Shown here: positions 1-54,276 of the stretch, one piece after another | Layout of the letters: every line of letters begins with the position of its first letter | How positions within the stretch are numbered: the first letter of the stretch is position 1 | Assembly: GCA_030693295.1 (NCBI GenBank) | Contig: JAUYAT010000034.1 | Span: forward strand, 1-54,276 | Source: a bacterium | GTDB taxonomy: Bacteria; Patescibacteriota; Patescibacteriia; Patescibacteriales; VMTK01 | Length of the DNA stretch: 54,276 bases | Direction of reading: 5' to 3' | Translations under genes and position numbers: made by a program | The notes under the pieces: model-generated | What the model was told of the DNA's origin: nothing | Seen by the model: the letters and a program-made list of their open reading frames with translations, nothing else | The model's database searches: none

Positions 1-182
1 ACGTTATATGAAATACATGTTTTCCTTTTGGGCTACCGCCCAGCTCTTAAAAAAGAATTCAATTTTATTTTTTAATTTAATAAAAGAGGGGTAATAAGGT
101 GTTTTCTCCGCTCCGCTACGAAAACGATTTATTTATAAGGGGAAAACGAATACAATAACTTTGCCTAACACGAAAATAATAT

Positions 183-620
183 ATGCCAAAAATTAAGGAT
201 ATTCCAAAAATTGATCGCCCAAGAGAAAGATTTTTGCAAAAAGGGGCTGATGCACTTTCAAAGAGTGATCTTTTAGCGATTCTTTTGGGTAGCGGAATAA
301 AGGGAAAAAATGTTAGACAACTTTCAGAAAATATTATCAAAAAATTTGGTAAAAAGTTTTTAGATATAACTGTTGATGATCTGTTAGAAGTTTCAGGGAT
401 TGGACAAGCCAAGGCATTGCAAATTGTTTCTGCAATTTCCTTAGTAAAAAGATTCTACGCGGACGAAAAATCAAACGAGATTATTATTAAAAATTCTCAA
501 GATGTTTTATCGCTTACTTACGATTTAAGGGATAAGAAAAAAGAACATTTGGTTTGTTTATACCTTAATGCTAGAAATTCCCTACTCAAAAAGGAGGTCG
601 TTAGCGTTGGATTATTTTAA
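183..620 (+). pseudogene. radC: RadC-family protein, C-terminally truncated
   Basis: N-terminus DRPRERFLQKGADALSKSDLLAILLGSG and HhH GIGQAKA are RadC-like; the ORF stops at EVVSVGLF before the JAB (HNHPS) motif. Confidence 0.8.
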
Positions 621-632
621 TCAATACTCAAT

Positions 633-1484
633 ATGAAAAAAACAAATTCAATAGTCTTATTTAATCAAAAGCAAGTTCGTCGTTTTTATGATGAAAAAAA
701 AGAAACTTGGTATTTCTCTATTATTGATGTTATCGAAATCTTGACTGACGCTAGTATTCCAAGGAGATATTGGAGCGACTTGAAAAGTAAGCTGAAAAAC
801 GAAGGTAGTGAAGTGTACGAAAAAATCGTACAGTTGAAAATGACCGCCCCTGACGGAAAGAAAAGAGAAACAGACTCTTTTTCCACTGAAGACCTGCTTC
901 GTGTAATCCAATCAATTCCTTCTCCGAAAGCAGAACCTTTTAAATTATGGCTTGCCAAGGTTGGATATGAACGAATTGAAGAAACAGAAGATCCCGAACT
1001 TGCTTTTGATAGAGCGATGAAAACATATTTGCAAAAAGGTTATTCAAGAGAATGGATAAATCAACGATTAAAAAGTATTGAAGTGCGCAAAGAATTAACC
1101 GATGAATGGCAAGAGCGGGAAATGAAAGAAGGCCTGGAATATGCGATACTAACAGATGAGATTACGAGAGCGTGGGCAGATAGAAGCGTGAGAGATTATA
1201 AAAAGTTTAAGGGACTGAAAAAAGAAAATTTGAGAGATAATATGACTAATCTCGAATTAGTGTTGAATATGCTGGCGGAAGCCTCAACAACAGAAATATC
1301 TAAAAAGAAAAAACCGCAAGGACTGGAAAACAATAAACAGATTGCCCGAGCGGGAGGATTTGCTGCAAAAAAGGCGAGAATTGAAATAGAAAAACAAACA
1401 GGCGAAAGTGTGATAACTGCTAGAAATGCAAAAATTCTAAAGGGTAAACAAAATCCTTCTTTACCTGATAAAAGTAATAAATAG
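633..1484 (+). CDS. Bro-N domain / phage antirepressor-like DNA-binding protein
   Basis: WYFSIIDVIEILT, QSIPSPKAEPFKLWLA and LRDNMTNLELVLNMLAE motifs. Confidence 0.75.
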   Translation: MKKTNSIVLFNQKQVRRFYDEKKETWYFSIIDVIEILTDASIPRRYWSDLKSKLKNEGSEVYEKIVQLKMTAPDGKKRETDSFSTEDLLRVIQSIPSPKAEPFKLWLAKVGYERIEETEDPELAFDRAMKTYLQKGYSREWINQRLKSIEVRKELTDEWQEREMKEGLEYAILTDEITRAWADRSVRDYKKFKGLKKENLRDNMTNLELVLNMLAEASTTEISKKKKPQGLENNKQIARAGGFAAKKARIEIEKQTGESVITARNAKILKGKQNPSLPDKSNK

Positions 1485-1486
1485 TT

Positions 1487-2404
1487 ATGTCTATACAAAT
1501 TTTATCAAATCTAAATTACCCTATCGGTAATATCATCAATCAAGAATTACAGAACGCGCAATCCGCGAGAATTGCTATTGCCTTTCTAAAATACTCGGGC
1601 ATAAAAGTAATAGAGAAGTCGCTAAATCAATGTTTAGACAACAATGGAAGCGTTGAGATTATCGCTGGGCTTGATTTCAAAACAACTGACCCGCAATCAA
1701 TGCATTATTTAATTCAACTCCAAAAATCAAAGCCTAACTTAAAATTTTATTGTTACGGTGATAAAGATGTTAATAAAAACAACATCGTATTTCATCCCAA
1801 AATTTATTTATTTCAAGGCAAAAGAGAAACAACGGGTATCGTCGGCAGCACAAATCTAACAAGTGGAGGATTAATGACAAATTTTGAGGCAAACGTAATT
1901 TTTAAAGAAAGCAAACCTCTTTATTTTTCACAGCTTGAAGCAATTTATAATTCTGTAAAATTTACGGACTCTGTTTTTTCGCCTGACGAAGAATATTTGG
2001 CGGGGTATTCCGATGTTTATAAAGCATTTTTACACAACGAAGAAAAAGCAACGACAGATAAAAGCATTCAGAAAGTGGTTAATCAAATTAGAAAACGAGA
2101 GGAATTTTTGCCCGGTCCCGTTCCGTCAATTAAAGGTCTTATAATCCAGATTATTAAAGAACAACAAATCAAGGGAATAGAATTTGTACCGCTTCAAACA
2201 ATCTATGAGGAAGTTGAGAGATTAGTAGTTGAAAAAAATCTAGTATATAAAATGGACACATTTAGAAATTCTATCCGTGGCGAACTTAATACCCACGAGG
2301 ATAATAGCAATCATCCAAGCAATATACACCTGTTTGTTCGCTCAAACGACGAAAAGGGATATTATTCTTTGACTGATAATGGGAAAAATTATCAGGGCAG
2401 ATAA
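1487..2404 (+). CDS. PLD-family (HKD) nuclease with C-terminal winged-helix-like domain
   Basis: FHPKIYLF...IVGSTNLTSGGLMTNFE catalytic motif. Confidence 0.75.
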   Translation: MSIQILSNLNYPIGNIINQELQNAQSARIAIAFLKYSGIKVIEKSLNQCLDNNGSVEIIAGLDFKTTDPQSMHYLIQLQKSKPNLKFYCYGDKDVNKNNIVFHPKIYLFQGKRETTGIVGSTNLTSGGLMTNFEANVIFKESKPLYFSQLEAIYNSVKFTDSVFSPDEEYLAGYSDVYKAFLHNEEKATTDKSIQKVVNQIRKREEFLPGPVPSIKGLIIQIIKEQQIKGIEFVPLQTIYEEVERLVVEKNLVYKMDTFRNSIRGELNTHEDNSNHPSNIHLFVRSNDEKGYYSLTDNGKNYQGR

Positions 2405-2654
2405 GTTAATGATCTATAAAAATATGACAAAAAAATATTATTACGCACTGTTTGATAATCAGAACAATCGAACTACTTCAATCGGTATCAATAAAACATC
2501 AAAAGATGCCGTGAAAAATCGTCTAATAGGTTTTTTATTACTCAGTAATTTCTCAGAAGAAGGTGAAAATTCAATAAAAACGAATACTTTATCTCAATTA
2601 TTGAATTATTATGAGTTTGCGTTACTAAAATCGAGAGTTCCATTCGAGATTTGA
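2379..2654 (+). CDS. hypothetical protein (start uncertain, possibly 2409 or 2423)
   Basis: ORF only, co-oriented with neighbours. Confidence 0.4.
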   Translation: MGKIIRADKLMIYKNMTKKYYYALFDNQNNRTTSIGINKTSKDAVKNRLIGFLLLSNFSEEGENSIKTNTLSQLLNYYEFALLKSRVPFEI

Positions 2655-3858
2655 TACTTGGTTTAAAATTGCTAAAGAGCTTGGCTTTGTTTGGTATTGG
2701 CCAAATGAAGAAATTAAATTTTCCGAAAGCGGAAAAATGTTATTGGATAAAGAGAAACCAGAAAATGAGTTAATGGTTTTTGCTAATGCTTTTGCAAAAT
2801 ATCAACGCCAAAACCCGTTTCGTCGAGTTTTAAATAAAAATGTTCCGCTTATTTTACTCATACAAACTATAAAACTTTTGAATAATGATTCTGAATACAA
2901 AGGAGCTGGCATTTCCAGATTAGAAATACCTTTATTGCTATGTTGGCAAAACGATAATGCCAAAAGTTTATATCGAGAAATAAAGAAATTGCGCAAAAAA
3001 TACGGCTATTCGCCAAGCAACGAAGTGATTTTAGAGCTTTGCTATGGATTACTAAATGAAACAAAAAGAGACGATAACTCCATTTTAGGAGATTACCCCG
3101 ATGATTTTATTCGTAAAATGCGTTTAACTGGTCTACTTTCTCTACGCGGAGGTGGTCGTTTTATAGATATAAACACAAAAGAAACAGCAACCGTTGATTA
3201 TATTTTGAAAAAATATGTTTCTTACAAAAAATTTAAAACTGAAAAAGAATTTTTTGAATATATCGGCGAAGTTGATCGCGATTTAATCACAACACTTTCT
3301 GTATTTAAAGCCCCAGCAAAAACTACAAAGGCAGAACTGGAAAAATGGGTTAATCACTATGCTTGGGAATCAATTAAAAACGAACTTCTTAATTTAGCAC
3401 AAAAAAAATCTTCCAGTGATGATATTTTGAAAATTATTGAACAGCCATTGCGCTTAGAATTTCTAACTTCATTGGCTATCCTTAAAAAATTACCGAATGT
3501 TATCGTAAAACCGAATTTTGTATCCGACGACGAAGGACTGCCAACGAGTTTTGCTTCTGGCGGAAGCCCTGATATTGAATGCACGGAAAATAAAGACACT
3601 ATTTTAGTTGAAGTAACTTTACTGACAGGAACACAACAACATATCAGAGAATCGTTTTCTATACATCGACATCTTGAGGAGTATGCTAAAAAAGGCACTA
3701 AATCATATTCTGTGTTTATTTCGCCAAAATCTTTTATTGATACCGAACGCTACTTTGATTTTATCAAAAAAGATGGTCTGGAAGTTAGGATCTCCGATAT
3801 TGACAAATTTGTTAATAGCCTTGAGATGAAAACCACATTGAATGAAGTAACCATGTAA
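2644..3858 (+). pseudogene. AlwI-family type II restriction endonuclease, 5'-truncated
   Basis: DDEGLPTSFASGGSPDIEC...LVEVTL nuclease motif. The frame stays open upstream of ATG 2737 (SRFDTWFKIAKELGFV from 2644) but hits TAA at 2626-2628 with no start codon. Confidence 0.65.
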
Positions 3859-3864
3859 TTTTTT

Positions 3865-5388
3865 ATGAGCATATTTATAAAAAAATTAACGGTCAAAAAT
3901 TATAAATGCTTTGAAAATGAGCCGATAGATTTTAGTATTCCAAACGGAACTAAAGGAAGTGGGCTAAATATCCTGATTGGCGAAAATGGAAATGGAAAAA
4001 CTTCTATACTTGAAGCAATTAATTATCTCACACTAAGTAGTTTTTCTGCTGAAAATAAATTAAGTATAAACGACTTTTTTGATTTCAAAAAAGACATTTT
4101 GATTGAGGGTGAAACTGATGAGTTTGACTGTAGCTCGTCAATCGATTTTTATAAAGATTGGAGTTTTAAATCAAAAGGCATTTATTTTAAAGCAAAAAGT
4201 AGAGATACCAAGGAAAGAGGTAATTTATTATCAAGCCCTTTTCAAATTAACAATTATTTTATTTCACAGGAAAAGTATATAAAAAAAGATGGGACACAAG
4301 GAAAAGAAATTGATGGTAGGGACAAAATATTTTCAAAATCAAGAATTAATGGCGATGAAGAGTTGAATATTTTCTTTTTTGATAAAAACAGAACAAGACA
4401 AATTGCCACTGGAAATTACAAAACTACATTTGAAAAAATATGCGATGATCTTAATTGGAATTTTGTAAAAAATCTCAACGATGAAAATATTGAAAAAATT
4501 GTTCAAAATATAGCTGGAGAATATTTTAAAAACATTGAGGAAATTACAAAAAAGAATGTAGGAAAAAAAACGGCGAAAGACTTGAAAGATTTTTTTGGAA
4601 ACGATGAATTTGAAAAAATTAAAATTGAGCTTTTAAATCTTCTCCATCCTTTTTCTAATGCATTTTTTGCTATACGAAACGAAAATGCACTATCTCAAAT
4701 AAATGTGAGAGATTTAGGATCAGGCGTTGAAATAATATTAACTCTTTTAATGCTAAAAAATATTGCAGGAGCTTCCAAGGGAAGCATTATCTATTTAATT
4801 GACGAGCCAGAATTACATCTTCATCCTAAAGCACAAACCAAGTTACTTAATTTACTTCTTGAAGAAGCAAAAGATAAACAAATTATTATTTCTACCCATT
4901 CACCCTATTTATTCCGAGGTGCAATTTCTGAAAATGCCACACTTCTACTTTTTACCAGAGATGAAACTAAAAAAATCACAATTACAGACGCAAGAGATAA
5001 AGGCTGGGGATTATTTCCTTGGAGTCCATCATGGGGCGAAGTTAATTTTTTCGCTTATGATATGCCTACCATTGAATTTCATGATGAGTTATATGGATTT
5101 CTGCATGAAGCGTATATAGGAAAAGCAAGTGATCAAACAGATGCTGATAACAGAGGAAAACAAACGGTTTTTGAGAAAGATTTTCTTCAAACAAAATTAA
5201 CCACTACAAAAAAGTGGACTCCAGAATTTGGTGGAGTAGCTAAAAATGAAGAAGGTATTACCTTGTCTACATTTATTAGGAGTAAGACTCATCATCCTGA
5301 AAATAAAACTATGCAAAATGCGAATTTCACGGATATTGAGTTAAAAAATTCAATCGATGAATTGATTAAAATAATAAAGAATCCATAA
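3865..5388 (+). CDS. ABC/AAA-type ATPase with C-terminal putative HEPN domain (defence-like)
   Basis: Walker A GENGNGKT, signature LGSG, Walker B LIDEPELHLHP, H-loop STHS, C-terminal RSKTHH (Rx4H). Confidence 0.7.
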   Translation: MSIFIKKLTVKNYKCFENEPIDFSIPNGTKGSGLNILIGENGNGKTSILEAINYLTLSSFSAENKLSINDFFDFKKDILIEGETDEFDCSSSIDFYKDWSFKSKGIYFKAKSRDTKERGNLLSSPFQINNYFISQEKYIKKDGTQGKEIDGRDKIFSKSRINGDEELNIFFFDKNRTRQIATGNYKTTFEKICDDLNWNFVKNLNDENIEKIVQNIAGEYFKNIEEITKKNVGKKTAKDLKDFFGNDEFEKIKIELLNLLHPFSNAFFAIRNENALSQINVRDLGSGVEIILTLLMLKNIAGASKGSIIYLIDEPELHLHPKAQTKLLNLLLEEAKDKQIIISTHSPYLFRGAISENATLLLFTRDETKKITITDARDKGWGLFPWSPSWGEVNFFAYDMPTIEFHDELYGFLHEAYIGKASDQTDADNRGKQTVFEKDFLQTKLTTTKKWTPEFGGVAKNEEGITLSTFIRSKTHHPENKTMQNANFTDIELKNSIDELIKIIKNP

Positions 5389-5576
5389 TGAGAAGTTTTC
5401 GGTCGGGGCAATTCACCCCTTTTATTCCCCTCTTGCCCCTCCCTCAAGCAGAATAAGGAGTTTTGGATTTTGGGCATTCACCCCTGACCCCTCTGCCCAA
5501 AATCCAAAACGGAAAAAGAAATTTTAAAATTTTTTAAAACAATTCCGACTGCTGTCGGAAAAAAAAGAAATACATC

Positions 5577-5677
5577 AGCTAACACGGCATATCTGGTTAC
5601 GGCTTTTTACAAAAGCCTTCACCCATATTTGCCTCCGCTACGCTGCGGCAAACTTCGGATATTCCTAAACGTTAAAT
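5577..5677 (+). mobile_element. attC-like recombination site (empty form, 101 bp)
   Basis: AGCTAAC...GTTAAAT ends; arms acggcatatctg/cggatattcc; two internal sub-hairpins (ggctttt/aaaagcc and tttgcc/ggcaaa). Confidence 0.75.
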
Positions 5678-5714
5678 GAAATTTTGACTCTCTAATAAAT
5701 TAAATGGCATAAAT

Positions 5715-5906
5715 ATGGCAAGAACAGGCGGCCTGGGTTCAAAAGACGCACAGGCATTACACAAAACAGCGGACGCAACGCAACAGTTAGTTAGATTAAA
5801 TAAAGAAACTGGCAGACAGACGAAGTGGATGATTGCGTTAACAATTATTATCACGATTCTAACCTTAATAATGGCAATCCCCGTGGTAACGGATATTTTA
5901 AATTAA
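5715..5906 (+). CDS. small single-TM cassette protein
   Basis: 63-aa ORF filling the cassette 5671-5928, with a C-terminal hydrophobic helix. Confidence 0.6.
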   Translation: MARTGGLGSKDAQALHKTADATQQLVRLNKETGRQTKWMIALTIIITILTLIMAIPVVTDILN

Positions 5907-5921
5907 ACGAGTCAAAACTTC

Positions 5922-6545
5922 ACTTGACACCGAATATACGGTTGCATAAAAATTTAGATAATTTTATTTTCTAACTTATAACACCATGAACACAAAAACA
6001 ATAAGCTATTTAAGGGAAAAATTATGGTATAGACTTATAAAGGTTATTTATATTTTTTCATTTATATATTGTATCGGCGCAAGCATGGGATTTGCGATTA
6101 ATGAATTTGATAGTAACTACATAGTCATATCGCTGTTTACTCTCATACTATTCCCTATTTTAACTTATATCGGCTTTGAAATAATAAGAAGGTCATTTTA
6201 TTATATTGTTATAGGCACAATACAACCTATTGATGATAATTATTTAATGAAACTGAAAAAATATAAATTTTTAATCTCAGGTATTTTAATTATTTTACTA
6301 CTTATCATTCTGTTTCTTTGGTTTTTGGGATACCAAATAGAAAAAGACCAACAAAAAAATAAAGCAAAAGATGTATCTGAATTTCCAGAATCGCATATAT
6401 TATCAGATTCACCACAACTAAGAATAAAACCTATTAAATTAAACATACCACCTAAAAATAAAATTGTTTAAATTTTTTTAGTTCGCTCACCCGAATTCGC
6501 CCATGCTCCGCTTTGGCAAATTTCTGATACACGCACACATTAGAC
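5922..6545 (+). mobile_element. degenerate attC-like site containing a gene
   Basis: Left arm acttgacaccgaatatacggttgc; right part gctcacccgaatt...ttctgatacacgcacacattagac; both align with the 5577 and 53613 copies. Confidence 0.6.
5986..6471 (+). CDS. hypothetical membrane protein (3 TM)
   Basis: ORF with three hydrophobic segments. Confidence 0.65.
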   Translation: MNTKTISYLREKLWYRLIKVIYIFSFIYCIGASMGFAINEFDSNYIVISLFTLILFPILTYIGFEIIRRSFYYIVIGTIQPIDDNYLMKLKKYKFLISGILIILLLIILFLWFLGYQIEKDQQKNKAKDVSEFPESHILSDSPQLRIKPIKLNIPPKNKIV

Positions 6546-6607
6546 AAAATTGCAAAAACTTTTATTACTAATTAATTATATAAAAGTGCTGAATAATTCT
6601 TTCTCTT

Positions 6608-6793
6608 TGTCATTCCCAGCTTGACTGGGAATCCATGAGTTAACGGTAAGAATAAGAAAATAGATAAAAGTGTTAAAAAATATTATAGTACTTTTTAAAC
6701 TTTTTATTGATTATTCGCGTTTTTGCGGCTCACTCCTGGATTCCCGCTTTCGCTCGCCTCGCTGAAGCTTTGGCGAAGCGGGCGGGAATGACA
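6608..6793. repeat. ATTCCC-N8/9-GGGAAT paired palindromic (REP/dRS3-like) element
   Basis: Terminal IR tgtcattccc/gggaatgaca; two internal ATTCCC..GGGAAT hairpins, the right one interrupted by a 30-nt insert. Confidence 0.7.
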
Positions 6794-6819
6794 GAATTAA
6801 ATTATTCAACAATCTATAT

Positions 6820-7107
6820 ATGACAAACATACAAATGCAAAATTTACACAAAGAGATAGGCGAAGCGAGAGAAGAAAATATGAATGAGCGAAACAATAAC
6901 AAAAATATTAAAAAAACAAAACGTAGAAAAATTTCGAAATTTAATATACTAATAATAAGCATTGTGCTAATGCAAATTTTTGTTTACATTACTAGTCCGG
7001 TAAAACATCCTTTTGAAGATTATTTTGGAGTTATCTTGGTGGGTTTAATAATTTTAGCTATTGGAAATTTTGTAAAGTTTATTATTAGAAAAATAAAAAA
7101 TAAATAA
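6820..7107 (+). CDS. hypothetical membrane protein (2 TM)
   Basis: ORF with two hydrophobic segments; start may be 6879. Confidence 0.55.
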   Translation: MTNIQMQNLHKEIGEAREENMNERNNNKNIKKTKRRKISKFNILIISIVLMQIFVYITSPVKHPFEDYFGVILVGLIILAIGNFVKFIIRKIKNK

Positions 7108-7120
7108 TTTAATTCTTAAC

Positions 7121-7185
7121 GTTCGCTCACCCAAATTTTCGCTCCCTTTGGTCGCAAAAACTACGGATATCCCGATACGTTAGGC
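7121..7185 (+). mobile_element. right half of attC-like site
   Basis: gttcgctcacccaaatt...cggatatcccgatacGTTAGGC, near-identical to 54022-54044. Confidence 0.7.
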
Positions 7186-7274
7186 AAAAAGAATTCCCTC
7201 CCGAGGCGGGCAGGCACCCCTTTAATTCCCCTCTTCCCAAAGCGAAAAATAAAGTTATAAATTTTAAAATAATT

Positions 7275-8276
7275 ATGACAAAAAATAATTCTCAATTCAT
7301 CATCTATCAAGCCGAATCCGGCGAAACTAAAATAGATGTTCGTTTGGAAGATGAAACCGTATGGCTTACACAAAAACTGATGGCAAAACTTTTTGATACG
7401 AGTGTGCCAAATATAAATATACATCTCAAGAATTGCTACGAAGAAAGAGAAATAAACGAAAATTCAGTTATTAAGGATTTCTTAATAACTGCCGAGGATG
7501 GCAAAAATTATAAAACAAAATTCTACAATCTTGATGCCATTATTTCGGTTGGTTATCGCATAAAATCAAAAACAGCAACTCATTTTCGCAAATGGGCAAC
7601 AAGGAGACTAAAAGAATATATTGTAAAAGGTTTTGTTTTAGATGATGAGAGACTAAAAAATCCTGATTTACCGTATGATTATTTTGAGGAACTTACTCGT
7701 AGGATTCAAGATATTCGCACTTCGGAAAAAAGATTTTATCGTAAAATTACAGATATTTATGCTTTAAGCATTGATTACGATCCGACTGATCCGATAAGTA
7801 TTGAATTTTTTCAAACTGTGCAAAATAAAGTTCATTTTGCCATTACGAAAAAAACTGCCGCAGAAATAATTTCTAAACGAGTTGATTTCAAGAAACCAAA
7901 TATGGGACTTACAAACTGGCGAGGAGGAAAGGTAAGAAAAGATGACATAATTATTGCCAAAAACTATTTAAACGAAAAAGAACTTCTAGCTCTTAACAAT
8001 CTTGTTGAACAATATTTAATTTTTGCAGAAGGACAAGCTATGCAAAGAATTTCGATGAAGATGAAAGACTGGATAAAAAAACTGGAAGGATTTTTGACCC
8101 TTAACAATCGTAAAATTTTAATGGACAAAGGCAAAGTCTCTCATCAAGAAGCAAGACGGCTTGCTGAAAAAAATTATAAAAAATTTAACAAAAAAAGAGC
8201 AAACGAATATAATCAAATAGACGCTGATTTTGATAATGTGATAAAACTTATTGAAAATAAAAAAAAGAAAAAATAA
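7275..8276 (+). CDS. RhuM-family virulence/DNA-binding protein
   Basis: ETVWLTQKLMAKLF, YNLDAIISVGYRIKS, FRKWAT, IRTSEKRFYRKITDIY motifs. Confidence 0.85.
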   Translation: MTKNNSQFIIYQAESGETKIDVRLEDETVWLTQKLMAKLFDTSVPNINIHLKNCYEEREINENSVIKDFLITAEDGKNYKTKFYNLDAIISVGYRIKSKTATHFRKWATRRLKEYIVKGFVLDDERLKNPDLPYDYFEELTRRIQDIRTSEKRFYRKITDIYALSIDYDPTDPISIEFFQTVQNKVHFAITKKTAAEIISKRVDFKKPNMGLTNWRGGKVRKDDIIIAKNYLNEKELLALNNLVEQYLIFAEGQAMQRISMKMKDWIKKLEGFLTLNNRKILMDKGKVSHQEARRLAEKNYKKFNKKRANEYNQIDADFDNVIKLIENKKKKK

Positions 8277-8303
8277 GGAGTTTTGGGCTTCGGGCATTCA
8301 TAA

Positions 8304-8907
8304 TTAAAAACTATTCCATAAAATAGCTTCTTTTAAAACCCTCTCTTCGTCAATCGTCTTCACCGCCCTGTTTCTCATCACGATTTTGCCGTTTATAATA
8401 ACATCCTCAACATCCCGCGCGCTTACGCAGTAAACCAAATGGGAATATGGATCGTAAAGAGGAGTTAAATGCGGCTTGTTTAAATTAATCGTGATAATAT
8501 CGGCTTTTTTTCCGGCTTCCAAAGAGCCGATTTTTTTATCCAGATTTAAAACTTTAGCGCCGTTGATTGTTGCCATGCGGACAACTTCGCGGGCGCTTAA
8601 TACTGTCGGATTGAGCTTATTAACTTTATGAAGCAGGGCGCAGGCGCGCATATCGGAAAATAAATCCAGGGTGTTGTTGCTGGCGGCGCTGTCCGTGCCA
8701 AGCCCGGCCATTATTTCCTTTTTCAGCATTTCGGGAATAGGCGCGATGCCGGAAGCAAGCTTCATATTTATTTTTTAATTCTTTTTCCTCGCCAACCGCG
8801 ATAATTTTATTTTTTTCAACTGCAACCATCCCGTCCTCAATAATGAACATTTCATCATCCATCGGCAAAACATATTTTCCTTTAACGATTAAATCGCAAT
8901 TTTGCAT
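8304..8907 (-). pseudogene. MTA/SAH deaminase-like amidohydrolase with large internal deletion and frameshift
   Basis: N-terminal ~50 aa in one frame joined at ~8759-8768 to the C-terminal part (MKLASG...GLGTDSAASNN...GSLEAGKKADI) in another frame; the HxH metal motif region is absent. Confidence 0.8.
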
Positions 8908-9989
8908 ATATGTTCCACAATTTTAACTATTTCCTCGTTCGCTCCTCTTTTTATAACCTCTTTAATGTTGCCGCTCAACTTGCCGCGCAGTATCCCGTCG
9001 TTTAACAGCTTTTTAATATTATCGGCCAATTTTTCCGGAGTTAATTCCTTCTGGGCTAAAACGATCGCCGCTTGCTTTTCGGCGAAAATCGCCGCGTTTT
9101 CCTCCTGATGCGAATCAGGCATCGGAATTAAAATCGCCGGCTTGCCCAAATAAGAAAGCTCCGTCAATACTCCCATGCCGCAGCGGCTCACTACAATATC
9201 GGCCGCGGCATAGGCATCCGCCATTTGTTCGGCATTGAGAAAATCGTAATTTTTGTAATTTGGTTTTTTGTTTCTTGTTTCTTGTTTCTTGTTTCTTCCT
9301 GCTATATGTATTATTTGGCAAAATTTTGTTAATTCATTTAAGTTCTGCCATACTAATTCGTTTACCGCCATCGCGCCCGTCCCCCCGCCGATCACCAAAA
9401 CAACCGGCAAATCGCTTTTTAAATTAAAACTGTTCCTTGCTCCTTGTTCCTTGTTCCTTGTTGTCATGCTCCGCCTGACTGGGTTTCCTGTCCAAACCGC
9501 TTTTTTACCATAATCGGCTAATGATTTTTCAAAAGCCACTGTAATGGCGCGGGCGAACGGCGCCATTAATTTATTGGCCAAACCCGGCCGCGCGTCCTGC
9601 TGGTGGATTAAAACCGGCGCGCGCAAAAGCCAAGCAGCCCAAACCGCGGGAACGCTTGCAAAACTGCCGGCGCTCATAACCAAATCAGGCCGCCATTTTA
9701 AAATAATAAAAAACGACTGGACAAAGCCAAATATTATTAAAAACGGGTCAATAAAATTGCGCCAACTAAAATAGCGGCGAAATTTACCATTGGCGATTGC
9801 TTTAAATTTAATATCTTCCTTTTCCACCATTTCACGCTCCGGCCCATGCTTCGTGCCAAGCCATAAAAAATTCGTAATTCTTAATTCGTAATTCTTAATT
9901 CGTAATTCTTCAGCCACCGCCAACAACGGCGCCACTGAACCTCCCGTGCCCCCGCCGGTTAATAAAATTTTGGCATTTTTCACTGACAT
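8889..9989 (-). CDS. murG: lipid II GlcNAc transferase MurG
   Basis: LTGGGTGG, PGLANK, WTGNPVR and HQEENA motifs; adjacent to ftsW. Confidence 0.93.
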   Translation of the reverse strand: MSVKNAKILLTGGGTGGSVAPLLAVAEELRIKNYELRITNFLWLGTKHGPEREMVEKEDIKFKAIANGKFRRYFSWRNFIDPFLIIFGFVQSFFIILKWRPDLVMSAGSFASVPAVWAAWLLRAPVLIHQQDARPGLANKLMAPFARAITVAFEKSLADYGKKAVWTGNPVRRSMTTRNKEQGARNSFNLKSDLPVVLVIGGGTGAMAVNELVWQNLNELTKFCQIIHIAGRNKKQETRNKKPNYKNYDFLNAEQMADAYAAADIVVSRCGMGVLTELSYLGKPAILIPMPDSHQEENAAIFAEKQAAIVLAQKELTPEKLADNIKKLLNDGILRGKLSGNIKEVIKRGANEEIVKIVEHICKIAI

Positions 9990-10030
9990 AAATTTAATTT
10001 TGTTCTTTATCTTGCTTGCCCGCCATAGCT

Positions 10031-11173
10031 TTAGCGAAGGCGGGTCTGTTTGCTAATATTAACAAGTATGCCCATAGCCGCTAAACTAGCCATCATCGCC
10101 GAACCGCCCGAACTTACAAAGGGCAAGGGAACACCAGTCATAGGCAACAACTTAATTATTCCGCCAATATTTAATATCGCCTGAAAAACTATCCAAGCAA
10201 CAATGCCAATAGCTAAATTCTTGCCAAAATCATCAGGCGCTTTTTTAGCTATAGAAATTCCTCTGTAAAATAAAAAAATAAATAATAATACCAATAATCC
10301 GCTTACAATTAATCCTGTTTCTTCAGCAATGATAGAAAAAATAAAATCATTTTCCAACTCGGGAATATATAAAAATTTCTGCCTGCTGTTCCCTAATCCC
10401 CTGCCAAAAATACCGCCAGAGCCAACAGCTATTAAAGATTGTTTAATTTGATAGCAATAATTCTGCGGGCTAAAATCAGGATTTCTATAGCACTTAAAAC
10501 GATTTAATTGATGCTCATTTTTTAATACTAAAGCCGTTAAACCAATAATGCTGATTAAGCTAATAATAATAATGTACTTAAGATTGCCGCCGCTTACAAA
10601 ATAAACCACGAATGAAGTTATTATAATAATAAACAAAGTTCCCAAATCCGGCTGTAGCAGCATAAGCCCGGCGATTACTCCTAAAATAATCATTAAGGGG
10701 CCTATGCCTTGATGAAAATCATTTATTTGTTTACCGCGGCTTTCCAGCCAAGCCGCCAAATACAGCAAAAAAGACAATTTAACGAATTCCGATGGCTGTA
10801 AAGATTGTCCAAAAATATCTATCCAGCTGCGCGAACCACGCACTATCTTGCCTAAGCCGGGAATAAAAACCAAAAGCAGCATAACAATGGAAAAAATTAA
10901 AAAACCAAAAGCGTATTTTTTCCATTTATGGTAATCTACGCGCGCGAAAAACAAAAATGCGATTATTCCCGCAAACAATCCTAATAACTGATGCTTGAAA
11001 AAATAATAGCTGTCATTGTACTCTTTGTAGGCCACTACCAACGAGGCGCTGGAAAGCATAACAAGGCCGAAAACAACAATAACGGCTGTCGTTATTATCA
11101 AACTCCAATCCGGCTCATGCTGGCTGGCGCGCGGCTTTATTAAGTTATTAATTGTTTGTTTGACGCGAGACAT
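10031..11173 (-). CDS. ftsW: SEDS protein FtsW
   Basis: LQPSEFVK, QPDLGT, TGVPLPFVSSGGS; start taken at MSRVK. Confidence 0.92.
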   Translation of the reverse strand: MSRVKQTINNLIKPRASQHEPDWSLIITTAVIVVFGLVMLSSASLVVAYKEYNDSYYFFKHQLLGLFAGIIAFLFFARVDYHKWKKYAFGFLIFSIVMLLLVFIPGLGKIVRGSRSWIDIFGQSLQPSEFVKLSFLLYLAAWLESRGKQINDFHQGIGPLMIILGVIAGLMLLQPDLGTLFIIIITSFVVYFVSGGNLKYIIIISLISIIGLTALVLKNEHQLNRFKCYRNPDFSPQNYCYQIKQSLIAVGSGGIFGRGLGNSRQKFLYIPELENDFIFSIIAEETGLIVSGLLVLLFIFLFYRGISIAKKAPDDFGKNLAIGIVAWIVFQAILNIGGIIKLLPMTGVPLPFVSSGGSAMMASLAAMGILVNISKQTRLR

Positions 11174-11292
11174 AAAAAATACAAAATACCAAAAATCAAA
11201 AATCAAAAACAAATATGCAAAAATGAAAAAACTAAAAAGTTTTTAAGTTTTAAGGTATTTATTTTTGGTTTTTGGTATTTAATTTTTAATAT

Positions 11293-12345
11293 TTACATTG
11301 TTTTGTCCAATAAAAACACAATCAGCCCGATAACGGCTGTTACACCGGAAATCACCCAGAAGCGCATAACGATTTTCGTCTCCGGCCAGCCCTTGGCTTC
11401 AAGGTGGTGGTGAATCGGCGCCGACAAAAAGACTTTTCTGCCTCCGCGCAGTTTTTTTGATAAAATTTGGATAATTACCGAAGCCGATTCCATGACAAAA
11501 ATAAAGCCGATAATGGGCAGAATCAAGGCGCTGTTAGTAAGCATCGCGATGACGCCCAAAGTTACGCCCAAGCTCATTGCTCCAGTATCCCCCATGTAAA
11601 AACGGGCGGGGCTTATATTAAACCATAGGAAAGCCAACAGCGCGCCGACAATCACGCCGCAAAAAGTAGCTAAGTCATACTTTTCCGCGGTAAAAGCGAT
11701 AACTCCGTAAGCGGCAAAGCAAGTCAAAAGAACTCCGCCGGCCAAGCCGTCAAGGCCGTCGGTTTCATTAACGGAAAAAGCGGTCGCGGCTATGACAAAA
11801 ATAAAAATTAAAATATACGGCCAGCCCAGCTGAAAATCGCCAGCGAAAGGAATATGAAACAAATCCCAATCTAATTTAAAATAAAACCACCAAGCGCCGA
11901 CTGAAGCGATAAGTGTGTAAATAATCAAGCGATATTTTACGCCCAATCCGGCGCCGGCAAAAATTCCTTTGCCTCGCACGTCAAGCCAATCGTCAAATAA
12001 GCCGACCAAAGCGGTCGCGACCAACGCGCCTAATGGCAATAAAGTTTGGCTGCGCGACAGGAAATTCAAATTTTTGAATATTTCCCACGGCAAAAATTCA
12101 GCCGAATAATAAAACAGCAAACTGAAAATTAAAACCGTTACCCAAATCAACAGGCCTCCCATTGTCGGCGTCCCCGCCTTATGCGCATGCATTTTTGTAA
12201 AAATAGGCGTTGAACCGTTGTTTCTTATCTGCTTGCCCAATTTATATTTATACAAAAAATGGGTTAAAGCCGGAGTCCAAGCAATGGCAAAAATAAAAGC
12301 CAGCGCGCTCAAAAGCAAAATCTTGATGACATAGAAATCAATCAT
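11293..12345 (-). CDS. mraY: phospho-MurNAc-pentapeptide transferase
   Basis: KAGTPTMGG, NETDGLDGL, YMGDTG and APIHHHLE motifs. Confidence 0.95.
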   Translation of the reverse strand: MIDFYVIKILLLSALAFIFAIAWTPALTHFLYKYKLGKQIRNNGSTPIFTKMHAHKAGTPTMGGLLIWVTVLIFSLLFYYSAEFLPWEIFKNLNFLSRSQTLLPLGALVATALVGLFDDWLDVRGKGIFAGAGLGVKYRLIIYTLIASVGAWWFYFKLDWDLFHIPFAGDFQLGWPYILIFIFVIAATAFSVNETDGLDGLAGGVLLTCFAAYGVIAFTAEKYDLATFCGVIVGALLAFLWFNISPARFYMGDTGAMSLGVTLGVIAMLTNSALILPIIGFIFVMESASVIIQILSKKLRGGRKVFLSAPIHHHLEAKGWPETKIVMRFWVISGVTAVIGLIVFLLDKTM

Positions 12346-12349
12346 AATA

Positions 12350-12763
12350 TTACCTGAAATTAATTAAATAAAGCGAAGCCAATCCGGCCAGCAAAAACAA
12401 ATTAGCCAATATCGCCCCTGACAGCAATAAATGAACAATAAACTTGCCTTGCCTGTGGATAACGGCCGATAAAATGAAATTTATTAAAATTATAATTAAA
12501 CCCAATAAAGGTATGAGATAAATTTTTTTCGCGCCACCGATCAAGTTAACCCCGAAATCAATATTATAATGCAAGACAATCAAATTCTGGCTTACATTCT
12601 TATTAATCGTGTAAGCCGCAAACCAATTCAATGAATTTAATCCTAATAATACGGCTAAATAAACACGCGCGCAAAAAAAACTTAGGAAATTCAAAATCAT
12701 TTCCTGGCCGTTTAAGCGGCCAAAATGAATAATATTCAACAGTTTTAACCAATTAATTTCCAT
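12350..12763 (-). CDS. hypothetical membrane protein
   Basis: Three hydrophobic segments, LHYNIDFGV motif; upstream of mraY. Confidence 0.65.
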   Translation of the reverse strand: MEINWLKLLNIIHFGRLNGQEMILNFLSFFCARVYLAVLLGLNSLNWFAAYTINKNVSQNLIVLHYNIDFGVNLIGGAKKIYLIPLLGLIIILINFILSAVIHRQGKFIVHLLLSGAILANLFLLAGLASLYLINFR

Positions 12764-12822
12764 AATTATAATTTACCATACTTTCCATTAATTTAAAACT
12801 CTTTCCACTATACGCGGTTTTA

Positions 12823-12853
12823 TGTTATAATTATATTAGTTTTATGGTATAAT
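12823..12853 (+). promoter_or_regulatory. two extended -10 elements upstream of pilB
   Basis: TGTTATAAT at 12823 and TGGTATAAT at 12845. Confidence 0.45.
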
Positions 12854-12863
12854 AACAAAAACT

Positions 12864-14591
12864 ATGTTTACCGACAAACAATTAAAAAATATATTGGACA
12901 AGGCAAAAATATTGCCGGCTAAAGAATTTGACAAATTAATGGAAGAAGCTGCTGTCAGCGGCAAAAAGGTTGAAAGTTATCTATACGAAAAAAAAATAAT
13001 CACTCCCTCGTCGCTATACGAAAATGCCGCTAATTATTTTAAAGTTCCTTTCATCAACCTTAAAGATCAAATAATCCGCAAAGACATCTTAATGAGCATC
13101 CCCGAACCGATTTCAGCCACGCATAAGCTTATCGCTTTTGCCGCTGACAATAAAGAACTGAAAATCGCCGCGCTTGACCCCGAAGATTTGGAAATTTTTG
13201 AATTCATCAAGAAAAAAACAAAGCTCAAGCCGAAAATATATTTAACATCCCCTGAAGGCATAGAAGAAGGATTAAAACAATACCATAAAAGCTTAAAAGC
13301 CGAGTTCAAAGATTTGACTGGCGAGAGTAAAATTGAGCCGACAGACGATAAAAATTTGAAAAAATTGGCTGAAGACATGCCTATTGTCAGGATTGTGGAC
13401 ACGCTCTTGGAATACGCGATTTTTGAGGGGGCCAGCGACATCCATATTGAGCCGGAAGAAAAAGATATTATCGTCCGCTATCGCATTGACGGGGTCTTGC
13501 ACAATGTAATGGTTTTGCCGAAAAATGTCCAGTCCGGCATTATCGCGCGCATTAAAATCTTATCCAATTTAAAAGTTGACGAGCATCGCCTGCCCCAAGA
13601 CGGGCGCTTTAAAATATCCTCAAAAGATTACAAAATCTCGTTCAGAGTTTCCATTATCCCCACTTTTGACGGCGAAAAAATCGTTATGCGCTTATTAAAC
13701 GAAAAAGCGCAGGTCTTATCATTGGAGCAACTGGGCCTGCAGCCAAGCAGTTTGGAAGTTTTAAAGCGCAATATCAGCAAGCCCCACGGGATGATTTTAG
13801 TAACAGGCCCGACCGGATCCGGCAAAACCACCACTCTCTACACGGTGCTTAATATTTTAAACACCCCCGAAGTTAATATTTTAACGGTGGAGGATCCGAT
13901 TGAATATCGCATGCCGCGCGTTAATCAATCTCAAATTAATCCAAAAATCGGCTATACTTTCGCCGCCGGCTTGCGCGCCTTTCTCCGCCAAGACCCCGAT
14001 ATCATCATGGTTGGCGAAATACGCGACCAGGAAACGGCGGAAATCGCCATTCACGCCGCCATGACAGGCCACTTGGTCCTTTCCACTTTGCACACAAATG
14101 ACGCGGTTACCACTCTGCCCCGGCTTTCCGATATGGGCATTCCGTCATTTTTAATCGCTTCAACCACTAATGTTATTGTTGCCCAAAGGTTAGTCAGAAA
14201 AATCTGCCCTAATTGCATTCAAAGCTACAAGCTTGACGCGCAAACCGTCAATGAGCTCAATAAGCAGCTTAACATTGAAAATATTTTGCAGATTTTGCAA
14301 AAAGAAAGAGCTATTGCCGACGCGAAAACCGACTTGCAATCATTGCTTTTCTACAGAGGCAAAGGATGCAAACAATGCAACAACAGCGGCTATAAAGGCA
14401 GAATCGGCATTTACGAAACTCTGGAAATTACCGAGGAAATATATGATTTAATTTTAAAAAAGGCGGGCAATAACGAACTGAAAAAACAAGCCGACGCCCA
14501 GGGCATGCTTGCCATCATTGAAGACGGCTTTATCAAGGCCAAAAACGGCATCACCACCATTGAAGAGGTGATGAGGGTTACAAAAGAATAA
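12864..14591 (+). CDS. pilB: type IV pilus assembly ATPase PilB/GspE
   Basis: ASDIHIEP, GPTGSGKTT, LRQDPDIIMVGEIRD, TGHLVLSTLH and CxxC pairs. Confidence 0.93.
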   Translation: MFTDKQLKNILDKAKILPAKEFDKLMEEAAVSGKKVESYLYEKKIITPSSLYENAANYFKVPFINLKDQIIRKDILMSIPEPISATHKLIAFAADNKELKIAALDPEDLEIFEFIKKKTKLKPKIYLTSPEGIEEGLKQYHKSLKAEFKDLTGESKIEPTDDKNLKKLAEDMPIVRIVDTLLEYAIFEGASDIHIEPEEKDIIVRYRIDGVLHNVMVLPKNVQSGIIARIKILSNLKVDEHRLPQDGRFKISSKDYKISFRVSIIPTFDGEKIVMRLLNEKAQVLSLEQLGLQPSSLEVLKRNISKPHGMILVTGPTGSGKTTTLYTVLNILNTPEVNILTVEDPIEYRMPRVNQSQINPKIGYTFAAGLRAFLRQDPDIIMVGEIRDQETAEIAIHAAMTGHLVLSTLHTNDAVTTLPRLSDMGIPSFLIASTTNVIVAQRLVRKICPNCIQSYKLDAQTVNELNKQLNIENILQILQKERAIADAKTDLQSLLFYRGKGCKQCNNSGYKGRIGIYETLEITEEIYDLILKKAGNNELKKQADAQGMLAIIEDGFIKAKNGITTIEEVMRVTKE

Positions 14592-14621
14592 TTTTTAATT
14601 TTTAATTTTCAATTAAAAAAA

Positions 14622-15749
14622 ATGGCTATCAATCTTCCCAAACGACAAAAAGAAATAATCAAGGAAAAAAAATCCGTTATAAATAAAATCAATGATTTTA
14701 TCGCGCGCCTTTCCCGGGTGCCTTTAAAAGAAAAGCTGTTTTTCGTCCAATATCTTAGCGTTATGCTTAAGGCGGGAATTTCTTTATCAGTCGCTTTAAA
14801 AACATTGACCAAGCAAGCTGAAAATAAATTTTTCGCGAAAGTTTTAAAGGAAATATCCTGCAATGTGGAAAAGGGGGTAAGTTTTGCCGAGAGCTTAAAG
14901 CCGTATAAAAAAATTTTTGGCGAACTTTTTATCAATATGATTGAAGCAGGCGAAGTTTCGGGCAAACTGGAAGATGTTTTAAGCCAGCTTTATACGCAGC
15001 TGAAAAAACAGCATGAATTAATTTCCAAAGTAAAAGGCGCTTTGACTTATCCCGTGATAATACTTGTCGCCATGGCGGGAATCGGCACCTTTATGATGAT
15101 TTTTATTGTGCCGAAAATAACAGGCATGTTTAAAGATTTCAACGCCGAACTGCCTCTGCCCACCAAGATTTTAATAGGCATAAGCGACGCTTTGGTCAAT
15201 AACGGGCTTCTTTCCCTGGTTATTTTCATAGTCGTTGTTTTGGCCTTAATTCAAATTTTGCGGACTTACAAAGGAAAATATTATTTTCAAGCCATTCTTT
15301 TAAAGCTGCCTATTTTCGCTCCGATTATAAAAAAAATCAACTTGGCGAGATTCGCCAGAACCGTAAGCGGCTTGCTGAAAACCGACATCATGATAATAAA
15401 AACTTTTCAAATAACCGCCAGCGTATTGGGAAATTTGCATTACAGAAAAGCGCTGGAAGAGATGGGCGAGAAAATAAAAAAAGGCAGCCAAATCAACGAG
15501 ATTGTCGCGTCCTATCCCCGGCTCTTTCCCCCTGTTGTTTGCCAAATGATATCTGTCGGCGAGGAGACTGGCGAACTGGATAATATTTTATCCGAGCTCG
15601 CCGAATTTTACGAAAATGAAATAGATCAAATTATGAGCAACCTGCCGTCTATCATTGAGCCGGTTTTGATCCTATTCTTAGGTTGCGGCGTCGGCGCGAT
15701 GGCAGTGGCGATTATCATGCCAATGTATTCAATAACACAAGCGATGTAA
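14622..15749 (+). CDS. pilC: type IV pilus platform protein PilC/GspF
   Basis: GEVSGKL, ALTYP, GEETGEL and IIEP motifs. Confidence 0.92.
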   Translation: MAINLPKRQKEIIKEKKSVINKINDFIARLSRVPLKEKLFFVQYLSVMLKAGISLSVALKTLTKQAENKFFAKVLKEISCNVEKGVSFAESLKPYKKIFGELFINMIEAGEVSGKLEDVLSQLYTQLKKQHELISKVKGALTYPVIILVAMAGIGTFMMIFIVPKITGMFKDFNAELPLPTKILIGISDALVNNGLLSLVIFIVVVLALIQILRTYKGKYYFQAILLKLPIFAPIIKKINLARFARTVSGLLKTDIMIIKTFQITASVLGNLHYRKALEEMGEKIKKGSQINEIVASYPRLFPPVVCQMISVGEETGELDNILSELAEFYENEIDQIMSNLPSIIEPVLILFLGCGVGAMAVAIIMPMYSITQAM

Positions 15750-15759
15750 AAAAATATAA

Positions 15760-17844
15760 ATGCAAAATGCAAAAGTAAAAATTAAAAATAAACAATTCGG
15801 CTTTAGCTTAATAGAAGTTCTGGTTTCTGTTTTAATAGTTTCAGCTTTAACCTTGGCGATTTTTGATTTGATTATTTATTCTTTAAAAGTTACCGCTGAC
15901 AATAAATTCCGTCTGGCCGCCGCGATGATTGCCGATCAAAAAATGGAATATATCCGCAATCTTCCCTATGACAGCGTTGGAATTATAGGCAGCATTCCTA
16001 ACGGAGTGATACCGGCAGACGAAACTATTTCTCAAAATAATGGAATTTTTTATATTAATACTTTAATTACATATAAAGACGATCCCTTTGACGGCTTGTA
16101 CGGCGGAGTTCCTAATGATGCCACATCATCTGACTATAAAATAATCAGGGTAAAAGCAAGCTGGAACGGCCCTTTTGGCCAAAAAAATGTTACAACCTCC
16201 ACGATCATCGCGCCGCGCGGCATGGAAACCGACGCGGGCGGAGGCACGCTGTCAATACTTGTCTTTGACGCCAACGGGTTGCCGGTTGATGAGGCCTCTG
16301 TGCGCATAGAAAACAGCGGCCTTGTTCCGGCTGTTGATTTTACCGAAGAGACAAGCAACAGCGGAATATTAAATTTTCCGGGAGCGCCGGCATCAATTGA
16401 AGGCTATGAAATAACCGTTACAAAAACCGGCTACAGCACCAGCTCGACAACTGCCAGAACAGTGGCAAACCCCAATCCGACTTTACCCAATGTTACGGTT
16501 TTAGAAGGACAAAGGACCGAGGTAAGCTTTGCCATTGACTTGCTAAGCAACCTTACAATCAAAGCGGTAACGGCCATCTTGCCACAGAATTGGCAAATTA
16601 ACACCGATACTACCGCGGAAAGCCAGGAAAATCCGCGCTTAATATTTGATAATTCCGGCTTTATCTATATTGTCTGGCAAGATCTCCGCAGCGCCTCTGA
16701 CTTTAGAATTTACGCGCAAAAGTATAATTCCAGCCAACAAGCCCAATGGCCAAGCCCTGCTACGCCCGCTGATATAAGAGTAAGTACTGCTGTTAAACAA
16801 ATTTTTCCCGATATACTTGTGGATAATAACGGCGATTTGTATATCTGCTGGAATGATGACACTTTAGGGAATCAGGATGCTTATTTGGTTAAACTATCCG
16901 CCGCTAACGGAGGCGATATTTGGGGAGGAACTAAAAAAATTAATACTGCCGCCGACTCCAAAGATCAAACTCACGCGCGCATAGCTTTGCTAAAAATTAG
17001 CAATAATATAGCTGTTGTTTGGGAAGACAACAGAAATACTGACATTGATATTTATATGCAACTAATCACTCCTGCTAAAACTCAACTTTGGATACCGGAA
17101 AAAAGAGTAAATCGCAATCCTCTGTCTGACGGGACTAAACAATCTGAGCCGGAATTGGCCGTTGATTCCGTTGGAAATATTTATGTTGTCTGGACTGACA
17201 AGCGCAACGGCAACCAAGATATTTACGCGCAGAAATACAACGCGGCCGGCAGCGCGCTATGGGCGACAGACATTCTTATTAACACCAACGGCGGAACAAC
17301 TAACCAATATTCGCCTGACATCGCCATTGATTCCGTTGGCAATATCTATGTTGTCTGGACTGACGAGCGCAACGGCAACCGGGATATTTACGCGCAGAAA
17401 TACGACACGAGCGGCAGCGCTCTATGGGCTGAAGATTTAAGAGTAAACATTGATACCGGAACATCGGCGCAATACAACCCGGCCATAACCATTAACCCGG
17501 CGGATGACAAACCCTATGTTTCTTGGCAGGATGACAGAAACGGCGATCTGGATATTTACGCCAGCAACTTGGAACAATACGGCGCTGAAACGGCTGTGCC
17601 GAATGTTCCTATTACAGTTACAGGCGCTAAGAAAATAGGCGAAAATCCCATTATTTACAAATACTCCCAAAATTTCACTACCAATATTGCCGGAACGGTT
17701 ACCTTAACCGCTATTGAGTGGGATTCGTACAGCATCAGCCTGCAAGCCGGCTATACAACTTACGCGATTGCGCTGTCAAATCCCGTACAGCCCGTCAATC
17801 TTGAGCCAAACAGCTCCCAAACAATAACGGTTTATTTGGAGTAA
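15760..17844 (+). CDS. large prepilin-like protein with Ig-like domain and beta-propeller-type repeats
   Basis: GFSLIEVL N-methylation motif; repeated YVVWxDxRNGNxDIYAQK units. Confidence 0.8.
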   Translation: MQNAKVKIKNKQFGFSLIEVLVSVLIVSALTLAIFDLIIYSLKVTADNKFRLAAAMIADQKMEYIRNLPYDSVGIIGSIPNGVIPADETISQNNGIFYINTLITYKDDPFDGLYGGVPNDATSSDYKIIRVKASWNGPFGQKNVTTSTIIAPRGMETDAGGGTLSILVFDANGLPVDEASVRIENSGLVPAVDFTEETSNSGILNFPGAPASIEGYEITVTKTGYSTSSTTARTVANPNPTLPNVTVLEGQRTEVSFAIDLLSNLTIKAVTAILPQNWQINTDTTAESQENPRLIFDNSGFIYIVWQDLRSASDFRIYAQKYNSSQQAQWPSPATPADIRVSTAVKQIFPDILVDNNGDLYICWNDDTLGNQDAYLVKLSAANGGDIWGGTKKINTAADSKDQTHARIALLKISNNIAVVWEDNRNTDIDIYMQLITPAKTQLWIPEKRVNRNPLSDGTKQSEPELAVDSVGNIYVVWTDKRNGNQDIYAQKYNAAGSALWATDILINTNGGTTNQYSPDIAIDSVGNIYVVWTDERNGNRDIYAQKYDTSGSALWAEDLRVNIDTGTSAQYNPAITINPADDKPYVSWQDDRNGDLDIYASNLEQYGAETAVPNVPITVTGAKKIGENPIIYKYSQNFTTNIAGTVTLTAIEWDSYSISLQAGYTTYAIALSNPVQPVNLEPNSSQTITVYLE
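17158..17429 (+). repeat. 107-bp intragenic direct repeat, 165-bp period
   Basis: 17158-17264 and 17323-17429 are highly similar. Confidence 0.85.
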
Positions 17845-17848
17845 TATA

Positions 17849-18553
17849 ATGCCAAATATAAAAATGAAAAAATCTGCTAAAAAACAAAGCGGCTTCACCC
17901 CATTAGAGAAAGCCGCCAATTTTAATCAACGGTCATTACTATCTAACGGGGTAAAAGAACGCGGTTCTCTAACGGGGTTTACGCTCTTGGAAATAATTGT
18001 TGTCATTTCTATTTTTTTAATGCTGGCGATTATGTCTTCTGATTATATTATCATGGGATTCCGTTCAACAGCTTTTGGCTATGAGCAAGATGAAGCGGTG
18101 CAAAATGCCAGAAAGGTTATTAACTCTCTAATTAAAGAAATCAGGGAGGCGGCGCAAAGCGATCGCGGCGACTACTTATTGGACGCGGTTGAAACGCAAA
18201 ACTTCAGCTTCTACAGCAATGTTGATTCAGACAACAACACTGAAAAAGTAAGATACTTTTTAGACAACGGGGTTTTAAAAAGGGGGGTGATAGAGCCCGC
18301 CGGCGATCCGCTGAATTATTTGCCGGCTAATGAAACTGTTTCTGAAATTGCCCAATATATTAATAACCAAGCCGAACCGATGTTCACTTATTATGACACT
18401 GATTATAATTTAATCGCTAATCCGTCGGCCAATAAGCAAGATATCAGATTAATTAAAGTTTTTCTAAAAATAAATGTTACGCCGGAAAGAGCGCCCAATG
18501 ACTATACTATACAAATGGATATACAGCTAAGAAATTTAAAAGATAATCTATAA
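17849..18553 (+). CDS. minor pilin-like protein
   Basis: GFTLLEII motif preceded by a duplicated GFT caused by an 84-nt insert. Confidence 0.8.
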   Translation: MPNIKMKKSAKKQSGFTPLEKAANFNQRSLLSNGVKERGSLTGFTLLEIIVVISIFLMLAIMSSDYIIMGFRSTAFGYEQDEAVQNARKVINSLIKEIREAAQSDRGDYLLDAVETQNFSFYSNVDSDNNTEKVRYFLDNGVLKRGVIEPAGDPLNYLPANETVSEIAQYINNQAEPMFTYYDTDYNLIANPSANKQDIRLIKVFLKINVTPERAPNDYTIQMDIQLRNLKDNL

Positions 18554-18563
18554 ATTTTTAAAT

Positions 18564-20018
18564 ATGCTTAATCTAAAAACCAACCAATCCGGAGCAATGT
18601 TTGTAACCGCCTTAATGGTTACTGCTATTTTCCTGGCCTCGGCAATAGGATTGGTAAGTTTGGGATTATACCGCTATAAGCTTTATCTGCAAGAAACGGC
18701 AAAACAGCAAGTATTGCACATCGCGGAAGCGGGAATCAATTACTACCGCTGGCATTTGGCGCATGCGCCAAATGATTTTTATGACGGCACAGGCGGCGAT
18801 CCCGGAGATCCGGGCGAACCCTACGGGCCGTACGAACATAATTACACCGCGCCTTCAAGCGACTTAACTGGCGCATTTAGTTTGGAAATCACTCCTCCGG
18901 TAGGCAGTTCAACCATTGTAAGAATAAAATCCACCGGCTGGACTGACAACTACCCCAATATCAAAAGAACGGTTGAAGCAAGATATGGCATACCATCTTC
19001 GGCCCATTATTCATTTTTAACCAATGCTAACGCCTGGTTTAAGGAGAACGCGAGCATAAGCGGAGAAGCGCATGCAAATGGGGGCATTAGGATGGACGGC
19101 TTAAATAATTCCTTGGTCACATCATTAAAAGAAACTTATGAATGCGGATACAGCAATGGCTGCTGCACTTGCGTTCCTGTTACTGATTGTTGGAAACCAA
19201 GCCGTTGTCCCGGTGATGCCTGTTGCAGCCAGACAAAGCCCGGAATTTGGGGCGCCGGCGCCGGTTCAGCTTTGTGGAATTACCCCGTGCCGATAGTTGA
19301 CTTTAATACTATTACTATGGATATATCGCAGTTTCAAGCCAGTGCCCTGGCTTTTGGCCCATCTGGCGGAAGCAACAAGGGTTATCATATAATCTTCCAG
19401 CCGAACGGCACTTTTGATGTTTATAAAGTCAACACTTTAAAAGCAACGCTTTCACAGTTTAATGATGACTGGACGGCGTTTGTGAAGATAGCGGAGGAAA
19501 TAAATACGCAAACATTATTAAGCAATTATCCGATACCGGCAAACGGACAGATATTTTTTGAAGATGATATATGGGTGGAAGGCACGGTTAAAGGCAGGGC
19601 GACAATAGTGGCGGCCGTATTGCCTGACAATGTTAATAAAAGAAAAACTATTTATATTAACAATAACATTAATTACTTGGCGCGCGACGGCAACCATATT
19701 TTAGGGCTTATCGCGCAAAAACATATCAAAGTTCCCCGCCATGCTCCAACCGATTTAAATATTGATGCCATTATTTTGGCGCAAAACGGCCATGTTTACA
19801 GAAGCAAATATGATACGCCGAGAGTAACAAACAGTATTACCGTATACGGAGGAATATTAAGTTATCAAGAGTGGAGCTGGAAATGGGTCTCGGGAATAAC
19901 TGTTACGGACGGCTATACAAACACCGCCTCCATTTATGATCCGCAAGCCACCTACGCTCCCCCGCCGTCATTTCCCACAACCGGAGAATATGTTTTTATT
20001 TCATGGGAAGAGAAGTAA
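18564..20018 (+). CDS. PilX-like minor pilin
   Basis: QSGAMFVTAL hydrophobic N-terminus and AEAGI motif; Cys-rich insert. Confidence 0.7.
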   Translation: MLNLKTNQSGAMFVTALMVTAIFLASAIGLVSLGLYRYKLYLQETAKQQVLHIAEAGINYYRWHLAHAPNDFYDGTGGDPGDPGEPYGPYEHNYTAPSSDLTGAFSLEITPPVGSSTIVRIKSTGWTDNYPNIKRTVEARYGIPSSAHYSFLTNANAWFKENASISGEAHANGGIRMDGLNNSLVTSLKETYECGYSNGCCTCVPVTDCWKPSRCPGDACCSQTKPGIWGAGAGSALWNYPVPIVDFNTITMDISQFQASALAFGPSGGSNKGYHIIFQPNGTFDVYKVNTLKATLSQFNDDWTAFVKIAEEINTQTLLSNYPIPANGQIFFEDDIWVEGTVKGRATIVAAVLPDNVNKRKTIYINNNINYLARDGNHILGLIAQKHIKVPRHAPTDLNIDAIILAQNGHVYRSKYDTPRVTNSITVYGGILSYQEWSWKWVSGITVTDGYTNTASIYDPQATYAPPPSFPTTGEYVFISWEEK

Positions 20019-20061
20019 TTTTGTGATATAATATTAATATCCTAAAAATCTTAACAATCCT

Positions 20062-21219
20062 ATGTTTTTCAATAACAACTCCACCTATCCCGTCGGCCTT
20101 GATATCTCTGATTTGTCATTAAAATTAGTCCAGCTCAACAAGCAAGGCGATAAAATAAAAATTCAAGCCATCGGCAAGACTGATCTTCCGAGCGGCTTGA
20201 TTGAGGATGGCGAAATTAAAAATAAAGACAAGGTTATTAATGAAATAAACAAATTAATAAGCAATCCGGGGTACGGCAAAGTTACTTCAAACGAAATAAT
20301 CGCCTGCCTGCCGGAAACAAAAACTTTTATCAAACTGATTGAAATCGCCAAAACGCCCAATCCGCTGTCTGAAATAATTGAAGGCGAAATAGAAAAACAT
20401 GTGCCGATGGCTATTGAGGAAATTTATTATGACTGGCAAATAATTGAAAATAAATTGGATAAACAACGGGTTTTAATCGGAGCGGCGCCTCTGGATATTG
20501 TCAACCAATATATTAATTTGCTTGACCGGGCTAAATTATCCACCACCGCTTTGGAAATTGAGCCTATTTCGCTCTGCCGCGCTTTGCTGGCTGAAGAAAA
20601 GCCAAAATTCAAGGGGCAGCCTAATAATAATTACGGCATTATTGATATCGGGGCCAAGCGCACCAGTATGACAATTTATTCAAAAAATACTATTTTATTT
20701 ACGCTTAGCATGCCGATATCCGGAGAAAAAATAACAAAAAACATCGCGGAAACTTTAAAAATTGAACTTAAGCAAGCCGAAAAAGCTAAAATAATCTGCG
20801 GCCTGGATAAAGGCAAGGCGCAGGGCATCATTAAAAATATTCTTTCCGGCATGATTGAAGAATTAATCAAAAAAATCAACGAGGCGATTGAATTTTACCA
20901 AAATCATTACCCGGGCAACGGGCCGCTCAATAAAATTTTGCTTTGCGGCGGCGGAGCGAATATTAAAAATTTAAGCGAAATCATCGGCCAAGCCACCGCG
21001 GTTGAAGTTAAAAAAGGCAATGCCTTAATCAATTTAGCCGAGCTGAGCGAAAATTTTTCTAAAATTCTAACGGAAACGCACAAACTTAAAGCTGATTTTA
21101 TTAAAGATAAAAATAACGGCGGAGGGGAAAAAATAATTTCCGTCGCCCAGGACACCAGCTTAACCTACGCCACGGCAATCGGCCTGGCCTTGCGGGGAAT
21201 TTTTATTGATGAAATCTAG
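20062..21219 (+). CDS. pilM: type IV pilus assembly protein PilM
   Basis: GLDISD, IDIGA, LCGGGA and AIGLALR actin-fold motifs in pilus context. Confidence 0.9.
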   Translation: MFFNNNSTYPVGLDISDLSLKLVQLNKQGDKIKIQAIGKTDLPSGLIEDGEIKNKDKVINEINKLISNPGYGKVTSNEIIACLPETKTFIKLIEIAKTPNPLSEIIEGEIEKHVPMAIEEIYYDWQIIENKLDKQRVLIGAAPLDIVNQYINLLDRAKLSTTALEIEPISLCRALLAEEKPKFKGQPNNNYGIIDIGAKRTSMTIYSKNTILFTLSMPISGEKITKNIAETLKIELKQAEKAKIICGLDKGKAQGIIKNILSGMIEELIKKINEAIEFYQNHYPGNGPLNKILLCGGGANIKNLSEIIGQATAVEVKKGNALINLAELSENFSKILTETHKLKADFIKDKNNGGGEKIISVAQDTSLTYATAIGLALRGIFIDEI

Positions 21220-21276
21220 TTAACGCTGATATTACGCGGATTTTAACGCTGATATTACGCTGAAAACCAATATTAT

Positions 21277-21810
21277 ATGCTTGCCTTAAATCTAATTTCA
21301 CAAGAACAAAAAAAAGAAATAAAGCTGAAACGCGCTTATGAAATAACAAAAAAAGTAAGCTGTATTCTGATAATAATCGCTATCTTTATCGCTGTTGTCC
21401 TTTTAATCGGCAAATTAATTTTGCAGATGCAATTTATTAAAGCCGTAGATCAATACACTTTGGTTGCTAAAAGCAGCCAGGGCGATAACGGGAAAATCAG
21501 AGATATTAACAACAGCCTTAATTTCGTTTCTGAAATACAAAGCGATTTTATTTTTTGGTCAAATTTAATTAAGGACGCGGCTTACAGAGTTCCCGATGGC
21601 GTATCTCTTTCTTCCATAAATATTGACCGAGACAAAAAAACAATTCAACTTAAAGGTACGGCAAAACTAAGAGACGATTTATTGCAATTCAAGAAAAATA
21701 TTGAAAAATCGTTGATTTATCAAAACGTGGATCTCCCCCTGCAGAACATATTGCAAAAGGAAAATATCAATTTTGAAATTAAAGCCGGGCTGAATTTAAG
21801 CGAATTATAA
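21277..21810 (+). CDS. pilN: PilN-like protein
   Basis: LNLI N-terminal motif, single TM, follows pilM. Confidence 0.75.
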   Translation: MLALNLISQEQKKEIKLKRAYEITKKVSCILIIIAIFIAVVLLIGKLILQMQFIKAVDQYTLVAKSSQGDNGKIRDINNSLNFVSEIQSDFIFWSNLIKDAAYRVPDGVSLSSINIDRDKKTIQLKGTAKLRDDLLQFKKNIEKSLIYQNVDLPLQNILQKENINFEIKAGLNLSEL

Positions 21811-21814
21811 CACT

Positions 21815-22408
21815 ATGAATCTGGATAATTTAACAAAAATAAATATGAAGAAACGGATTTTTATTGTTCCGGCTGTATTTATTTTATTTATCGCCGGCTT
21901 AATTTACTTTATCATTTTACCGACGATGAAAGACATAGAAGAAACCGCCGCGCAAATTGAATCCCAAAGAACCGATTTGGACAAAAAATATTACAAAAGC
22001 AAGAGCGCCAAACAATCAACGAAAAGCTTAAAAGCGATAGAGGGGGATGTGGAGAAACTTGACCGGGTTTTTATCAACCAAAACCAAGAACTGGCATTTA
22101 TTACCGCTTTAGAGGAAACTGCCAATAAAAACAATATTAATCAAAATATAAATTTGGATTTATCTTCTGGCGCCAAAAATAACAAATACGACAAAATACC
22201 GTTAAAACTAACGACGCAAGGAAATTTTATAAACCAATTTAATTATCTGCGGGATCTGGAAGGATTGAATTATTATTTAAATATTAAATCGCTTGATCTA
22301 AGCGCGGGCGGCGGGGCAAGCGCGTATCCGCCATCGGATAAAATAATTGACTACGGCAGCGGAGCGAATATTAAAATGGTTATCCTCGCCGATACTTATT
22401 GGAAATAG
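21815..22408 (+). CDS. pilO: PilO-like protein
   Basis: TM plus coiled coil and GNF...YLRDLE; follows pilN. Confidence 0.7.
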   Translation: MNLDNLTKINMKKRIFIVPAVFILFIAGLIYFIILPTMKDIEETAAQIESQRTDLDKKYYKSKSAKQSTKSLKAIEGDVEKLDRVFINQNQELAFITALEETANKNNINQNINLDLSSGAKNNKYDKIPLKLTTQGNFINQFNYLRDLEGLNYYLNIKSLDLSAGGGASAYPPSDKIIDYGSGANIKMVILADTYWK

Positions 22409-22415
22409 AGATCTT

Positions 22416-22700
22416 ATGCCTATGTTTAAGAAAATTAAAATTACGCTTAAAAAAATTGTTTCTTGGTCTTATTTCGCGATAATATTGGCCTGTCTTTTTT
22501 TATTTTATAACATCTGCCAATTTTTTAATAAAAATATTTATCAAACCGTTATCCAGCCGGAGGATGTTTCAGCTTCGGAAATAACAACGGCAAATGAAAC
22601 TATTAAAATCAATATTAACAAATTTAATGATATTGTGGAAGAAATCAATAAAAAAACCGCGCCGCGCGAAGCAAACGGGCCCGATAATCCCTTTGATTAA
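22416..22700 (+). CDS. small single-TM protein ending in NPF (PilP-position gene)
   Basis: ORF after pilO with C-terminal DNPFD. Confidence 0.55.
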   Translation: MPMFKKIKITLKKIVSWSYFAIILACLFLFYNICQFFNKNIYQTVIQPEDVSASEITTANETIKININKFNDIVEEINKKTAPREANGPDNPFD

Positions 22701-23920
22701 AGCGGCGACATTCTGCGCAGTCTTTCCACGATCGGCGGTAAAATTTTTATCGCTTTTTTAATTTCCGCTTCCGTTGTATGCTTGCCTAAAGTAAATCTTA
22801 TGGAATTGTGAGCTATTTCCTTGGGTATGCCCATGGCCAGCAAGACATGGGATGCTTTAAGACTCCCCGAGGCGCAAGCCGAGCCAGTTGATACGGCGAT
22901 TCCCGCCAAATCCAGGGAAATTAAAATTGATTCGCCTTCCGCGCCTAAAAAAGAAAAGTGGGCATGCGCCGGCGTAGCGTTCTCCCTGTCGGTATTTAAA
23001 ATAACCTTGGGAATATTCTTCATCACCCCGTCCGCTAACATATCACGCAGTTTCGCGATTTTGGCATTATTTTTCTCCACGGTCTTTTTATCCAATTGTT
23101 TTACGGCCTCTCCCAGCCCGACTATGCCCGGCGCGTTTAAAGTGCCGCTGCGCAAATTTCTCTCGTGATGGCCGCCCAATTGCGTTGCTTTAATCGGCGT
23201 GCCTGATTTGACATACAGCGCTCCGACTCCTTTCGGCCCGTAAATCTTATGCCCTGACAATGACAGCAAATCAACATGCAAATGTTTGGTGTCGCAATTC
23301 AAAAAATTCACCGCCTGCGCGGCATCGGTATGAAAATAAATCGGCCGCGGCTTGCCTGCCCTGTCAGCCGGCTTGTTTTTCCCCCACTCTTTCAGCTTGC
23401 TTTCGTTAATCTTTTTGATTATCTTGCCGATTTCCTTGATCGGCTGGATGCTCCCCGCTTCGCTGTTAACATACATCACTGAAACTAAAACCGTATTATC
23501 TTTTACGGCTTTTTTAAATTGCGCGGCATCAACCACTCCATTCGGCTTAACGGGTAAAAAAGTAACCTCAATCCCCTCTTTTTCCAGCTCCAAGCACGGT
23601 TCCAAAACCGCGTCGTGCTCAACCAGCGATGTTATGATGTGGGGATTTTTAACCCCTTGCGCTCGCAGGGCCTTTATCACGCCTCTAATGGCCAAATTAT
23701 CGGATTCCGTGGCGCCCGATGTGAATATTATTTCATCCGGGCCGCAATTTAAAAATTCAGCCAGCCGCTCTCTGGCTTTGTCAACGCCGGCAAGCGCCTC
23801 CTGGCCAAAGCTATGGATTGAGGACGGGTTGCCGAATTTATTTTTAAAATACGGCAGCATGGCGGCTAAAACCTTTTTGTCCATGGGAGTGGTGGCGCTA
23901 TGATCTAAATATATTTTCAT
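22697..23920 (-). CDS. iscS: cysteine desulfurase
   Basis: YLDHSATTP, FTSGATESDN, SGHKIYGPKG and STGSAC motifs. Confidence 0.93.
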   Translation of the reverse strand: MKIYLDHSATTPMDKKVLAAMLPYFKNKFGNPSSIHSFGQEALAGVDKARERLAEFLNCGPDEIIFTSGATESDNLAIRGVIKALRAQGVKNPHIITSLVEHDAVLEPCLELEKEGIEVTFLPVKPNGVVDAAQFKKAVKDNTVLVSVMYVNSEAGSIQPIKEIGKIIKKINESKLKEWGKNKPADRAGKPRPIYFHTDAAQAVNFLNCDTKHLHVDLLSLSGHKIYGPKGVGALYVKSGTPIKATQLGGHHERNLRSGTLNAPGIVGLGEAVKQLDKKTVEKNNAKIAKLRDMLADGVMKNIPKVILNTDRENATPAHAHFSFLGAEGESILISLDLAGIAVSTGSACASGSLKASHVLLAMGIPKEIAHNSIRFTLGKHTTEAEIKKAIKILPPIVERLRRMSPL

Positions 23921-23927
23921 ATAATTT

Positions 23928-24320
23928 TTAATTTTTAATAATGTTTAAATTTTTAATCGCTTTACGCAAGGCCTCAACGGCCAGCATTGAACAATGAATT
24001 TTTACCGGAGGCAGGCCGCCCAAATCCTTCACTATTTTATCTTTGGTGATTTTTAAAGCTTCATCCAATGTTTTACCCTTTGCTCTGTCAGTTAGCGCGG
24101 ACGAAACCGCGATTGCCGCGGCGCAACCCAATGTTTCAAATTTAACATCTTTAATTATCCATCCGCCTTTTTTATCCTTGCCGCGCCTTATTTTTAAATA
24201 AATTTTTAAAATATCCCCGCAAACAGGATTGCCGGCCTGTCCTATAGCGTCCGCGTTCTTAATCACGCCCTGATTATGAGGGTTGCGGAAATGTTGGATA
24301 ACTTTCTTGGTATATTGCAT
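23928..24320 (-). CDS. iscU: Fe-S scaffold IscU/NifU
   Basis: GNPVCGD, GCAAAIA and KIHCS motifs; start taken at MQYTK. Confidence 0.92.
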   Translation of the reverse strand: MQYTKKVIQHFRNPHNQGVIKNADAIGQAGNPVCGDILKIYLKIRRGKDKKGGWIIKDVKFETLGCAAAIAVSSALTDRAKGKTLDEALKITKDKIVKDLGGLPPVKIHCSMLAVEALRKAIKNLNIIKN

Positions 24321-24326
24321 GTTATA

Positions 24327-24355
24327 ATAATACAATATGTAAATAATAAGGTCAA
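24327..24355 (-). promoter_or_regulatory. sigma70-type promoter for iscU-iscS
   Basis: TTGACC-17-TATTAT with TG extension. Confidence 0.55.
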
Positions 24356-24367
24356 GAAACGCCAACC

Positions 24368-24396
24368 TTGACATATCACTATCTCTTTGTTATATT
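24368..24396 (+). promoter_or_regulatory. sigma70-type promoter for rpmA
   Basis: TTGACA-17-TATATT with TG extension. Confidence 0.6.
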
Positions 24397-24504
24397 GAAA
24401 CAAGATGAATAACTTAAATAATTATTTCAAACCATGTTTCATGTTTCCCCGGCCGCGCGCCGCGCAGCGGGGCAGGCATGTTTCATGTTTTATGAACTAA
24501 ATAT

Positions 24505-24786
24505 ATGGCACATAAGAAAGCTGGCGGATCCACAACACTGGGCCGCGAATCAGAAAGCAAACGGCTGGGAATTAAATTACATGACGGCGAGTTCGCCAAA
24601 GCGGGCTGTATTTTGGTCCGCCAAAGAGGCACTAAATACCATGCCGGACTTAATGTTAAAAAAGGCGGCGATGATACATTATTCTCAACCATTGCCGGTT
24701 TTGTCAAATTCACCACTAAAAAACTGAGAAAATTCAATAATCAACTCAAAGATACGAAGATTGTAAACGTAGTTCCGCAAAAATAA
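24505..24786 (+). CDS. rpmA: 50S ribosomal protein L27
   Basis: MAHKKAGGS...GRES...ILVRQRGT...DDTLF. Confidence 0.97.
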
Positions 24787-24799
24787 ACTTTGGCGCGCA

Positions 24800-24830
24800 A
24801 AAAACAATCCGCCATGGGCGGATTGTTTTT
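24800..24830. terminator. bidirectional intrinsic terminator between rpmA and pyrG
   Basis: aaaaacaatccgcc-atg-ggcggattgttttt. Confidence 0.8.
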
Positions 24831-24851
24831 GTATTTTATTTATATTTTATA

Positions 24852-26522
24852 TTATTTTTTTCTCTTCAACTTCAAGCAAACCCTAACGAACTCAACAAAC
24901 AAAGGGTGAGGGTTAAGGGGGCGGGAAATATATTCCGGATGGAACTGGGTGCCGATAAAGAAAGGATGCTTGGTAATCTCAACCGCCTCCACGATTTTCC
25001 CGTCAGGCGAAGTTCCCGCGATTGTTAAGCCGTTTTTTTCAAACCGCTCGCGGTAATCGTTATTGAATTCATATCTATGCCTGTGGCGTTCGGAAATAAT
25101 GTCTTGCGCACCAAATTTCTTTTTATAAGCTTTGGCCAAATGCGTGCCGGATATAATCCTGCACGGCCAGCCGCCCAAGCGGATGGTGCCGCCGTACTGC
25201 TTTTTGGCGATCAGCTCTTTTTGGCCAGGCATAATATGAATAACCGGATTAGGAGTTTTTGGATCTATTTCTTCTGAATTCGCCCGATTTAACTTGCAGA
25301 CATTACGGGCGAATTCAATCACCGCCATCTGCATGCCGTAGCATAAGCCGAAATACGGAATATTGTTTTCGCGGCAATATTTTATAGTTTTAATCTTGCC
25401 TTCCGAGCCGCGCGAGCCCCAGCCTTGCGGCACGATGATGCCGTCCATGCCTTTTAAACTTTTAACGCCATTTTTTTCAATCTCTTCGGCATTAACCCAT
25501 GTGAATCGCGGCTTGCATTTATTGGCCCAGCAACTATGTTTAACCGCTTCAATTACGCTGATATAAGAATCCGCCAAACAAAAATCGCCGGTAGCGAAAT
25601 ATTTGCCCACTATCCCGACATTAATTTCTTGTTTAACGCTATGAATCGTCTTTACCAGTTTACGCCACTCAACCAAATCTTTTTTTCTTGCTTTTAAATT
25701 AAATTTTTCCAGAATTCTATTTCCCAGATTATCCTTTTCAAAATTTACCGGCACGTCATATATTGAATCAATGTCAGGCGCGCTGATAACATCGTCTTCG
25801 TGTATATTGCAAAAAATCGCCAATTTTCTTCTACGAGGCCTGTCAATATTGGTGCGCGAACGGGCGACGATGAAATCGGGCTGTATTCCGGCCGAATTCA
25901 ATGTCCTTACCGCGTACTGGGTCGGCTTGGTTTTCATTTCTCCGACTTTGGCCGGAATGGGCATATATGAAACCATGATAAATAGAACATTTTTAGGGTC
26001 GGACAAATGCATCATTCGGGCCGCTTCCAAAAACAGCAAATTCTGGTACTCGCCGACCGTGCCGCCGATTTCAATTATCATTATTTCGGCTTTTGATTTT
26101 TGCGACGCTTTTTTAATCCGCGCGATAACTTCGTTAGGAATGTCAGGCACAACTTCAACGCATCTGCCGCCGTATTCCAAATTGCGCTCGCGCTGTATTA
26201 CGCTTTGATACACTCTGCCGGTTGTCATATAATTGTCCCGGCCGATATTTTTGTTTAAAAACCTCTCATAATTGCCGACATCCTGGTCGGTTTCGTCCCC
26301 GTCCTCGGTTACGAACACTTCGCCGTGCTCAACCGGATTCATGGTGCCGGCGTCAACATTGATATAGGGGTCAATTTTAATGGCGCTTACATTATACCCC
26401 TTGGACAGCAGTATCCTGCCGATGGAAGCGCAGGTAACACCCTTGCCCACCCCGGACATAACCCCGCCGACGACGAAAATGTATTTCGTTGACTTATTTT
26501 TTTTAACTTTTTTCATATTCAT
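24852..26522 (-). CDS. pyrG: CTP synthase
   Basis: GGVMSGVGKG, DPYINVDAGTM, GLCYGMQ, ERHRHRYE and QFHPE motifs. Confidence 0.97.
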   Translation of the reverse strand: MNMKKVKKNKSTKYIFVVGGVMSGVGKGVTCASIGRILLSKGYNVSAIKIDPYINVDAGTMNPVEHGEVFVTEDGDETDQDVGNYERFLNKNIGRDNYMTTGRVYQSVIQRERNLEYGGRCVEVVPDIPNEVIARIKKASQKSKAEIMIIEIGGTVGEYQNLLFLEAARMMHLSDPKNVLFIMVSYMPIPAKVGEMKTKPTQYAVRTLNSAGIQPDFIVARSRTNIDRPRRRKLAIFCNIHEDDVISAPDIDSIYDVPVNFEKDNLGNRILEKFNLKARKKDLVEWRKLVKTIHSVKQEINVGIVGKYFATGDFCLADSYISVIEAVKHSCWANKCKPRFTWVNAEEIEKNGVKSLKGMDGIIVPQGWGSRGSEGKIKTIKYCRENNIPYFGLCYGMQMAVIEFARNVCKLNRANSEEIDPKTPNPVIHIMPGQKELIAKKQYGGTIRLGGWPCRIISGTHLAKAYKKKFGAQDIISERHRHRYEFNNDYRERFEKNGLTIAGTSPDGKIVEAVEITKHPFFIGTQFHPEYISRPLNPHPLFVEFVRVCLKLKRKK

Positions 26523-26533
26523 TTTTAATAATA

Positions 26534-28600
26534 TTATGGCGCAATAATAAATTCATTCCCACGCTCATCGTATTCATAAATTTTCCTCCTCTGTTTTCCG
26601 GCCGCTTCCCTTTCTTCGCCTTCTATTTTTATCTCCATCCTGTTGTTTAAATTAATATCGGAAAATGTATATTCGGCATAATCAAAATCCTGATTGTTAA
26701 ATATTTCCGCAATCTCGCGATTTTTATATTGATAAACAAACAATGAATCACCGCCTTTGCCAAAGCTGACAAAAAAAGCAATCTCGGGTATTAAATCGCC
26801 TGTTAAATCCATAATAGCGATATGGCTTCCATGTCCGTAATTTATTCTTTTTTCTATCGCTTTGAATTTATTATCAACTTTATCAATAACAGACAAGGCG
26901 ACAAAATCTCTATTTAAAGGATTATATAAAGAAAAAATAATTTCATTTTCACCGTCATTGTCAATATCTATAAAGTTAAACGCGTCCGTGATGCCTAAAG
27001 AATTTACCGCAACTAAAAAATGCTTATTATCGCGCATATTCTCGACCAATGATTGATAATTTTCATAAAATATCGATTGCCTGACGCAATTGAGTTTTTC
27101 GCACTCCTTTAATGTATCCGCGAAATAACCATTATTGCTTCCGCCTTGTTTATAATTTTCCAAATCTTTTAAAAAAACTTCCTTCATAGCTCTATCCGCT
27201 GTTTTTAGCGAAAAAAAGTTGTCCGCTTGTTTTTTTTGCGAATAGCAATTAACATGCATTTTAGCGCCAACATACCATCCTATGATTCCTGCGACTAAAA
27301 TGACTGCAATTGCAATTAACGCACAAGTTGTGCTGAAACCGTTTTCATCTTTTTTCCATAAATTATTGCCATTAGCATCAATTCCTGTTTTATAAATTTT
27401 CCAAACATCATCAACATATTCATCAACGCCGGGTCCATACCCAAAAACAGCTTCCTTCCAGCCGCGCCAAGACCGCTGTTTATCATGAGTAATTTCCTGC
27501 GCCTTATGATACAGCCATCTGACGCCCCAATAAATACTGTCTCGCGGAGTTTTGACGCTTGCTTCTCCGCGATAATTCAATTGTTCCAATTTGCCGTTAA
27601 TCAACTCCCATTCCTCTAATTCTCCATTTAAAGTTTTTAAAGCCGGATCGCCTGGGTTGCCGACTTGCATCACATCAATCTCTCCTCCGGCAAAATAACC
27701 CGCCCTGCTTTCCTTATACACGATTGCTTTTACGAGATTGCAATCCAAGAACTCTTGAGGCGGGTATTCTTGCTCGGCAAAAACATTATTCCAATAATCA
27801 ACAACCTCTCTAATTTCTTTATCAAATCGATTATAGTCTTCTTTGCCGTTTATTCCCTTATAGATATATTGCTGAATAATAATCTTGTTGTTTGTATCTT
27901 CCGTTTTTCCTAAATTGATTTTCACCCAATGCAAAGTCGGTTGCCTATCCGCCCAAAACTCAACATAATGCGTACCTCTATCCAATTTAGGATAAAATCT
28001 TGCCTCTTCCGTGTTGCCGCATAATTGCCTGCCTTGCCAATACCAATTTTTGCCCCATTGCCCGGACCGCTTATTTTTTTGCGTTTGGCCATCTATAATT
28101 AACCCCGCATCATCGCTGTCTAAAAATCTTTTTTCGCATTTTACTGACGCATCAATAAGATTTAACGGCAAATCTATTAAAGCAAGAGTAATCCAAGGAC
28201 GGCGGTTGCCATCTTGAGCTTGCTCTGCCATTTTAAATTCAATATTTTTGATGTCTTGAATCAATGTTATCTCTGGTTCTTTTTCTATAATTGCGCCTCG
28301 GTATGGAACAAATTTTATGATATGATCGCCTTGTTCCAAATACGAAATAAAAATCACGGTTTTAGACAAGCCATTTAATTGCGCGCCATTCCAAGTTGAC
28401 GGAATATCTTTGTATTGCGGTTTATCTTTGGCCGGAATTTCCCGCAATTTTATTTCGTCAATTTCCGCGCGCAGATCTTCTCCGCCGAATAATCCTAATA
28501 TTGCGCCTGATCTGCAACTTGCTGAAATGGAAATAGAACAAAAACCGGATTGCTTGATGCTAAATTTGTAATCAAACGGCTTAGTTATTTTTTTATACAT
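26534..28600 (-). CDS. multidomain protein: lysozyme/SLT-like domain, TM helix and FG-GAP-like repeats
   Basis: LVKAIVYKES...DVMQV...SIYWGVRWL; TM at ~aa 425-445; DIDNDGENEI and DLTGDLIPEI repeats. Confidence 0.6.
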   Translation of the reverse strand: MYKKITKPFDYKFSIKQSGFCSISISASCRSGAILGLFGGEDLRAEIDEIKLREIPAKDKPQYKDIPSTWNGAQLNGLSKTVIFISYLEQGDHIIKFVPYRGAIIEKEPEITLIQDIKNIEFKMAEQAQDGNRRPWITLALIDLPLNLIDASVKCEKRFLDSDDAGLIIDGQTQKNKRSGQWGKNWYWQGRQLCGNTEEARFYPKLDRGTHYVEFWADRQPTLHWVKINLGKTEDTNNKIIIQQYIYKGINGKEDYNRFDKEIREVVDYWNNVFAEQEYPPQEFLDCNLVKAIVYKESRAGYFAGGEIDVMQVGNPGDPALKTLNGELEEWELINGKLEQLNYRGEASVKTPRDSIYWGVRWLYHKAQEITHDKQRSWRGWKEAVFGYGPGVDEYVDDVWKIYKTGIDANGNNLWKKDENGFSTTCALIAIAVILVAGIIGWYVGAKMHVNCYSQKKQADNFFSLKTADRAMKEVFLKDLENYKQGGSNNGYFADTLKECEKLNCVRQSIFYENYQSLVENMRDNKHFLVAVNSLGITDAFNFIDIDNDGENEIIFSLYNPLNRDFVALSVIDKVDNKFKAIEKRINYGHGSHIAIMDLTGDLIPEIAFFVSFGKGGDSLFVYQYKNREIAEIFNNQDFDYAEYTFSDINLNNRMEIKIEGEEREAAGKQRRKIYEYDERGNEFIIAP

Positions 28601-28608
28601 AAAAATTT

Positions 28609-29886
28609 TTAATGCGAATAATTCGCATTATAATTTTTCAATATTTCTACCGCTTTCTCCATCTGCGGATCCTTGCCCGCGTCATAATCCTCTTCCGTTA
28701 AATCTATTTCCACGTCAGGTTTTATGCCGGTTTCATTGATGCAGTTGCCGTTCGGCGTAAGCCATTTTGCCACGGTTATTTTTACCGAAGATCCATCTTG
28801 CAATTTTTCCAGAACCTGCACCGAGCCCTTGCCGAAAGTCTGCTTGCCGACCACAACCGCCTTGTTATAATCCTGCAAAGCGCCAGCCACGATTTCCGAA
28901 GCTGACGCGCTGCCCTGGTTGATTAATACAACCGTATTATAATCTTTTAATCTGGCTCTGCCTCTGGCAAGATATTCATCCTTTTTTTCTTCGCTGAATT
29001 TTTCCATAACCACCACGCCGTCCTCCACCCATTCGCTGGCCACTTCAATGGCAGTATCCAAATACCCGCCGGGATTGTTGCGCAAATCCAAAATAACGGC
29101 TTTCGGGTTCTTGGCGATTATCTCCTGAATCGCTTTATTGAATAAATCCAAAGTATCGTCGTTAAAATTAGTGATTTTTACAACAAAAATTTTATCGTCT
29201 CTTAATTCGGCTTTTACGCTTTTTACCACAATAAATGCTCTGGTAATTGATATATCCTCCGCCTTTTCCAAACCGTCGCGGGAAATAGTCAAAATAACTT
29301 CCGTTCCGCGCGGACCGCGAATTTTGTTTACGGCTTCATCAACCGTAATGCCGGCTGTTGATTCTCCGTCAATGGCGTAAACCTTATCCCCCGCCCTAAG
29401 CCCGGCTTTTTCAGCCGGCATATCGGCCAAAGGCGCGATAATGGTTAAAACATCGTTTCTTATGCCGATTTCCGCTCCAATTCCCTCAAAAGTTCCTGCC
29501 AAATCCTGCTCAAATTCTTGCGCCACCACCGGATTCATAAATACCGTATATGGATCTTCCAAAGAAGAAACCATTCCTCCAATCGCTCCATAAAACATTT
29601 CTTTCTCGTTTAATTTCTCGCGGTCAACATATCTTTCCTCCAGCATATCCCATACCTCCCAAAATAAATTAAAATCAACATCTCGGCTTAGCTTGCCTCG
29701 CGGGGCTTCGCCGTATTTGCCCAGCACCTTTCCTAAAAATATCATTTCCTTATCAGCTATTTGTTTTGCCGTCTCGCTTCTTCGGGTTATATGCATTCCC
29801 GCGCCAAAACTAACGGCCATTAGCGCGATAATCAAAGCAACAACGGCAATCTTTTTTAAAATCGCGTATTTTTTTTCTTTCAACAT
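28609..29886 (-). CDS. ctpA: S41 C-terminal processing protease
   Basis: GIGAEI PDZ, LDLRNNPGG, SASASEI and TFGKGSVQ motifs. Confidence 0.92.
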   Translation of the reverse strand: MLKEKKYAILKKIAVVALIIALMAVSFGAGMHITRRSETAKQIADKEMIFLGKVLGKYGEAPRGKLSRDVDFNLFWEVWDMLEERYVDREKLNEKEMFYGAIGGMVSSLEDPYTVFMNPVVAQEFEQDLAGTFEGIGAEIGIRNDVLTIIAPLADMPAEKAGLRAGDKVYAIDGESTAGITVDEAVNKIRGPRGTEVILTISRDGLEKAEDISITRAFIVVKSVKAELRDDKIFVVKITNFNDDTLDLFNKAIQEIIAKNPKAVILDLRNNPGGYLDTAIEVASEWVEDGVVVMEKFSEEKKDEYLARGRARLKDYNTVVLINQGSASASEIVAGALQDYNKAVVVGKQTFGKGSVQVLEKLQDGSSVKITVAKWLTPNGNCINETGIKPDVEIDLTEEDYDAGKDPQMEKAVEILKNYNANYSH

Positions 29887-30064
29887 GATATTAAATTAAA
29901 AAATATTTACTCTCATATTTTAACATATTGATTTTAACTTGACAAATGCAAATTAAAATTAATATTACATCATAAGAAAATAGATAAAGCAAATATAAAA
30001 TTTATAAAAAAACACTAAGTTTCCGATCGGAAATTTAGTGCCTAAATTATATTATAACAATTAT

Positions 30065-31063
30065 TTAATCCTTGAAGCCGGCGGCAATCACTGTAATTTT
30101 GATCGCTCCCTCGGGAACACTCTTATCATAAATCGCGCCAAAAATAATTTTTGCGTCTGGATCGGCGGAGGCGGTAATAATCTTTGCCGCTTCATTAATC
30201 TCCGAAAGAGTAAGGTCGACTCCGCCGGCAGCTGCAAAAAGGATGCCCTGCGCGCCATCAATAGAAATATCGAGCAATGGAGAGCTGATCGCTTTCTTGG
30301 CGGCCTCAACCGCGCGTGTGTCTCCTGTGGCCTGTCCGATCCCTATAATCGCCAGGCCTGCTTCGGCCATAATGGTTCGGATGTCGGCAAAATCAACATT
30401 AATGATTCCTGGTTTAAGAATAAGTTCGGAAATTCCTTGAATCGCGTTTTTTAATACATCGTCACACAAAGCAAAAGTATTTTTGAGGGTAGTATTTTTA
30501 TTGCTCAAGGCAAGGAGCCGGTTATTGGGAATCACAATAACGGTATCTACTGCATTAATAAGCCGTTCAAGCCCGTCTTCAGCTATTCTTGCGCGTTGCG
30601 CTCCCTCAAACGAAAAGGGTTTGGTGACCACCGCGATACTTAAAGACCCCTGGTTTTTTGCGGTTTCCGCAATAATTGGCGAGGCGCCGGTGCCGGTTCC
30701 CCCGCCTAATCCGCAGGTTATAAACACTAAATCCGCCCCTTTCAGGGCATCCTGGATTTCGCTTTTAGTTCCTTTGGCGGCTCGACAACCAATTTCGGGG
30801 TTCATCCCCGCGCCCAATCCCTTGGTAAAATTTTTGCCAATATGTATTTTTTTGTCCGCCTGGTTGCGGTGAAGATCCTGCATATCGCAATTTACCGCAA
30901 TAAAATCAACTCCGCTAACGCCGGAGTTAATCATGTGATCAATCGCATTGCCCCCTGAGCCGCCGACGCCCACCACTTTGATATTGGCCCCGAATCGCAT
31001 TTCGGGATTCAACGCCTCGCGAGCGCCGGAATTATTTACTTCAGCTTTTGTCGCAGGAGTCAT
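30065..31063 (-). CDS. ftsZ: FtsZ homologue lacking C-terminal linker and peptide
   Basis: VGVGGSGGNA, GLGAG, GGGTGTG and INVDFAD motifs; ends at VIAAGFKD. Confidence 0.9.
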   Translation of the reverse strand: MTPATKAEVNNSGAREALNPEMRFGANIKVVGVGGSGGNAIDHMINSGVSGVDFIAVNCDMQDLHRNQADKKIHIGKNFTKGLGAGMNPEIGCRAAKGTKSEIQDALKGADLVFITCGLGGGTGTGASPIIAETAKNQGSLSIAVVTKPFSFEGAQRARIAEDGLERLINAVDTVIVIPNNRLLALSNKNTTLKNTFALCDDVLKNAIQGISELILKPGIINVDFADIRTIMAEAGLAIIGIGQATGDTRAVEAAKKAISSPLLDISIDGAQGILFAAAGGVDLTLSEINEAAKIITASADPDAKIIFGAIYDKSVPEGAIKITVIAAGFKD

Positions 31064-31085
31064 AAAATTCCAAGTGAATTATCAC

Positions 31086-31403
31086 TTATTTTCTTTTGGC
31101 GCGTGATTTTGGCGACTCTAATTTTGCAATCCTTTTTTGCAATTTTACATTTTCCTTCTCAAGCTCGCTTTCTTTATATTTAGTGTTCAGGTAAGAGTCC
31201 GTCTCCCACCAATTGATGCCGATTTGTTGGGCTTTGTCAACGGAAGCAATAAGCAGTCGTATCTTAATCGTCAAAAGCTCAACATCAGCTAATTTAATCT
31301 GAATATCTCCCGCAATGACAATGCCCTTATCCAAAACGCGCTCTAAAATATCGGCTAAGTTTGTCGATTGAATGGAATGGACTATTTGTTGGTTATTGCT
31401 CAT
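31086..31403 (-). CDS. gvpJ: gas vesicle protein GvpJ
   Basis: LADILERVLDKGIVIAGDI...ELLTIKIRLLIASVDKA...GINWW. Confidence 0.9.
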   Translation of the reverse strand: MSNNQQIVHSIQSTNLADILERVLDKGIVIAGDIQIKLADVELLTIKIRLLIASVDKAQQIGINWWETDSYLNTKYKESELEKENVKLQKRIAKLESPKSRAKRK

Positions 31404-31414
31404 AATTTTTATTT

Positions 31415-31496
31415 ACCCCGTTAGAAAATTTATTTTTGATGAATCTTTAGAGAATAATTTTTCAGGAAGTAATGAATGTTGATTTTCTAACGGGGT
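31415..31496. repeat. 82-bp element with ACCCCGTTAGA/TCTAACGGGGT terminal inverted repeats
   Basis: Same termini at 17897-17978, 32059-32140 and 34470-34547. Confidence 0.75.
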
Positions 31497-32078
31497 TTAC
31501 ATTAAATTCCCTAATGGTCCGAGGTCTAAATTTAATTCTTCGTCCTCTAATCCAAATATGGCTTTCATCTCTTCAATTTTTTTATCTAAGGCCTTGAAAG
31601 TCAGGCCGAGTTTTTGAATTTCAACCTCAGAAAGATTGCCTTTTGTGATTCTACGTTTCGCTTCTCTATACATCAAGTCCTTTATCAGCTTCACGAGGGT
31701 TAAGACTAATTGGGCGATTCCTTTTTCGGCTTTTTCCGGATTAGCGGCTTCAATTATTCCGGGTATGTTCCTTTCCGCTCTCTCTATTTCTTGCTCCAAA
31801 CTTCTGATATACTCCTCGTCTTCTTTACTAACCGCTCCACCGAAAGAATCGTCTCCCCTTCGCAAAACTTCTGCTCGACTAATGGAAGTAATGAGAAGTT
31901 TAAGGCCGATAAATATAAGATCTACATCCGCAACTCTAATAACCACCTCACCGTCCAAAACCGCTCCTTTTTCTAAAACTTTATCTAAAGCATCTATTAA
32001 AGTAACCCTTTCCTCTATGGGCGGTCTTTCTGAAGTCGCAATATTTGCTAATGTTTTTACCCCGTTAGAAATTTTCAT
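31497..32078 (-). CDS. gvpK: GvpK with N-terminal GvpA-like domain
   Basis: LIDALDKVLEKG N-domain; KGIAQLVLTLVKL...LNLDLGPLG C-domain. Confidence 0.88.
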   Translation of the reverse strand: MKISNGVKTLANIATSERPPIEERVTLIDALDKVLEKGAVLDGEVVIRVADVDLIFIGLKLLITSISRAEVLRRGDDSFGGAVSKEDEEYIRSLEQEIERAERNIPGIIEAANPEKAEKGIAQLVLTLVKLIKDLMYREAKRRITKGNLSEVEIQKLGLTFKALDKKIEEMKAIFGLEDEELNLDLGPLGNLM

Positions 32079-32163
32079 AATTTTTCTCTTATTACACTCG
32101 CTATAAATCTTATCTGCCGAGTATTGATTTCTAATGGGGTGAATTTTGGGGGTGCTTCATAAA

Positions 32164-32997
32164 TTACACAAAGTTATAAGGAGGCCATGGGCCGCTTGAT
32201 TCAAAAATAAAACCTATTTTTTCATATTCGGCCCGCAACTTTTGCATCTCCTTTTGGAACTTATCAACCTTTTCTTTTTTTACAAGGAATGCCCCGTTAA
32301 AAATCATCGGATCGTTTCTTTGAGTTAATTCTTTTCCGAGAATTCTGTTTTCTTTTAATTCTTCAGCTAACCCCTTGAGCTTTTCAAGAAAAAGAGGGAT
32401 GTAATTATTATTTATAGAATTTTTCGCCTCTCTTTTAACCATTTCATTTATTTCCTCTTCTAAAAAATATTGTCTGCCGGCTGGCAAAGATTTAATTTCT
32501 TCAAGTTTGCTTTGGATCATTGGTGATTTCTTTTTAATTTCATTTTCAAGAAGTTGGGATTTCAAATAGATTTTCACCGATCGTTCCTCTTTTCCCTGCA
32601 AGCCGTCAAGAAGGCCTTTAAACTTTAAGTAATCTTTCTTTAAAGAACCTATTAAGCTCCCTTTATCCTTAAATATCGTCCCAAATTTCATGGGAATAAT
32701 CAGCCCATCAGAGTTATTCATCGCTGTCTCAATTGCCTTTTCATGCATCAGGGCTTTATCTTTTATCCATTCCAGATCCTCTCGCGCCCTTCTTTGAATT
32801 TCTTCTGACCCGAATTCCTTTAAAAAAACCTCGCTCACTACCGCCTCAATATCCTTATAAGGAATGGAGAAAACTTTTTCCCCGCCAATACTTTCACCAG
32901 TGTCTTTATTTGATAGTTTTTTTATTTTTACGGATGGGCTCGCCTCGCTGAAGCTTCGGCGAAGCGGGCAGATCCCATAAAGATAAAGTCCTTTCAT
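32164..32997 (-). CDS. gvpL: GvpL/GvpF family protein
   Basis: LYLYGI, IPMKFGTIF, IFNGAFLV and SGPWPPYNF motifs. Confidence 0.88.
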   Translation of the reverse strand: MKGLYLYGICPLRRSFSEASPSVKIKKLSNKDTGESIGGEKVFSIPYKDIEAVVSEVFLKEFGSEEIQRRAREDLEWIKDKALMHEKAIETAMNNSDGLIIPMKFGTIFKDKGSLIGSLKKDYLKFKGLLDGLQGKEERSVKIYLKSQLLENEIKKKSPMIQSKLEEIKSLPAGRQYFLEEEINEMVKREAKNSINNNYIPLFLEKLKGLAEELKENRILGKELTQRNDPMIFNGAFLVKKEKVDKFQKEMQKLRAEYEKIGFIFESSGPWPPYNFV

Positions 32998-33048
32998 AAT
33001 TTCAGAATAAATTCTTTTTATAATTTCAGATTTTAATGAAAAAAGCTC

Positions 33049-33384
33049 TTACACTTCTGGATTCAGAGCCGTATCAACTCTTTTACGAAGATCAGTTCGT
33101 TTATAACTAATAATCTTCCCGCTCTCGTCAACTCGCACCTCATAAGCGCCCAAAACATCCATCCCGTCAGGAATCGATGCCTTCTCAATTACTTCTATAG
33201 TCGCTATCAACTCATTGCCCTCTTTTTTAAAGCCAATCGCCGACGGAGATTTAAACCCGGTTAAGTCGGCGAGTTCTTTTTTTGCTTTTTCCAGTATGTC
33301 TTTTGTAGCCATATTTTTGATCTTTTCACCCCGTTGATCCGCCAGCTGGCGGATTATTTGGGATTGATTTAGCGTTTTTTTCAT
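33049..33384 (-). CDS. gvpO: gas vesicle protein GvpO (start may be 33312)
   Basis: IEVIEKASIPDGMDVLGAYEVRVD...SYKR. Confidence 0.85.
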   Translation of the reverse strand: MKKTLNQSQIIRQLADQRGEKIKNMATKDILEKAKKELADLTGFKSPSAIGFKKEGNELIATIEVIEKASIPDGMDVLGAYEVRVDESGKIISYKRTDLRKRVDTALNPEV

Positions 33385-33487
33385 ATTTTTAATTTTAACT
33401 CCCTTATTGGACTTTTTCGACCTTTTGATTCCTTTTGTTTTCAATTGAACCATAGATTTAGGATTATTTTTTATATTTTAATATCCA

Positions 33488-33706
33488 TCACGCGCGCCTC
33501 TCTTTTGCTTTCCGTATAGCCTCTAATCTCTTTAGTATCTCCTCCTCTCGTTTGATTAATTCTTCTTCGCTGATTTGATCTGTTTCAAAAAGGGTGCGGA
33601 CATTAAGAAGCTCGTCTTTCAGTTTTGATTCATCAGTAACTTCCCGCTCGGCTATTTCCTGCAGTTTCTCAGCTAGCCAGATTAAACCATCATCAATAAG
33701 AAACAT
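33488..33706 (-). CDS. gvpG: gas vesicle protein GvpG
   Basis: WLAEKLQEIAERE...ISEEELIKREEEILKRL. Confidence 0.85.
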   Translation of the reverse strand: MFLIDDGLIWLAEKLQEIAEREVTDESKLKDELLNVRTLFETDQISEEELIKREEEILKRLEAIRKAKERRA

Positions 33707-33709
33707 AAG

Positions 33710-34504
33710 TTAATTGAGGCTTATTTTTAAACCAACAAAGTTATACAAAGGAAAGGGGCCGGAACAGTTAAGCTTGGTGTTGGGAAAACTTTGAGCAAGT
33801 ATTCCTGCCCTTCGGCTAAATTCATCTTCTCCTCCTTTTTTTATTAAAAACGCGGCATTCAAAATCATATTTTCTCCAAAGAGTTGTTGCTCCTTAAGTT
33901 CTTCAGCTAAATCGCCGATGGCCTTGATTATATTTTGAGCTTCATCTTGCTTTCTTTTCTCTAATAATTTTCCAATAAATTCTCCCACGGCTATTTTCCG
34001 TTGATAGGTTAAGTGTGTTTTTTTTAACCGCTGAAGTTCTGGATTCTTGGCAATTTCTTGAAAAATAAATTGCATATTCGGCCAAAACGCTTTCAACCCC
34101 ACTTCTGTCTTGCCTTTAAATTTCTGGAGAAGTTCCTCAAATTCAGCCCTTCTTTCTTTAAGAATCTTCTTTATTTGATCTTCAGTATTAGCAATGTTGC
34201 TAAAGCTAAAAGGAAGAACATCATAATGCTTCATCACTTCCTCAATTGGTTTCTGGTGTGCAATAATGTGCTCTCGCCATAAAGGATAGTGATCGCATGA
34301 CGTATCGCTCACTATACAGGAAAGGTTTCCTTGATTAACCGCATAAGCGGCATTTCCTTCTAGGCCAACGAGATTTCCGCCCGAGGCGGATCCGCCTTTG
34401 GCGGAAAATCGATCTTTAGGAACTTTGCCTTTGATAATGCAGTGAAGATATTTTCCTGTTATGTTACTCACCCCGTTAGACATTTTTTGTTGTTTTTCTA
34501 ACAT
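33710..34504 (-). CDS. gvpF: GvpF/GvpL family protein
   Basis: YLHCII, AHQ, VLPFSF, ILNAAFLI and GPFPLYNFV motifs; directly before gvpG. Confidence 0.85.
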   Translation of the reverse strand: MLEKQQKMSNGVSNITGKYLHCIIKGKVPKDRFSAKGGSASGGNLVGLEGNAAYAVNQGNLSCIVSDTSCDHYPLWREHIIAHQKPIEEVMKHYDVLPFSFSNIANTEDQIKKILKERRAEFEELLQKFKGKTEVGLKAFWPNMQFIFQEIAKNPELQRLKKTHLTYQRKIAVGEFIGKLLEKRKQDEAQNIIKAIGDLAEELKEQQLFGENMILNAAFLIKKGGEDEFSRRAGILAQSFPNTKLNCSGPFPLYNFVGLKISLN

Positions 34505-34570
34505 AATAACTTCTCGAACTATATGTAATTAAGATGTCTAACGGGGCTCATAATACTTTTTTTCTTTCTT

Positions 34571-34912
34571 TTATTCATTTGTCTGTTCAGCAGCCCAAAT
34601 TTGCTTTAGGGCAACGACCAATCCGGCGGCTGAAACAAAAGCAATGAAACTGTTCAAGGCCGGAGTAATGACGGGCGTCAATTTACCAAACTCTAAGCCG
34701 GCCACTCCCACCACCAGCAAGGTAATTACCGCAACTAAAAAGGGGGTGCTTTCCTTTTCTTTGATGTTCAGGAATCCCACGATAAGACCAAAAACAAAAA
34801 GGAGAACGGCTAAATTCGGTACAGCCACAAATCCAGCCAATATCGCTAAGACAATCCCGCCAAGAAACGCCCAATGACCAATGCGTGTTAAGCCCATATT
34901 TTTTAATTCCAT
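34571..34912 (-). CDS. small 4-TM membrane protein
   Basis: Hydrophobic ORF, GLIVGFLNI..KE motif. Confidence 0.7.
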   Translation of the reverse strand: MELKNMGLTRIGHWAFLGGIVLAILAGFVAVPNLAVLLFVFGLIVGFLNIKEKESTPFLVAVITLLVVGVAGLEFGKLTPVITPALNSFIAFVSAAGLVVALKQIWAAEQTNE

Positions 34913-34954
34913 ATTTTTTAAATTCCTTTCAAAGTTTTTATTTATAGTCGACCT

Positions 34955-35893
34955 TTAATTGGAGAATAATTCTCCGGCTAAATTTTTTAAGTTTTTGATT
35001 CCTCTAATTTCTTCGGGGTGTAAAATAATTTCTGAAATGTTAAAATTTGCAAATTTTTTCTTGATTTCGTTGATGTATCTTTCCTGATTTTTCCTTCTTG
35101 ATTGGCAAAAATCGCATTTATTTTCGGGGAAGATATTGTTAATAATGATGTGGCTTGCCGGGATGCGCGTTTTTTCTAAATCCTTTACTAAATCTTCTGT
35201 TTCCAGAACTCCCATTGCTTCGGCGATGGTAACGACTATGAATTCTGTTTTGGCCGGATCCTGAAGAAGGCTCCTTACTTTTTTAACTGTTTTTTTCATC
35301 TCCAGAAGGAACTCATCGGCTTTTTCAATTTTTTTCTTCCCAGAGAATCGCTCTGTCATATAGTGATATTTCCAGCGCAAGCTGGCTAAAAATTTAATCC
35401 AGTTATCCAGAAGTTCGGGAAGAGCTAATAGCCGCAAAGTATGCCCCGTAGGCGCGGTATCAACTAAGTATAAGTCGTATTCTTTGCTATCCATAAAATC
35501 GGTTATTTTTTTCAGCCCCATAACCTCGTCTAATCCCGGGATATCAAGCTCAAACATTTCTCCCGCTTCTTGATCGGATAAATATGTGCCCTGATTTAAA
35601 ATATCTAAAATATCCTCGCCGTATTCTTTTTTAAATTCTTCAAGAACTTTCTTGGCATCAATTTCCATCGCCCACAGATTGGCAACGCCAGTAATTTTTA
35701 CGGGCTCATTGGACAATTTTTGTTCCAAACTATCTGCCAATGACGGCGCCGGATCAGTGGTAAAAATTAAGGTTTTGCGAGTCTTGGCAAAATGAACCGC
35801 TAACGCGCTCGCAATTGTTGTCTTGCCCACGCCGCCTTTTCCTCCGATTAAGATAAACTGCAAATTTTTATGCGTCAGATCGCTTAATGACAT
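34955..35893 (-). CDS. ArsA/Get3-family ATPase
   Basis: GGKGGVGKTT, TDPAPSL, DTAPTGHT and CxxC motifs. Confidence 0.9.
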   Translation of the reverse strand: MSLSDLTHKNLQFILIGGKGGVGKTTIASALAVHFAKTRKTLIFTTDPAPSLADSLEQKLSNEPVKITGVANLWAMEIDAKKVLEEFKKEYGEDILDILNQGTYLSDQEAGEMFELDIPGLDEVMGLKKITDFMDSKEYDLYLVDTAPTGHTLRLLALPELLDNWIKFLASLRWKYHYMTERFSGKKKIEKADEFLLEMKKTVKKVRSLLQDPAKTEFIVVTIAEAMGVLETEDLVKDLEKTRIPASHIIINNIFPENKCDFCQSRRKNQERYINEIKKKFANFNISEIILHPEEIRGIKNLKNLAGELFSN

Positions 35894-35911
35894 AAACGTT
35901 ATTATTCTTTA

Positions 35912-37021
35912 TTATTCTTTTTGCTGTTTCTTTGATTCATCCACTATGGCCGCGATTAAAGCGCCTTTAGTAACGCTGTGCAACGGTTGCGAGGCGAGCC
36001 GTATTTCTCCTAATTCAACAGGCATGGGGAATCTCTGCAGGGCTTCCTGAAACCGTTTGAGAAACCCTGTTGGCTTGGCAGTGCCTCCGGAAAGTATTAT
36101 TGTCAAAGGCCTTTCCAGATGTATAGCTGATTTCTCAAGCTCGGTTTTGAGATGTCCAACTACATAATCAAGCAAGATATCATAATAGATGGATAGCGCC
36201 TGTTCCATTCTTGAAAGATTTTCTCTTTTATCTAAATCCAAACAGGACTCTTTCCAACCGGTGACAATACTTACTGGCTCGCCCACGGCTCTGGCCGCCT
36301 GTTTATCTATCCAGTCTCCTCCGCGAGCAACACTGAAGGATAGAACAGGAATTGATAGGTTAGCCAAACAGACATTCACCATTCCGCCGCCGAAAGAAAA
36401 AGCCAGCCCGGTAAAGTTTTCTTCAGCCAGTTCAGAAAATACCACTGCCAAACCTTCATTGATCGGCTTCGGGGCGTAGCCAAGACTTGAGAGAAAACCG
36501 TCAATAATGCGCTGATGATAAAGAACGTCAAAATCAGCATCAATCGGCTGGGCCGGAACTGAATAATAAACTGTTTCACCCGCCTGATGATGAGAACCGA
36601 CAGCGCTGGCAATCAGCAGCTTAATAATGGGAAGAGCGTCTTTTTCTTTGGGACTAATTACCCCCTGCTCTAACGGCCGCCTGACATTGCGCTGAAACAA
36701 ATTTGCGAAGCGCAGCGCCTCATTACCAACAACATAAAATTGGTCTCCATTTCGGATATACTTCACCTCGTCTCTGGCAAATACTTCTTTAATGTAATCA
36801 CTGGCTGGCAGGTCAAAAAAGGCATCTCGTTCTATTCTAAACACGACCTCATTGCCGATTTTTTCAGCAGCATAGATAAAGGCGGTGCCAACATCTAATC
36901 CCTTTCCGATCTGCAATGTTTGTGCCGCTTGAATTTTCTTGGCTTGTTTGGGAACAAGTATTTTGGCGCGAGATTTCATTCTGGTTTGGTGTTTTGATTT
37001 TGCTTTTGATTTTTTATTCAT
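35912..37021 (-). CDS. actin-like ATPase
   Basis: GLDVGT (phosphate 1), INEGLA, SFGGGMVN (phosphate 2), LSGGT (adenosine). Confidence 0.75.
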   Translation of the reverse strand: MNKKSKAKSKHQTRMKSRAKILVPKQAKKIQAAQTLQIGKGLDVGTAFIYAAEKIGNEVVFRIERDAFFDLPASDYIKEVFARDEVKYIRNGDQFYVVGNEALRFANLFQRNVRRPLEQGVISPKEKDALPIIKLLIASAVGSHHQAGETVYYSVPAQPIDADFDVLYHQRIIDGFLSSLGYAPKPINEGLAVVFSELAEENFTGLAFSFGGGMVNVCLANLSIPVLSFSVARGGDWIDKQAARAVGEPVSIVTGWKESCLDLDKRENLSRMEQALSIYYDILLDYVVGHLKTELEKSAIHLERPLTIILSGGTAKPTGFLKRFQEALQRFPMPVELGEIRLASQPLHSVTKGALIAAIVDESKKQQKE

Positions 37022-37054
37022 ATTTTGTTATACGAATTATTTAATCTGTAATTT

Positions 37055-37438
37055 TCAACTTTTTGCGGTTGTCAGTCGTTTAAGGCTTTTTTGTATCGAG
37101 CGAGCGTCTGCCACTTCAGTGGTTGGGCCCTTGCCTAAATTATGCTCAGTGAAACGGGGCTCTCCGGCCATAAATTCTCTACCTGCCCCGTGGCATCCCG
37201 AAGGGATTGCTTCGGGGTTGATAAAATGAATTTTATGCTCCAATAACGACCTTCCACTGGCGGTTAAAATGAATACATTATTGGCGATCTTTTTAATTAA
37301 TTTCTGGTTTAGTAATTCCCTGGAAACCAAAGAGGCATAATCAGAACTCAAGCCCGTCTCTTTGCTAATTATCCGCATAGAGCAACGGCCTCCTAATTGA
37401 TAGATAATATTTAATATTTCCAATTCTCTTGAAGTCAT
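37055..37438 (-). CDS. winged-helix protein
   Basis: ELEILNIIYQLGG...ISKETGLSSDYA...LTASGR; paralogue of 42368-42670. Confidence 0.65.
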   Translation of the reverse strand: MTSRELEILNIIYQLGGRCSMRIISKETGLSSDYASLVSRELLNQKLIKKIANNVFILTASGRSLLEHKIHFINPEAIPSGCHGAGREFMAGEPRFTEHNLGKGPTTEVADARSIQKSLKRLTTAKS

Positions 37439-37758
37439 ACTGATTGAGATTTGAGCGCATCGCTCATTTCCTTATCTAATTCTTTTAATTTATCTTTCAC
37501 CTTGCTAAGCTCGTTTCTTCTATTTTCTAATTGCTTTTTCTTTTCAATGAGATTCAACCAAATCTTTTCCATCTTGACTATTTCTTCATCAACCGCCGCT
37601 GTTTCCCGCTCTATGGAAGCCAATTTTTGAACAAATTCTTCGGCAAATTTATTACTTGCCCCGTTAGAAAAATTTTCTCTAACTTTATTAACCTGCACCA
37701 CCTGATTTCTGGCGGCCTTGAGCGTTTCAATGGTTTTCGGATCAAATTGTGGATTCAT
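37435..37758 (-). CDS. coiled-coil hypothetical protein
   Basis: ORF overlapping its neighbour, heptad-rich. Confidence 0.6.
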   Translation of the reverse strand: MNPQFDPKTIETLKAARNQVVQVNKVRENFSNGASNKFAEEFVQKLASIERETAAVDEEIVKMEKIWLNLIEKKKQLENRRNELSKVKDKLKELDKEMSDALKSQSV

Positions 37759-37763
37759 ATTGA

Positions 37764-38966
37764 TTACTTTTCTTTAACAATGATTGAATTTTCTACATCT
37801 TCTTTCTTAAAAGAACAAAATTGTTCTTTCTCTATCGCAAGAGCCGAAAAATAATGCTGGCAATAAACAGTTAAAACCTTGTTGGCAGCCACTATATTTT
37901 TCATTTTTCTGGCCGCTTCCTCTATGACCACCTGGTCATTTTTGTATTCATGTTTATCCGGATGATGCTCTGCGGCCAACTTATGGTAAGCGTCTCTTAT
38001 CTCTGGCAAGGCCGCGGATTCTCCGAGCCTCAAAGTTTTTCTGGCGTTATCAACTAAATCAAAATTTCCTACGCTGAGATTAATAACCGTGAAGCTGTAG
38101 GGCGCCATCGGCCCGATATATTTAAATTTCAGCTCATTTTTGTATTTTTCCGCCAGCTTATTTAATTGGAATTCTAACAGCGATTCTTCTCCTTTGCCTA
38201 TTAAAAATGAATAGTTCATAAGCATTTCTTTGTTTACCGCGCGGCGAGTTTGCTCTGCTTCGGGGTTTGCTCCCCCCTTATTGGCATAGAGAAGCTTGCT
38301 CGCCTCGCTGAAGCTCTGGCGAAGCGGGCTGGCGTTAAAATCTGGGAAAGAGGATGCGAGATACTTTAAAATATCTGCTGTATATTCTTTTCGGTATGCC
38401 TCAATAGCTTCAAATATGCGCTTGCCTAATTTTATTTTAGATGCCAACCCCAAAATTCCGCCTTTTGACTCTGCTTCCTTTTTCAATTTTTGAATCGCGA
38501 CATTTTCCCGGACTATCTTCTCAAGCATATTCTTTTCGTTCCAAAATATTTGAACAACAAACTCTGCTTTTCCGGCAATTCTTTCCAGAGCAATCTTAAA
38601 TTGTAGGTATGCCTTGGTTAAAATATTACTAATTTCCTCAATATCTTCCGCAATCATTCCAAACCTCATGGGAATAACATCGTGCTGTTTCATCAGGTTA
38701 ACATTCACCCGTTCATGTATTGCAACTAAATGGGTAAGCTCCTTTTTATCAAGCTTATCAAAATTAATAAAATAAGTGTTGCTGACCGCAACTGCTATCT
38801 CTCTGTAAGGGATGAAAATTATCTCGCGATTATTAATGCCAAACATCGCTTCTGATAAACGAAAATTATCAGAGGCCTGCCCCGTACCGTGCTTGCTCTG
38901 GTGCGGGGATGGCGTCTCTTTTGGATTCTTGATTATTGAATATATGTATTTTCTTTCTTCACTCAT
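37764..38966 (-). CDS. GvpL/GvpF family protein fused to a J domain
   Basis: YIYSII, IPMRFG and GPMAPYSF followed by IRDAYHKLAAEHHPD. Confidence 0.85.
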   Translation of the reverse strand: MSEERKYIYSIIKNPKETPSPHQSKHGTGQASDNFRLSEAMFGINNREIIFIPYREIAVAVSNTYFINFDKLDKKELTHLVAIHERVNVNLMKQHDVIPMRFGMIAEDIEEISNILTKAYLQFKIALERIAGKAEFVVQIFWNEKNMLEKIVRENVAIQKLKKEAESKGGILGLASKIKLGKRIFEAIEAYRKEYTADILKYLASSFPDFNASPLRQSFSEASKLLYANKGGANPEAEQTRRAVNKEMLMNYSFLIGKGEESLLEFQLNKLAEKYKNELKFKYIGPMAPYSFTVINLSVGNFDLVDNARKTLRLGESAALPEIRDAYHKLAAEHHPDKHEYKNDQVVIEEAARKMKNIVAANKVLTVYCQHYFSALAIEKEQFCSFKKEDVENSIIVKEK

Positions 38967-41230
38967 GCCAGGGGTTTATTTTTATTTATCTTGTTAGAAA
39001 TTTCATTTCCAACGGGATTTATTGCTTCTTCAAAATGCTTCGCGGTTATTTTAAAATTATTATCTGGTTGAACGAAATTCTCTCTCACCGCGGACATGGC
39101 GGCCTTTTTGCAAATCAGCTCTATGTCTGCGCCCGTCAGGCCTTCTGTTAGTTTGGCAAATTTCTTTAAGCTAACAGCGCGATCTAACGGCTTATCTTTC
39201 GTGTGAATACTGAATATGGCGCATCGGCACTCTTCGCTTGGCTTGGGGACTTCAAGCAGGAAATCAAATCTTCCTGCGCGAAGCAAAGCCGGATCAACCA
39301 TGTCTAATTTATTTGTCGCTCCTAAAACTACTACGGCTTTTAATTCCTCAATGCCGTCTAACTCCGCCAGAAACTGGCTGACTACTCTTTCCGTAACATG
39401 CGAGTCCGCGCCGCTTCCGCGTTTCGCCACTAAACTGTCTATCTCATCAAAAAAAACTATGCAAGGGGAAGCCAGCTTGGCCTTTTTAAACACTTCCCGG
39501 ATTCCCTTTTCCGATTCGCCGATATATTTTGAAAAAAGCTCCGGTCCTTTAATAGAAATGAAATTTACCCCCAGTTCAGTGGCGACGGCCTTGGCCAAAA
39601 GCGTTTTCCCGCATCCGGGCGGCCCATAGAGCATTATTCCTTTAGACGGCTTGAGTTTTACATAACCCAGCGCCTCGCTGTATTTTAACGGCCATTCAAT
39701 CACTTCCTTAAGCGTTTGTTTAATACACTCAAGCCCCCCTACATCTTCCCATTTGACGCTGGGAATCTCTGAAAAAACTTCGCGCAGAGCCGAGGGCTCC
39801 ACCTCTTTCAGGGCTTCTCTAAAATGTTCGCCGGTAACCTCTATTTTACGGAGCTTCTCATACGGAATGTACCACTCTTTTTCTCCGCCAGAGGCGGATC
39901 CGCCTTGGGCGGAAAACTCAATCTCTGGCATGATTTCACGCAACGCCGACATTGCCGCTTCTCGGCAGAGTGCCTCAAGATCAGCTCCGACAAATCCGTG
40001 AGTGATTTCAGCCAGCTTGTCCAAGTCAACCCCATCTGCTAAGGGCATGCCCCTTGTATGTATTTCCAGTATTGCTTTTCTGGCGTTTCTGTCTGGAATG
40101 CCAATCACAATTTCCCGATCAAATCGTCCCGGCCTGCGCAGGGCCGGATCAAGCGTATTGGGAATATTAGTTGCTCCAATCACTATTAACTGGCCGCGCG
40201 ATTCCAAACCGTCCATCAAGGCCAAAAGTTGCGCCACCACTCGTCTTTCCACCTGCTTCTCGCCGCCCATTTCTTCGCGCTTGGGCGCAATCGCGTCAAT
40301 TTCATCAATAAAAAGTATGGCCGGGGCGTTGGCTTTTGCTTCTTCAAATATTTCTCGCAGCCGGCCCTCTGACTCGCCATAAAACTTTCCCATTATTTCC
40401 GGTCCCGAAATGTGGGTAAAATAGGCATCGGTCTCATTCGCCACTGCCCGGGCAATTAATGTCTTGCCGCATCCCGGCGATCCGTGTAAAAGCACTCCCT
40501 TGGGCGGATCGATTCCTAATCTCTCAAAAAGCTCGGGGTGTTTTAGCGGAAGTTCAATCATTTCTCTAATTCTCCGTATTTCTTTTCCTAATCCGCCAAT
40601 GTCTTCATAGGTTATACCAATCCCTTGTTTTTCTTTGGCCATGCCCTTTAGCTTTATAAAAGTAAAGGGTTTTATCAAAACTACTTTGGCTGGACTCGCC
40701 TCGCTCGCCTCGCTGAAGCTTTGGCGAAGCGGGCTGAAGCTTTGGCGAAGCGGGTCGGTATCTTCTACTAAAAAATCCTGGGCCCTTGTTCCAAAAAGCG
40801 TGGCTCTTATTTTACTGCCTTTTATTACCGGGGTTCCGTCAAGTATCTCGGCCAAATATTGGGCATCCTCTTTTTTGAATGAAGCGCCGGTATTTAAGGG
40901 GGATAGGACGAGTACTCGCGCTTCTTCGTAAGAAACCTTCTGAATTTCCACCTTTTCATCCAAACCAATTTTCAAATTCTCTCTGGCAATGCCATCTATT
41001 TGAATAATGCCTTTTCCTCGATCCTCTGGATAAGCGGGCATCATCCTTGCTACAGCTTCTCTTCCCTTTTTCCCCTCTGATTTTTGCGGTGTCAATCTGA
41101 TAATATCTCCTGTATCGGCCTGAATTTTTGAAAAATACTCGGGGTCAATTCTGGCAATGGCTCTGCCCACATCTTTGCTTTGGGCTTCGGTTACTTTAAG
41201 GATTAGTGATCCGTTATTCGGTGACTTCAT
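38963..41230 (-). CDS. CDC48/p97-family AAA ATPase
   Basis: N-domain DVGRAIARID; two AAA modules (GSPGCGKT, GPPGCGKT) and RPGRFDRE. Confidence 0.93.
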   Translation of the reverse strand: MKSPNNGSLILKVTEAQSKDVGRAIARIDPEYFSKIQADTGDIIRLTPQKSEGKKGREAVARMMPAYPEDRGKGIIQIDGIARENLKIGLDEKVEIQKVSYEEARVLVLSPLNTGASFKKEDAQYLAEILDGTPVIKGSKIRATLFGTRAQDFLVEDTDPLRQSFSPLRQSFSEASEASPAKVVLIKPFTFIKLKGMAKEKQGIGITYEDIGGLGKEIRRIREMIELPLKHPELFERLGIDPPKGVLLHGSPGCGKTLIARAVANETDAYFTHISGPEIMGKFYGESEGRLREIFEEAKANAPAILFIDEIDAIAPKREEMGGEKQVERRVVAQLLALMDGLESRGQLIVIGATNIPNTLDPALRRPGRFDREIVIGIPDRNARKAILEIHTRGMPLADGVDLDKLAEITHGFVGADLEALCREAAMSALREIMPEIEFSAQGGSASGGEKEWYIPYEKLRKIEVTGEHFREALKEVEPSALREVFSEIPSVKWEDVGGLECIKQTLKEVIEWPLKYSEALGYVKLKPSKGIMLYGPPGCGKTLLAKAVATELGVNFISIKGPELFSKYIGESEKGIREVFKKAKLASPCIVFFDEIDSLVAKRGSGADSHVTERVVSQFLAELDGIEELKAVVVLGATNKLDMVDPALLRAGRFDFLLEVPKPSEECRCAIFSIHTKDKPLDRAVSLKKFAKLTEGLTGADIELICKKAAMSAVRENFVQPDNNFKITAKHFEEAINPVGNEISNKINKNKPLA

Positions 41231-41916
41231 TTTGTTTTGGTTAATTTCAATTCCAATATCCCATTTTTGAAATTCATCTCCCGAGATTCAAAATCAACTT
41301 TGGCCGGCAGCAAAATCTCTTTGGCGTATTTTCGGTCATTGCTCCCCGCTTCGCCCGCGAAGCGAGGCGAGTCCGCCTCAAATAAAAGAATATCCCCGCC
41401 TGCCATCGGCTTTGCCTCAGGCGAATGGCGGGCAGACTTTTTCAAATCGACTTTAATGCTTTTTTCGTCAATACCCGGGAGTTCGGCGATTATCAAAATA
41501 TGATCTTTCTCGTCAAACACATCAACGATTGGTTCTCTCGTCTCTGATACCTTCGGACCTTCTTTAGTTTTTTTAATATTCCCGAATGGTTCAACTTTTG
41601 TTCTTTGTCCCAGACCAGTCCGAACAGTAAAACCATATACTCCATGAATATCTTGGCGTCCCCCAAATCCTTTTCCGCCAAAGGCGGATCCGCCTCGGGC
41701 GGAAATCCGGCCGCTTCTTTTCAGTTCACCGCCGACTTCCTCGGCCCGTTCCGCTAAATCAATAAATTTCCCCAATCCTTTAAGCAAACCGCCGACAAAA
41801 GGTATATCGTCAAGCGATATTTCATCCTTGCCCTCCGACTTGTCCTCCGTAGCTTTAGCGTAGGAGGAAGCCTTGGCGAAGGAGGGTTTTCCCTTTTTTT
41901 GTTCTTCTTTTTTCAT
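41227..41916 (-). CDS. Hsp20/alpha-crystallin (GvpH-like) protein
   Basis: REPIVDVFDE, IAELPGI and FKNGILEL motifs. Confidence 0.85.
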   Translation of the reverse strand: MKKEEQKKGKPSFAKASSYAKATEDKSEGKDEISLDDIPFVGGLLKGLGKFIDLAERAEEVGGELKRSGRISARGGSAFGGKGFGGRQDIHGVYGFTVRTGLGQRTKVEPFGNIKKTKEGPKVSETREPIVDVFDEKDHILIIAELPGIDEKSIKVDLKKSARHSPEAKPMAGGDILLFEADSPRFAGEAGSNDRKYAKEILLPAKVDFESREMNFKNGILELKLTKTK

Positions 41917-42368
41917 AAAATTTTGAAAGTTCCCAAAAAATCCTTGAAGAAGAATTTTCTTCCTTTCTTTATCTCTGCTTTTGCTTTTCTTATTTTCGGC
42001 GCGGCTGGCTTTATGCCCCTTGTCTTGCTCCTTGATTTCTTAATGGGCTGGCTCTTTTTTCTTCTTGTCTTTGGAACCGAAGATTCGACTATCAATGGAT
42101 GTCTCTTTTCTTCAACAAACCCCTTGCCCTGGCACAGCAAACAATAGAGATTGGCGCCTGCTTTCTTGCCTCTGCCCCCGCATTCCTTACATATATTATA
42201 CGGCTGGTTTACAGTAACACGGCCACTGCCTTTGCAGACAATGCAAGACAGACGCTCCGCGCCCGGCTGTACTCCCTTGCCTTGGCAAAAAGCGCATGGG
42301 AATTTTTTAGTTTTTTCCGCCAAGGGCGGATCCGCCTCTGGCGGAGAATATTTTTTTTTCATTTTCAT
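41913..42368 (-). CDS. DnaJ-type zinc-finger protein
   Basis: Four CxxCxGxG repeats and a basic tail. Confidence 0.75.
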   Translation of the reverse strand: MKMKKKYSPPEADPPLAEKTKKFPCAFCQGKGVQPGAERLSCIVCKGSGRVTVNQPYNICKECGGRGKKAGANLYCLLCQGKGFVEEKRHPLIVESSVPKTRRKKSQPIKKSRSKTRGIKPAAPKIRKAKAEIKKGRKFFFKDFLGTFKIL

Positions 42369-42670
42369 TAATACTCTAAAATAAATTTCCCATCTCGGTC
42401 TTTCCCAAGTCCAAACTTTGGCATTTTCTTAGAAACCACAATCTTACTGGGTTTATTGACCTTTCTTTTTGCCGCCTCAAGTTTGCCTTTTCCGCGAAAC
42501 ACGGCCAGTTTTGAATGCAGAAAGTCAATATAATCATGCCGGCCGAGATTATTGCAAATAAGCCTGGCATAATCGGTGCTGATCCTCGCCTCCCTCGCAA
42601 TAGTGTCAATGGATGCCTCTCCGCCCCAATCCCAAAGAATTTCTAATACTTTAAGTTCTGTTCCTGACAT
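42368..42670 (-). CDS. winged-helix protein
   Basis: ELKVLEILWDWGG...IAREARISTDYA. Confidence 0.65.
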   Translation of the reverse strand: MSGTELKVLEILWDWGGEASIDTIAREARISTDYARLICNNLGRHDYIDFLHSKLAVFRGKGKLEAAKRKVNKPSKIVVSKKMPKFGLGKDRDGKFILEY

Positions 42671-42671
42671 G

Positions 42672-42983
42672 TTAATAGTCTAAAACGGTATGGCTGCCCG
42701 ATTTTGAATAGGTTTCTCTAATTTTACTCAATCCCTTGCTCCCAGCAGTGGCAATTTTAAGAAGTTTAGCCATGCCCGTATTAATTACGGTTAAATTTTT
42801 ATCGATCTGCTTCCCTTTTTTTTGCAATCTTATTTTTTCTTTCTCAAGCCGGTCTCTCTTATTTTGACGCATATACAGGTCTAAAAAAGCCGACTTTGAT
42901 GAGTGAGGAATAGACCTTAGCCCGGTTGAACCCGCGCTTTTTAAGTCGTGGATCCCCGAGAGATTAGCGTTTATTTTTTCCAT
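42672..42983 (-). CDS. GvpV-like coiled-coil protein
   Basis: AFLDLYM...RDRLEKE; directly after gvpN. Confidence 0.5.
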   Translation of the reverse strand: MEKINANLSGIHDLKSAGSTGLRSIPHSSKSAFLDLYMRQNKRDRLEKEKIRLQKKGKQIDKNLTVINTGMAKLLKIATAGSKGLSKIRETYSKSGSHTVLDY

Positions 42984-43001
42984 AGATTTGTGTGTAATTA
43001 A

Positions 43002-43931
43002 TTAACAAAGTTTGGTGATTAATTCTCCTACTATTTTTCTCACCTTATTATGGTGATCTTGCGAGCCCAATCGCGTTGTTTCCGATGCCAATATATCCTG
43101 GGCTAACTGGCGGAACAAGCGGCTGGAAGCCAACACTGCGCCTCCGTTAGTCTTGAGGGACTTTGCCAGCATTATTGAGCCGCGAACAGTTGGCGCGAAT
43201 TCATATTCCCCGGAATCGCGAAGCGCTCGGACGATATTGACAATTTTCTCGGTATCTTTTCGATCTAGACCGGATTTGGCTTGAGTGATGGCAATTTCCG
43301 TATTCTTGTCAAAGTGCCTTAAATCCATAGTTACCATTCTATCGCGCAACGCGTCTTGAGCTTTATTTGTCCCCGCGTATTCTTCAGGATTTGAGGTGAA
43401 AATAGCCACAAACTGCGGATGAGCCTTAAGATAATAAGATTCCCGCCCTTGTCTGGCCATCGGCAAATCCATCACCCCTTCTTGCAAGATGGAAAGCAAG
43501 GTGTTGTTTGCTTCCGGCCGGGATCGAGTGAACTCGTCATAAATAAGGGTAAAGCCGTTTTTTACCGCGATAGTCAGACGATTATCCATCCACTGTTTTG
43601 AGAAGTTCTCTTCTTTCTTAAGGACGCTCTGAATAAAATTGTCTCTTAAATATTTGTAACGGTAGCCATGCTCTCCGCCAATAAGATCAGAGGTAGAATA
43701 TTCCTCATCGCCATGAATCAACACTGCCGGACGGCCAATCTTTTGCGCCAAGTGCAAAGCCAAGGTGGTTTTTCCTGTTCCTGAAGCGCCTCTTAAATGC
43801 ACGGGAAAACCCGCCTTAATATAATTCAACGCCCGCTTGCTAATATCCTTGATATACGAAGTCTCCACAAAGCCAGCCACTGGCCGTGGCTCAATAATTG
43901 CTTGTTCTTCATCTGATGATAAATAAGACAT
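43002..43931 (-). CDS. gvpN: gas vesicle AAA ATPase GvpN
   Basis: GFPVHLRGASGTGKTT, YDEFTRSRPEANN, FTSNPEEYAG and QDALRDR motifs. Confidence 0.95.
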   Translation of the reverse strand: MSYLSSDEEQAIIEPRPVAGFVETSYIKDISKRALNYIKAGFPVHLRGASGTGKTTLALHLAQKIGRPAVLIHGDEEYSTSDLIGGEHGYRYKYLRDNFIQSVLKKEENFSKQWMDNRLTIAVKNGFTLIYDEFTRSRPEANNTLLSILQEGVMDLPMARQGRESYYLKAHPQFVAIFTSNPEEYAGTNKAQDALRDRMVTMDLRHFDKNTEIAITQAKSGLDRKDTEKIVNIVRALRDSGEYEFAPTVRGSIMLAKSLKTNGGAVLASSRLFRQLAQDILASETTRLGSQDHHNKVRKIVGELITKLC

Positions 43932-44052
43932 ATTGGTAATTCAATTAAAATTAATGTTCAAGTCGGAATCTTGCCAGAATCTTGCGCGATTCCGAATATT
44001 TCGACCCGCCTGCCATCGCTATGCTCAGGCATTGCGGGCAGGCCTTTAGAAT

Positions 44053-44715
44053 TTATTTAGCTTTATGCTTTTTTGCTTTTTTTGCTGCTTTTTTTGGTTC
44101 CTCGGCTTCTTCTCCCGCCGCAATCGCTCTCTCCTGCTTCCTTAATACCCCCCAGTTTGCGCGCGCTTCTTTTCGCTCTTCTGCGTAATCGCCTAACAAA
44201 TCCGCTACATGCTTTTGGATAACAGGTATTTGCGACTCTATATCTTTCATCATAGTCTTGAAATCAACCATACGGGTTTGTTCGCTTTTAGCCAGCAAAT
44301 CCTTCAAGTCCTTTGCTATTTCTTTCATTTCCTTGTCAAAGCGACTAAGCAACTCTTTCACATCAGCCGCTCTTTCTTTGCTTTCTCCGCTAAATCTTAC
44401 AATAAGTTTCCTGGAATCTTCTAATACATCAGCTACTCTTGCTTGAATGTCCTTTATCATTTTACTGAAATCTGCCATTCTGTCCTTTTCGCTCTTATCC
44501 AAAAAATTCTTCAGTTCCTGCGCCACTTCCTTTAATTCTTTGTCAAATCGCGAAAGAAGCTCGCGCGTGTCCGCTTTATTATCTATTAATTCCTTATCAA
44601 GTCGCGAAAGAAGCTCGCGCGTGTCCGCTTTATTATCTCTAACGAATTGCAAGCGATCTTTTGTGGAAGTTTTAATATCGCTTACTAAACTTTTCATTTC
44701 TTGTGCGTATGACAT
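44053..44715 (-). CDS. GvpC-like helical repeat protein
   Basis: All-helical amphipathic repeats (ELLSRFDKE x3); lies between gvpA and gvpN. Confidence 0.6.
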   Translation of the reverse strand: MSYAQEMKSLVSDIKTSTKDRLQFVRDNKADTRELLSRLDKELIDNKADTRELLSRFDKELKEVAQELKNFLDKSEKDRMADFSKMIKDIQARVADVLEDSRKLIVRFSGESKERAADVKELLSRFDKEMKEIAKDLKDLLAKSEQTRMVDFKTMMKDIESQIPVIQKHVADLLGDYAEERKEARANWGVLRKQERAIAAGEEAEEPKKAAKKAKKHKAK

Positions 44716-44818
44716 ATTTTTTTGTTAAATTGATTAATGTTGATTAGTTAATGCTAATTGTTTTGTCGACCTTTAGTTATTTCTTTAGTTATTTATAAAA
44801 ATTTATTTGTTTGAATTG

Positions 44819-45091
44819 TTAAACCTTCAAAAACCCCGCCTCTCCTAAATACTTCTCATACTCCGGAAAGAAATCCAACGCCACTTTCTTTAATTCTAAA
44901 TGTTCAAGATAGTATTTTCTGATCTTCGTAAGTTGTTCCGCTCGCTTTCTCGCCGCAGTCCTCCGCCAGCTGGCGGACTGCGCGACGGAGCGGAAATATT
45001 GTTCTTTTTCGCGTTTCTCTTTTTTTAATTTCCTTTCTTCATCCCATATTTCTCTCATTGTTCTTATTGTTTTTGTTTTGATAATAGGCAT
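44819..45091 (-). CDS. hypothetical basic protein
   Basis: Co-oriented ORF in the operon. Confidence 0.45.
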   Translation of the reverse strand: MPIIKTKTIRTMREIWDEERKLKKEKREKEQYFRSVAQSASWRRTAARKRAEQLTKIRKYYLEHLELKKVALDFFPEYEKYLGEAGFLKV

Positions 45092-45216
45092 TTGAATGAT
45101 TTTATTTAGGCTCTGCTGATTTTCACCGATTATTCACCTCTTGAGAGGGGCTAAGGATGGATTATTGAAAAATTAACAGATTGAATGCGTTAATTCGTTA
45201 ATAAATAATTCCTTTT

Positions 45217-45564
45217 CTATATCGCTCCCAATCCATAACAACTCGCGCAAGGAAGATCGCTTCCCGGTTCTCTTCCGTCGCCTTTGCACTTAGCGCATCT
45301 TTTCTCCCCCCTGATCTTCGTTACCATGCCTTTCCCGCCGCATACGGCGCAAGGCATTCGGTGGTTAAAGAAAATGCCGCTTCCTTTGCAATAGGGACAA
45401 ATTTCCACCGGCTCCACCACTTGAACCGCGCCCCTGCCATTGCAAACTTGGCAGTTGGAAAGTTTTGACGGAACCTCAAACGGATCCTTGCCCTTTCCTT
45501 TGCAAAAAGCGCAAGTGATTGTTCGGTAGTTGCAAGCAGATTTTTTGGTTGTCTTTTTTGCCAT
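45217..45564 (-). CDS. DnaJ-type zinc-finger protein
   Basis: Six CxxCxGxG repeats. Confidence 0.78.
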   Translation of the reverse strand: MAKKTTKKSACNYRTITCAFCKGKGKDPFEVPSKLSNCQVCNGRGAVQVVEPVEICPYCKGSGIFFNHRMPCAVCGGKGMVTKIRGEKRCAKCKGDGREPGSDLPCASCYGLGAI

Positions 45565-45574
45565 AAATTTTAAT

Positions 45575-46147
45575 TTATAAATCCTTTTTTTTATCAAGCA
45601 GCGGCGATATCTTCTTCCACTCTTCCGCCGCCGCTTCCCTTTCCTTTTTAAATGCTTCCAGCATCTTATAGACTTCGCTCTGCATAGTTGCCAGCTCGGC
45701 CCTAACTTGCTCTCCGGTATTTGCTTCTCTTGATGCCTGATCCTGCCGTATGCGGACTAAAGTTTTTTTGAAATCTGCCAAGCGAAGTTCCTCGCCTCTT
45801 TTAAGCAGCCCTTTTAAATGTTCTACCACTCGGGTCTCTTCCTCTCTGAAATCAGCCAGCATTTTTTTCACATTTTCTTCTCTTTTATGCTGGGTCAATA
45901 AAATATCCCGCATCATCGCGCTAAAATCTTTTTTGCGAAGCGACTCGGATTTTGCTAAAACCTCCCGAAGATTATCACTCATCTCCTCCCTATTTTTCCT
46001 AAATCCGTTCAGCGCCTTATGAGTGTCTTCCACAATCTCTCCGACTACTCTCACCCGCGCGTCATACGAGACAATAATGTCCTTTGCTAAATCTCTTAGG
46101 TCTCGCTTCTCGGTCTCGCCTGATTCTTTTTTCATTAATTCTTTCAT
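45575..46147 (-). CDS. helical protein, second GvpC-like candidate
   Basis: LAKSESLRKKDFSAMMRDI resembles LAKSEQTRMVDFKTMMKDI of 44053-44715. Confidence 0.6.
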   Translation of the reverse strand: MKELMKKESGETEKRDLRDLAKDIIVSYDARVRVVGEIVEDTHKALNGFRKNREEMSDNLREVLAKSESLRKKDFSAMMRDILLTQHKREENVKKMLADFREEETRVVEHLKGLLKRGEELRLADFKKTLVRIRQDQASREANTGEQVRAELATMQSEVYKMLEAFKKEREAAAEEWKKISPLLDKKKDL

Positions 46148-46358
46148 AAATATCTCTCAAAAGTTCAAAATGCAAAAATTAAAATGTAAAATGGCAAATT
46201 AAAATTATAAAATTATTCTGATTAGATTCATTTTTATATTTTAATTTTTGCATTTATATTGTCTAAGGCACGCTCTCGATTTTACCCATATGGGTTGTGG
46301 GAGGACTTTATAGTGCTTCTACCAATCTAAAGGGCGCCCTATCCAATATGCTCTAATA

Positions 46359-46565
46359 TTAAGCGGCGCTGGCAGTCAAACCGACTGCTTCAGCGTACTT
46401 CAACCAGGTCTCAACTGAAGCAATCACTACTCGGGCTTCAATCGCCAGAAGCTCAATTCCCACTAACGAAATTCTTACCCAAGCGTCAATCACCACGCCC
46501 TTGTCAAGAATGCGGTCAATCACTTCCACCAAGCTGGAGCTGGACATTGATTTTTCTACGGCCAT
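46359..46565 (-). CDS. gvpA: major gas vesicle shell protein GvpA
   Basis: [55 protein letters not shown]. Confidence 0.97.
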
Positions 46566-46997
46566 ATGTTTTTTTTTAATTTTAATTAATTTTTTATCTT
46601 TGCCCTAATCGACCTTTTTAAATTTTAGGGCTTGCTTACTCGCTTATTTAAGTGACATCGGACTGTTGCCATTGACGAAATCTTTAAATGATGCTAAGGT
46701 ATTTAGTTGATTTAGATATTTGAATGGGGTGTAAGGAGTGGTTGGAATTTATAGGAAGTGGTTGGAACTAGTCCTCCTACATCTATCTGGCCCTCCTTCA
46801 CCCCACTCAGATATCTAAACTGTATTTTTTACAGCGCAAATAAAAAAGCCCTTAACTGTGTCTGAACACACTAAGACTGTAAAAGAATGACAATAGCGCA
46901 TCTATTTTACATTCTTTTATAGCCTCGCTTTGTGTCCAACCACAATTAAGGGCTTTTTTGTTATTTTTCAATTTTTTCTATTTCTAAAATTTTTTTT

Positions 46998-47024
46998 AAA
47001 AACAAAAAACTCCGCCACCAAGTT

Positions 47025-47036
<12 letters not shown>
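46998..47036 (-). terminator. intrinsic terminator-like hairpin in gvp leader
   Basis: Minus strand CTTCGTTACT-aaaactt-GGTGGCGGAG then TTTTTTGTTTTT; the G-U pairs work only on the minus strand. Confidence 0.55.
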
Positions 47037-47171
<135 letters not shown>

Positions 47172-47209
47172 AAAAATTTGTATTATATTGAATAGCGGAT
47201 TACAATTTC

Positions 47210-47238
47210 ATTATACCAACTATTAAGGTTGCCCGCAA
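47210..47238 (-). promoter_or_regulatory. candidate promoter of the gvp leader
   Basis: TTGCGG-17-TATAAT with TG extension. Confidence 0.5.
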
Positions 47239-47547
47239 TAGCTGTCAAGAATTTATGCCGGGCAAGGCAAAGTGTCTCTAATCTCTTACATATCAAGCTT
47301 AAAAGAGAACATCGCCAATGTTGCCCATAAGATACATTGGCTTATTTTCTTAATTTTTCTTCGTATTTTGTTCTTTATAGAGAACAGTCTATCCACAATT
47401 GTATTTATTTTTATTTTATGATATTCTTTACAAGAGAACAAGAGAGAATATAATATTCTTTGCAAGAAAGAGAGAGACGAAAGTTATCCACAGGGTCATT
47501 CGACCCTGCAGGCAGGCCGGCAAAATTAAAAACTTTTATTTTTTACT

Positions 47548-47931
47548 ATGGGGAAACCAAGAAAATACATCTCACGCGAAATCACAAGGCTGGGAAAGTA
47601 TCTCAAACAACTTCGCCAAGAGCAGGGATTGAGTATTCGCAGCGTGGCCAAAAGTTGCAAAATCGCTCCGAGCTACCTTGCCAAAATTGAAACCGGCGAT
47701 ACCTTCAAAACTATCGGCATTGGAACTTTGGTAAAGTTCTCAAAATTCTACGGCATCCCGGTTTCATCATTGCTGAAAGAAGCCGGCTTTATTGATTCTT
47801 ATGAAAGCGATCTGCCGGAAATTGCTCAATACCTGCGCGCAAAATATCAGCTCTCTCCCCAAGCGATCCGCGATATGGAAATGGCAAAAGAAATCGTGGA
47901 TAAAAAATATTCGCGAAAACAAAATGCTTGA
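47548..47931 (+). CDS. XRE-family HTH regulator
   Basis: LKQLRQEQGLSIRSVAKSCKIAPSYLAKIETG; divergent from the gvp operon. Confidence 0.85.
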   Translation: MGKPRKYISREITRLGKYLKQLRQEQGLSIRSVAKSCKIAPSYLAKIETGDTFKTIGIGTLVKFSKFYGIPVSSLLKEAGFIDSYESDLPEIAQYLRAKYQLSPQAIRDMEMAKEIVDKKYSRKQNA

Positions 47932-47965
47932 AATTATAGGCAATATGCGATATGATATAAACAAT

Positions 47966-49339
47966 ATGTCTCTCACAACCCGCAGAATTTTATATATTTT
48001 TTTTATAATCGCCTTTCTCATCATCACGCCGATGACGCTTTTTTATGCCGCCGGCTATAAATTCAGCTTAAAAGGCGTTAAGCTGCAGAAAACCGGCGCT
48101 TTTATTTTAGATTCCGAGCCGCGGGGAGCTAAAATATTTATTAACGACAAGCCACAGCAAACATTTTTAAAAAAATATATATCGGATGAAAGCGGTTTTA
48201 GCGGAACTCCGGCTAAAATAAAAGGGCTTCTGCCCGGGGAGTATAATTTAAAACTGGAGCTTGACGGCTATTGGCCCTGGCAAAAAAAATTAACCATTTA
48301 TCCCGGCGCCTCAACTTATGCCGAGGATGTGTATCTGTTTAAAAAAGATTTGCCCATGCTGCTTGCGCAAGGCGGAATAAGCGGCGCAACGGCTTCGCCG
48401 GATAAAAATAAAATAGCCGTTTCAACCAATGGACAAATATTAATTCTAAATTTGGCCGATGAAAAACAAACAAAATTAGCCGCGTCCTCGGGCGGCGGCG
48501 CCGCTTTTTCCTGGGCGCCCAGCGGCAAAAAAATATTATTTGATACAACGGTAGTTAATCTTGAAAATATTAAAGAATCCGAAACGCCCGGGATTGATTT
48601 AGGAGACTTTATTAAAACTAAAAACAAAATAGGCGGCATTAGGTGGGATATAGCCAGCGATGACAAATTGTATTATCAAGATAAAAATAATATCAACAGC
48701 TTTACGCTGTCAACAAAAACAAATCAAATAATTTTAGAAGGCCAGCAATTTGAAGATTACTTAATTAAAAATAATTATCTCTATTTTATAAGCCGGCTGG
48801 GCGGCGCCACGAACTTAAATATTTTTGACATTGGCTCCCGACAGCTGATAAGAACCGTTGATTTGCCAAGTTCAACTGATTTTTATTTTATTAACCCTAA
48901 CCACAAATTGCTTAATCTTTACGACGAAACTCATCAAATTCTTTACTTAATTGACCCCTTTTCTTCTTTTTACTCCCCCTTGCGGGAAACGATTAATAAT
49001 ATTAAATACGCTTACTGGGTTAACGACGACAAGCTTCTTTATGCCAATGATTTTGAAATTTGGCTGTTTGACCTTAACGCCAATAAAAAAACACTGCTCA
49101 CGCGCATCAGCCAAATAATCACGGGGGTTGTTTGGCATCCAAGCAATAACTATATAATTTATTGCGTGGAAAACGCGGTCAATGCCATAGAGCTTGATGA
49201 ACGGGATAAATATAATATCACGGAAATAATCAAGCTGGATAAAATCGCCTTTCCGATTTTAAGCCAAGCGGGAGATATTTTATATTTTTACGCGAAAATA
49301 GGCAACCAGGAAGGGCTGTATAAATTGAGCATCCAATAA
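47966..49339 (+). CDS. PEGA-domain membrane-anchored protein
   Basis: N-terminal TM, SEPRGAKIFIN...TPAKIKGLLPGEY...GYWPW; propeller-like C-terminus. Confidence 0.8.
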   Translation: MSLTTRRILYIFFIIAFLIITPMTLFYAAGYKFSLKGVKLQKTGAFILDSEPRGAKIFINDKPQQTFLKKYISDESGFSGTPAKIKGLLPGEYNLKLELDGYWPWQKKLTIYPGASTYAEDVYLFKKDLPMLLAQGGISGATASPDKNKIAVSTNGQILILNLADEKQTKLAASSGGGAAFSWAPSGKKILFDTTVVNLENIKESETPGIDLGDFIKTKNKIGGIRWDIASDDKLYYQDKNNINSFTLSTKTNQIILEGQQFEDYLIKNNYLYFISRLGGATNLNIFDIGSRQLIRTVDLPSSTDFYFINPNHKLLNLYDETHQILYLIDPFSSFYSPLRETINNIKYAYWVNDDKLLYANDFEIWLFDLNANKKTLLTRISQIITGVVWHPSNNYIIYCVENAVNAIELDERDKYNITEIIKLDKIAFPILSQAGDILYFYAKIGNQEGLYKLSIQ

Positions 49340-49360
49340 ATTAATTTCAACTGAGTTGAA

Positions 49361-50239
49361 TTATAATTCCTTGCTTAATTTTCTTAAATATTTTTTCAAA
49401 TCTTTCCCTATTTCCTTGTCTTTCAGGCCCAGTTTGAGCGTCGCCTTGATAAAGTTGAATTTATTGCCGGTATCAAGCCATTCGCCTTCCAGCTTCTTTC
49501 CATAAAGAGGCTTTTTATTTTTAAGCATTATATTGAAAGCATCGGCTAATCTGATTTCTCCGGATTTGCCGGACTTCATTTTTCCTAAAATTTTAAAAAC
49601 CTCCGGGGTGATGACATAAATTCCCACCGCGACCAAATTTGACGGCGATTTATCAACCGGCGGCTTCTCCACAAATCTTTTAATTTCATAATTGCCGCCG
49701 CCCAAATCAATGCCGTCTATGACGCCGAACTTGCTTACTTCTTTTCTTTCAACCTCCGATAAGCCGACAACGGGATCGCCGTATTTGTTAAAAGTATCAA
49801 TCACCTGCTTGGCAATCGGAACTTTCGCGTCATACAAAGTATCGCCGAACATCACCAAAACCGGCTCGTCGCCGCCGATTAAATGCGCGGCGCAATTAAT
49901 CGCGTGCCCGTCTCCCAGCGGCATCGGCTGGCGGACATACGTAAATTTGGCCAGCTCCGATATTTCGCGCACCTTTTTAAGCAGGTCCATTTTATTCTTT
50001 TCCACCAAGGTGTGCTCAAGCTCAAAAGAATAATCAAAATGGTCTTCTATGGCCCGCTTGCCGCGGCCGGTTACGAAAATTATTTCCTCAATGCCGGCTT
50101 CCACCGCCCCCTCCACCAAGTATTGGATCGCCGGCTTGTCAACCACCGGCAGCATTTCTTTGGGCTGGGCCTTGGTGGCGGGCAGAAATCTTGTGCCGAA
50201 ACCGGCAACGGGAAGAATGGCTTTTTTGATTTTTAGCAT
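49361..50239 (-). CDS. galU: UTP-glucose-1-phosphate uridylyltransferase
   Basis: AGFGTRFLPATKAQPKEMLP and VRQPMPLGDGHA motifs. Confidence 0.93.
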   Translation of the reverse strand: MLKIKKAILPVAGFGTRFLPATKAQPKEMLPVVDKPAIQYLVEGAVEAGIEEIIFVTGRGKRAIEDHFDYSFELEHTLVEKNKMDLLKKVREISELAKFTYVRQPMPLGDGHAINCAAHLIGGDEPVLVMFGDTLYDAKVPIAKQVIDTFNKYGDPVVGLSEVERKEVSKFGVIDGIDLGGGNYEIKRFVEKPPVDKSPSNLVAVGIYVITPEVFKILGKMKSGKSGEIRLADAFNIMLKNKKPLYGKKLEGEWLDTGNKFNFIKATLKLGLKDKEIGKDLKKYLRKLSKEL

Positions 50240-50245
50240 AAAATT

Positions 50246-51031
50246 TTATTTCCATTTATTTAAATATTTAAACCATGAAATAATATGGCAGCGGCTGGCT
50301 TTGCTCCAAAAAAATTTATACCACGGTTCTTGAGCGCTTTCCCTCGCGTGATTATGGATAATTTTAGCTTCCGGGCAATAAACAACCTTCCATCCTTTTT
50401 GCCAAAAGCGGCGGCATAAATCAGTATCTTCAAAATACATAAAAAATCTTTCGTCAAACAAGCCCGCTTGCTTTAAGCCCTTGGCGCGGCAGAATAAAAA
50501 CGAGCCCAAAAGCCAATTCACTTCGCGGACGGATTGATGGTCAAAATCTTTCATTAAAAATCTACTCAAATCTTTTTTAGCGCTTTTCAGCTTGCCGAGC
50601 GGGGTGCGCCTGTAAAGCGGGGTTAAGAGGCCGTGCCAGCGGTAGCAGGAATCTTGGATTGTTTTGTCCGGATTAAACTGCAAGGGTCCGGCTATGCCGG
50701 CTTCCGGTTCAGATTCCATATAACTGTATAATTTTTTAAAAGTATCTTTAAAAACCAAAGTGTCGGGATTCATAATCGCGACATATTTTCCGCTTGCTTG
50801 CCTGACGCCGGCATTGTTGCCCGCGCCCATGCCTAAATTGCTTTTATTTTGAATAAACTTTACATCCGGATATTGCCAGGCCAGAATTTTTCCGATATAA
50901 TCGCCGGAATTATTGTCAACCGCGATAATTTCATGTTTTAAATTATCAAAATCCGCCTCTTTTATTGACTTTACGCAATTCAAAGCCAGCCCCTTGCTTT
51001 TGTAGTTTAATATGACGATGCTTATGTCCAT
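50246..51031 (-). CDS. GT2 glycosyltransferase
   Basis: VDNNSGD, NPDT and FDERFFMYFEDTD motifs. Confidence 0.9.
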   Translation of the reverse strand: MDISIVILNYKSKGLALNCVKSIKEADFDNLKHEIIAVDNNSGDYIGKILAWQYPDVKFIQNKSNLGMGAGNNAGVRQASGKYVAIMNPDTLVFKDTFKKLYSYMESEPEAGIAGPLQFNPDKTIQDSCYRWHGLLTPLYRRTPLGKLKSAKKDLSRFLMKDFDHQSVREVNWLLGSFLFCRAKGLKQAGLFDERFFMYFEDTDLCRRFWQKGWKVVYCPEAKIIHNHARESAQEPWYKFFWSKASRCHIISWFKYLNKWK

Positions 51032-51111
51032 AGCAATAATTTCTAATTTTTAATTTTTAAAATTAAATCATTAAAAATTTATTCAAAATTCAAAATTCAA
51101 AATTTTTTGCT

Positions 51112-52164
51112 TTACCACCATATCAATAATTTCACCAAAAACCAATAAAATTCAAATACAGGATTAATCAATCTCAACTTAACATCATCTATCTCCTGAT
51201 ACCAAATTTTTCCGGTTATCATCTTCGCTATATCCCTGTCTTTAACTTTGCGCAGGCTCTGGGCTTGTTTCCTTGCGTTATATAAATATTTCCATTTGGC
51301 CGGAGTTAAAAAATATTTCCAAACTTTGATTTTTTCTTTGAACCAGCCGGTTTTCAAGGAAAACAAAATAAGCCCTAATTCCATTATAACAAACGGCGGC
51401 AGAATTAAAAGCAGTGTTAAAAAATGATAATTCTTTATTATGGCTATAATCCTATTTCTGTCCATCCAATAATACTGCTTGATTGATTTGGCGAATTGGT
51501 ATTTATGATAAACGACCGCATCGGGCGCCAAAACGGATTTCCAGCCGGCAAGCCAAATCCGCCAACCCAAATCCTGGTCCTCGTTATACATCCAAAACTC
51601 CTCGTCAAACAAGCCGACTTTTTCCAAAACTTCTCTTTTAAATAAAACAGCCGCACCGCTTGGATAAAAAATATCCTTAATTCTTAATTCGTAATTCGTA
51701 ATTCTCGTATTATATCCCTCGCAATACCCAAACCCCAAAAAATGCGTCGCGTTGCCTAAGCTGTTTACTTTCTCTTTATCCGGCCACAACATTAATCTCG
51801 CCTGTACCGCCCCGATATTTTCGCCGCTTTCGGCAACTTTCACCAATTCGCTAACACAATCGCTCTCCACAACCGTATCCATGTTAAATAAAATAATATA
51901 ATCAAACTCTTGCGCAATCGCCCGCTTCATCGCGTCGTTGTTGCCTTTAGCAAAGCCGTCGTTATTTTTGTTTATAATAATTTCCGCCTCCGGCAATTTG
52001 CTTTTTAGATAATTAAAACTTTCCTCGCTGCTTTCATTGTCAGTGATGAAAATCTTCATCTCGCCTTGCCAATCCTGCTTCCGCAAGCTCAGAGCGCAGC
52101 CGTCCAAATATTTTTTGGCGTAGTCTTTGTAATTTGGCGCTATAATTATGGCAACTTTTTTCAT
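51112..52164 (-). CDS. GT2 glycosyltransferase
   Basis: GFAKGNN, NMDT and FDEEFWMYNEDQD motifs; start taken at MKKVA. Confidence 0.88.
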   Translation of the reverse strand: MKKVAIIIAPNYKDYAKKYLDGCALSLRKQDWQGEMKIFITDNESSEESFNYLKSKLPEAEIIINKNNDGFAKGNNDAMKRAIAQEFDYIILFNMDTVVESDCVSELVKVAESGENIGAVQARLMLWPDKEKVNSLGNATHFLGFGYCEGYNTRITNYELRIKDIFYPSGAAVLFKREVLEKVGLFDEEFWMYNEDQDLGWRIWLAGWKSVLAPDAVVYHKYQFAKSIKQYYWMDRNRIIAIIKNYHFLTLLLILPPFVIMELGLILFSLKTGWFKEKIKVWKYFLTPAKWKYLYNARKQAQSLRKVKDRDIAKMITGKIWYQEIDDVKLRLINPVFEFYWFLVKLLIWW

Positions 52165-52210
52165 ATTTTTTCTCCCTCTCCTTCGCAAGGAGAGGGCTGG
52201 GGTGAGGTTT

Positions 52211-53032
52211 TCAAACCAACGGACTTTTAATATTTCTAATGCTCGGATTCGTAACATGCGTATAAATCTGCGTTGTCCTGATATTTTGATGCCCTAAAAG
52301 TTCCTGCACATAGCGAACATCAACGCCATTTTCCAGCAAATGGGTCGCGAAGCTGTGGCGCAAAGAATGAAAAGTCGCTTCTCTCTTAATATCCGCTTTT
52401 TTCAGGGCGATTGCAAATATCTTCTGCGCCGAGCGCTCAGTTAATTTTCCGCCAAGCTGGCTGACAAACAAATACTCATTTCCTATTTTCCCCGCAATCA
52501 TATTCATTATATCATTTTTAAATTTTTCCGGAAAAATCGTAATCCTGTCTTTATTCCCTTTCGCGCCCTTTAAATGCGCCGTAAGTTCATTCAAATTAAT
52601 GTCTTTAATTTTTAAATTGACGGCTTCGCTAACTCTTAATCCGCACCCGTAAGCCAGCGCAATTACTAATTTATGTTTTTGATTCGTGATATTTCCGATA
52701 ATTTTTTCTATTTCCAAACGTGAAAGAACTACCGGAAGTTTTGATGGCGTCTTCGCGAATTTAATATCAATATTCTCATTAATCTTGCACACTTCGCGAT
52801 AAAAATATTTTATGGCTTGAAGATAAAGGTTAATGGTCTGCGACGACAACCCCCTGCCCTGTTTTTCAAGCAAGTATTTTTTTATAATCATAACATCCGG
52901 CTCTCTTTTAACATTTTTAATGTGTTTAAAATAGTCGGATAAACAAAAAAGGTAGCTCTTAACAGTTTTTCGGCTATAGTTCCGAAGTTTTAGCTCATCT
53001 TTAATTTTATCCATTAATTCTTGCAAATTCAT
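52211..53032 (-). CDS. tyrosine recombinase, integron-integrase-like short form
   Basis: LRNYSRKTVKSY SAM-like N-domain, KLPVVLS, YGCGLRVSE, KGNKDR, HSLRHSFATHLLE, LGH...TTQIY; divergent from cassettes. Confidence 0.9.
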   Translation of the reverse strand: MNLQELMDKIKDELKLRNYSRKTVKSYLFCLSDYFKHIKNVKREPDVMIIKKYLLEKQGRGLSSQTINLYLQAIKYFYREVCKINENIDIKFAKTPSKLPVVLSRLEIEKIIGNITNQKHKLVIALAYGCGLRVSEAVNLKIKDINLNELTAHLKGAKGNKDRITIFPEKFKNDIMNMIAGKIGNEYLFVSQLGGKLTERSAQKIFAIALKKADIKREATFHSLRHSFATHLLENGVDVRYVQELLGHQNIRTTQIYTHVTNPSIRNIKSPLV

Positions 53033-53081
53033 TTAATTTTTGTTAAAATTAACTTATACACAAACAGATCATCACATTTCA

Positions 53082-53090
53082 ATTATATCA
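53082..53090 (-). promoter_or_regulatory. extended -10 for the integrase
   Basis: TGATATAAT on the minus strand, 50 nt upstream of the ATG. Confidence 0.5.
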
Positions 53091-53135
53091 AATATTCGTA
53101 TTTCATACAATTATTAACACATTAAACGAATATTT

Positions 53136-53158
53136 GTTCGCATATAAACGAGTTAGGC
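53136..53158 (+). mobile_element. attI-like site
   Basis: ...catataaacgaGTTAGGC at the first cassette boundary; GTTAGGC is complementary to GCCTAAC at 53613. Confidence 0.65.
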
Positions 53159-53177
53159 GAAATTACGCCCTTGCATT

Positions 53178-53618
53178 ATGCCATTATCAAATTCCTACAA
53201 TCCAAAAAAAGGCAGAGACTTTGAAGAAAAGGTCAGCCAAGCTTTAGAAAAAAAATATAAAACAAGCTTCAAAAAGCGATCTATAAATATCGGCACGCCA
53301 CCTAAAGCACATAATTTTGATTTAGTTTCTGAAAATGGAACTATTATTGTAGAATGTAAAAATTATTCGTGGACAGAAACCGGAAATATCCCAAGTGCTA
53401 AAACCGCCTTTTTAAATGAAGCTGTTTTATATCTTTCTCACGCGTCAGCCGACTCTAAAAAAATAATTGTCTTGAGAAAAGATAATCATCCTAAGAGAAA
53501 AGAAAGCTTAGCTGAATACTATGTCAGAACATATTTTCATTTACTAAATGCAGTTGTGATAATGGAACTTGATATTAACAACATGATAATCAAGGAAGTC
53601 GGGCGTAACATCGCCTAA
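53178..53618 (+). CDS. cassette gene: PD-(D/E)xK nuclease-like protein
   Basis: GRDFEE...NFDLVS...IVECK; its stop codon lies in GCCTAAC. Confidence 0.65.
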   Translation: MPLSNSYNPKKGRDFEEKVSQALEKKYKTSFKKRSINIGTPPKAHNFDLVSENGTIIVECKNYSWTETGNIPSAKTAFLNEAVLYLSHASADSKKIIVLRKDNHPKRKESLAEYYVRTYFHLLNAVVIMELDINNMIIKEVGRNIA

Positions 53619-54044
53619 CACGGGATATCTGGTTCGCAAGTAAAAAAATTATGAAAACAATTAAAGTAAAATCTATAATTGATGGTGACACATTCGTAGG
53701 CGAGGATAAAATACATTATCGTCTTGTCAGTGTCGATGCGCCAGAAACTAATCAACCTGGTTTTAATAAATGTAGAACTGCTCTTGAAAAATTAATCTTA
53801 AACAAGGAACTTGAGATATTAAGAGAACAATCCAATACGTCATTTGGCAGACCCGTGGTAGAAGTCAGAGTCATTGGAGAGAGTGATAGTGTTAATAAAA
53901 AAATGAATATTTTTCTGAGCAAATAATTATTTTCATAATTTTTTTACTTGCTCACGCAAATTCGGTTTTAAATTTCCGCTGGCGCATCCGCGCAATTATA
54001 GCAAAAATTTCAAACCGAACTTCAGATATCCCGATACGTTGTCT
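53613..54044 (+). mobile_element. attC-like site (432 bp) containing a gene
   Basis: GCCTAACacgggatatctg...cagatatcccgatacGTTGTCT outer stem with two sub-hairpins. Confidence 0.75.
53651..53926 (+). CDS. thermonuclease (SNase-like) protein
   Basis: IDGDTF, RLVSVDAPE and FGR motifs; 91 aa, no signal peptide. Confidence 0.75.
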   Translation: MKTIKVKSIIDGDTFVGEDKIHYRLVSVDAPETNQPGFNKCRTALEKLILNKELEILREQSNTSFGRPVVEVRVIGESDSVNKKMNIFLSK

Positions 54045-54113
54045 GAAATATTGCTCTTTTAAAACAAATATTTTTAGGAAGCTCTAAACCAATAAGTTCA
54101 AGGAGGTTATCTT

Positions 54114-54276
54114 ATGTGGGATGGAAAAAGTCATAATGAGATAAGATATTTGCGTATTTCAATTAGAAATGATGAGAACCACCTTGCCAATGCGCCTCTT
54201 GGCCCGATTCAAAAATCGCGATTGAAGAAACAAATTGAGATCCAGAAAGAAAGGCTTAAAGCGTTAAATAAGGAAA
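54114..54276 (+). CDS. partial cassette ORF running off the window
   Basis: AGGAGG at 54101, ATG at 54114, open to the window end. Confidence 0.5.
   Translation, partial: MWDGKSHNEIRYLRISIRNDENHLANAPLGPIQKSRLKKQIEIQKERLKALNKE

Follow-up and report, generated by a model that had tools for sequence, protein, structure and literature searches.

Gene content of the gas-vesicle island

The window, an entire contig of 54,276 nucleotides from a bacterium of the Patescibacteria (CPR), holds a gas-vesicle island at 29961..47925 (17,965 bp), inserted 30 kb into the contig in a spacer of about 70 bp between an S41 peptidase gene on the left (28609-29886) and a PEGA-domain gene on the right (true start 47966). 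The flanks carry murG, ftsW, mraY, type IV pilus genes, nifS/U and pyrG. From 46565 to 30065 (16.5 kb), 24 intact open reading frames, all open, run on the minus strand, to which the gene coordinates below refer unless marked; an earlier note had counted 22 co-oriented genes in this interval, and the co-orientation stands but the count does not. The cluster reaches past the interval to include an XRE-type HTH regulator (47548-47931, plus strand, Pfam HTH_3 45.6 bits), which is divergent from gvpA and ends at the right junction, and a leader region of 1.0 kb. In this leader a uORF (47025..47171) crosses an (AG)19 microsatellite (47086-47123) and runs into a terminator-like hairpin (47010-47036); at the equivalent position, (AG)n counts 14 units in L028, 11 in G290 and 26 in L029.

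Families were called with Pfam or NCBIfam profiles at curated cut-offs, and gvpA, N, J, K, G and O and three gvpF/L genes, as named previously, matched above them. The shell protein gene gvpA (46359..46565, 68 aa) gives Pfam Gas_vesicle at 62 bits, and the AAA+ ATPase gene gvpN (43002..43931) gives NCBIfam TIGR02640 at 320 bits (cut-off 266.8). One GvpF/L is fused to a J-domain (37764..38966, Pfam GvpL_GvpF 162 bits and DnaJ 32 bits), whose HPD motif is kept at residue 335, while paralogues 2 (33710..34504) and 3 (32164..32997) match Pfam GvpL_GvpF at 170 and 180 bits. Also present are gvpG (33488..33706, Pfam GvpG 52 bits), gvpO (33049..33453, Pfam GvpO 65 bits), a gvpJ-gvpK fusion (31497..32078, Pfam Gas_vesicle 46 bits and GvpK 90 bits) and a second GvpA-fold minor protein of GvpJ/M/S-like type (31086..31403, Pfam Gas_vesicle 64 bits), whose NCBIfam GvpJ and GvpM matches are weak and under cut-off. 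Each core gvp family has a candidate, and the cluster is complete, as had been proposed. The proteins once called GvpC-like gave no Pfam GvpC match; instead, two paralogous helical proteins occupy the usual gvpC position. One of them, p190 (45575..46147), adjoins gvpA, is without a match to Pfam GvpC, and has counterparts beside gvpA at 52-88% identity in CPR and 25-43% in other phyla; it is a candidate for an outer-surface protein analogous to GvpC. Its paralogue CC220 (44053..44715), coiled-coil or amphipathic helical with an 18-aa tandem repeat (direct repeat D11, 44532-44638), gave weak coiled-coil or apolipoprotein-like matches only.

The island further encodes a set of chaperone-type proteins, including a Cdc48-type double-ring AAA+ ATPase of 755 aa (38963..41230, TIGR01243 893 bits, cut-off 802), an Hsp20-like protein (41227..41916) that is kept in gvp clusters across many phyla and scores below cut-off (NCBIfam archaeal Hsp20 118.6 bits against 140; Pfam HSP20 19 bits), and two DnaJ-type zinc-finger proteins, one with six CxxCxGxG motifs (45217..45597, Pfam DnaJ_CXXCXGXG 40.6 bits) and one with four and a basic tail (41913..42368, 37 bits). 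DnaK is present in the host genome. An ArsA/Get3-type ATPase (34955..35893, TIGR00345 275.6 bits, cut-off 135) is a single domain of 312 aa. Among the small proteins, p103 (42672..42983, dN/dS 0.289) has tblastn counterparts in CPR and other phyla, p100 (42368..42670, dN/dS 0.112) belongs to a p100/p127 family (p127 profile match, E 9e-25), p107 (37435..37758, dN/dS 0.196) has counterparts in L028, L157, L158 and L185, and p113 (34571..34912) is confined to CPR-clade clusters, with matches solely in G002, G004, G076 and L031 (62-68% identity). The open frame p90 (44819..45091) has its sole relative in G290, at 37% identity, and none was found in L028.

Two cytoskeletal genes lie in the same operon. 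The first encodes an actin-like ATPase of the volactin family (35912..37021, Pfam PF25216 314 bits, full length) and belongs to a subfamily found almost exclusively in gvp clusters. Its AF2 model has an actin fold (pLDDT 87), and the ATP-binding motifs D43-G45-T46, S209-G211-G213 and G312-G313 are invariant, with T314 also kept. Directly upstream lies the gene of a small partner protein, p127 (37055..37438), with a weak winged-helix signal (HTH matches weak only); at 31 of 44 gvp-clade loci, versus none of 43 others, a p127-family gene precedes the actin gene by no more than 150 nt. The second, the last gene of the operon (30065..31063, TIGR00065 396 bits, cut-off 295), encodes a tail-less FtsZ paralogue of 332 aa, which is 58.5% identical to the canonical FtsZ of the genome on contig C26 and is without the linker and C-terminal peptide of that copy. 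A same-genus genome without the island gave a single FtsZ match.

Insertion site, host and palindromic inserts

The same-genus contig G001:C36 fuses window position 29960 directly to 47926, an exact absence of 29961-47925, in a genome whose RpoB is 97.4% identical to that of the window genome and whose DNA is 90-95% identical in the island flanks. In run X2, a groundwater metagenome of another study, a filled contig (depth 33) occurs together with an empty-site contig (depth 293) that has the same joint and skips 17,980 bp, so that the dominant X2 strain is without the island. Furthermore, the same-family genomes G002 and G004 have their clusters at other locations, and in G004 the S41/PEGA pair is present with no cluster in between. 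The island is therefore an acquisition at this site; neither integrase, transposase nor target-site duplication was found as a mark of it. In the coverage check that the earlier note had proposed, both junctions were spanned by independent Logan contigs at a flat depth of about 27, equal in flank and island, and the junctions are not chimeric.

The assignment of the host to the Patescibacteria was upheld by a genome of 1.06 Mb, by the failure to find uL30 in it (89.9% completeness; a control search found uL30 in 13 of 14 genomes), and by the organism names of the closest GvpN proteins, six of eight being CPR. In G002 the gvp cluster and rpoB lie on one contig, and the single-cell genome L031 also has the cluster. 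GvpF/L was detected in 2 of 40 relatives, 2 of 400 genomes of the phylum and 6 of 400 of the class; the share of sampled CPR genomes with a gvp cluster is about 1%. The cluster is rare and polymorphic, as a dispensable passenger would be. No report of gvp genes in CPR was found in the literature searched.

Seven palindromic inserts, all in frame, are spread over six island genes. Copies of D1, a 37-nt family, lie at 32935-32971, 38295-38331 and 40700-40757, and copies of D3 at 34373-34407, 39881-39915, 41671-41705 and 42313-42347; genome-wide, D1 counts 35 copies on 23 contigs and D3 17 copies on 13 contigs. The inserts are missing from the orthologues of L028, G002, L031, G076 and G290 and of three non-CPR loci at six of the seven sites (the site in the second zinc-finger gene gave no alignment), and fall at alignment gaps between conserved blocks; they might impair their genes. 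Of the repeats said to be common to island and flanks, that near 6753 is a D1 copy (at 6749, with island copies at 32935, 38295 and 40700/40721) and that at 10015 is a diverged palindrome of similar build, but that at 17897 shares a 14-nt word only. Since host-specific palindromes have inserted in frame, the island is resident. The long residence claimed earlier holds insofar as palindromes found throughout the genome have settled in the island, but the 17,965 bp were gained at this site, since neither the congener nor the dominant X2 strain has them.

Descent, selection and kinship with known systems

The GvpN tree, another check proposed beforehand, and the Cdc48 tree each placed the CPR sequences in a single CPR-only clade (SH-aLRT 99.7, 8 of 84 rows, and SH-aLRT 100, 8 of 55 rows). 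In the Cdc48 tree the stem of this clade is long (0.27) and the branches inside the clade run deep, meaning long maintenance within CPR. Against L028, 15 island genes gave dN/dS of 0.044-0.289 at dS 0.45-1.6, small ORFs of unknown function included, with gvpA at the lower end; the island is kept by purifying selection, as the idea of genes under selection had implied. The gvp proteins of L028 are 80-97% identical to those of the window (GvpN 92%, as against 66-68% to other CPR clusters), whereas its RpoB is only 58.6% identical; the L028 contig is 16.7 kb, holds island genes only, and its binning is uncheckable. Conversely, G002 of the same family has RpoB at 78% but GvpN and Cdc48 at 66-69%. 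The gvp identities are out of step with those of RpoB, which suggests transfer, and the donor was probably another CPR bacterium.

Castillo and Saier (2010, PMC2963123) described bacterial gvp clusters that include Hsp20 and a homologue of ArsA, for example in Bacteroidetes/Chlorobi, cyanobacteria, a delta-proteobacterium and an acidobacterium. The island resembles the clusters presented there in its N, F/L, G, J, K and M core and in enclosing both Hsp20 and an ATPase of the ArsA family, but the ArsA of those published clusters is a two-domain protein of about 600-640 aa. The same layout, also with Cdc48-type ATPase, zinc-finger proteins and p190, was found at 75 loci outside the CPR clade, in many phyla. 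To this the CPR branch adds p113, its own GvpN/Cdc48 clade and the XRE regulator, which lies upstream of gvpA at 8 of 8 CPR-clade loci (59-83% full-length identity; L031 partial) and at no non-CPR locus; the window copy has p107 and the tail-less FtsZ as well. The cluster is of a type widespread in bacteria and belongs to a branch specific to CPR. In the literature searched, no description of the Cdc48, J-domain or zinc-finger parts of gvp clusters was found; a match on gas vesicle and Cdc48 concerned, by its title and abstract, Halobacterium transcription under salinity and temperature change.

GvpA is identical over its full length at 60 of 68 residues to PDB 8gbs and at 48 of 64 to PDB 7r1c, cryo-EM/ET shells both named 'Gas vesicle structural protein' and presumably from Anabaena flos-aquae and Bacillus megaterium, respectively. 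In comparison with these shells, the island is without a GvpC-family protein, and vesicle width and strength are not readable from sequence.

In the fold search MamK gave the top TM-score to the actin model (0.66/0.74) and in the profile comparison with solved structures the best sequence match (5ljv/5jyg, E 3.6e-8), but the two are 16% identical, the Pfam family is Volactin and not MamK, and the function is predicted only. The FtsZ-like protein of magnetosome bacteria is not known to carry a C-terminal tail either. According to PMC3847676, the magnetosome island has the actin-like MamK and an ftsZ-like gene as the last of the mamXY operon; both are organelle gene islands that encode an actin-fold ATPase of their own and end an operon with an additional FtsZ, although the magnetosome is membrane-bound and the gas vesicle protein-shelled. 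Volactin of Haloferax volcanii acts in the rod-to-disk shape change (Schiller et al. 2024, PMC10869688), and gas vesicles are not mentioned in the available sections of that paper. The island actin shares its PF25216 membership and conserved actin-fold ATP-binding motifs but, unlike archaeal Volactin, falls in a bacterial clade of its own that is linked with gvp clusters and with the small partner gene upstream.

Predicted function and alternative explanations

Judged from the genes alone, the likely explanation is that this is a genuine and intact gvp island of the CPR branch on a groundwater CPR chromosome, acquired at its site, held by selection and making buoyancy vesicles. It is highly improbable that mis-binning or a chimeric contig has brought in gvp genes of a non-CPR organism. 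Mis-binning does occur in such data, since a MAG titled Patescibacteria (L044) has a cluster that groups with that of a Nitrospinota MAG (SH-aLRT 92) and an RpoB 54% identical to that of G000. Here, however, the reading is already contradicted by the position of the island deep in a contig, between flanks that match those of a same-genus genome, by the independent contigs bridging both junctions at equal depth, by the insertion into the island of repeat families that the bin also has on 23 and 13 other contigs, by the linkage to rpoB in G002, and by the cluster in a single-cell genome.

It is unlikely, too, that the island is a recently acquired passenger, silent or decaying, with genes intact through recency and no vesicles made in this host. 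The empty sites in the congener and the dominant X2 strain, the low share of CPR genomes with a cluster, the inserts specific to the window copy and a gvpF/L counterpart in G004 with six stops (2 TGA and 4 TAA) would fit such a passenger, as would the marginal physical gain from buoyancy. Against it stand the 24 of 24 open frames, the low dN/dS at dS 0.45-1.6 even in the small ORFs, the stem and deep branches of the CPR clade, and the frame-preserving placement of the inserts. In a further reading, vesicles are made but serve a role other than lifting a free cell, such as lift of a host-epibiont pair or floc, reduction of cytoplasmic volume, or service as a structural or partitioned nanocompartment that FtsZ and actin link to division. 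By a Stokes estimate, a free cell of 0.1-0.15 um radius floats 0.08-0.35 mm per day, at or below its Brownian displacement, so that simple buoyancy is a weak benefit, while at 0.5-1 um radius the figure is 2-16 mm per day; the buoyancy offered earlier as an explanation is plausible, but for a free ultrasmall cell its physical value is marginal. These figures favor larger bodies. The type IV pilus genes for attachment on the same contig and the two cytoskeletal genes inside the island also speak for a role other than lifting a free cell. This analysis, however, gave no sign of a host, of attachment or of a non-buoyancy role, and to our knowledge all characterized gvp clusters give buoyancy; we regard the reading as rather doubtful.

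For the favored explanation, buoyancy vesicles made in a CPR cell, the following mechanism is proposed. GvpA would form the ribbed shell, nucleated by GvpF/L, G, J, K, M-like and O proteins and grown by GvpN, while the Cdc48-type unfoldase, Hsp20-like protein, J-domain and DnaJ-type zinc fingers, together with ArsA and host DnaK, may keep the very hydrophobic shell protein assembly-competent. The two helical paralogues p190 and CC220 would take over from GvpC in stiffening the shell. Placing or partitioning the vesicles may fall to a dedicated actin-like filament and its small partner, perhaps joined by the tail-less FtsZ, and the XRE regulator and (AG)n leader may set the expression level. 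A single small vesicle or a few of them would render the cell buoyant, and the lift would probably be most useful to host- or particle-attached cells, or in still water below the water table.

Gene content of the gas vesicle cluster and its host

An ORF scan of the window gave 24 open frames at 30065-46565, co-oriented and all on the minus strand, and the core gvp families among them score above curated cut-offs, which confirms the gas vesicle operon recognized in the earlier note. The shell protein GvpA reaches 62 bits against Pfam PF00741 (cut-off 25) and is 88% identical to PDB 8gbs, and the AAA+ ATPase GvpN matches the TIGR02640 equivalog at 320.4 bits (cut-off 266.8). Three GvpF/L proteins (GvpL_GvpF), one with a fused J-domain, exceed the Pfam cut-offs, as do GvpG, GvpO, a GvpJ-like protein fused to GvpK (Gas_vesicle+GvpK) and a second GvpA-fold protein with a Gas_vesicle domain, a candidate M or S. 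The accessory families F/L, G, J, K, M-like and O are all represented in this way, and all three Gas_vesicle-domain genes of the genome sit in this cluster. In Halobacterium the eight essential gvp genes are A, F, G, J, K, L, M and O. The cluster also encodes a Cdc48-type AAA+ ATPase (893 bits, cut-off 802), an ArsA/Get3 ATPase above its curated cut-off, a volactin-family actin (314.3 bits, cut-off 35), and an FtsZ paralogue (TIGR00065, 396 bits, cut-off 295). Its further genes are for an Hsp20-like protein below its cut-off, a pair of DnaJ-type zinc-finger proteins (six CxxCxGxG motifs in one, four in the other) and two paralogous helical proteins, and six small ORFs matched no family. ArsA (34955-35893) is here a single 312-aa domain; two adjacent ArsA-like stretches, as a two-domain protein or as two genes, were seen in the genomes G002, G004 and G076 and at the metagenome locus L164.

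The outer-surface protein GvpC is not universal among gvp clusters. The GvpC-like proteins that had been named from the sequence were not borne out, with no match of any cluster ORF to the GvpC family in Pfam or NCBIfam. The usual gvpC place is taken by the two helical paralogues, for which PDB searches returned weak apolipoprotein-like and HU-like matches only. Rfam at gathering thresholds and a tRNA scan found no RNA genes in the window.

The host is a member of the CPR/Patescibacteria, as the earlier note had thought probable. Its assembly is small (1,056,697 bp in 62 contigs, completeness 89.9%, contamination 2.3%), the genomes listed in the phylum sample being mostly 0.6-1.5 Mb, and it is placed among CPR genomes. 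The window is one complete contig (C37, 54,276 bp) of this assembly. The ribosomal protein uL30 (PF00327) was not found, an absence that a genome 89.9% complete cannot prove; the control was positive in 13 of 14 genomes. Among the best 120 GvpN relatives listed, eight carry an organism name, and six of these read 'Patescibacteria group', 'Candidatus Parcubacteria' or 'Candidatus Falkowbacteria'; furthermore, the Cdc48 and volactin-like stretches of G002, from the same family, are identical to a locus titled Candidatus Falkowbacteria (L030). The flanks of the window encode MurG, FtsW, MraY, NifS/NifU, CTP synthase and an S41 peptidase, together with the type IV pilus proteins PilB, C, M, N and O and a pilin-like protein. 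An archaeal origin of the cluster, prompted by the Cdc48, volactin and archaeal-type Hsp20 matches, was ruled out because the flanking genes, for cell wall and pili, are bacterial and clusters of many bacterial phyla carry the same accessory genes. At the left end of the window, a GC-poor stretch (1-8300, 31-35%) carries defence or mobile-type genes, namely Bro-N, a PLD-family nuclease, an AlwI-type restriction enzyme, an AAA_15/AbiEii-like ATPase and RhuM.

Borders, residence and probable transfer of the island

A 14.6-kb contig of the congener G001, whose RpoB is 97.4% identical to that of the host, aligns to the window at 90-95% and joins 29960 directly to 47926. The 17,965 bp missing there (29961-47925) comprise all 24 minus-strand genes, the FtsZ paralogue included, as well as a 1.0-kb leader and the gene of a divergent XRE regulator, which has its stop codon at the right junction. 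The G001 genome (91% completeness) has no GvpF/L match and a single FtsZ. In the same family, the clusters of G002 and G004 are located elsewhere, that of G002 on one contig with rpoB, and in G004 the S41 and PEGA genes also occur at about 1.8 kb from each other, with no cluster between them; the site was therefore ancestrally empty and the island was gained there. Presence and absence between close relatives with exact boundaries, as found here, mark an acquired island. At its borders there is no integrase, no target-site duplication and no direct repeat at the junctions, and no tRNA lies in the window. The only recombinase, at 52211-53032, was rejected as the island integrase because it lies 4.3 kb beyond the island, where the congener still aligns (71%). 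A second clean indel against G001, which joins 28640 to 26532, covers 26533-28639 and holds a 688-aa ORF (26534-28600) absent from G001 and without a match in Pfam or NCBIfam.

The integrity of the assembly, also claimed in the earlier note, was confirmed by independently assembled Logan contigs of the candidate source run, which span 28892-34401 and 47132-48600, each bridging one junction, with a flat depth of about 27 across both. In a run from another study, an empty-site contig joins 29945 to 47926 at depth 293, and a 7.8-kb contig at depth 33 leads from 29884 into the island at about 93-95% identity; the island is therefore polymorphic in a natural population. The runs holding the sequence are groundwater metagenomes in the two highest-share studies (P1, P2) and the small-share P4, and drinking-water, lake-water and coal metagenomes in the other three small-share runs; no RNA run was among those listed.

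Two palindromic repeat families, D1 (35 copies on 23 contigs) and D3 (17 copies on 13 contigs, both counted genome-wide), have seven copies within island genes: three in GvpF/L, two in Cdc48 and one each in the Hsp20-like and second zinc-finger genes. All keep the reading frame. Six of the sites could be aligned, all but that in zinc-finger 2; there the inserts add 10-20 residues at alignment gaps and are missing in the orthologues of L028 (the closest cluster), G002, the single-cell genome L031, G076 and G290, and of three non-CPR loci. The inserts tie the island to the bin and show that time has elapsed since its arrival, and ancient residence is not implied. Of the repeats said to be shared with the flanks, that at 6753 is a D1 copy and that at 10015 a diverged palindrome, while 17897 has only a 14-nt word in common with the island. 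The long residence claimed on this ground holds in so far as the island has stayed long enough to gather host repeats; it fails in that the island was acquired at a site empty in the congener. Heptamer microsatellites of TAATTCG/TAATTCT units also occur at gene ends (9865-9915 and 51668-51704).

Of 40 relatives, 2 have GvpF/L over cut-off, both in one genus of the same family; the figures are 2 of 400 genomes phylum-wide and 6 of 400 class-wide. Four of these carriers (G002, G004, G076 and G290) were compared, and all keep the orders gvpA-p190-ZnF-CC-gvpN-p103-p100-Hsp20-Cdc48 and ...gvpO-gvpF/L-gvpJK-gvpJ, with p190 and CC denoting the helical paralogues and ZnF a zinc-finger protein. The middle part (J-domain GvpF/L, actin gene, ArsA, p113, gvpF/L, gvpG) varies in order and content. 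Protein identity of the four clusters to the window is 40-70%, with GvpA at 86-95%. Among species-representative genomes, the best 80 of 594 GvpN relatives belong to Bacteroidota, Planctomycetota, Nitrospirota, Desulfobacterota, Chloroflexota, Ignavibacteria, Elusimicrobia, Chlorobi and others. Cdc48, Hsp20-like, ArsA, zinc-finger and p190 genes are also present in most of these best 80 loci, and 13 loci outside the CPR clade have J-domain matches; since the accessory set recurs in many phyla, the cluster type is widespread. ArsA and Hsp20 in gvp clusters are already in print (PMC2963123); beyond these two, no published description of other parts of this cluster type was found.

In quick maximum-likelihood trees, one built from 55 Cdc48 rows and one from 84 GvpN rows, the window, L028, G002, G004, G076, G290 and L031 fell each time on one side of a branch, with other phyla mostly in their own clades. 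Support for the CPR branch is SH-aLRT 100 for Cdc48; the GvpN tree, suggested as a check in the earlier note, gave one CPR clade at SH-aLRT 99.7, which L029, a further locus, joins. The XRE regulator accompanies 8/8 CPR-clade loci (partial in L031) and none of the others, and p113 is restricted to CPR-clade loci. With rpoB as the yardstick (searches of the L028, L031 and L029 genomes found no pyrG), RpoB identity to the host is about 85% for G004, 78% for G002, 66% for G076, 64% for G290 and 58.6% for the genome of L028. The L028 cluster is by far the closest (GvpN 92%, Cdc48 89%, ArsA 87%, actin 81%), with gvp proteins 80-97% identical to those of the window, on a 16.7-kb contig of island genes only that limits binning confidence. 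Contigs of 50,971 and 36,047 bp carry two further GvpN proteins, P0002 and P0007, at 95-96% identity. The G002 cluster is 66-69% identical, no closer than clusters of other classes. Together with the empty site, this pattern of identities suggests that the island passed between CPR lineages that are only distantly related.

Against L028, which has counterparts for 15 of 16 genes tested, dN/dS (NG86) ranges from 0.044 for gvpA to 0.289 for p103, at dS of 0.45-1.6. Actin, ArsA and Cdc48 give 0.121, 0.111 and 0.078, and the small ORFs p100, p107 and p127 give 0.11-0.28; the zinc-finger 2 pair is saturated. In G004, a gvpF/L counterpart (G004:C78:28690-29475) has two TGA and four TAA stops, and a separate 2.4-kb contig (G004:C24, L008) holds a second, more compact fragment with p100, J-domain GvpF/L and ArsA, 60-90% identical to the window genes. 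A MAG titled Patescibacteria (L044), with RpoB only 54% identical to that of the host, carries a gvp cluster that is not of the CPR type and groups with a Nitrospinota MAG (SH-aLRT 92), pointing to mis-binning or separate acquisition. In the main texts consulted on gas vesicles and Patescibacteria/CPR/Parcubacteria, no gvp genes assigned to CPR were found. The kind of system is known. For its presence, selection and apparent mobility in CPR, as for the putative cytoskeletal additions, no published report was found.

The actin-like and FtsZ genes

The match of the actin-like protein to the volactin family (PF25216) spans positions 3-321 of 321 in the profile, and its actin nucleotide-binding motifs are invariant. 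Its AlphaFold model (pLDDT 87, pTM 0.83) has an actin fold with MreB, BeeR and MamK as the top fold matches (E about 1e-14), MamK being also the best sequence match among solved structures. A survey from an alignment of seven relatives gave 80 metagenome loci, of which those of at least 5 kb were counted. Core gvp genes were found at 2/2 loci with at least 60% identity to the window protein, 13/14 at 48-60%, 1/2 at 43-48% and 0/27 below 43%. A quick tree of 83 rows gathered every one of the 28 gvp-linked rows in a single clade of 40 (SH-aLRT 93, not starred), which also includes 11 short contigs and one 6.3-kb locus with an Hsp20-like match only. In the phylum sample, strong actin matches occur in 3 of 401 genomes, two of them gvp carriers. 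A small ORF of the p100/p127 family lies at most 150 nt upstream of the actin gene at 31 of 44 clade loci, and 7 of the remaining 13 have no room upstream; outside the clade, it was found at 0 of 43 loci. A CPR genome without GvpF/L (G287) has a full-length volactin-family gene (C1:6609-7616, L120; 220 bits, 32% identical to that of the window) and a second match split over another contig. Gas vesicles go unmentioned in the volactin paper (PMC10869688), and no published link between gas vesicles and an actin-like protein was found in the literature searched.

The FtsZ paralogue closes the operon, at a distance of 22 bp from the gene before it, and has the Tubulin/FtsZ GTPase domain, the FtsZ C-domain and the GGGTGTG motif. 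That it is the housekeeping FtsZ was excluded by a second, full-length FtsZ on contig C26, to which it is 58.5% identical. The island protein ends at residue 332, directly after the globular domain, and is therefore without the linker and C-terminal peptide; the C26 protein continues for about 70 residues, ending ...DDELGIPAFIRKKML. The C-terminal peptide of FtsZ binds membrane tethers. No FtsZ was found beside the clusters of G002, G004, G076 and G290. At the CPR-type metagenome locus L164, the cluster is followed 2.3 kb downstream by an FtsZ homologue (14124-14975; 41% identity to the island FtsZ), on the same strand and at the contig end. The terminal position is shared with the ftsZ-like gene of the magnetosome mamXY operon, also the last gene there (PMC3847676).

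The gvpA leader, proposed mechanism and meaning

Between the XRE gene and gvpA, a 48-codon uORF contains an (AG)19 tract (47086-47123) and reaches into a terminator-like hairpin. The tract has 14 units at the same place in L028, 11 in G290 and 26 in L029, and is absent in G002, G004 and G076. A predicted attenuator controlled by slippage is an attractive reading of this leader. Promoter and terminator scans barely exceeded shuffles (45 vs 34.6 and 31 vs 21.1), and their results were used for the leader hairpin only. A 32-nt inverted repeat (46839-46962, 84% complementary, arms 60 nt apart) lies between the uORF terminator and gvpA, and a 24-nt hairpin just after gvpA (46168-46255) could be an attenuator.

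A mechanism can be proposed in which the core proteins would build the vesicle as in studied systems, while the Cdc48-type unfoldase, the Hsp20-like and zinc-finger proteins and the J-domain may serve the hydrophobic shell protein as its own line of chaperones; the HPD motif of the J-domain is intact and DnaK is present in the host. The ArsA/Get3 ATPase may pass on hydrophobic segments, and the helical paralogues are candidates for an outer brace. Actin with its small partner, and perhaps FtsZ, would place or partition the vesicles. A wider joint reading, tentative and as a whole rather unlikely, is of a self-contained mobile organelle system with its own cytoskeleton: a gvp-dedicated actin-like filament with an obligatory small partner, and an extra FtsZ in some islands, would serve to place or partition one vesicle or a few, in cells of hardly greater width than the vesicles, and would be analogous to MamK and the FtsZ-like protein of the magnetosome island. 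Such a system might circulate among ultrasmall CPR, and (AG)n slippage might switch the island on or off, so that a subpopulation or a host-epibiont pair floats.

The buoyancy figures are simple estimates with assumed densities. Neutral buoyancy is calculated to require gas in about 10% of the cell volume; at a cell radius of 0.1-0.15 um, this amounts to 150-900 nm of a cylinder 45-60 nm wide. At this radius, the calculated drift of 0.08-0.35 mm per day is comparable to a Brownian displacement of 0.45-0.55 mm per day, and bodies of radius 0.5-1 um would move 2-16 mm per day. Lift would therefore bring more to attached cells and to flocs, or where the water is very still, and the benefit of buoyancy for a 0.2-0.3 um cell becomes a physical question. 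Because ultrasmall cells can house small vesicles only, clusters from such cells may interest acoustic-reporter groups.

CPR bacteria are viewed as minimal, non-motile epibionts. A complete island of 25 genes, under selection and taking up 1.7% of a 1-Mb genome, suggests that some CPR invest in position control, and that this trait moves between CPR lineages. Taken with its partner gene and the extra FtsZ, the gvp-linked actin subfamily suggests that gas-vesicle biology includes a cytoskeletal layer so far undescribed, one that would extend beyond CPR to many uncultured phyla.

Follow-up and report, generated by a model that had tools for sequence, protein, structure and literature searches.

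How DNA units shorter than 40 bases move has been an open question since the small dispersed repeats (SDRs) of cyanobacteria were described. SDR1-8 of the Nostocaceae, reportedly described by Elhai et al. in 2008, are said to be 21-27 nt long, to be nested in their own copies and to land in heptamer repeats and other small elements; an RNA/reverse transcriptase route has reportedly been proposed for them, and we know of no enzyme that moves them. In the portions of the sources available, SDR5 inserts precisely at a fixed bond of the palindrome HIP1 (PMC4390886, PMC5861425), and the Rickettsia palindromic elements (RPEs) are ~105-150 bp long and are found in frame and translated in unrelated housekeeping proteins (PMC10969869, PMC3184786). 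Likewise, the accessible text on CGTC REP/NTS repeats gives them a CGTC/TGTC tag, an 8-9 bp stem, a 4-5 nt loop and Ssn nucleases (PMC3733652, PMC11893778), and that on GTAG REPs states that TnpA-REP requires their conserved mismatches (PMC8266576).

A 30-nt element in the window and in other genomes

The window, a stretch of 54,276 nt, belongs to genome G000, of probable Patescibacteria affiliation, and carries a unit made of a variable core between two fixed 9-base arms, with fixed, unequal ends and no gene inside. Four matches at up to 3 mismatches (the three single copies and the inner cdc48 copy of Table 1) stand against 0 in 100 shuffles of the window, and all four places named in an earlier, sequence-only reading carry the element. 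That reading placed the first copy inside a REP-like hairpin, which we find to be of the CGTC REP/NTS type. The inserted peptide it gave, PLRQSFSEAS, holds for the GvpL-DnaJ copy and the Cdc48 nest and is off by one residue in the gvpL/F copy. The palindrome it described is present as a hairpin, a weak and imperfect one (folding z -0.60 on one strand and -1.60 on the other). In G000 the arm mismatches are kept in 47 cases and repaired in 0, for either mismatch. Pfam agrees with the gene labels of the GvpL, GvpL-DnaJ and Cdc48 hosts. The 27-nt variant of Table 1 had been overlooked. Searches of Rfam and of plasmids returned no match to the element, and a literature search, with most subscription journals outside its coverage, found no description of such an element for Patescibacteria.

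Table 1. Copies of the element and their hosts in the window
Feature	Position	Strand	Context
30-nt element	6753-6782	+	intergenic, within CGTC-type REP/NTS hairpin
Host CGTC-REP/NTS hairpin (landing site, outside the element proper)	6737-6792	+	G000: 43 empty, 32 filled copies
30-nt element, 1 mismatch	32939-32968	+	antisense, in frame in gvpL/F 32164-32997(-); peptide PLRRSFSEAS
30-nt element, 1 mismatch	38299-38328	+	antisense, in frame in gvpL/F-DnaJ 37764-38966(-); peptide PLRQSFSEAS
Outer element, halves 40695-40703 and 40734-40754	40695-40754	+	in cdc48 38963-41230(-); A|T junction
Inner element	40704-40733	+	between bases 9 and 10 of outer cdc48 copy
27-nt variant, same arms	41345-41371	-	sense, in frame (SPRFAGEAG) in ORF 41227-41916(-)
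Host gene, Cdc48/VAT-type double AAA+ ATPase, gas-vesicle cluster	38963-41230	-	Pfam; insert at residues ~161-180

The genome-wide count proposed by the earlier reading gives 58 copies in G000, 12 of which contain another copy, with nests up to three deep. The inner core is unlike the outer core in 8 of these 12 nests, in agreement with the successive insertions that had been read from the nesting. Across all genomes, and once 41 of 266 rows with a locus GC of at least 0.56 had been removed (many high-GC matches look like chance), 176 of 225 copies are 30 nt long and 27 are 27 nt long, within a range of 24-33. The unit is present in 22 of 61 related genomes (control 0), and records from Patescibacteria, Nitrospirota, Omnitrophota, Bacteroidota and Chelativorans carry it; identical 30-mers are found in cultured Chelativorans isolates, and RefSeq isolates also carry the unit. 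A metagenome scan for the nested pattern returned 21 loci; in all but one, the outer unit is without exact arms, and these 20 are mostly a sister or decayed element, some of them probably chance. Two arrangements are slippage-like in appearance, a 9-base arm duplication in G001, a genome of the same genus as G000, and six head-to-tail copies in recG of G018.

Filled and empty sites

Given that close relatives have the same sites empty, the element is almost certainly a real mobile insert, and likely one of the smallest mobile elements known. At C61:9877 of G000 a 30-nt copy, and at C31:3372 a 60-nt nest with two different cores, lie in hairpins whose orthologues in G001 are empty, the flanks being 96-100% identical between the two genomes. 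G001 has 34 empty hairpins of this kind and one element, which lies outside such hairpins. Instead of homologous residues at the Cdc48 insert, the orthologues of G002 and G004 have exactly 60 nt fewer, matching the nest and its 20 added residues, and 65 Cdc48 homologues hold no comparable insert. Within the window, exactly 30 nt at 38299-38328 are absent from contigs of runs X3 and X6, from an independent study, and contigs from the other study pass over 40694-40755, the cdc48 nest. The orthologue of the ORF that holds the 27-nt variant shows a 9-residue gap there; at the 32939 site relatives differ from G000 by longer blocks rather than by an exact 30-nt gap. Of 32 genomes compared at recG, five carry the element at one shared bond, each with a different core, while sister genomes are empty, and the filled and empty states require at least 3 changes on the tree, from which we infer a site struck repeatedly, not repeatedly lost.

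That the unit is an assembly artefact, or a micro-intron spliced from RNA, is hardly credible. The contigs of the probable source run do break at repeats, but a second sample, X2, covers 38299-38328 without any difference, and an artefact would have to recur in the related genomes and RefSeq isolates above. The avoidance of frameshifts and stops described below, implying selection on the translated product, also counts against this reading.

Insertion at hairpin-rich purine|pyrimidine steps

Insertion is blunt. The alignment of orthologues by which the earlier reading proposed to define a target duplication reveals none at the recG and cdc48 junctions, and A|T targets show no flanking GC repeat, which argues likewise. 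The GC on both sides of four of the five junctions in the window, correctly noted before, arises from a G|C target together with the C that opens the element and the G that closes it, a target-site duplication thus being ruled out; the fifth junction, that of the outer Cdc48 copy, is A|T. At A|T targets the join still falls between the two bases, which fits a one-strand exchange. Among 168 distinct sites the base 3' of the junction is C or T in 95% and the base 5' is G or A in 84%, so that the targets are purine|pyrimidine (R|Y) steps, mostly G|C, in hairpin-rich DNA. Their folding is stronger than that of control sites close by (mean z -1.11 vs -0.05, p 5e-11), 22 of the 168 lie within another hairpin family, and copies at C27:4704 and C47:4986 lie within heptamer runs. 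One single bond is used by all 32 filled NTS hairpins and by all 12 self-nests of G000.

The four bases at either end of the element are similar to the preferred target, and this likeness, with the slippage-like recG array of G018 and arm duplication of G001, would suit an origin without a dedicated enzyme, by template switching of the polymerase, by slippage or by gene conversion between hairpins. We consider this most improbable: exact ends are retained at targets unlike those ends (recG, cdc48), the two cores differ in most nests, and identical 30-mers occur in the cultured Chelativorans isolates.

Copies inside genes

All 44 distinct coding copies are a multiple of three nucleotides long and stop-free, and are therefore likely translated, to judge from the reading frames. 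Length is a multiple of three in 44/44 coding but 105/119 non-coding copies (p 0.012), and in the frame where common cores give a stop, none of the 11 copies has one of these cores, against 61 of 157 elsewhere (p 0.008). Conserved frame together with stop avoidance indicates selection on the translated product. With the empty orthologous sites, these data bear out the earlier proposal of a minimal mobile unit that persists in proteins through its length. The host genes in G000 include what we take, from sequence, to be gatB, hisS, mnmA, tgt, miaB and recG. Across genomes 25 coding copies are antisense and 19 sense; a general antisense bias, suggested by G000, where 15 of 15 coding 30-mers are antisense, was dropped, since all six frames occur across genomes.

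The peptide of the Cdc48 nest, PLRQSFS-PLRQSFSEAS-EAS, follows a beta-strand of the N-domain. As the earlier reading had proposed, we placed it on a structure: in a model of the N-domain with pLDDT 89 it is predicted to be coil (pLDDT ~65), hence a predicted loop; a single-sequence prediction reached a pLDDT of only 38. Coding copies presumably survive only in such tolerant loops.

Candidate enzymes

Which activity, then, would move the element? Insertion by an enzyme, either by single-strand cut-and-join or initiated at a nick, is quite probable. The explanation that we favour on balance is a gene-less 30-base unit with fixed, unequal ends that has gone bluntly into R|Y hairpin targets, a fixed bond of the element itself among them, and has nested successively. 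It would move as single-stranded DNA, and a hairpin-recognising cut-and-join enzyme would act in trans from a gene elsewhere, HUH/RAYT being the likeliest type, an identity that we hold only tentatively. Among relatives, Y1/HUH matches occur in 19 of 21 that carry the element and in 22 of 39 that lack it (p 0.008, the kin not being independent, and the negative set being counted without model NF047646). G000 has one RAYT-like gene, at C8:30316-30867, and G024 three by the NF047646 model; G043 (98% complete, 2 copies) gave no Y1/RAYT match. The linked HUH or GIY-YIG enzyme that the sequence-only reading had suggested looking for was not found as a specific neighbour: 0 of 213 copies have a Y1 gene within 600 nt, no copy lies within 400 nt of any of 64 Y1 genes, and the RAYT genes inspected bear repeats other than the element. 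An apparent link to one Y1 subfamily was dropped, there being no element near those genes. The Y1 association may reflect only general repeat load, as GIY-YIG counts are also raised in positive genomes. No replication-strand bias is seen by GC skew (44 vs 41); IS200-type elements prefer the lagging-strand template, according to the available part of PMC6006769. The contigs examined held no excised circle.

Rather unlikely, in our view, is that a small GIY-YIG nuclease (Ssn/Slx1-like) nicks the hairpin, whereupon the element enters at the nick by copying or joining, through repair or through a so far unrecognised ability of the nuclease to join DNA. Small GIY-YIG genes are found in 21 of 21 positive relatives (mean 5.4 vs 3.3 in negatives), seven of them in G000, but also in 34 of the 39 negatives. 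In G000 copies land most often in the repeat flanking an Ssn-like gene, and at C18 both flanking repeats are filled. Upstream of GIY-YIG genes, at distances of 14 and 40 nt, two copies sit within tRNA-like remnants. Against this, copies near a GIY-YIG gene number 4 of 213 where ~1.6 are expected (p 0.08), and a search of GIY-YIG flanks by profile gave 1 of 27 genes with a copy within 400 nt, that copy lying inside another repeat. In the available text of PMC11893778, SsnA is reported to cleave within the variable flank on the upstream side of the hairpin rather than the stem itself, and joining is not mentioned. An autonomous parent was likewise lacking in 401 genomes: arms 230-420 nt apart gave 3 matches vs 2 in the control, none with a GIY-YIG or Y1 gene.

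Two further candidates were not supported: a classical MITE, as there is neither a target-site duplication (recG, cdc48) nor a parent with the same ends in those 401 genomes, and an IS110/bridge recombinase derivative, as a search of five copy-rich genomes turned up no IS110 transposase in any of them (G000 ~90% complete).

Movement through RNA and a reverse transcriptase appears improbable. G000 has one reverse transcriptase, and element positions 16 and 21 covary as a pair with more G-T than A-C (7 vs 3), in line with an RNA route; yet 10 of 21 positive and 17 of 39 negative relatives have a reverse transcriptase (p 0.79), none was found in G024 (100% complete, 6 copies), and the blunt junctions, the Rfam result and the occurrence of both orientations within genes point the other way.

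Discussion

The trans-acting cut-and-join reading can be tested in vitro, given that exact donor ends and a target rule come together with filled and empty sites and few candidate enzymes in one small genome. If it is true that one small enzyme scarlessly inserts a 30-base oligonucleotide at hairpins, the chemistry would be new and possibly useful. The element is also a likely source of peptides inserted in frame into proteins of streamlined bacteria, with consequences for annotation and phylogeny. A broader proposal, which we regard as speculative and somewhat unlikely, is an undescribed cross-phylum class of parentless 24-33 base single-stranded insertion units, served by an unrecognised cut-and-join activity, e.g. 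of single-domain GIY-YIG nucleases, and adding peptides of ten residues again and again at the same loops in essential proteins; to our knowledge such nucleases are known only as cutters.

Among known systems, GTAG REP/RAYT repeats, in the available part of PMC8266576, share with the element an imperfect palindrome, two conserved mismatches and dinucleotide-defined junctions, and their single-strand cut-and-join chemistry would, by analogy, suit it. The element differs from them in that the GTAG tag is absent from its sequence, no RAYT is adjacent, coding copies are frequent and the junctions are G|C or R|Y, vs CT for GTAG REPs. As to CGTC REP/NTS repeats, the host hairpin of Table 1 is one, having their terminal tag, stem and loop, and such repeats flank an Ssn-like gene elsewhere in G000; the 30-mer is without these features, a guest in the repeat with no flanked gene of its own.

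The sequence-only reading had chosen the Rickettsia elements as its analogue. The likeness of insertion in frame within unrelated genes stands, but RPEs are much longer, whereas the element is 30 nt, nests in itself and lands mostly in other repeats. By their description, not by sequence, the cyanobacterial small dispersed repeats seem the closest kind. The element is mostly 30 nt (24-33), whereas SDRs are reportedly 21-27, its targets are broad R|Y hairpins, and it is found in several phyla, SDRs reportedly being confined to the Nostocaceae; the two share a very small size, a dispersed distribution, exact insertion at one fixed bond within a palindrome, self-nesting and landing in heptamer runs.

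Copies and anatomy of the element

We find every 30-mer site that the sequence-only reading had claimed for the window, including the copy nested in itself (table), and none of the four 30-mer matches is expected by chance. The element consists of CTCGCCTCG, a variable core, usually of 12 bases, and CGAAGCGGG. The two arms are unequal, and G000, the source genome, has no copy in which an arm mismatch has been repaired. Over 76 distinct cores, element positions 16 and 21 show paired covariation, and an Rfam search with the element gives no match. The label palindromic holds only loosely: there is a weak fold (z -0.60 and -1.60) and no strict palindrome.

Features located in the window and in related genomes
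Feature	Position	Context
30-mer	6753-6782	window, sequence match
30-mer	32939-32968	antisense, in frame in gvpL/F
30-mer	38299-38328	antisense, in frame in gvpL/F-DnaJ
Inner 30-mer	40704-40733	antisense, in frame in Cdc48/VAT ATPase gene
Outer 30-mer	40695-40754	split between its bases 9 and 10 by copy 40704-40733
27-base variant, same arms	41345-41371	
Second 30-nt insert family (double hairpin)	34376-34405, 39884-39913, 41674-41703, 42316-42345	in frame, four cluster genes
Partial tRNA/GIY-YIG/tRNA layout	G000 C3:639-890, C45:36476-36727; loci L072, L171, L176, L216	

The G000 genome, probably patescibacterial (1.06 Mb, about 90% complete; relatives 0.7-1.4 Mb), holds 46 innermost copies, compared with 0 in a reversed control, and un-nesting brings the genome-wide count to 58 in three layers (46, 11, 1). 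Their junctions lie between G and C in 50 cases, A and T in 3, G and T in 3, A and C in 1, and A and G in 1. One bond of the CGTC-type REP/NTS hairpin is occupied by 32 copies, and 43 such hairpins are empty. Exact-arm copies are present in 21 of 60 relatives. A scan of a genome collection gives at least 121 loci, with named Patescibacteria, Nitrospirota, Omnitrophota and Bacteroidota records among the matches listed. Two cultured Chelativorans strains carry identical 30-mers, 2 of the 3 copies within a CGTC-type repeat; viral contigs give 21 matches, many probably due to chance.

Filled and empty sites

The element is mobile. Comparison with the same-genus genome G001, in 20 stretches covering most of its 34 hairpins, reveals two orthologous hairpins that are empty in G001 and in G000 hold 30 bases and, at the other site, a nest of 60 bases whose two cores differ; the flanks of both sites are 96-100% identical, and therefore the fills happened in place. 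Of the remaining compared hairpins, some have an unfilled counterpart in G000, some are missing there and some lack a clear orthologue. Whole NTS hairpin pairs of G001 (L392, L393, L394, L403) are missing from the orthologous sites of G000; the host repeat itself has thus been gained or lost recently.

Alignment with insert-less orthologues, as the earlier reading had proposed, yields empty alleles at Cdc48 (60 bases) and at 38298 (30 bases). Exactly 60 bases are missing from the Cdc48 orthologues of G002 and G004, and the insert is absent from all 65 Cdc48 homologues examined. In two runs from another study, the contigs are exactly 30 bases shorter at 38298 and leave out 40694-40755; the source study's second sample runs through 38299-38328 without change. 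Site 32939 has no clean empty allele among the relatives compared.

Of 32 recG rows (30 loci and two fetched earlier; 8 matched genomes lie outside the set), 5 have the element at one and the same bond, with five different cores; the bond is empty in the sisters of G000 and of G046. On its well-supported branches, a quick tree requires at least three changes, which could also reflect a single gain followed by two precise losses. One recG (L219, G018 C38:1053-1232) holds a head-to-tail array of six copies, with two core types, that lengthens the protein by 60 residues in frame.

The inner core is unlike the outer one in 8 of 12 nests, a pattern that slippage would not produce and that bears out the view that nesting records successive insertions.

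Targets

We pooled 266 copies, from G000, 78 loci of relatives and 121 loci from the collection scan. Removing loci at or above 0.56 GC left 225 copies and 177 distinct targets; without 2 that had short flanks and 7 that were tandem, 168 targets remain. Since the search for the pooled copies required exact arms, the conservation of ends outside G000 is in part a product of that search. The base following the junction is C or T in 95% of the 168 targets, the preceding one G or A in 84%, and 88 junctions lie between G and C. Targets fold better than nearby purine-pyrimidine controls (mean z -1.11 vs -0.05, p 5e-11); 22 belong to another hairpin family, 10 are NTS, 8 self and 128 other. The target duplication that had been anticipated does not appear.

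Coding copies and the gas-vesicle cluster

The coding frame was called on the empty site with a purpose-built gene and codon model, an open insert not being required. None of the 44 distinct coding copies contains a stop or departs from 3n, and the 3n share is 44/44 in coding vs 105/119 in non-coding copies (p 0.012). In the single frame where common cores create a stop, such cores occur in 0/11 vs 61/157 elsewhere (p 0.008). Judged from sequence, these patterns are consistent with translation under purifying selection rather than with splicing. The claim of a 3n length thus stands for coding copies and is not absolute, as 17 of 225 copies, none of them among the coding calls, have 28, 29, 31 or 32 bases. 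Mapped onto a predicted Cdc48 N-domain, which folds (mean pLDDT 89), the insert would form a coil (pLDDT near 65) directly after a strand. A hisS-like gene (L328, G000 C53, about 6900-7060) contains an in-frame stack of about 160 nt, in which several elements from at least two families are combined.

Window positions 31086-46565 form a chaperone-rich gas-vesicle cluster (GvpA/J, K, three L/F, O, G, ArsA-like ATPase, volactin, Cdc48), with synteny in two genomes of the same family; no Cdc48 orthologue was found in G001. The double-hairpin family, translated as SAKGGSASGG or PPEADPPLAE, matches its exact pattern 10 times in the genome, and 8 of these copies are coding. It is missing from the G002 and G004 Cdc48 orthologues, one of these genomes having it in the ArsA-like gene. 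The minus-strand ORF 41227-41916 (229 aa vs 188 aa in an orthologue) combines an apparent nest near 41820-41895, a double hairpin, a block near 41395-41440 and the 27-nt variant.

Candidate enzymes

An enzyme would cut and rejoin one strand, because the ends are exact and the join falls between two bases at mismatched targets. We tentatively rank first an HUH/RAYT enzyme acting in trans, which may be the mover, and second, as somewhat less likely, a GIY-YIG enzyme, because HUH enzymes cut and rejoin one strand on hairpin DNA (PMC8266576), whereas SsnA is reported to cut upstream of its hairpin (PMC11893778). Against HUH/RAYT, however, the element is without GTAG tag and no RAYT gene is flanked by it.

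G000 has seven small GIY-YIG genes, and a longer protein gives a further GIY-YIG match; the genome also has a single RAYT-like gene and a single reverse transcriptase. With kin not independent, Y1 is present in 19/21 positive vs 22/39 negative relatives (p 0.008), reverse transcriptase in 10/21 vs 17/39 (p 0.79) and GIY-YIG in 21/21 vs 34/39 (p 0.15; mean count 5.4 vs 3.3). The linked HUH or GIY-YIG enzyme that the sequence-only reading had suggested seeking did not emerge: 0 of 213 copies lie near a Y1 gene and 4 of 213 near a GIY-YIG gene, about 1.6 being expected. IS110 was not found in the five copy-rich genomes searched, nor an arm-gene-arm parent element in 401 genomes.

A recurrent layout, in which a partial tRNA copy with hairpin insert precedes a small GIY-YIG gene and then the intact tRNA (table), suggests tRNA-targeting GIY-YIG elements. 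At G000 C45:10076-10276 a small GIY-YIG gene is bounded by inverted ends akin to a short repeat that has 21 genome matches. At G000 C56:1602-3599 the reverse transcriptase adjoins a small helical accessory-type gene, presumably resembling a diversity-generating retroelement.

Relation to known repeats

We found no account of the element for this group in the literature searched; the intragenic repeats listed in the supplements of PMC3733652 may bear on prior description. The element is a real, recently active micro-element of a kind known but unexplained, on unusually clean evidence. Length or tag places it outside the cyanobacterial small dispersed repeats (SDR), the Rickettsia palindromic elements (RPE), CGTC REP, GTAG REP and MITE. 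With RPE it has the in-frame habit in common, and it works like SDR.

Follow-up and report, generated by a model that had tools for sequence, protein, structure and literature searches.

A short IntI-related integrase of Patescibacteria without the I2 insert, linked to an attI-like site and branched attC-like cassette sites

Integrons are defined and detected by the extra domain of their integrase, IntI. In true integrons, the I2 helix reads extrahelical bases and prevents a lethal second exchange, as described in passages of PMC4792948. The locus described here raises the question of whether a recombinase that lacks this element can head a cassette array of its own. It lies near one end of a patescibacterial contig of 54,276 nt (JAUYAT010000034.1 in assembly GCA_030693295.1; C37 in our numbering), the whole of which was analyzed and is referred to below as the window. 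A sequence-only reading had proposed that the 273-aa protein encoded at 52211..53032 on the minus strand belongs to a distinct integron-like family with branched sites, which standard IntI/attC models may miss.

The protein is a short IntI-related tyrosine recombinase without the I2 insert or the β4-5 hairpin. As had been claimed, its 273 aa contain the complete R-K-H-R-H-Y catalytic set of a tyrosine recombinase, and R133, K158, H222, R225, H248 and Y257 were invariant in an alignment of 78 homologues. The interval between KDR and YLF, previously put at about 22 aa, was counted at 23 residues. The reported absence of the IntI-specific insertion was borne out as two gaps, of 30 and 12 aa, relative to IntI1, for which the comparison sequence was taken from an annotated plasmid. 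The interval from R163 to H222 spans 58 aa in 26/27 core members of the family, compared to 99–101 aa in 14 IntIs and 62–93 aa in 24 XerC/D proteins. IntI1 residues K219, Y220, W229, P242, H250 and H251, which belong to the I2 helix and the β4-5 hairpin, were gapped or substituted in all 27 core members.

The IntI-specific profile TIGR02249 gave 200.8 bits against a cut-off of 265, and the match was broken into two stretches. A strong IntI C-terminal match that included I2, which would have spoken against the proposal, was not what we found: the insert is absent and the IntI profile was not reached, and the suspicion that standard models may miss such a system holds for this integrase profile. 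The generic Xer models also remained below their cut-offs (182 vs 335 bits for TIGR02224, XerC; 176 vs 330 bits for TIGR02225, XerD), and the top NCBIfam match was the archaeal XerA model NF040815, just above cut-off at 230 vs 220 bits. The N-terminal PF13495 domain and an SPL-like C-terminal end are common to the integrase and IntIs. An AlphaFold2 model of the integrase had a mean pLDDT of 88.6, and the closest solved structure was VchIntIA (PDB 2a3v), followed by XerA; this order of fold matches may in part stem from how the domains are arranged.

Intact relatives with a length of about 273 aa numbered at least 120, at 69–90% identity. By source name, the homologue records came from Parcubacteria, Moranbacteria and other Patescibacteria, and a few were titled Gammaproteobacteria. 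The distribution is patchy, with an integrase match (E of 1e-40 or better) in 28/61 related genomes, and the genes behind the integrase differ among genomes (glycosyltransferase, Mur ligase and others), none being shared. The assembly itself (90% complete, 2.3% contamination) encodes only two tyrosine recombinases, the 273-aa integrase and one of XerC/D type. No IntI above cut-off was detected in 201 genomes of the phylum, compared to 8/41 in a control phylum. (Full-length TIGR02249 matches of 326–343 aa in the phylum looked IntI-like at first; the five that were extracted have XerC/D-like ends, and two of these full-length matches that were put in the tree fell in the XerC/D clade.)

In a phylogeny of 80 rows, which included 14 IntIs and from which archaeal XerA was absent, the short CPR integrases formed one group (support 95/93) and the IntIs another (100/99) that excluded the 273-aa integrase. 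Both groups, together with four other short proteins, were separated from XerC/D (100/100). Judged by these sequences, the short CPR clade lies beside, not inside, the sampled IntIs. The topology is compatible with the insert having been gained along the IntI stem, in a small sample in which the branching order of the three groups is unsettled.

The attI-like site had been described as divergent to the integrase gene, and it does lie on the plus strand, 104 nt upstream of the minus-strand gene. This simple site (53133..53163, core 53137–53159) consists of a left arm, a 7-nt spacer and a right arm in an 11-7-11 layout. Its GTT occupies positions 53152–53154 on the opposite strand to the integrase, and we infer a crossover of the GTTRRRY type between G53152 and T53153. 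A second copy of the left box is found on the same strand at 53095..53102, 42 nt before the core. Such a repeat was present within 60 nt upstream at 27/40 integrase-linked attI sites, with the same spacing in 25, and is likely to be an accessory binding site.

The site is conserved with the integrase. The 8-nt attI core occurred 50–230 nt upstream of the gene in 23/53 close homologues (39 with one mismatch; four further loci were too short), compared to 0/61 XerC/D genes (4 with one mismatch). When a profile built from 11 loci was applied at a threshold of 12 bits, the site was detected upstream of 27/35 held-out close homologues (26/34 when the locus at 52211–53032 was left out), with no hits downstream of the 35 held-out homologues or upstream of the 61 XerC/D genes. 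The more distant subgroup carries a variant core, and the profile scored in 2/15 only. Two Bacteroidota short IntI-related recombinases, L124 (plasmid NZ_CP092416) and L022, have the 58-aa spacing, and one of them adjoins erm(F). The attI motif of the Patescibacteria family was not found at either of these non-CPR relatives; a missing insert alone thus does not predict an array.

The attC-like site in the window (53613..54044, plus strand) is 432 nt long, with R'' at 53613–53619 and R' at 54038–54044. It folds, as the claim of branched sites had implied, into an outer stem and two inner hairpins. The outer stem has 11 bp (53621–53631 / 54023–54033) and is followed by a bulge (54034–54037) before R', while the second inner hairpin occupies 53958..54022. 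The bottom-strand fold had z = −5.0, and none of 100 shuffles was as stable; fold stability is essentially the same for both strands (−60.1 and −60.5 kcal/mol). Among 32 attC-like sites, 27 gave a more stable fold for the bottom strand, with a 3-nt bulge immediately internal to the R' box, and 24 had a two-hairpin interior, compared to 248/960 shuffles. With two hairpins in its interior, the attC-like site is a three-way junction. Its spacer strands are 6 and 9 nt by our own count, and that of attI is 7 bp; the right arm resembles the attI core, with a spacer 2 nt longer than that of attI.

To follow the outer stem across genomes, 44 candidate attC-like sites were reduced to 33 with full arms and at most one mismatch. 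The stems had been chosen for pairing, so the percentage paired and a left/right shuffle are not independent evidence. Within these 33 sites, five of the 11 outer-stem columns swap among two to four common pair types with pairing kept, and positions that were not part of the selection are conserved (A after AAC in 33/33; AC before GTT in 30/33). The spacer beside the crossover differs among sites and covaries with the arm 60–450 nt distant. In an unbiased count by loop size, the regions upstream of 57 integrases had 14–25 AAC...GTT pairs per 100 kb that close a 10-bp stem with an offset of +3, whereas the density did not exceed 2.2 per 100 kb in downstream DNA or in the surroundings of XerC/D genes. 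Perfect inner repeats, such as those in the first cassette at C8, account only in part for an a = b excess in the AAC...GTT count (13–15 per 100 kb).

With arm profiles derived from 31 sites in other genomes, 10 left and 9 right arms were detected in this genome, compared to 4 left and 0 right in 1.92 Mb of XerC/D flanks; of the hits in this genome, 17 reached at least 19 bits and lay within array-like regions. (A first arm profile, from six seed sites with an 11-bit threshold, was too loose: it gave 145 left hits, mostly noise.) No attC arm was found at 7/14 held-out integrase loci with at least 1.4 kb upstream. Homologues apart from such arrays, which the sequence-only reading had named as contrary evidence, are not the picture that emerged; upstream of the homologues lie attC-like sites and the attI motif, both of them absent from the XerC/D controls. 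A comparison with Rfam returned only three sub-threshold matches at the 52211–53032 locus and no family in four arrays.

Only the first cassette is complete in the window; the second is cut off by the contig end. Cassette 1 (53153..54038, plus strand) is 886 bp long, and a 22-nt inverted repeat (53149–53170 / 53601–53622) forms its ends. Its gene (53178..53618, plus strand) encodes 146 aa of no named family and has its stop codon within R''; a NERD match below cut-off provides a weak lead to PD-(D/E)XK/NERD nucleases. Cassette 2 begins at 54039 and runs on the plus strand to the contig end (54039..54276), with an open frame from 54114. Cassettes are co-oriented and bounded by RYYYAAC...GTTRRRY sites. 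A search for a Pc-type promoter to drive them gave 3 promoter-like matches, vs 2.0 in shuffles, none of which exceeded chance. The R'' sequence of cassette 1 (53613–53619) is the exact complement of the start of the same cassette. For 14 cassettes under 1.6 kb, taken from 26 rows, R'' agreed with its own cassette start at 46/56 variable bases and with the adjoining R' at 27/56, as would be expected if cassettes exist as circles.

The arms of the attC-like site also hold a gene. This gene (53651..53926, plus strand; 91 aa) sits in the loop of one inner hairpin, the arms of which (53636–53663 / 53924–53951) constitute a 28-bp repeat that is 96% complementary. Its product appears staphylococcal-nuclease-like (SNase-like) by its features and predicted structure. 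An unrelated 106-aa gene is found in the equivalent attC arm position in L131, from a genome of another family, and a 161-aa gene at 5986–6471 of the window, where the outer arms are mismatched. A similar long attC arm in L200 has short frames only. Between the left and right attC arms in L016, about 5.5–6.0 kb upstream of the integrase, are genes of 72 and 73 aa that we take to resemble a HicB/HicA-type pair.

The same cassettes occupy different sites, behind different neighbors. Cassette 2 is second at the 52211–53032 locus and first at the integrase-less attI of C16 (239 nt, one mismatch). In run X1, which is probably the source sample, one contig has cassette 1 behind an attC right arm instead of attI, and the piece from attI to cassette 1 had a depth of 9.4, compared to 23.3 on either side, a weak hint of mixed arrangements. 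Run X2 contains a related strain (about 98% identity over the integrase) in which the integrase-linked attI is occupied by the C8 first cassette, and in run X4 (depth 2), the C8 first cassette follows the attC at 53613..54044. All observed cassette switches fall at GTT. The run contigs over the C8 array show many branches at attC arms, and no different first cassette at the C8 attI was found among the contigs compared with that array. Evidence from the runs consists of assembled contigs, some at a depth of 2–5, in which strain mixture and ongoing shuffling look alike. (A record at a depth of 9 that joins a C8-type attC arm to cassette 2 has three differences, may be a related cassette, and was not counted.)

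The C8 first cassette is made up of nested palindromes over about 200 nt and has no evident gene of its own (L110:3470–3680; G000:C8 39468–39675). It is likely multi-copy, since its depth in run X2 was about 30 vs about 5 for the integrase, and similar elements recur in L117 and L016. In the same array, a DDE transposase element interrupts an attC-like site just before its end, at the GTT position (L110:5103–6278; G000:C8 41102–42277).

A second array of the same family is found at the other end of the window (1..8300, plus strand), with attC-like arms at 5577, 5671, 5922, 6539 and 7179 and its head outside the contig. It carries restriction- and defence-like genes; restriction-modification, AAA-ATPase and PADLOC candidate defence genes are among the cargo of this array and of C48. 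Attachment arms at 5577–5677, 5922–6545 and 7179 are mismatched or missing, and the outer stem of the 5577 site is not formed in the lowest-energy fold. At 5577–5677 and 5922–6545, the left and right stems disagree, as if the sites were hybrids of two. Two further features of the window lie outside the arrays. We presume that GvpA-, GvpN- and GvpL/F-like genes with an AAA ATPase at 38963–46565 form an apparent gas vesicle operon, a cluster that is unexpected in so small a genome. A CT dinucleotide run of about 19 units (47087–47124) lies upstream of an HTH regulator gene.

The genome has four high-scoring attI sites at unrelated loci. Three of them have no integrase: the one on C8 adjoins a thioredoxin-reductase-like gene, that on C16 a Mur ligase gene and that on C31 dnaJ. 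A strict attI pattern gave 15 further matches in relatives, 10 of which had no integrase upstream (1.5 kb examined for eight; 209 and 733 nt for two). Seven of the nine integrase-less sites that were scanned have a downstream attC arm in array orientation, and none has one that is reversed. The motif was also present, with no integrase match, in two genomes of one genus and in one other. It is likely that one integrase serves several attI platforms per genome in trans. The gene order in G045 is attI, integrase, Mur ligase gene, and in C16 attI lies directly before the Mur ligase gene; from this comparison, integrase-less attI sites may arise by integrase loss. Short palindromic repeats were seen near each attI platform (52170–52210 of the window; C16, C31, C8), and the one at 52170–52210 was multi-copy in all four runs.

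The absence of the insert, the conserved attI and the branched, covarying sites support the proposal of a distinct integron-like family with branched sites. We consider it probable that 52211–53032 encodes the integrase of an integron-like gene-cassette system that is found across Patescibacteria and that captures and reorders cassettes via folded attC and duplex attI sites. The linkage between gene and sites suggests that the 273-aa integrase is the enzyme that recombines them. In the mechanism that we propose, the integrase would bind the Y-shaped attC-like site's folded bottom strand and cleave only at the R box. One strand pair would then be exchanged with duplex attI, and the resulting junction would be resolved by replication. 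The second exchange would be blocked by the DNA itself, through the unequal spacer strands of 6 and 9 nt and the lack of homology to attI past the crossover base, with the three-way junction under the L box perhaps helping.

XerC, which has no I2, carries out one strand exchange between the folded CTX attP(+), with central regions of 12 and 5–7 nt, and dif, and it stops after that exchange because homology is missing on the other side (passages of PMC4246890). With spacer strands of 6/9 nt facing a 7-bp spacer in attI, the logic of attP(+) likely applies here as well. Two points count against the proposed mechanism. CTX uses two different recombinases, of which only one is active, whereas here a single protein would have to avoid the second cut and keep half of its subunits quiet. 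In addition, deletion of I2 abolishes IntI1 function (Messier and Roy 2001, as cited in a passage of PMC7790495).

We considered the possibility that the integrase acts on duplex DNA only, in which case L'-spacer-R' would be an attI-like simple site that undergoes two exchanges, and the hairpins would be RNA terminators or stabilizers. The resemblance of the right arm to the attI core is in keeping with this, as are the absence from the integrase of all listed IntI insert residues contacting extrahelical bases and the ancestral attI × attI double-exchange activity that IntI1 retains (passages of PMC4792948 and PMC7790495). Nevertheless, we regard it as unlikely. Double exchange by a tyrosine recombinase requires matching spacers, but the right-arm spacer exceeds the attI spacer by 2 nt, and the crossover-adjacent spacer varies between sites and covaries with an arm 60–450 nt off. 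Moreover, R'' tracks its own cassette start, and no Rfam family was found in the four arrays. Even less likely is an attI that is dif-like, with a host XerC/D-type recombinase inserting the cassettes and the short recombinase acting as a dimer resolvase beside its site. Although the 11-7-11 layout of attI is near the 11-6-11 layout of dif (passages of PMC4246890), the best NCBIfam match is the archaeal XerA model (230 vs 220), and integrase-less attI sites exist, with three genomes having the motif and no integrase match, the gene is patchy (28/61 relatives), its neighbors vary and it falls outside the XerC/D clade (100/100). The genome has four attI copies at unrelated loci, unlike the single dif, and the XerC/D flanks contain neither attI (0/61) nor, in 1.92 Mb, a right attC arm.

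A second, unrecognized protein might supply the hairpin-reading function of I2 in trans. This would accommodate the requirement of IntI1 for I2 and the block of the second exchange in a one-protein system; however, no neighboring gene behind the integrase is shared among genomes, and we rate the idea lower again. The least probable of these alternatives, and in our estimation a very doubtful one, is a decayed IntI that has lost its insert, beside arrays that are either fossils or run by a canonical IntI elsewhere. It draws on VchIntIA being the closest solved structure and on the PF13495 domain and SPL-like end, which are as in IntIs, but has to contend with at least 120 relatives that are intact, at about 273 aa, and with the 58-aa R163–H222 interval in 26/27 core members. 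The clade also lies outside the 14 sampled IntIs, there was no IntI above cut-off in 201 genomes, and the site geometry is unlike that of classical attC folded in the same way.

The integron-like cassette system that we favor has much in common with integrons (IntI1, VchIntIA), especially sedentary chromosomal ones. In both, the integrase is divergent from attI with a G/TT crossover; cassettes of one or a few genes end in RYYYAAC...GTTRRRY, with R'' complementing its own cassette start; and the sites are defined by structure, with a bottom-strand bias and defence-rich cargo. Integrons are also the nearest fold match and clade. In contrast to their integrases, the Patescibacteria integrase has no I2 helix or β4-5 hairpin and 42 fewer residues. 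Classical attC folds into a stem that does not branch and carries its single extrahelical bases on the L''/R'' arm, whereas the sites here have an unbroken 11-bp stem and a 3-nt bulge on the cleaved R' arm. The spacer strands of the aadA2 attC are 7/8 nt by our own count, compared to 6/9 here. Unlike in integrons, the attC interior is a three-way junction able to hold a whole gene, and there are several attI platforms per genome without an integrase. The system appears to work like an integron, yet the defining test sets it apart from IntI integrons.

Recombination of CTXφ attP(+) with dif by XerC/D likewise involves a recombinase without I2, a folded single strand and unequal central regions, as proposed here, and proceeds by one strand exchange with replicative resolution (passages of PMC4246890), as would be the case here. 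CTX hijacks two host recombinases at chromosomal dif, irreversibly, while in the present system one dedicated recombinase adjoins its own site, and the cassettes retain a complete folded site and are moved again. Archaeal XerA and single-recombinase Xer systems are similar in passing NF040815, in length and in the dif-like layout of the target. Unlike archaeal XerA, which would be expected throughout its lineage with a single dif per chromosome, the integrase is patchy (28/61), coexists with an XerC/D-type gene, has four target copies in the genome and heads cassette arrays.

An "integron-like" subgroup of simple tyrosine recombinases in which the insertion is not fully conserved was described by Smyshlyaev et al. 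(2021, PMC8138268); the main-text passages compared mention no attI, attC, arrays, Patescibacteria or Parcubacteria. In the full-text literature, mostly outside subscription journals, we found no paper on cassette arrays run by an insertion-less integrase or on Patescibacteria integrons. The label "short integron integrases" may stem from environmental surveys, and no paper with this label was found in the full-text literature searched.

More tentatively, the system may represent a living pre-I2 integron, a complete, self-encoded capture system that branched before IntI gained its domain, with Y-shaped sites in the role that I2 took over later, one integrase at work on a network of attI platforms across the chromosome, and an attC that offers a second cargo slot within one of its arms. 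The origin of the IntI extra domain relative to attC has been posed as a chicken-and-egg problem (a passage of PMC4792948), and no ancestor sequence is available (a passage of PMC7790495). If true, a pre-I2 integron would be a functional intermediate that resolves the paradox of whether I2 or attC came first. With an insertion-less integrase that occurs naturally together with its own attI and folded sites, the question of origin becomes directly testable, and a 273-aa recombinase with sequence-flexible sites is a possible tool. The system would also provide Patescibacteria with a means of gene capture, which in this genome has defence-type cargo and which an IntI-profile search leaves unscored.

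Follow-up and report, generated by a model that had tools for sequence, protein, structure and literature searches.

A gene-bearing attC-like site that probably moves as part of a cassette in an integron-like array of a Patescibacteria genome

A complete gene lies inside a single recombination-site-like palindrome at positions 53613 to 54044 of a Patescibacteria (CPR) contig, as read from the sequence and from an inverted-repeat search. The window referred to below is the whole stretch of DNA analyzed, 54,276 nucleotides, and features are on its forward strand unless stated otherwise. The palindrome is likely to be an attC-type site in which the variable tip can accommodate a whole gene and has become adapted to carrying one, with the cassette moving as a unit. 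It would stand at the end of the first cassette on an integron-like platform. We propose that the loop of its first hairpin serves as a permissive slot, which holds one complete co-oriented gene in about 15% of the sites surveyed, and that a long, near-perfect closing stem, which begins shortly ahead of the start codon and ends shortly past the stop codon, would unite the two halves of the site so that single-stranded DNA could fold into the shape that the recombinase recognizes. The upstream gene and the gene-bearing site would move together through crossovers between the G and the TT of the R' box, as in integrons. By inference, the neighboring recombinase would use the folded single strand as its substrate, the long site would be able to recombine in its own right, and the closing stem would be kept so that the site can fold. 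Sites of the attC type are usually regarded as short hairpins (about 57 to 141 nucleotides in classical integrons), their size is considered to be limited by what folding costs, and programs that find them set a maximum site length and expect genes solely in the stretches from one site to the next. A gene in the loop is outside what current attC models and finders allow.

The original prediction drew an outer stem and two sub-hairpins between 53613 and 54044, and all of its coordinates were verified in the sequence. The outer stem begins with the R'' box GCCTAAC (53613 to 53619) and the L'' box CGGGATATCTG (53621 to 53631), which pairs in inverted repeat at 11 of 11 positions with the L' box CAGATATCCCG (54023 to 54033), and it ends with the R' box GTTGTCT (54038 to 54044, with GTT at 54038 to 54040), the G of which is the cassette boundary. 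Hairpin 1 is closed by an inverted repeat with a left arm at 53636 to 53663, also found in folds of both strands, and a right arm at 53924 to 53951; the arms are complementary at 27 of 28 positions (96%), just as predicted for a 28-bp stem with one mismatch. The nested open reading frame (53651 to 53926) encodes a small SNase-like protein of 91 amino acids, assigned from Pfam and NCBIfam matches and homologs. It had been described as the entire loop; the stem does enclose it, but the first four codons, ATG included, lie in the left arm and the stop codon lies in the right arm, so that the nested frame is not purely loop. Next come the conserved linker TCACGC (53952 to 53957; TCACCC is the consensus in family alignments) and hairpin 2 (53958 to 54022), a long branched variant with arms at 53958 to 53980 and 54000 to 54022 that was recovered both as an inverted repeat and in folds of both strands. 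Upstream, the cassette open reading frame (53178 to 53618) encodes 146 amino acids with a weak NERD-like match (Pfam, 20.1 bits, under the cutoff of 22.1), and its TAA stop codon falls within R''. Downstream, only the beginning of the next cassette's open reading frame is present (54114 to 54276) before it leaves the contig end.

Folding as single-stranded DNA reproduced the predicted architecture. Over a 443-nucleotide stretch, the bottom strand of the long site gave the three-way junction that had been drawn for it (-60.1 kcal/mol, z = -6.0, with 0 of 100 shuffles equally good), and the top strand gave the same junction (z = -4.5). A second long site, L141:9460-9925, takes the same fold (z = -6.9). 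The window also contains a short, or empty, site of the same family at 5577 to 5677, identified by sequence, alignment, and profile search, and as predicted, it has ggctttt-tac-aaaagcc at the equivalent position. Its fold agreed in part: hairpin 1 was kept in the minimum-energy structure, but the outer stem was missing. The z score was -3.1 for the bottom strand and -1.7 for the top strand, where 12 of 200 shuffles did equally well.

The long site belongs to a widespread family. A right-arm model, which scores sequence only because RNAalifold returned no consensus pairs on the right-arm alignment, has matches in 93 of the 151 genomes of the window's order, with at most 26 in any one genome. 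In the shared architecture, R and L boxes form an outer stem that has an unpaired, asymmetric spacer, and inside it come a hairpin 1 of free sequence, a TCACCC linker, and hairpin 2. Site arrays are co-oriented, the sole locus with right arms on both strands being L146, where they form two convergent groups, and homologs of the recombinase lie divergently beside arrays in L107, L141, L142, L152, L153, L154, L158, and L160. Among 100 paired sites, from a survey biased toward the 20 fetched regions that were richest in right-arm matches and with pairing thresholds set by the analyst, 15 (from 10 sources) hold exactly one co-oriented open reading frame of 66 to 177 amino acids, and a 16th gene-bearing site, in G277, lies beyond those 100. 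Split arms therefore recur elsewhere, as the original prediction required, and the scan of related genomes that it proposed places the frame in hairpin 1 every time. Gene-bearing sites measure 315 to 684 nucleotides and short members measure 60 to 200. The nested frames are closed by stems of 16 to 32 bp, compared with about 5 bp in empty sites, and the number of paired bases rises with loop size (Spearman 0.65; medians of 5, 8.5, and 23 bp for loops of <12, 12 to 40, and >200 nucleotides), with the caution that sites within an array are related and p-values overstate. Of 19 long-range picks, 15 had both a closing stem and a single co-oriented frame filling the loop, and 4 had neither; the latter (2,175 nucleotides in L007, 1,368 in L141, 731 in L151, and 782 in L154) were dropped. 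Also left out of the counts were 4 pairings of <60 nucleotides and the 15 of 123 right arms that found no partner.

Finding these sites depended on the right-arm profile. The exact pattern TCACCCAAATT..CCGATACGTTA was too strict, and among 61 relatives, it occurred only in the window's own genome. The pattern GGTTCGCRARTAAAAA with one mismatch matched 77 of 401 genomes, about equal to its backwards control, and when the right-arm profile was run on 49 loci (L088 to L106 and L111 to L140, the latter set taken from the GGTTCGCRARTAAAAA pattern), a right arm was found only in L131. An unanchored genome-wide search for AAC...GTT pairs was rejected as pure noise (1,581 observed and 3,592 in the reversed control), and the finder was therefore applied only when anchored on right-arm profile matches.

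Might the long site instead be an accident of cassette fusion, its arms derived from two different sites and only a short site within 53930 to 54044, or none, functional? Decayed and orphan arms do exist, both among the unpaired right arms of the survey and in the window itself. A probable decayed nested site (5917 to 6549), read by eye around a 161-amino-acid frame (5986 to 6471), has a right-arm profile match at 6484 to 6549 (E = 1.6e-7) and a stem of about 24 of 27 pairs (5941 to 5968 with 6452 to 6482), its outer L boxes match at only about 5 of 9 positions, and the pairing survey gave it no partner arm. Another right arm, at 7124 to 7189 after a 95-amino-acid frame (6820 to 7107), was found by profile search, with no left arm detected in the pairing survey. 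Fusion, however, is barely plausible as the origin of the long sites. The L boxes are highly variable (66 distinct L'' 10-mers in 100 sites, yet 60 of the 100 pair at 10 of 10 positions), and across 315 to 684 nucleotides they still match 10 of 10 in 13 of the 15 gene-bearing sites and 9 of 10 in the other 2. Moreover, 87 long-range partners were observed compared with 5.3 when L' was shuffled. Fusion would require two deletions, it leaves the 16- to 32-bp stem exactly at the place of hairpin 1 unaccounted for, and the right part alone is missing R'' and L''.

The original prediction held that the closing stem comes with the cargo, and this was half right: the stem varies with the cargo, but its base is common to sites with different cargo, as with GCAAGCTAAATAAAATTATTT in L150 and L159 and GCAArTAAAAA..TTAT in the window and L107, which indicates that part of the stem belongs to the site. 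The locus L107, an unrelated metagenome contig with a different upstream gene, carries the same cargo in the same slot (2967 to 3390; protein 80% identical), and its homology to the window is confined to the span from R'' to R'. Relative to the window, the two stem arms of L107 have changed in concert, from GCAAG/CTTGC to GCGAG/CTCGC and from ATG/CAT to ATT/AAT. The second change removes the start codon of the nested frame, and no ATG, GTG, or TTG start was found for that frame in L107. Thus, cargo can decay while the stem persists. A structure acting mainly at the RNA level, in which a long-range 5'/3' stem stabilizes or silences the nested mRNA and any DNA role of the inner stem is secondary, would account for the stem covering the start region and stop codon in 14 of the 14 nested frames that have a start codon. 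We regard it as quite improbable, as L107 keeps its stem despite the lost start codon and Rfam gave no matches in the window at gathering thresholds. None of the sequencing runs listed as carrying this DNA was of RNA; an RNA role is in any case compatible with a role in DNA. A candidate difference in translation signals, Shine-Dalgarno sequences absent from nested frames and present in ordinary cassette frames, was refuted (0 of 14 versus 1 of 41).

The cargo of hairpin 1 is diverse. Among 10 nested frames, Pfam named 2 (NUDIX and GNAT) and found no transposase families, and membrane proteins are also among the cargo. In three nested sites, there is no open reading frame of at least 50 amino acids between the previous R' and the site, such that the nested gene is the only gene of those cassettes. 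The 91-amino-acid protein of the window matches Pfam SNase (PF00565) with an E value of 0.0031 and 18.4 bits, under the 21-bit cutoff, and NCBIfam NucI with an E value of 3.4e-5 over residues 3 to 37. Seven homologs were found, four at 64 to 75% identity and three at 40 to 44%, the latter with PF00565. Of 401 genomes of the class, 30 gave a match; apart from the window's own genome, none exceeded 44% identity, and thus none held a close relative; a profile of the cargo family had no matches among PDB sequences.

Could the frame and its 28-bp inverted repeats be a separate small mobile element, whether passenger-carrying, MITE-like, foldback, or attC-targeting, that entered a short site and perhaps disabled it? 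Perfect terminal inverted repeats closely flank the gene, site and cargo are common to different genomes in which the upstream genes differ, relatives of the cargo genes are found outside any site (in G291 and on contig C14 of the window's own genome), and attC-targeting elements are known, according to the excerpted text of PMC3001079. We nevertheless consider a mobile element unlikely. The loop holds one small ordinary gene and no transposase, reverse transcriptase, or ribozyme. The 28-nucleotide stem arm is single copy in the 1.06-Mb genome, as only one more place, with 5 mismatches, was found when up to 5 substitutions were allowed, and no target duplication is visible in the window sequence at the junctions (ggttc/GCAAG and CTTGC/tcacgc). 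Moreover, stems vary by cargo on a base common to other sites, and short sites already carry a hairpin exactly there, with stem length graded by loop size. Finally, the near-invariant pairing of the outer L boxes in long sites is as expected if the whole site remains under selection.

The attC-type site with a gene in its tip does not by itself explain everything about where such sites are found. The same gene-bearing site stands behind unrelated upstream genes, both in the window and L107 and in L107 and G277, which share another nested cargo of 107 amino acids and differ upstream, and a pure model in which only whole cassettes move does not explain this. The upstream 146-amino-acid frame was found in 1 of the 151 genomes of the order, the window's own, such that the evidence for the same cassette with a short site is a single contig of 469 nucleotides from run X4, on which a relative of that frame precedes a short site whose interior differs. 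The original prediction spoke of a second cargo slot within the site. Such a slot exists and is used, and the claim goes no further than that. A second and independent level of cargo exchange, in which synapsed sites swap hairpin heads between cassettes, is rather unlikely in our judgment. Unlike IntI, a recombinase of the Xer kind might carry both strand exchanges to completion, and the swapped head would comprise an L box, the closing stem, the gene, hairpin 2, and the other L box. Head swapping would explain why one gene-bearing site follows different upstream genes and R'' boxes (window and L107; L107 and G277), and it would explain the X4 short site. The R'' of G277 shows a point change of AAC to AAT and not a loss of CA, and therefore the limits of homology do not locate any crossover to the L box. 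If heads were swapped, small-genome bacteria would have a two-tier cassette system in which attC tips are themselves cargo carriers.

The enzyme that would act on the array is encoded next to it. On the reverse strand at 52211 to 53032, divergent from the array, lies a gene for a 273-amino-acid tyrosine recombinase (Pfam PF00589, E = 8.6e-42) that is XerA-like or IntI-like and is without the IntI-specific insertion. Its best NCBIfam model is the XerA type NF040815 (230 bits, cutoff of 220), and it falls short of the integron integrase model TIGR02249 (200.8 bits in two separate stretches, cutoff of 265). Residues 180 to 198 replace about 76 positions of TIGR02249 (approximately 178 to 253), leaving about 57 residues fewer at the IntI-specific domain. 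That additional domain is considered necessary for integron recombination in the excerpts of PMC9668308, and we therefore call the system integron-like and not a classical integron. Between recombinase and array, a candidate attI-like crossover box, GTTAGGC (53152 to 53158), lies 20 nucleotides ahead of the first cassette frame; it is complementary, read in reverse, to the R'' box of the first cassette and coincides with a contig branch in X1.

Public run data, in the form of assembled contigs, contain alternative arrangements at these boundaries. In X1, the sample in which the window is best represented and probably its source, one contig corresponds to exactly 53152 to 54067 (depth of 23.3). 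Two predecessors join at 53152, namely the attI side (depth of 9.4) and the right arm of another site (depth of 15.1). For the next cassette, two predecessors join at 54038, and their depths (23.3 and 26) sum to near the 47.3 of the downstream contig; the attI-like predecessor there departs from the attI of the window beyond 15 nucleotides. On either side of the cassette, the ends of X1 contigs thus fall precisely on the G of GTT, with alternative neighbors there, and these neighbors speak against an inert long site, which the original prediction had named as grounds for refutation. As the contigs are assembled and X1 is probably the window's own sample, the alternative junctions may represent related strains and not ongoing recombination. 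No excised circles were seen. A cassette signature is also present in the arrays. The 4 variable nucleotides of R' in one site and R'' in the next are fully complementary in 27 of 59 adjacent pairs, compared with 139 of 2,000 random pairs and 10 of 100 pairs within a site.

These junctions weigh on a further explanation, in which a tyrosine recombinase of the classical double-strand kind uses the arms as inverted-repeat sites and flips the hairpins or gene that they enclose, as in an invertible promoter or a shufflon. The left and right arms are indeed inverted repeats, and the Xer-type score of the recombinase would suit it. Inversion is very improbable, however, as all interiors have one orientation with respect to arms and array, right arms are one-stranded except in L146, and the linker motif occurs 64 times forward versus 8 times reversed within array spans. 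Moreover, contigs branch at R', outside the arms, and not at the inner edges, and the complementarity of adjacent R' and R'' boxes indicates excision and insertion rather than inversion.

If the long site is the gene-bearing attC-type site that we favor, natural foldable sites of 315 to 684 nucleotides with real genes make it possible to test directly what length of single-stranded DNA is tolerated by a structure-specific recombinase. Integron-like arrays would be common in an order of groundwater bacteria, and inventories of metagenome cassettes would overlook or mis-segment cassettes with a gene in the site. Arrays whose recombinase is short and has no counterpart of the domain held to define integron integrases bear on the origin of integrons from Xer-type enzymes. 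A stem-closed slot in a structure-specific site may also be a design idea for engineered recombination cassettes. In the literature consulted, we found neither integron-like arrays in Patescibacteria nor a gene inside attC; relevant cases may lie in the attC length tables and integron lists supplementary to PMC4889954, PMC9024848, and PMC9668308.

Several known systems resemble the array in part. A transposon or MITE would be expected in multiple copies with target-site duplication and a transposase, none of which is found here, and an inverton or shufflon differs in that the interior here is seen in one orientation only. Group IIC-attC introns and IS1111-attC elements are autonomous, with their own reverse transcriptase and ribozyme or transposase, and interrupt the site (PMC3001079, in excerpt). 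Both place foreign DNA, including an open reading frame, within attC, whereas the insert here is a small ordinary gene without mobility functions, always in the same hairpin loop and with a closing stem that rebuilds the fold. Synthetic attC sites built into coding sequence depend on structure over sequence for their function, which allows a site to overlap coding sequence, and put a designed site inside a gene, as outlined in excerpts of Nivina et al. 2020 (PMC7439510), whereas here a natural gene is inside a site. With IntI, the recombinase shares the Xer/IntI neighborhood, a divergent gene beside a candidate attI and an array, and a C-terminal end that aligns to IntI models; at 273 amino acids, it differs in lacking the IntI-specific domain and in passing NF040815 and not TIGR02249. 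Published finders as excerpted in PMC4889954 would therefore at best call attC clusters without integrase.

The likeness to integrons is closest in the sites themselves. Shared with integrons are co-oriented cassettes, a divergent tyrosine recombinase, a boundary at the G of GTT, and the complementarity of successive R' and R'' boxes. Shared with integron attC sites (59-base elements) are the imperfect palindrome of R''...AAC and GTT...R', complementary L boxes, an unpaired spacer between R and L, and a tip of free sequence that may be branched; in the portions of PMC2727003 available, attC tips range from 3 nucleotides to a branched 65 nucleotides, the latter exemplified by the Vibrio cholerae repeats. 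The constancy of AAC and GTT in our set is by construction, as the site finder demands them as anchors, and the strict motif RYYYAAC fits only 25 of 100 R'' boxes. In contrast to classical sites, the tip here takes the form of a three-way junction that is conserved and includes the TCACCC linker, and 15 of 100 sites hold a whole gene inside, whereas classical genes lie between sites. Finally, classical extrahelical bases sit on the R''-L'' arm (PMC2727003, likewise in excerpt), whereas here the L stems are mostly perfect and it is the R'-L' arm that carries the unpaired asymmetry, with A facing ATAC or GATAC. In sites of the GGATgATGCC type, a bulged G is among the extra unpaired bases of that arm.

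The attC-like site at 53613-54044 encloses a whole gene. It lies near the right end of C37, the contig that is the entire window and one of 62 in a genome of 1.06 Mb and 40% G+C, which the names of homologs assign to Patescibacteria/CPR. There, a 273-aa tyrosine recombinase gene (52211-53032, minus strand) and a 146-aa ORF flank an intergenic region that ends in ...aaacgaGTTAGGCgaaat (G at 53152), and the ORF has its stop codon within GCCTAAC (53613-53619). The outer arms (53621-53631 and 54023-54033) pair at 11 of 11 positions, the inner closing stem (53636-53663 and 53924-53951) spans 28 nt with one mismatch, and a second hairpin occupies 53958-54022. The 91-aa SNase-like ORF (53651..53926) starts in the left arm of the closing stem and stops in its right arm, and a further ORF downstream of the site runs off the contig. 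Whatever the original prediction had described of the site was correct. Both strands, as single-stranded DNA, fold into the three-way junction as drawn, including the bottom strand, whose folding had been suggested as a check (z = -6.0; top strand, z = -4.5; 0 of 100 shuffles as good). The comparison made with an empty copy at 5577-5677 held for the inner hairpin, which has 7 bp and a 3-nt loop at the position of hairpin 1, but not for the outer stem, which is weak and missing from the minimum-energy fold.

Gene-bearing sites recur, as the original prediction expected of split sites in related genomes. We anchored a survey on 123 right-arm matches in the window's own genome and 46 loci, and up to 3 kb upstream of each was searched for a complement of its L' box preceded by AAC. 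A partner was found for 108 right arms and not for 15. With the L' box shuffled, long-range partners averaged 5.3, versus 87 observed. Most sites measured 80-140 nt, and 19 picks were longer than 260 nt. Of the latter, four were discarded because they lacked a closing stem, matched at only 9/10 and had several ORFs or a further site between the arms; four pairings below 60 nt were also dropped. Thus, 15 of 100 sites bear genes, in a non-random sample of regions picked for many right-arm matches rather than for long sites. The 15 are spread over the window, a metagenome contig and eight further genomes, of which one is of the same genus. Their L boxes match at 10/10 positions in 13 and 9/10 in 2, the closing stem begins 5-13 nt past L'' and ends at the linker, and in every one the loop is filled by exactly one co-oriented ORF of 66-177 aa. 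A 16th gene-bearing site, in genome G277, was missed by the finder because a point change in R'' had turned AAC into AAT, and window 5917-6549, with a closing stem and eroded outer boxes, looks like a decayed 17th. We conclude that genes inside sites are a regular feature of the family.

The closing stem lengthens with the loop that it closes. Below a loop size of 12 nt, hairpin 1 has a median of 5 bp (n = 55); the median is 8.5 bp at 12-40 nt (n = 26) and 23 bp above 200 nt (range, 16-32; n = 15). Its paired bases correlate with loop size (Spearman 0.65, with a p-value that overstates the case because the sites are related). A second long site, at 9460-9925 of locus L141, has a 34-bp stem and folds to the same junction (z = -6.9). 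The flagged gene and its repeats may conceivably have originated as an inserted TIR element, but there is no mobility gene, second copy or target duplication. That the slot is constant, the stems are graded and the outer boxes are intact favors a feature of the site. Moreover, the stem base recurs across sites with different cargo. The proposal that the cargo brings its own closing stem therefore needs amending, as the stem belongs partly to the site and is not simply cargo-borne. On the metagenome contig L107, both stem arms differ from those of the window, GCAAG/CTTGC having become GCGAG/CTCGC and ATG/CAT having become ATT/AAT (2991-3012 and 3275-3301). The second change removes the start codon of the SNase-like gene and leaves no ATG, GTG or TTG frame; thus, the stem appears to be kept, or homogenized, even at the expense of the cargo. 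Judged from the sequences, this looks like a concerted change of two arms. A role of the closing stem at the RNA level is also possible and is compatible with the other readings.

The sites share an integron-like layout, and the same genome has more copies on contigs C48, C8 and C22. In alignments, the left half reads xxxYAAC, 1-2 nt, an L'' box of 10-11 nt and (G)GTTC before hairpin 1, and the right half reads TCACCCAAATTT, hairpin 2, CTTC, the L' box, 4-5 nt and GTTAxxx. The L boxes covary (ATATCTGG, ATAAGCGG and ATATGCGG, among others), as the 100 surveyed sites contain 66 distinct L'' 10-mers and pair at 10/10 positions in 60. Cassette fusion is an alternative source of long sites, but it cannot yield matched L boxes together with a correctly placed stem. 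A right-arm profile found family members upstream of and divergent from recombinase homologs in other CPR genomes, and a sequence-only model matched 93 of 151 genomes of the order, with up to 26 matches in each. Divergent recombinase homologs of 39-67% identity adjoin arrays at eight of the examined loci. Arrays were co-oriented in each of 20 fetched regions. An inversion switch is another alternative, but the site interiors occur in a single orientation. One surveyed locus, L146 (5371-18917, contig C10 of genome G047), has two convergent site groups on opposite strands and is the sole one with both orientations. The four variable bases of R' are fully complementary to those of the next R'' in 27 of 59 adjacent pairs; randomly drawn pairs give 139 of 2000, and comparisons within one site 10 of 100. 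This footprint would be expected if cassettes, like those of integrons, circularize and re-insert by crossover at GTT. The window's attI-side GTTAGGC is the complement of GCCTAAC in the first cassette. The unpaired asymmetry lies on the arm opposite to that of classical attC, as PMC2727003 describes the latter. In many sites, hairpin 2 is a long-loop variant with a conserved, AT-rich stretch whose end reads ATAATAAGGAGG/AAGGAAG (for example C48 2930-2975; L008 8892-8969; L158; L142 500-584). The stretch, 25-30 nt before R', resembles in sequence a -10 box and ribosome-binding site and is too distant to act directly on the next ORF.

The cargo varies, and so do its surroundings. The 91-aa protein has seven relatives in a large protein collection, four at 64-75% identity and three at 40-44%, the latter three carrying the SNase Pfam domain. 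L107 carries a copy of 80% identity that occupies the same slot in a site of 424 nt. Homology to the window extends from immediately upstream of R'' as far as the GTT of R', with unrelated sequence on either side. Its upstream cassette gene differs, as does its R'' (CGATAAC versus GCCTAAC), and each R'' matches the start of its own cassette. L107 has a second gene-bearing site, of 433 nt, with a 107-aa membrane-like ORF and a stem paired at 21/22. This unit of site and cargo is found again in G277, where the gene in front of it encodes a protease and reads through the left arm. The protease ORF, trypsin-like and of 263 aa (1504-2295, minus strand, of contig C31), stops in the closing stem, and the end of the array there abuts a glyA-like gene on the opposite strand. 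Candidate explanations for the same head, from L box to L box, behind different genes are head exchange through a second strand exchange, homologous recombination in conserved arms, and secondary-site events. Genome G291 encodes a 67%-identical relative of the 107-aa cargo with no arms at all, and a small SNase-like gene on contig C14 of the window's genome is likewise free-standing; therefore, cargoes are ordinary genes able to sit in or out of sites. Among 10 nested ORFs scanned against Pfam, one was NUDIX, one was GNAT and eight matched no family. Three gene-bearing sites lie 232-683 nt after the previous R' with no ORF of at least 50 aa between, and in these the nested gene is the only gene of the cassette.

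Assembled contigs of public sequencing runs point to movement of the cassette that bears the long site. In X1, the best-matching run and probably the source sample, a single contig of depth 23.3 covers exactly 53152-54067. Two sequences lead into it at 53152, namely the attI side (depth, 9.4) and a right arm that belongs to a different site (15.1). The following cassette likewise has two predecessors at 54038, this cassette (23.3) and a 1500-nt contig (26) that ends in attI-like ...CTTCGCATATAAACGA, and together these match the downstream depth of 47.3. Each of the two break points falls on the G of a GTT box, and the X1 contigs had no branch at R'' or within the long site. The attI-like predecessor departs from the window attI further upstream, and it may therefore stem from a related strain, so that the exchange may be a past event and not one still under way. 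A single 469-nt contig of another run, X4, bears part of the 146-aa ORF, at 92% identity, together with the left arm, and then passes into a short-site interior; the ORF was not found in the 150 other genomes of the order.

By sequence, the recombinase resembles IntI but is not one. Its score exceeds the cutoff of the XerA-type NCBIfam model NF040815, "site-specific tyrosine recombinase/integron integrase" (230 bits versus 220), but not that of TIGR02249, "integron integrase" (200.8 bits versus 265). Alignment to IntI models breaks into two pieces, with 19 residues in place of about 76 model positions where the IntI-specific domain lies, a domain treated as defining and necessary in PMC4889954 and PMC9668308. 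Because that domain is missing and TIGR02249 is failed, we file the system as integron-like and not as an integron. A second, XerC/D-like recombinase elsewhere in the genome adjoins an ftsQ-like gene. The literature searched contained no account of this variant. The nesting of a gene in an attC-like site is confirmed, its interpretation is largely supported, and what it represents is a widespread variant of the integron cassette system that is apparently undescribed. Many CPR assemblies have the recombinase gene within 100-800 nt of a contig end on its upstream side (L009-L012, L015-L017, L019 and L022-L027). This agrees with assemblies breaking at the repeated sites, and MAGs therefore probably underrepresent the arrays.

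A second cassette-like region occupies window 1-8300 at the opposite contig end, which begins with a site end (...acgtta). It contains a truncated RadC-like ORF (183-620), two Bro-N/RhuM-type ORFs (633-1484 and 7275-8276), a 507-aa ATPase-like ORF (3865-5388), and small membrane ORFs with family sites between them at 5577, 6484 and 7124. The array probably continues on C48, C8 and C22, which break at sites. Two families of G+C-rich intergenic hairpin repeats (GCTCGCCTCGCTGAAGCTTTGGCGAAGCGGGC; TTTCCGCC...GGATCCGCC...GGCGGAAA), unrelated to the recombination sites, are scattered over the contig, one group at 6749-6785, 32935-32971, 38295-38331 and 40700-40757 and a second at 34373-34407, 39881-39915, 41671-41705 and 42313-42347. 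In-frame short tandem repeats (TTCGTAATTCTTAA units; CTTGTTT units) occur in two housekeeping-type genes, a murG-like ORF (8889-9989; repeats at 9865-9915, 9255-9300 and 9430-9460) and a glycosyltransferase ORF (51112-52257; 51668-51704), and encode low-complexity inserts such as NYELRIKNYELRI. Finally, the translations of overlapping 93-aa and 153-aa ORFs at 8304-8907 (minus strand) look like the two termini, N and C, of a single amidohydrolase-type gene that lacks its central part, and the pair may be a deletion or pseudogene.
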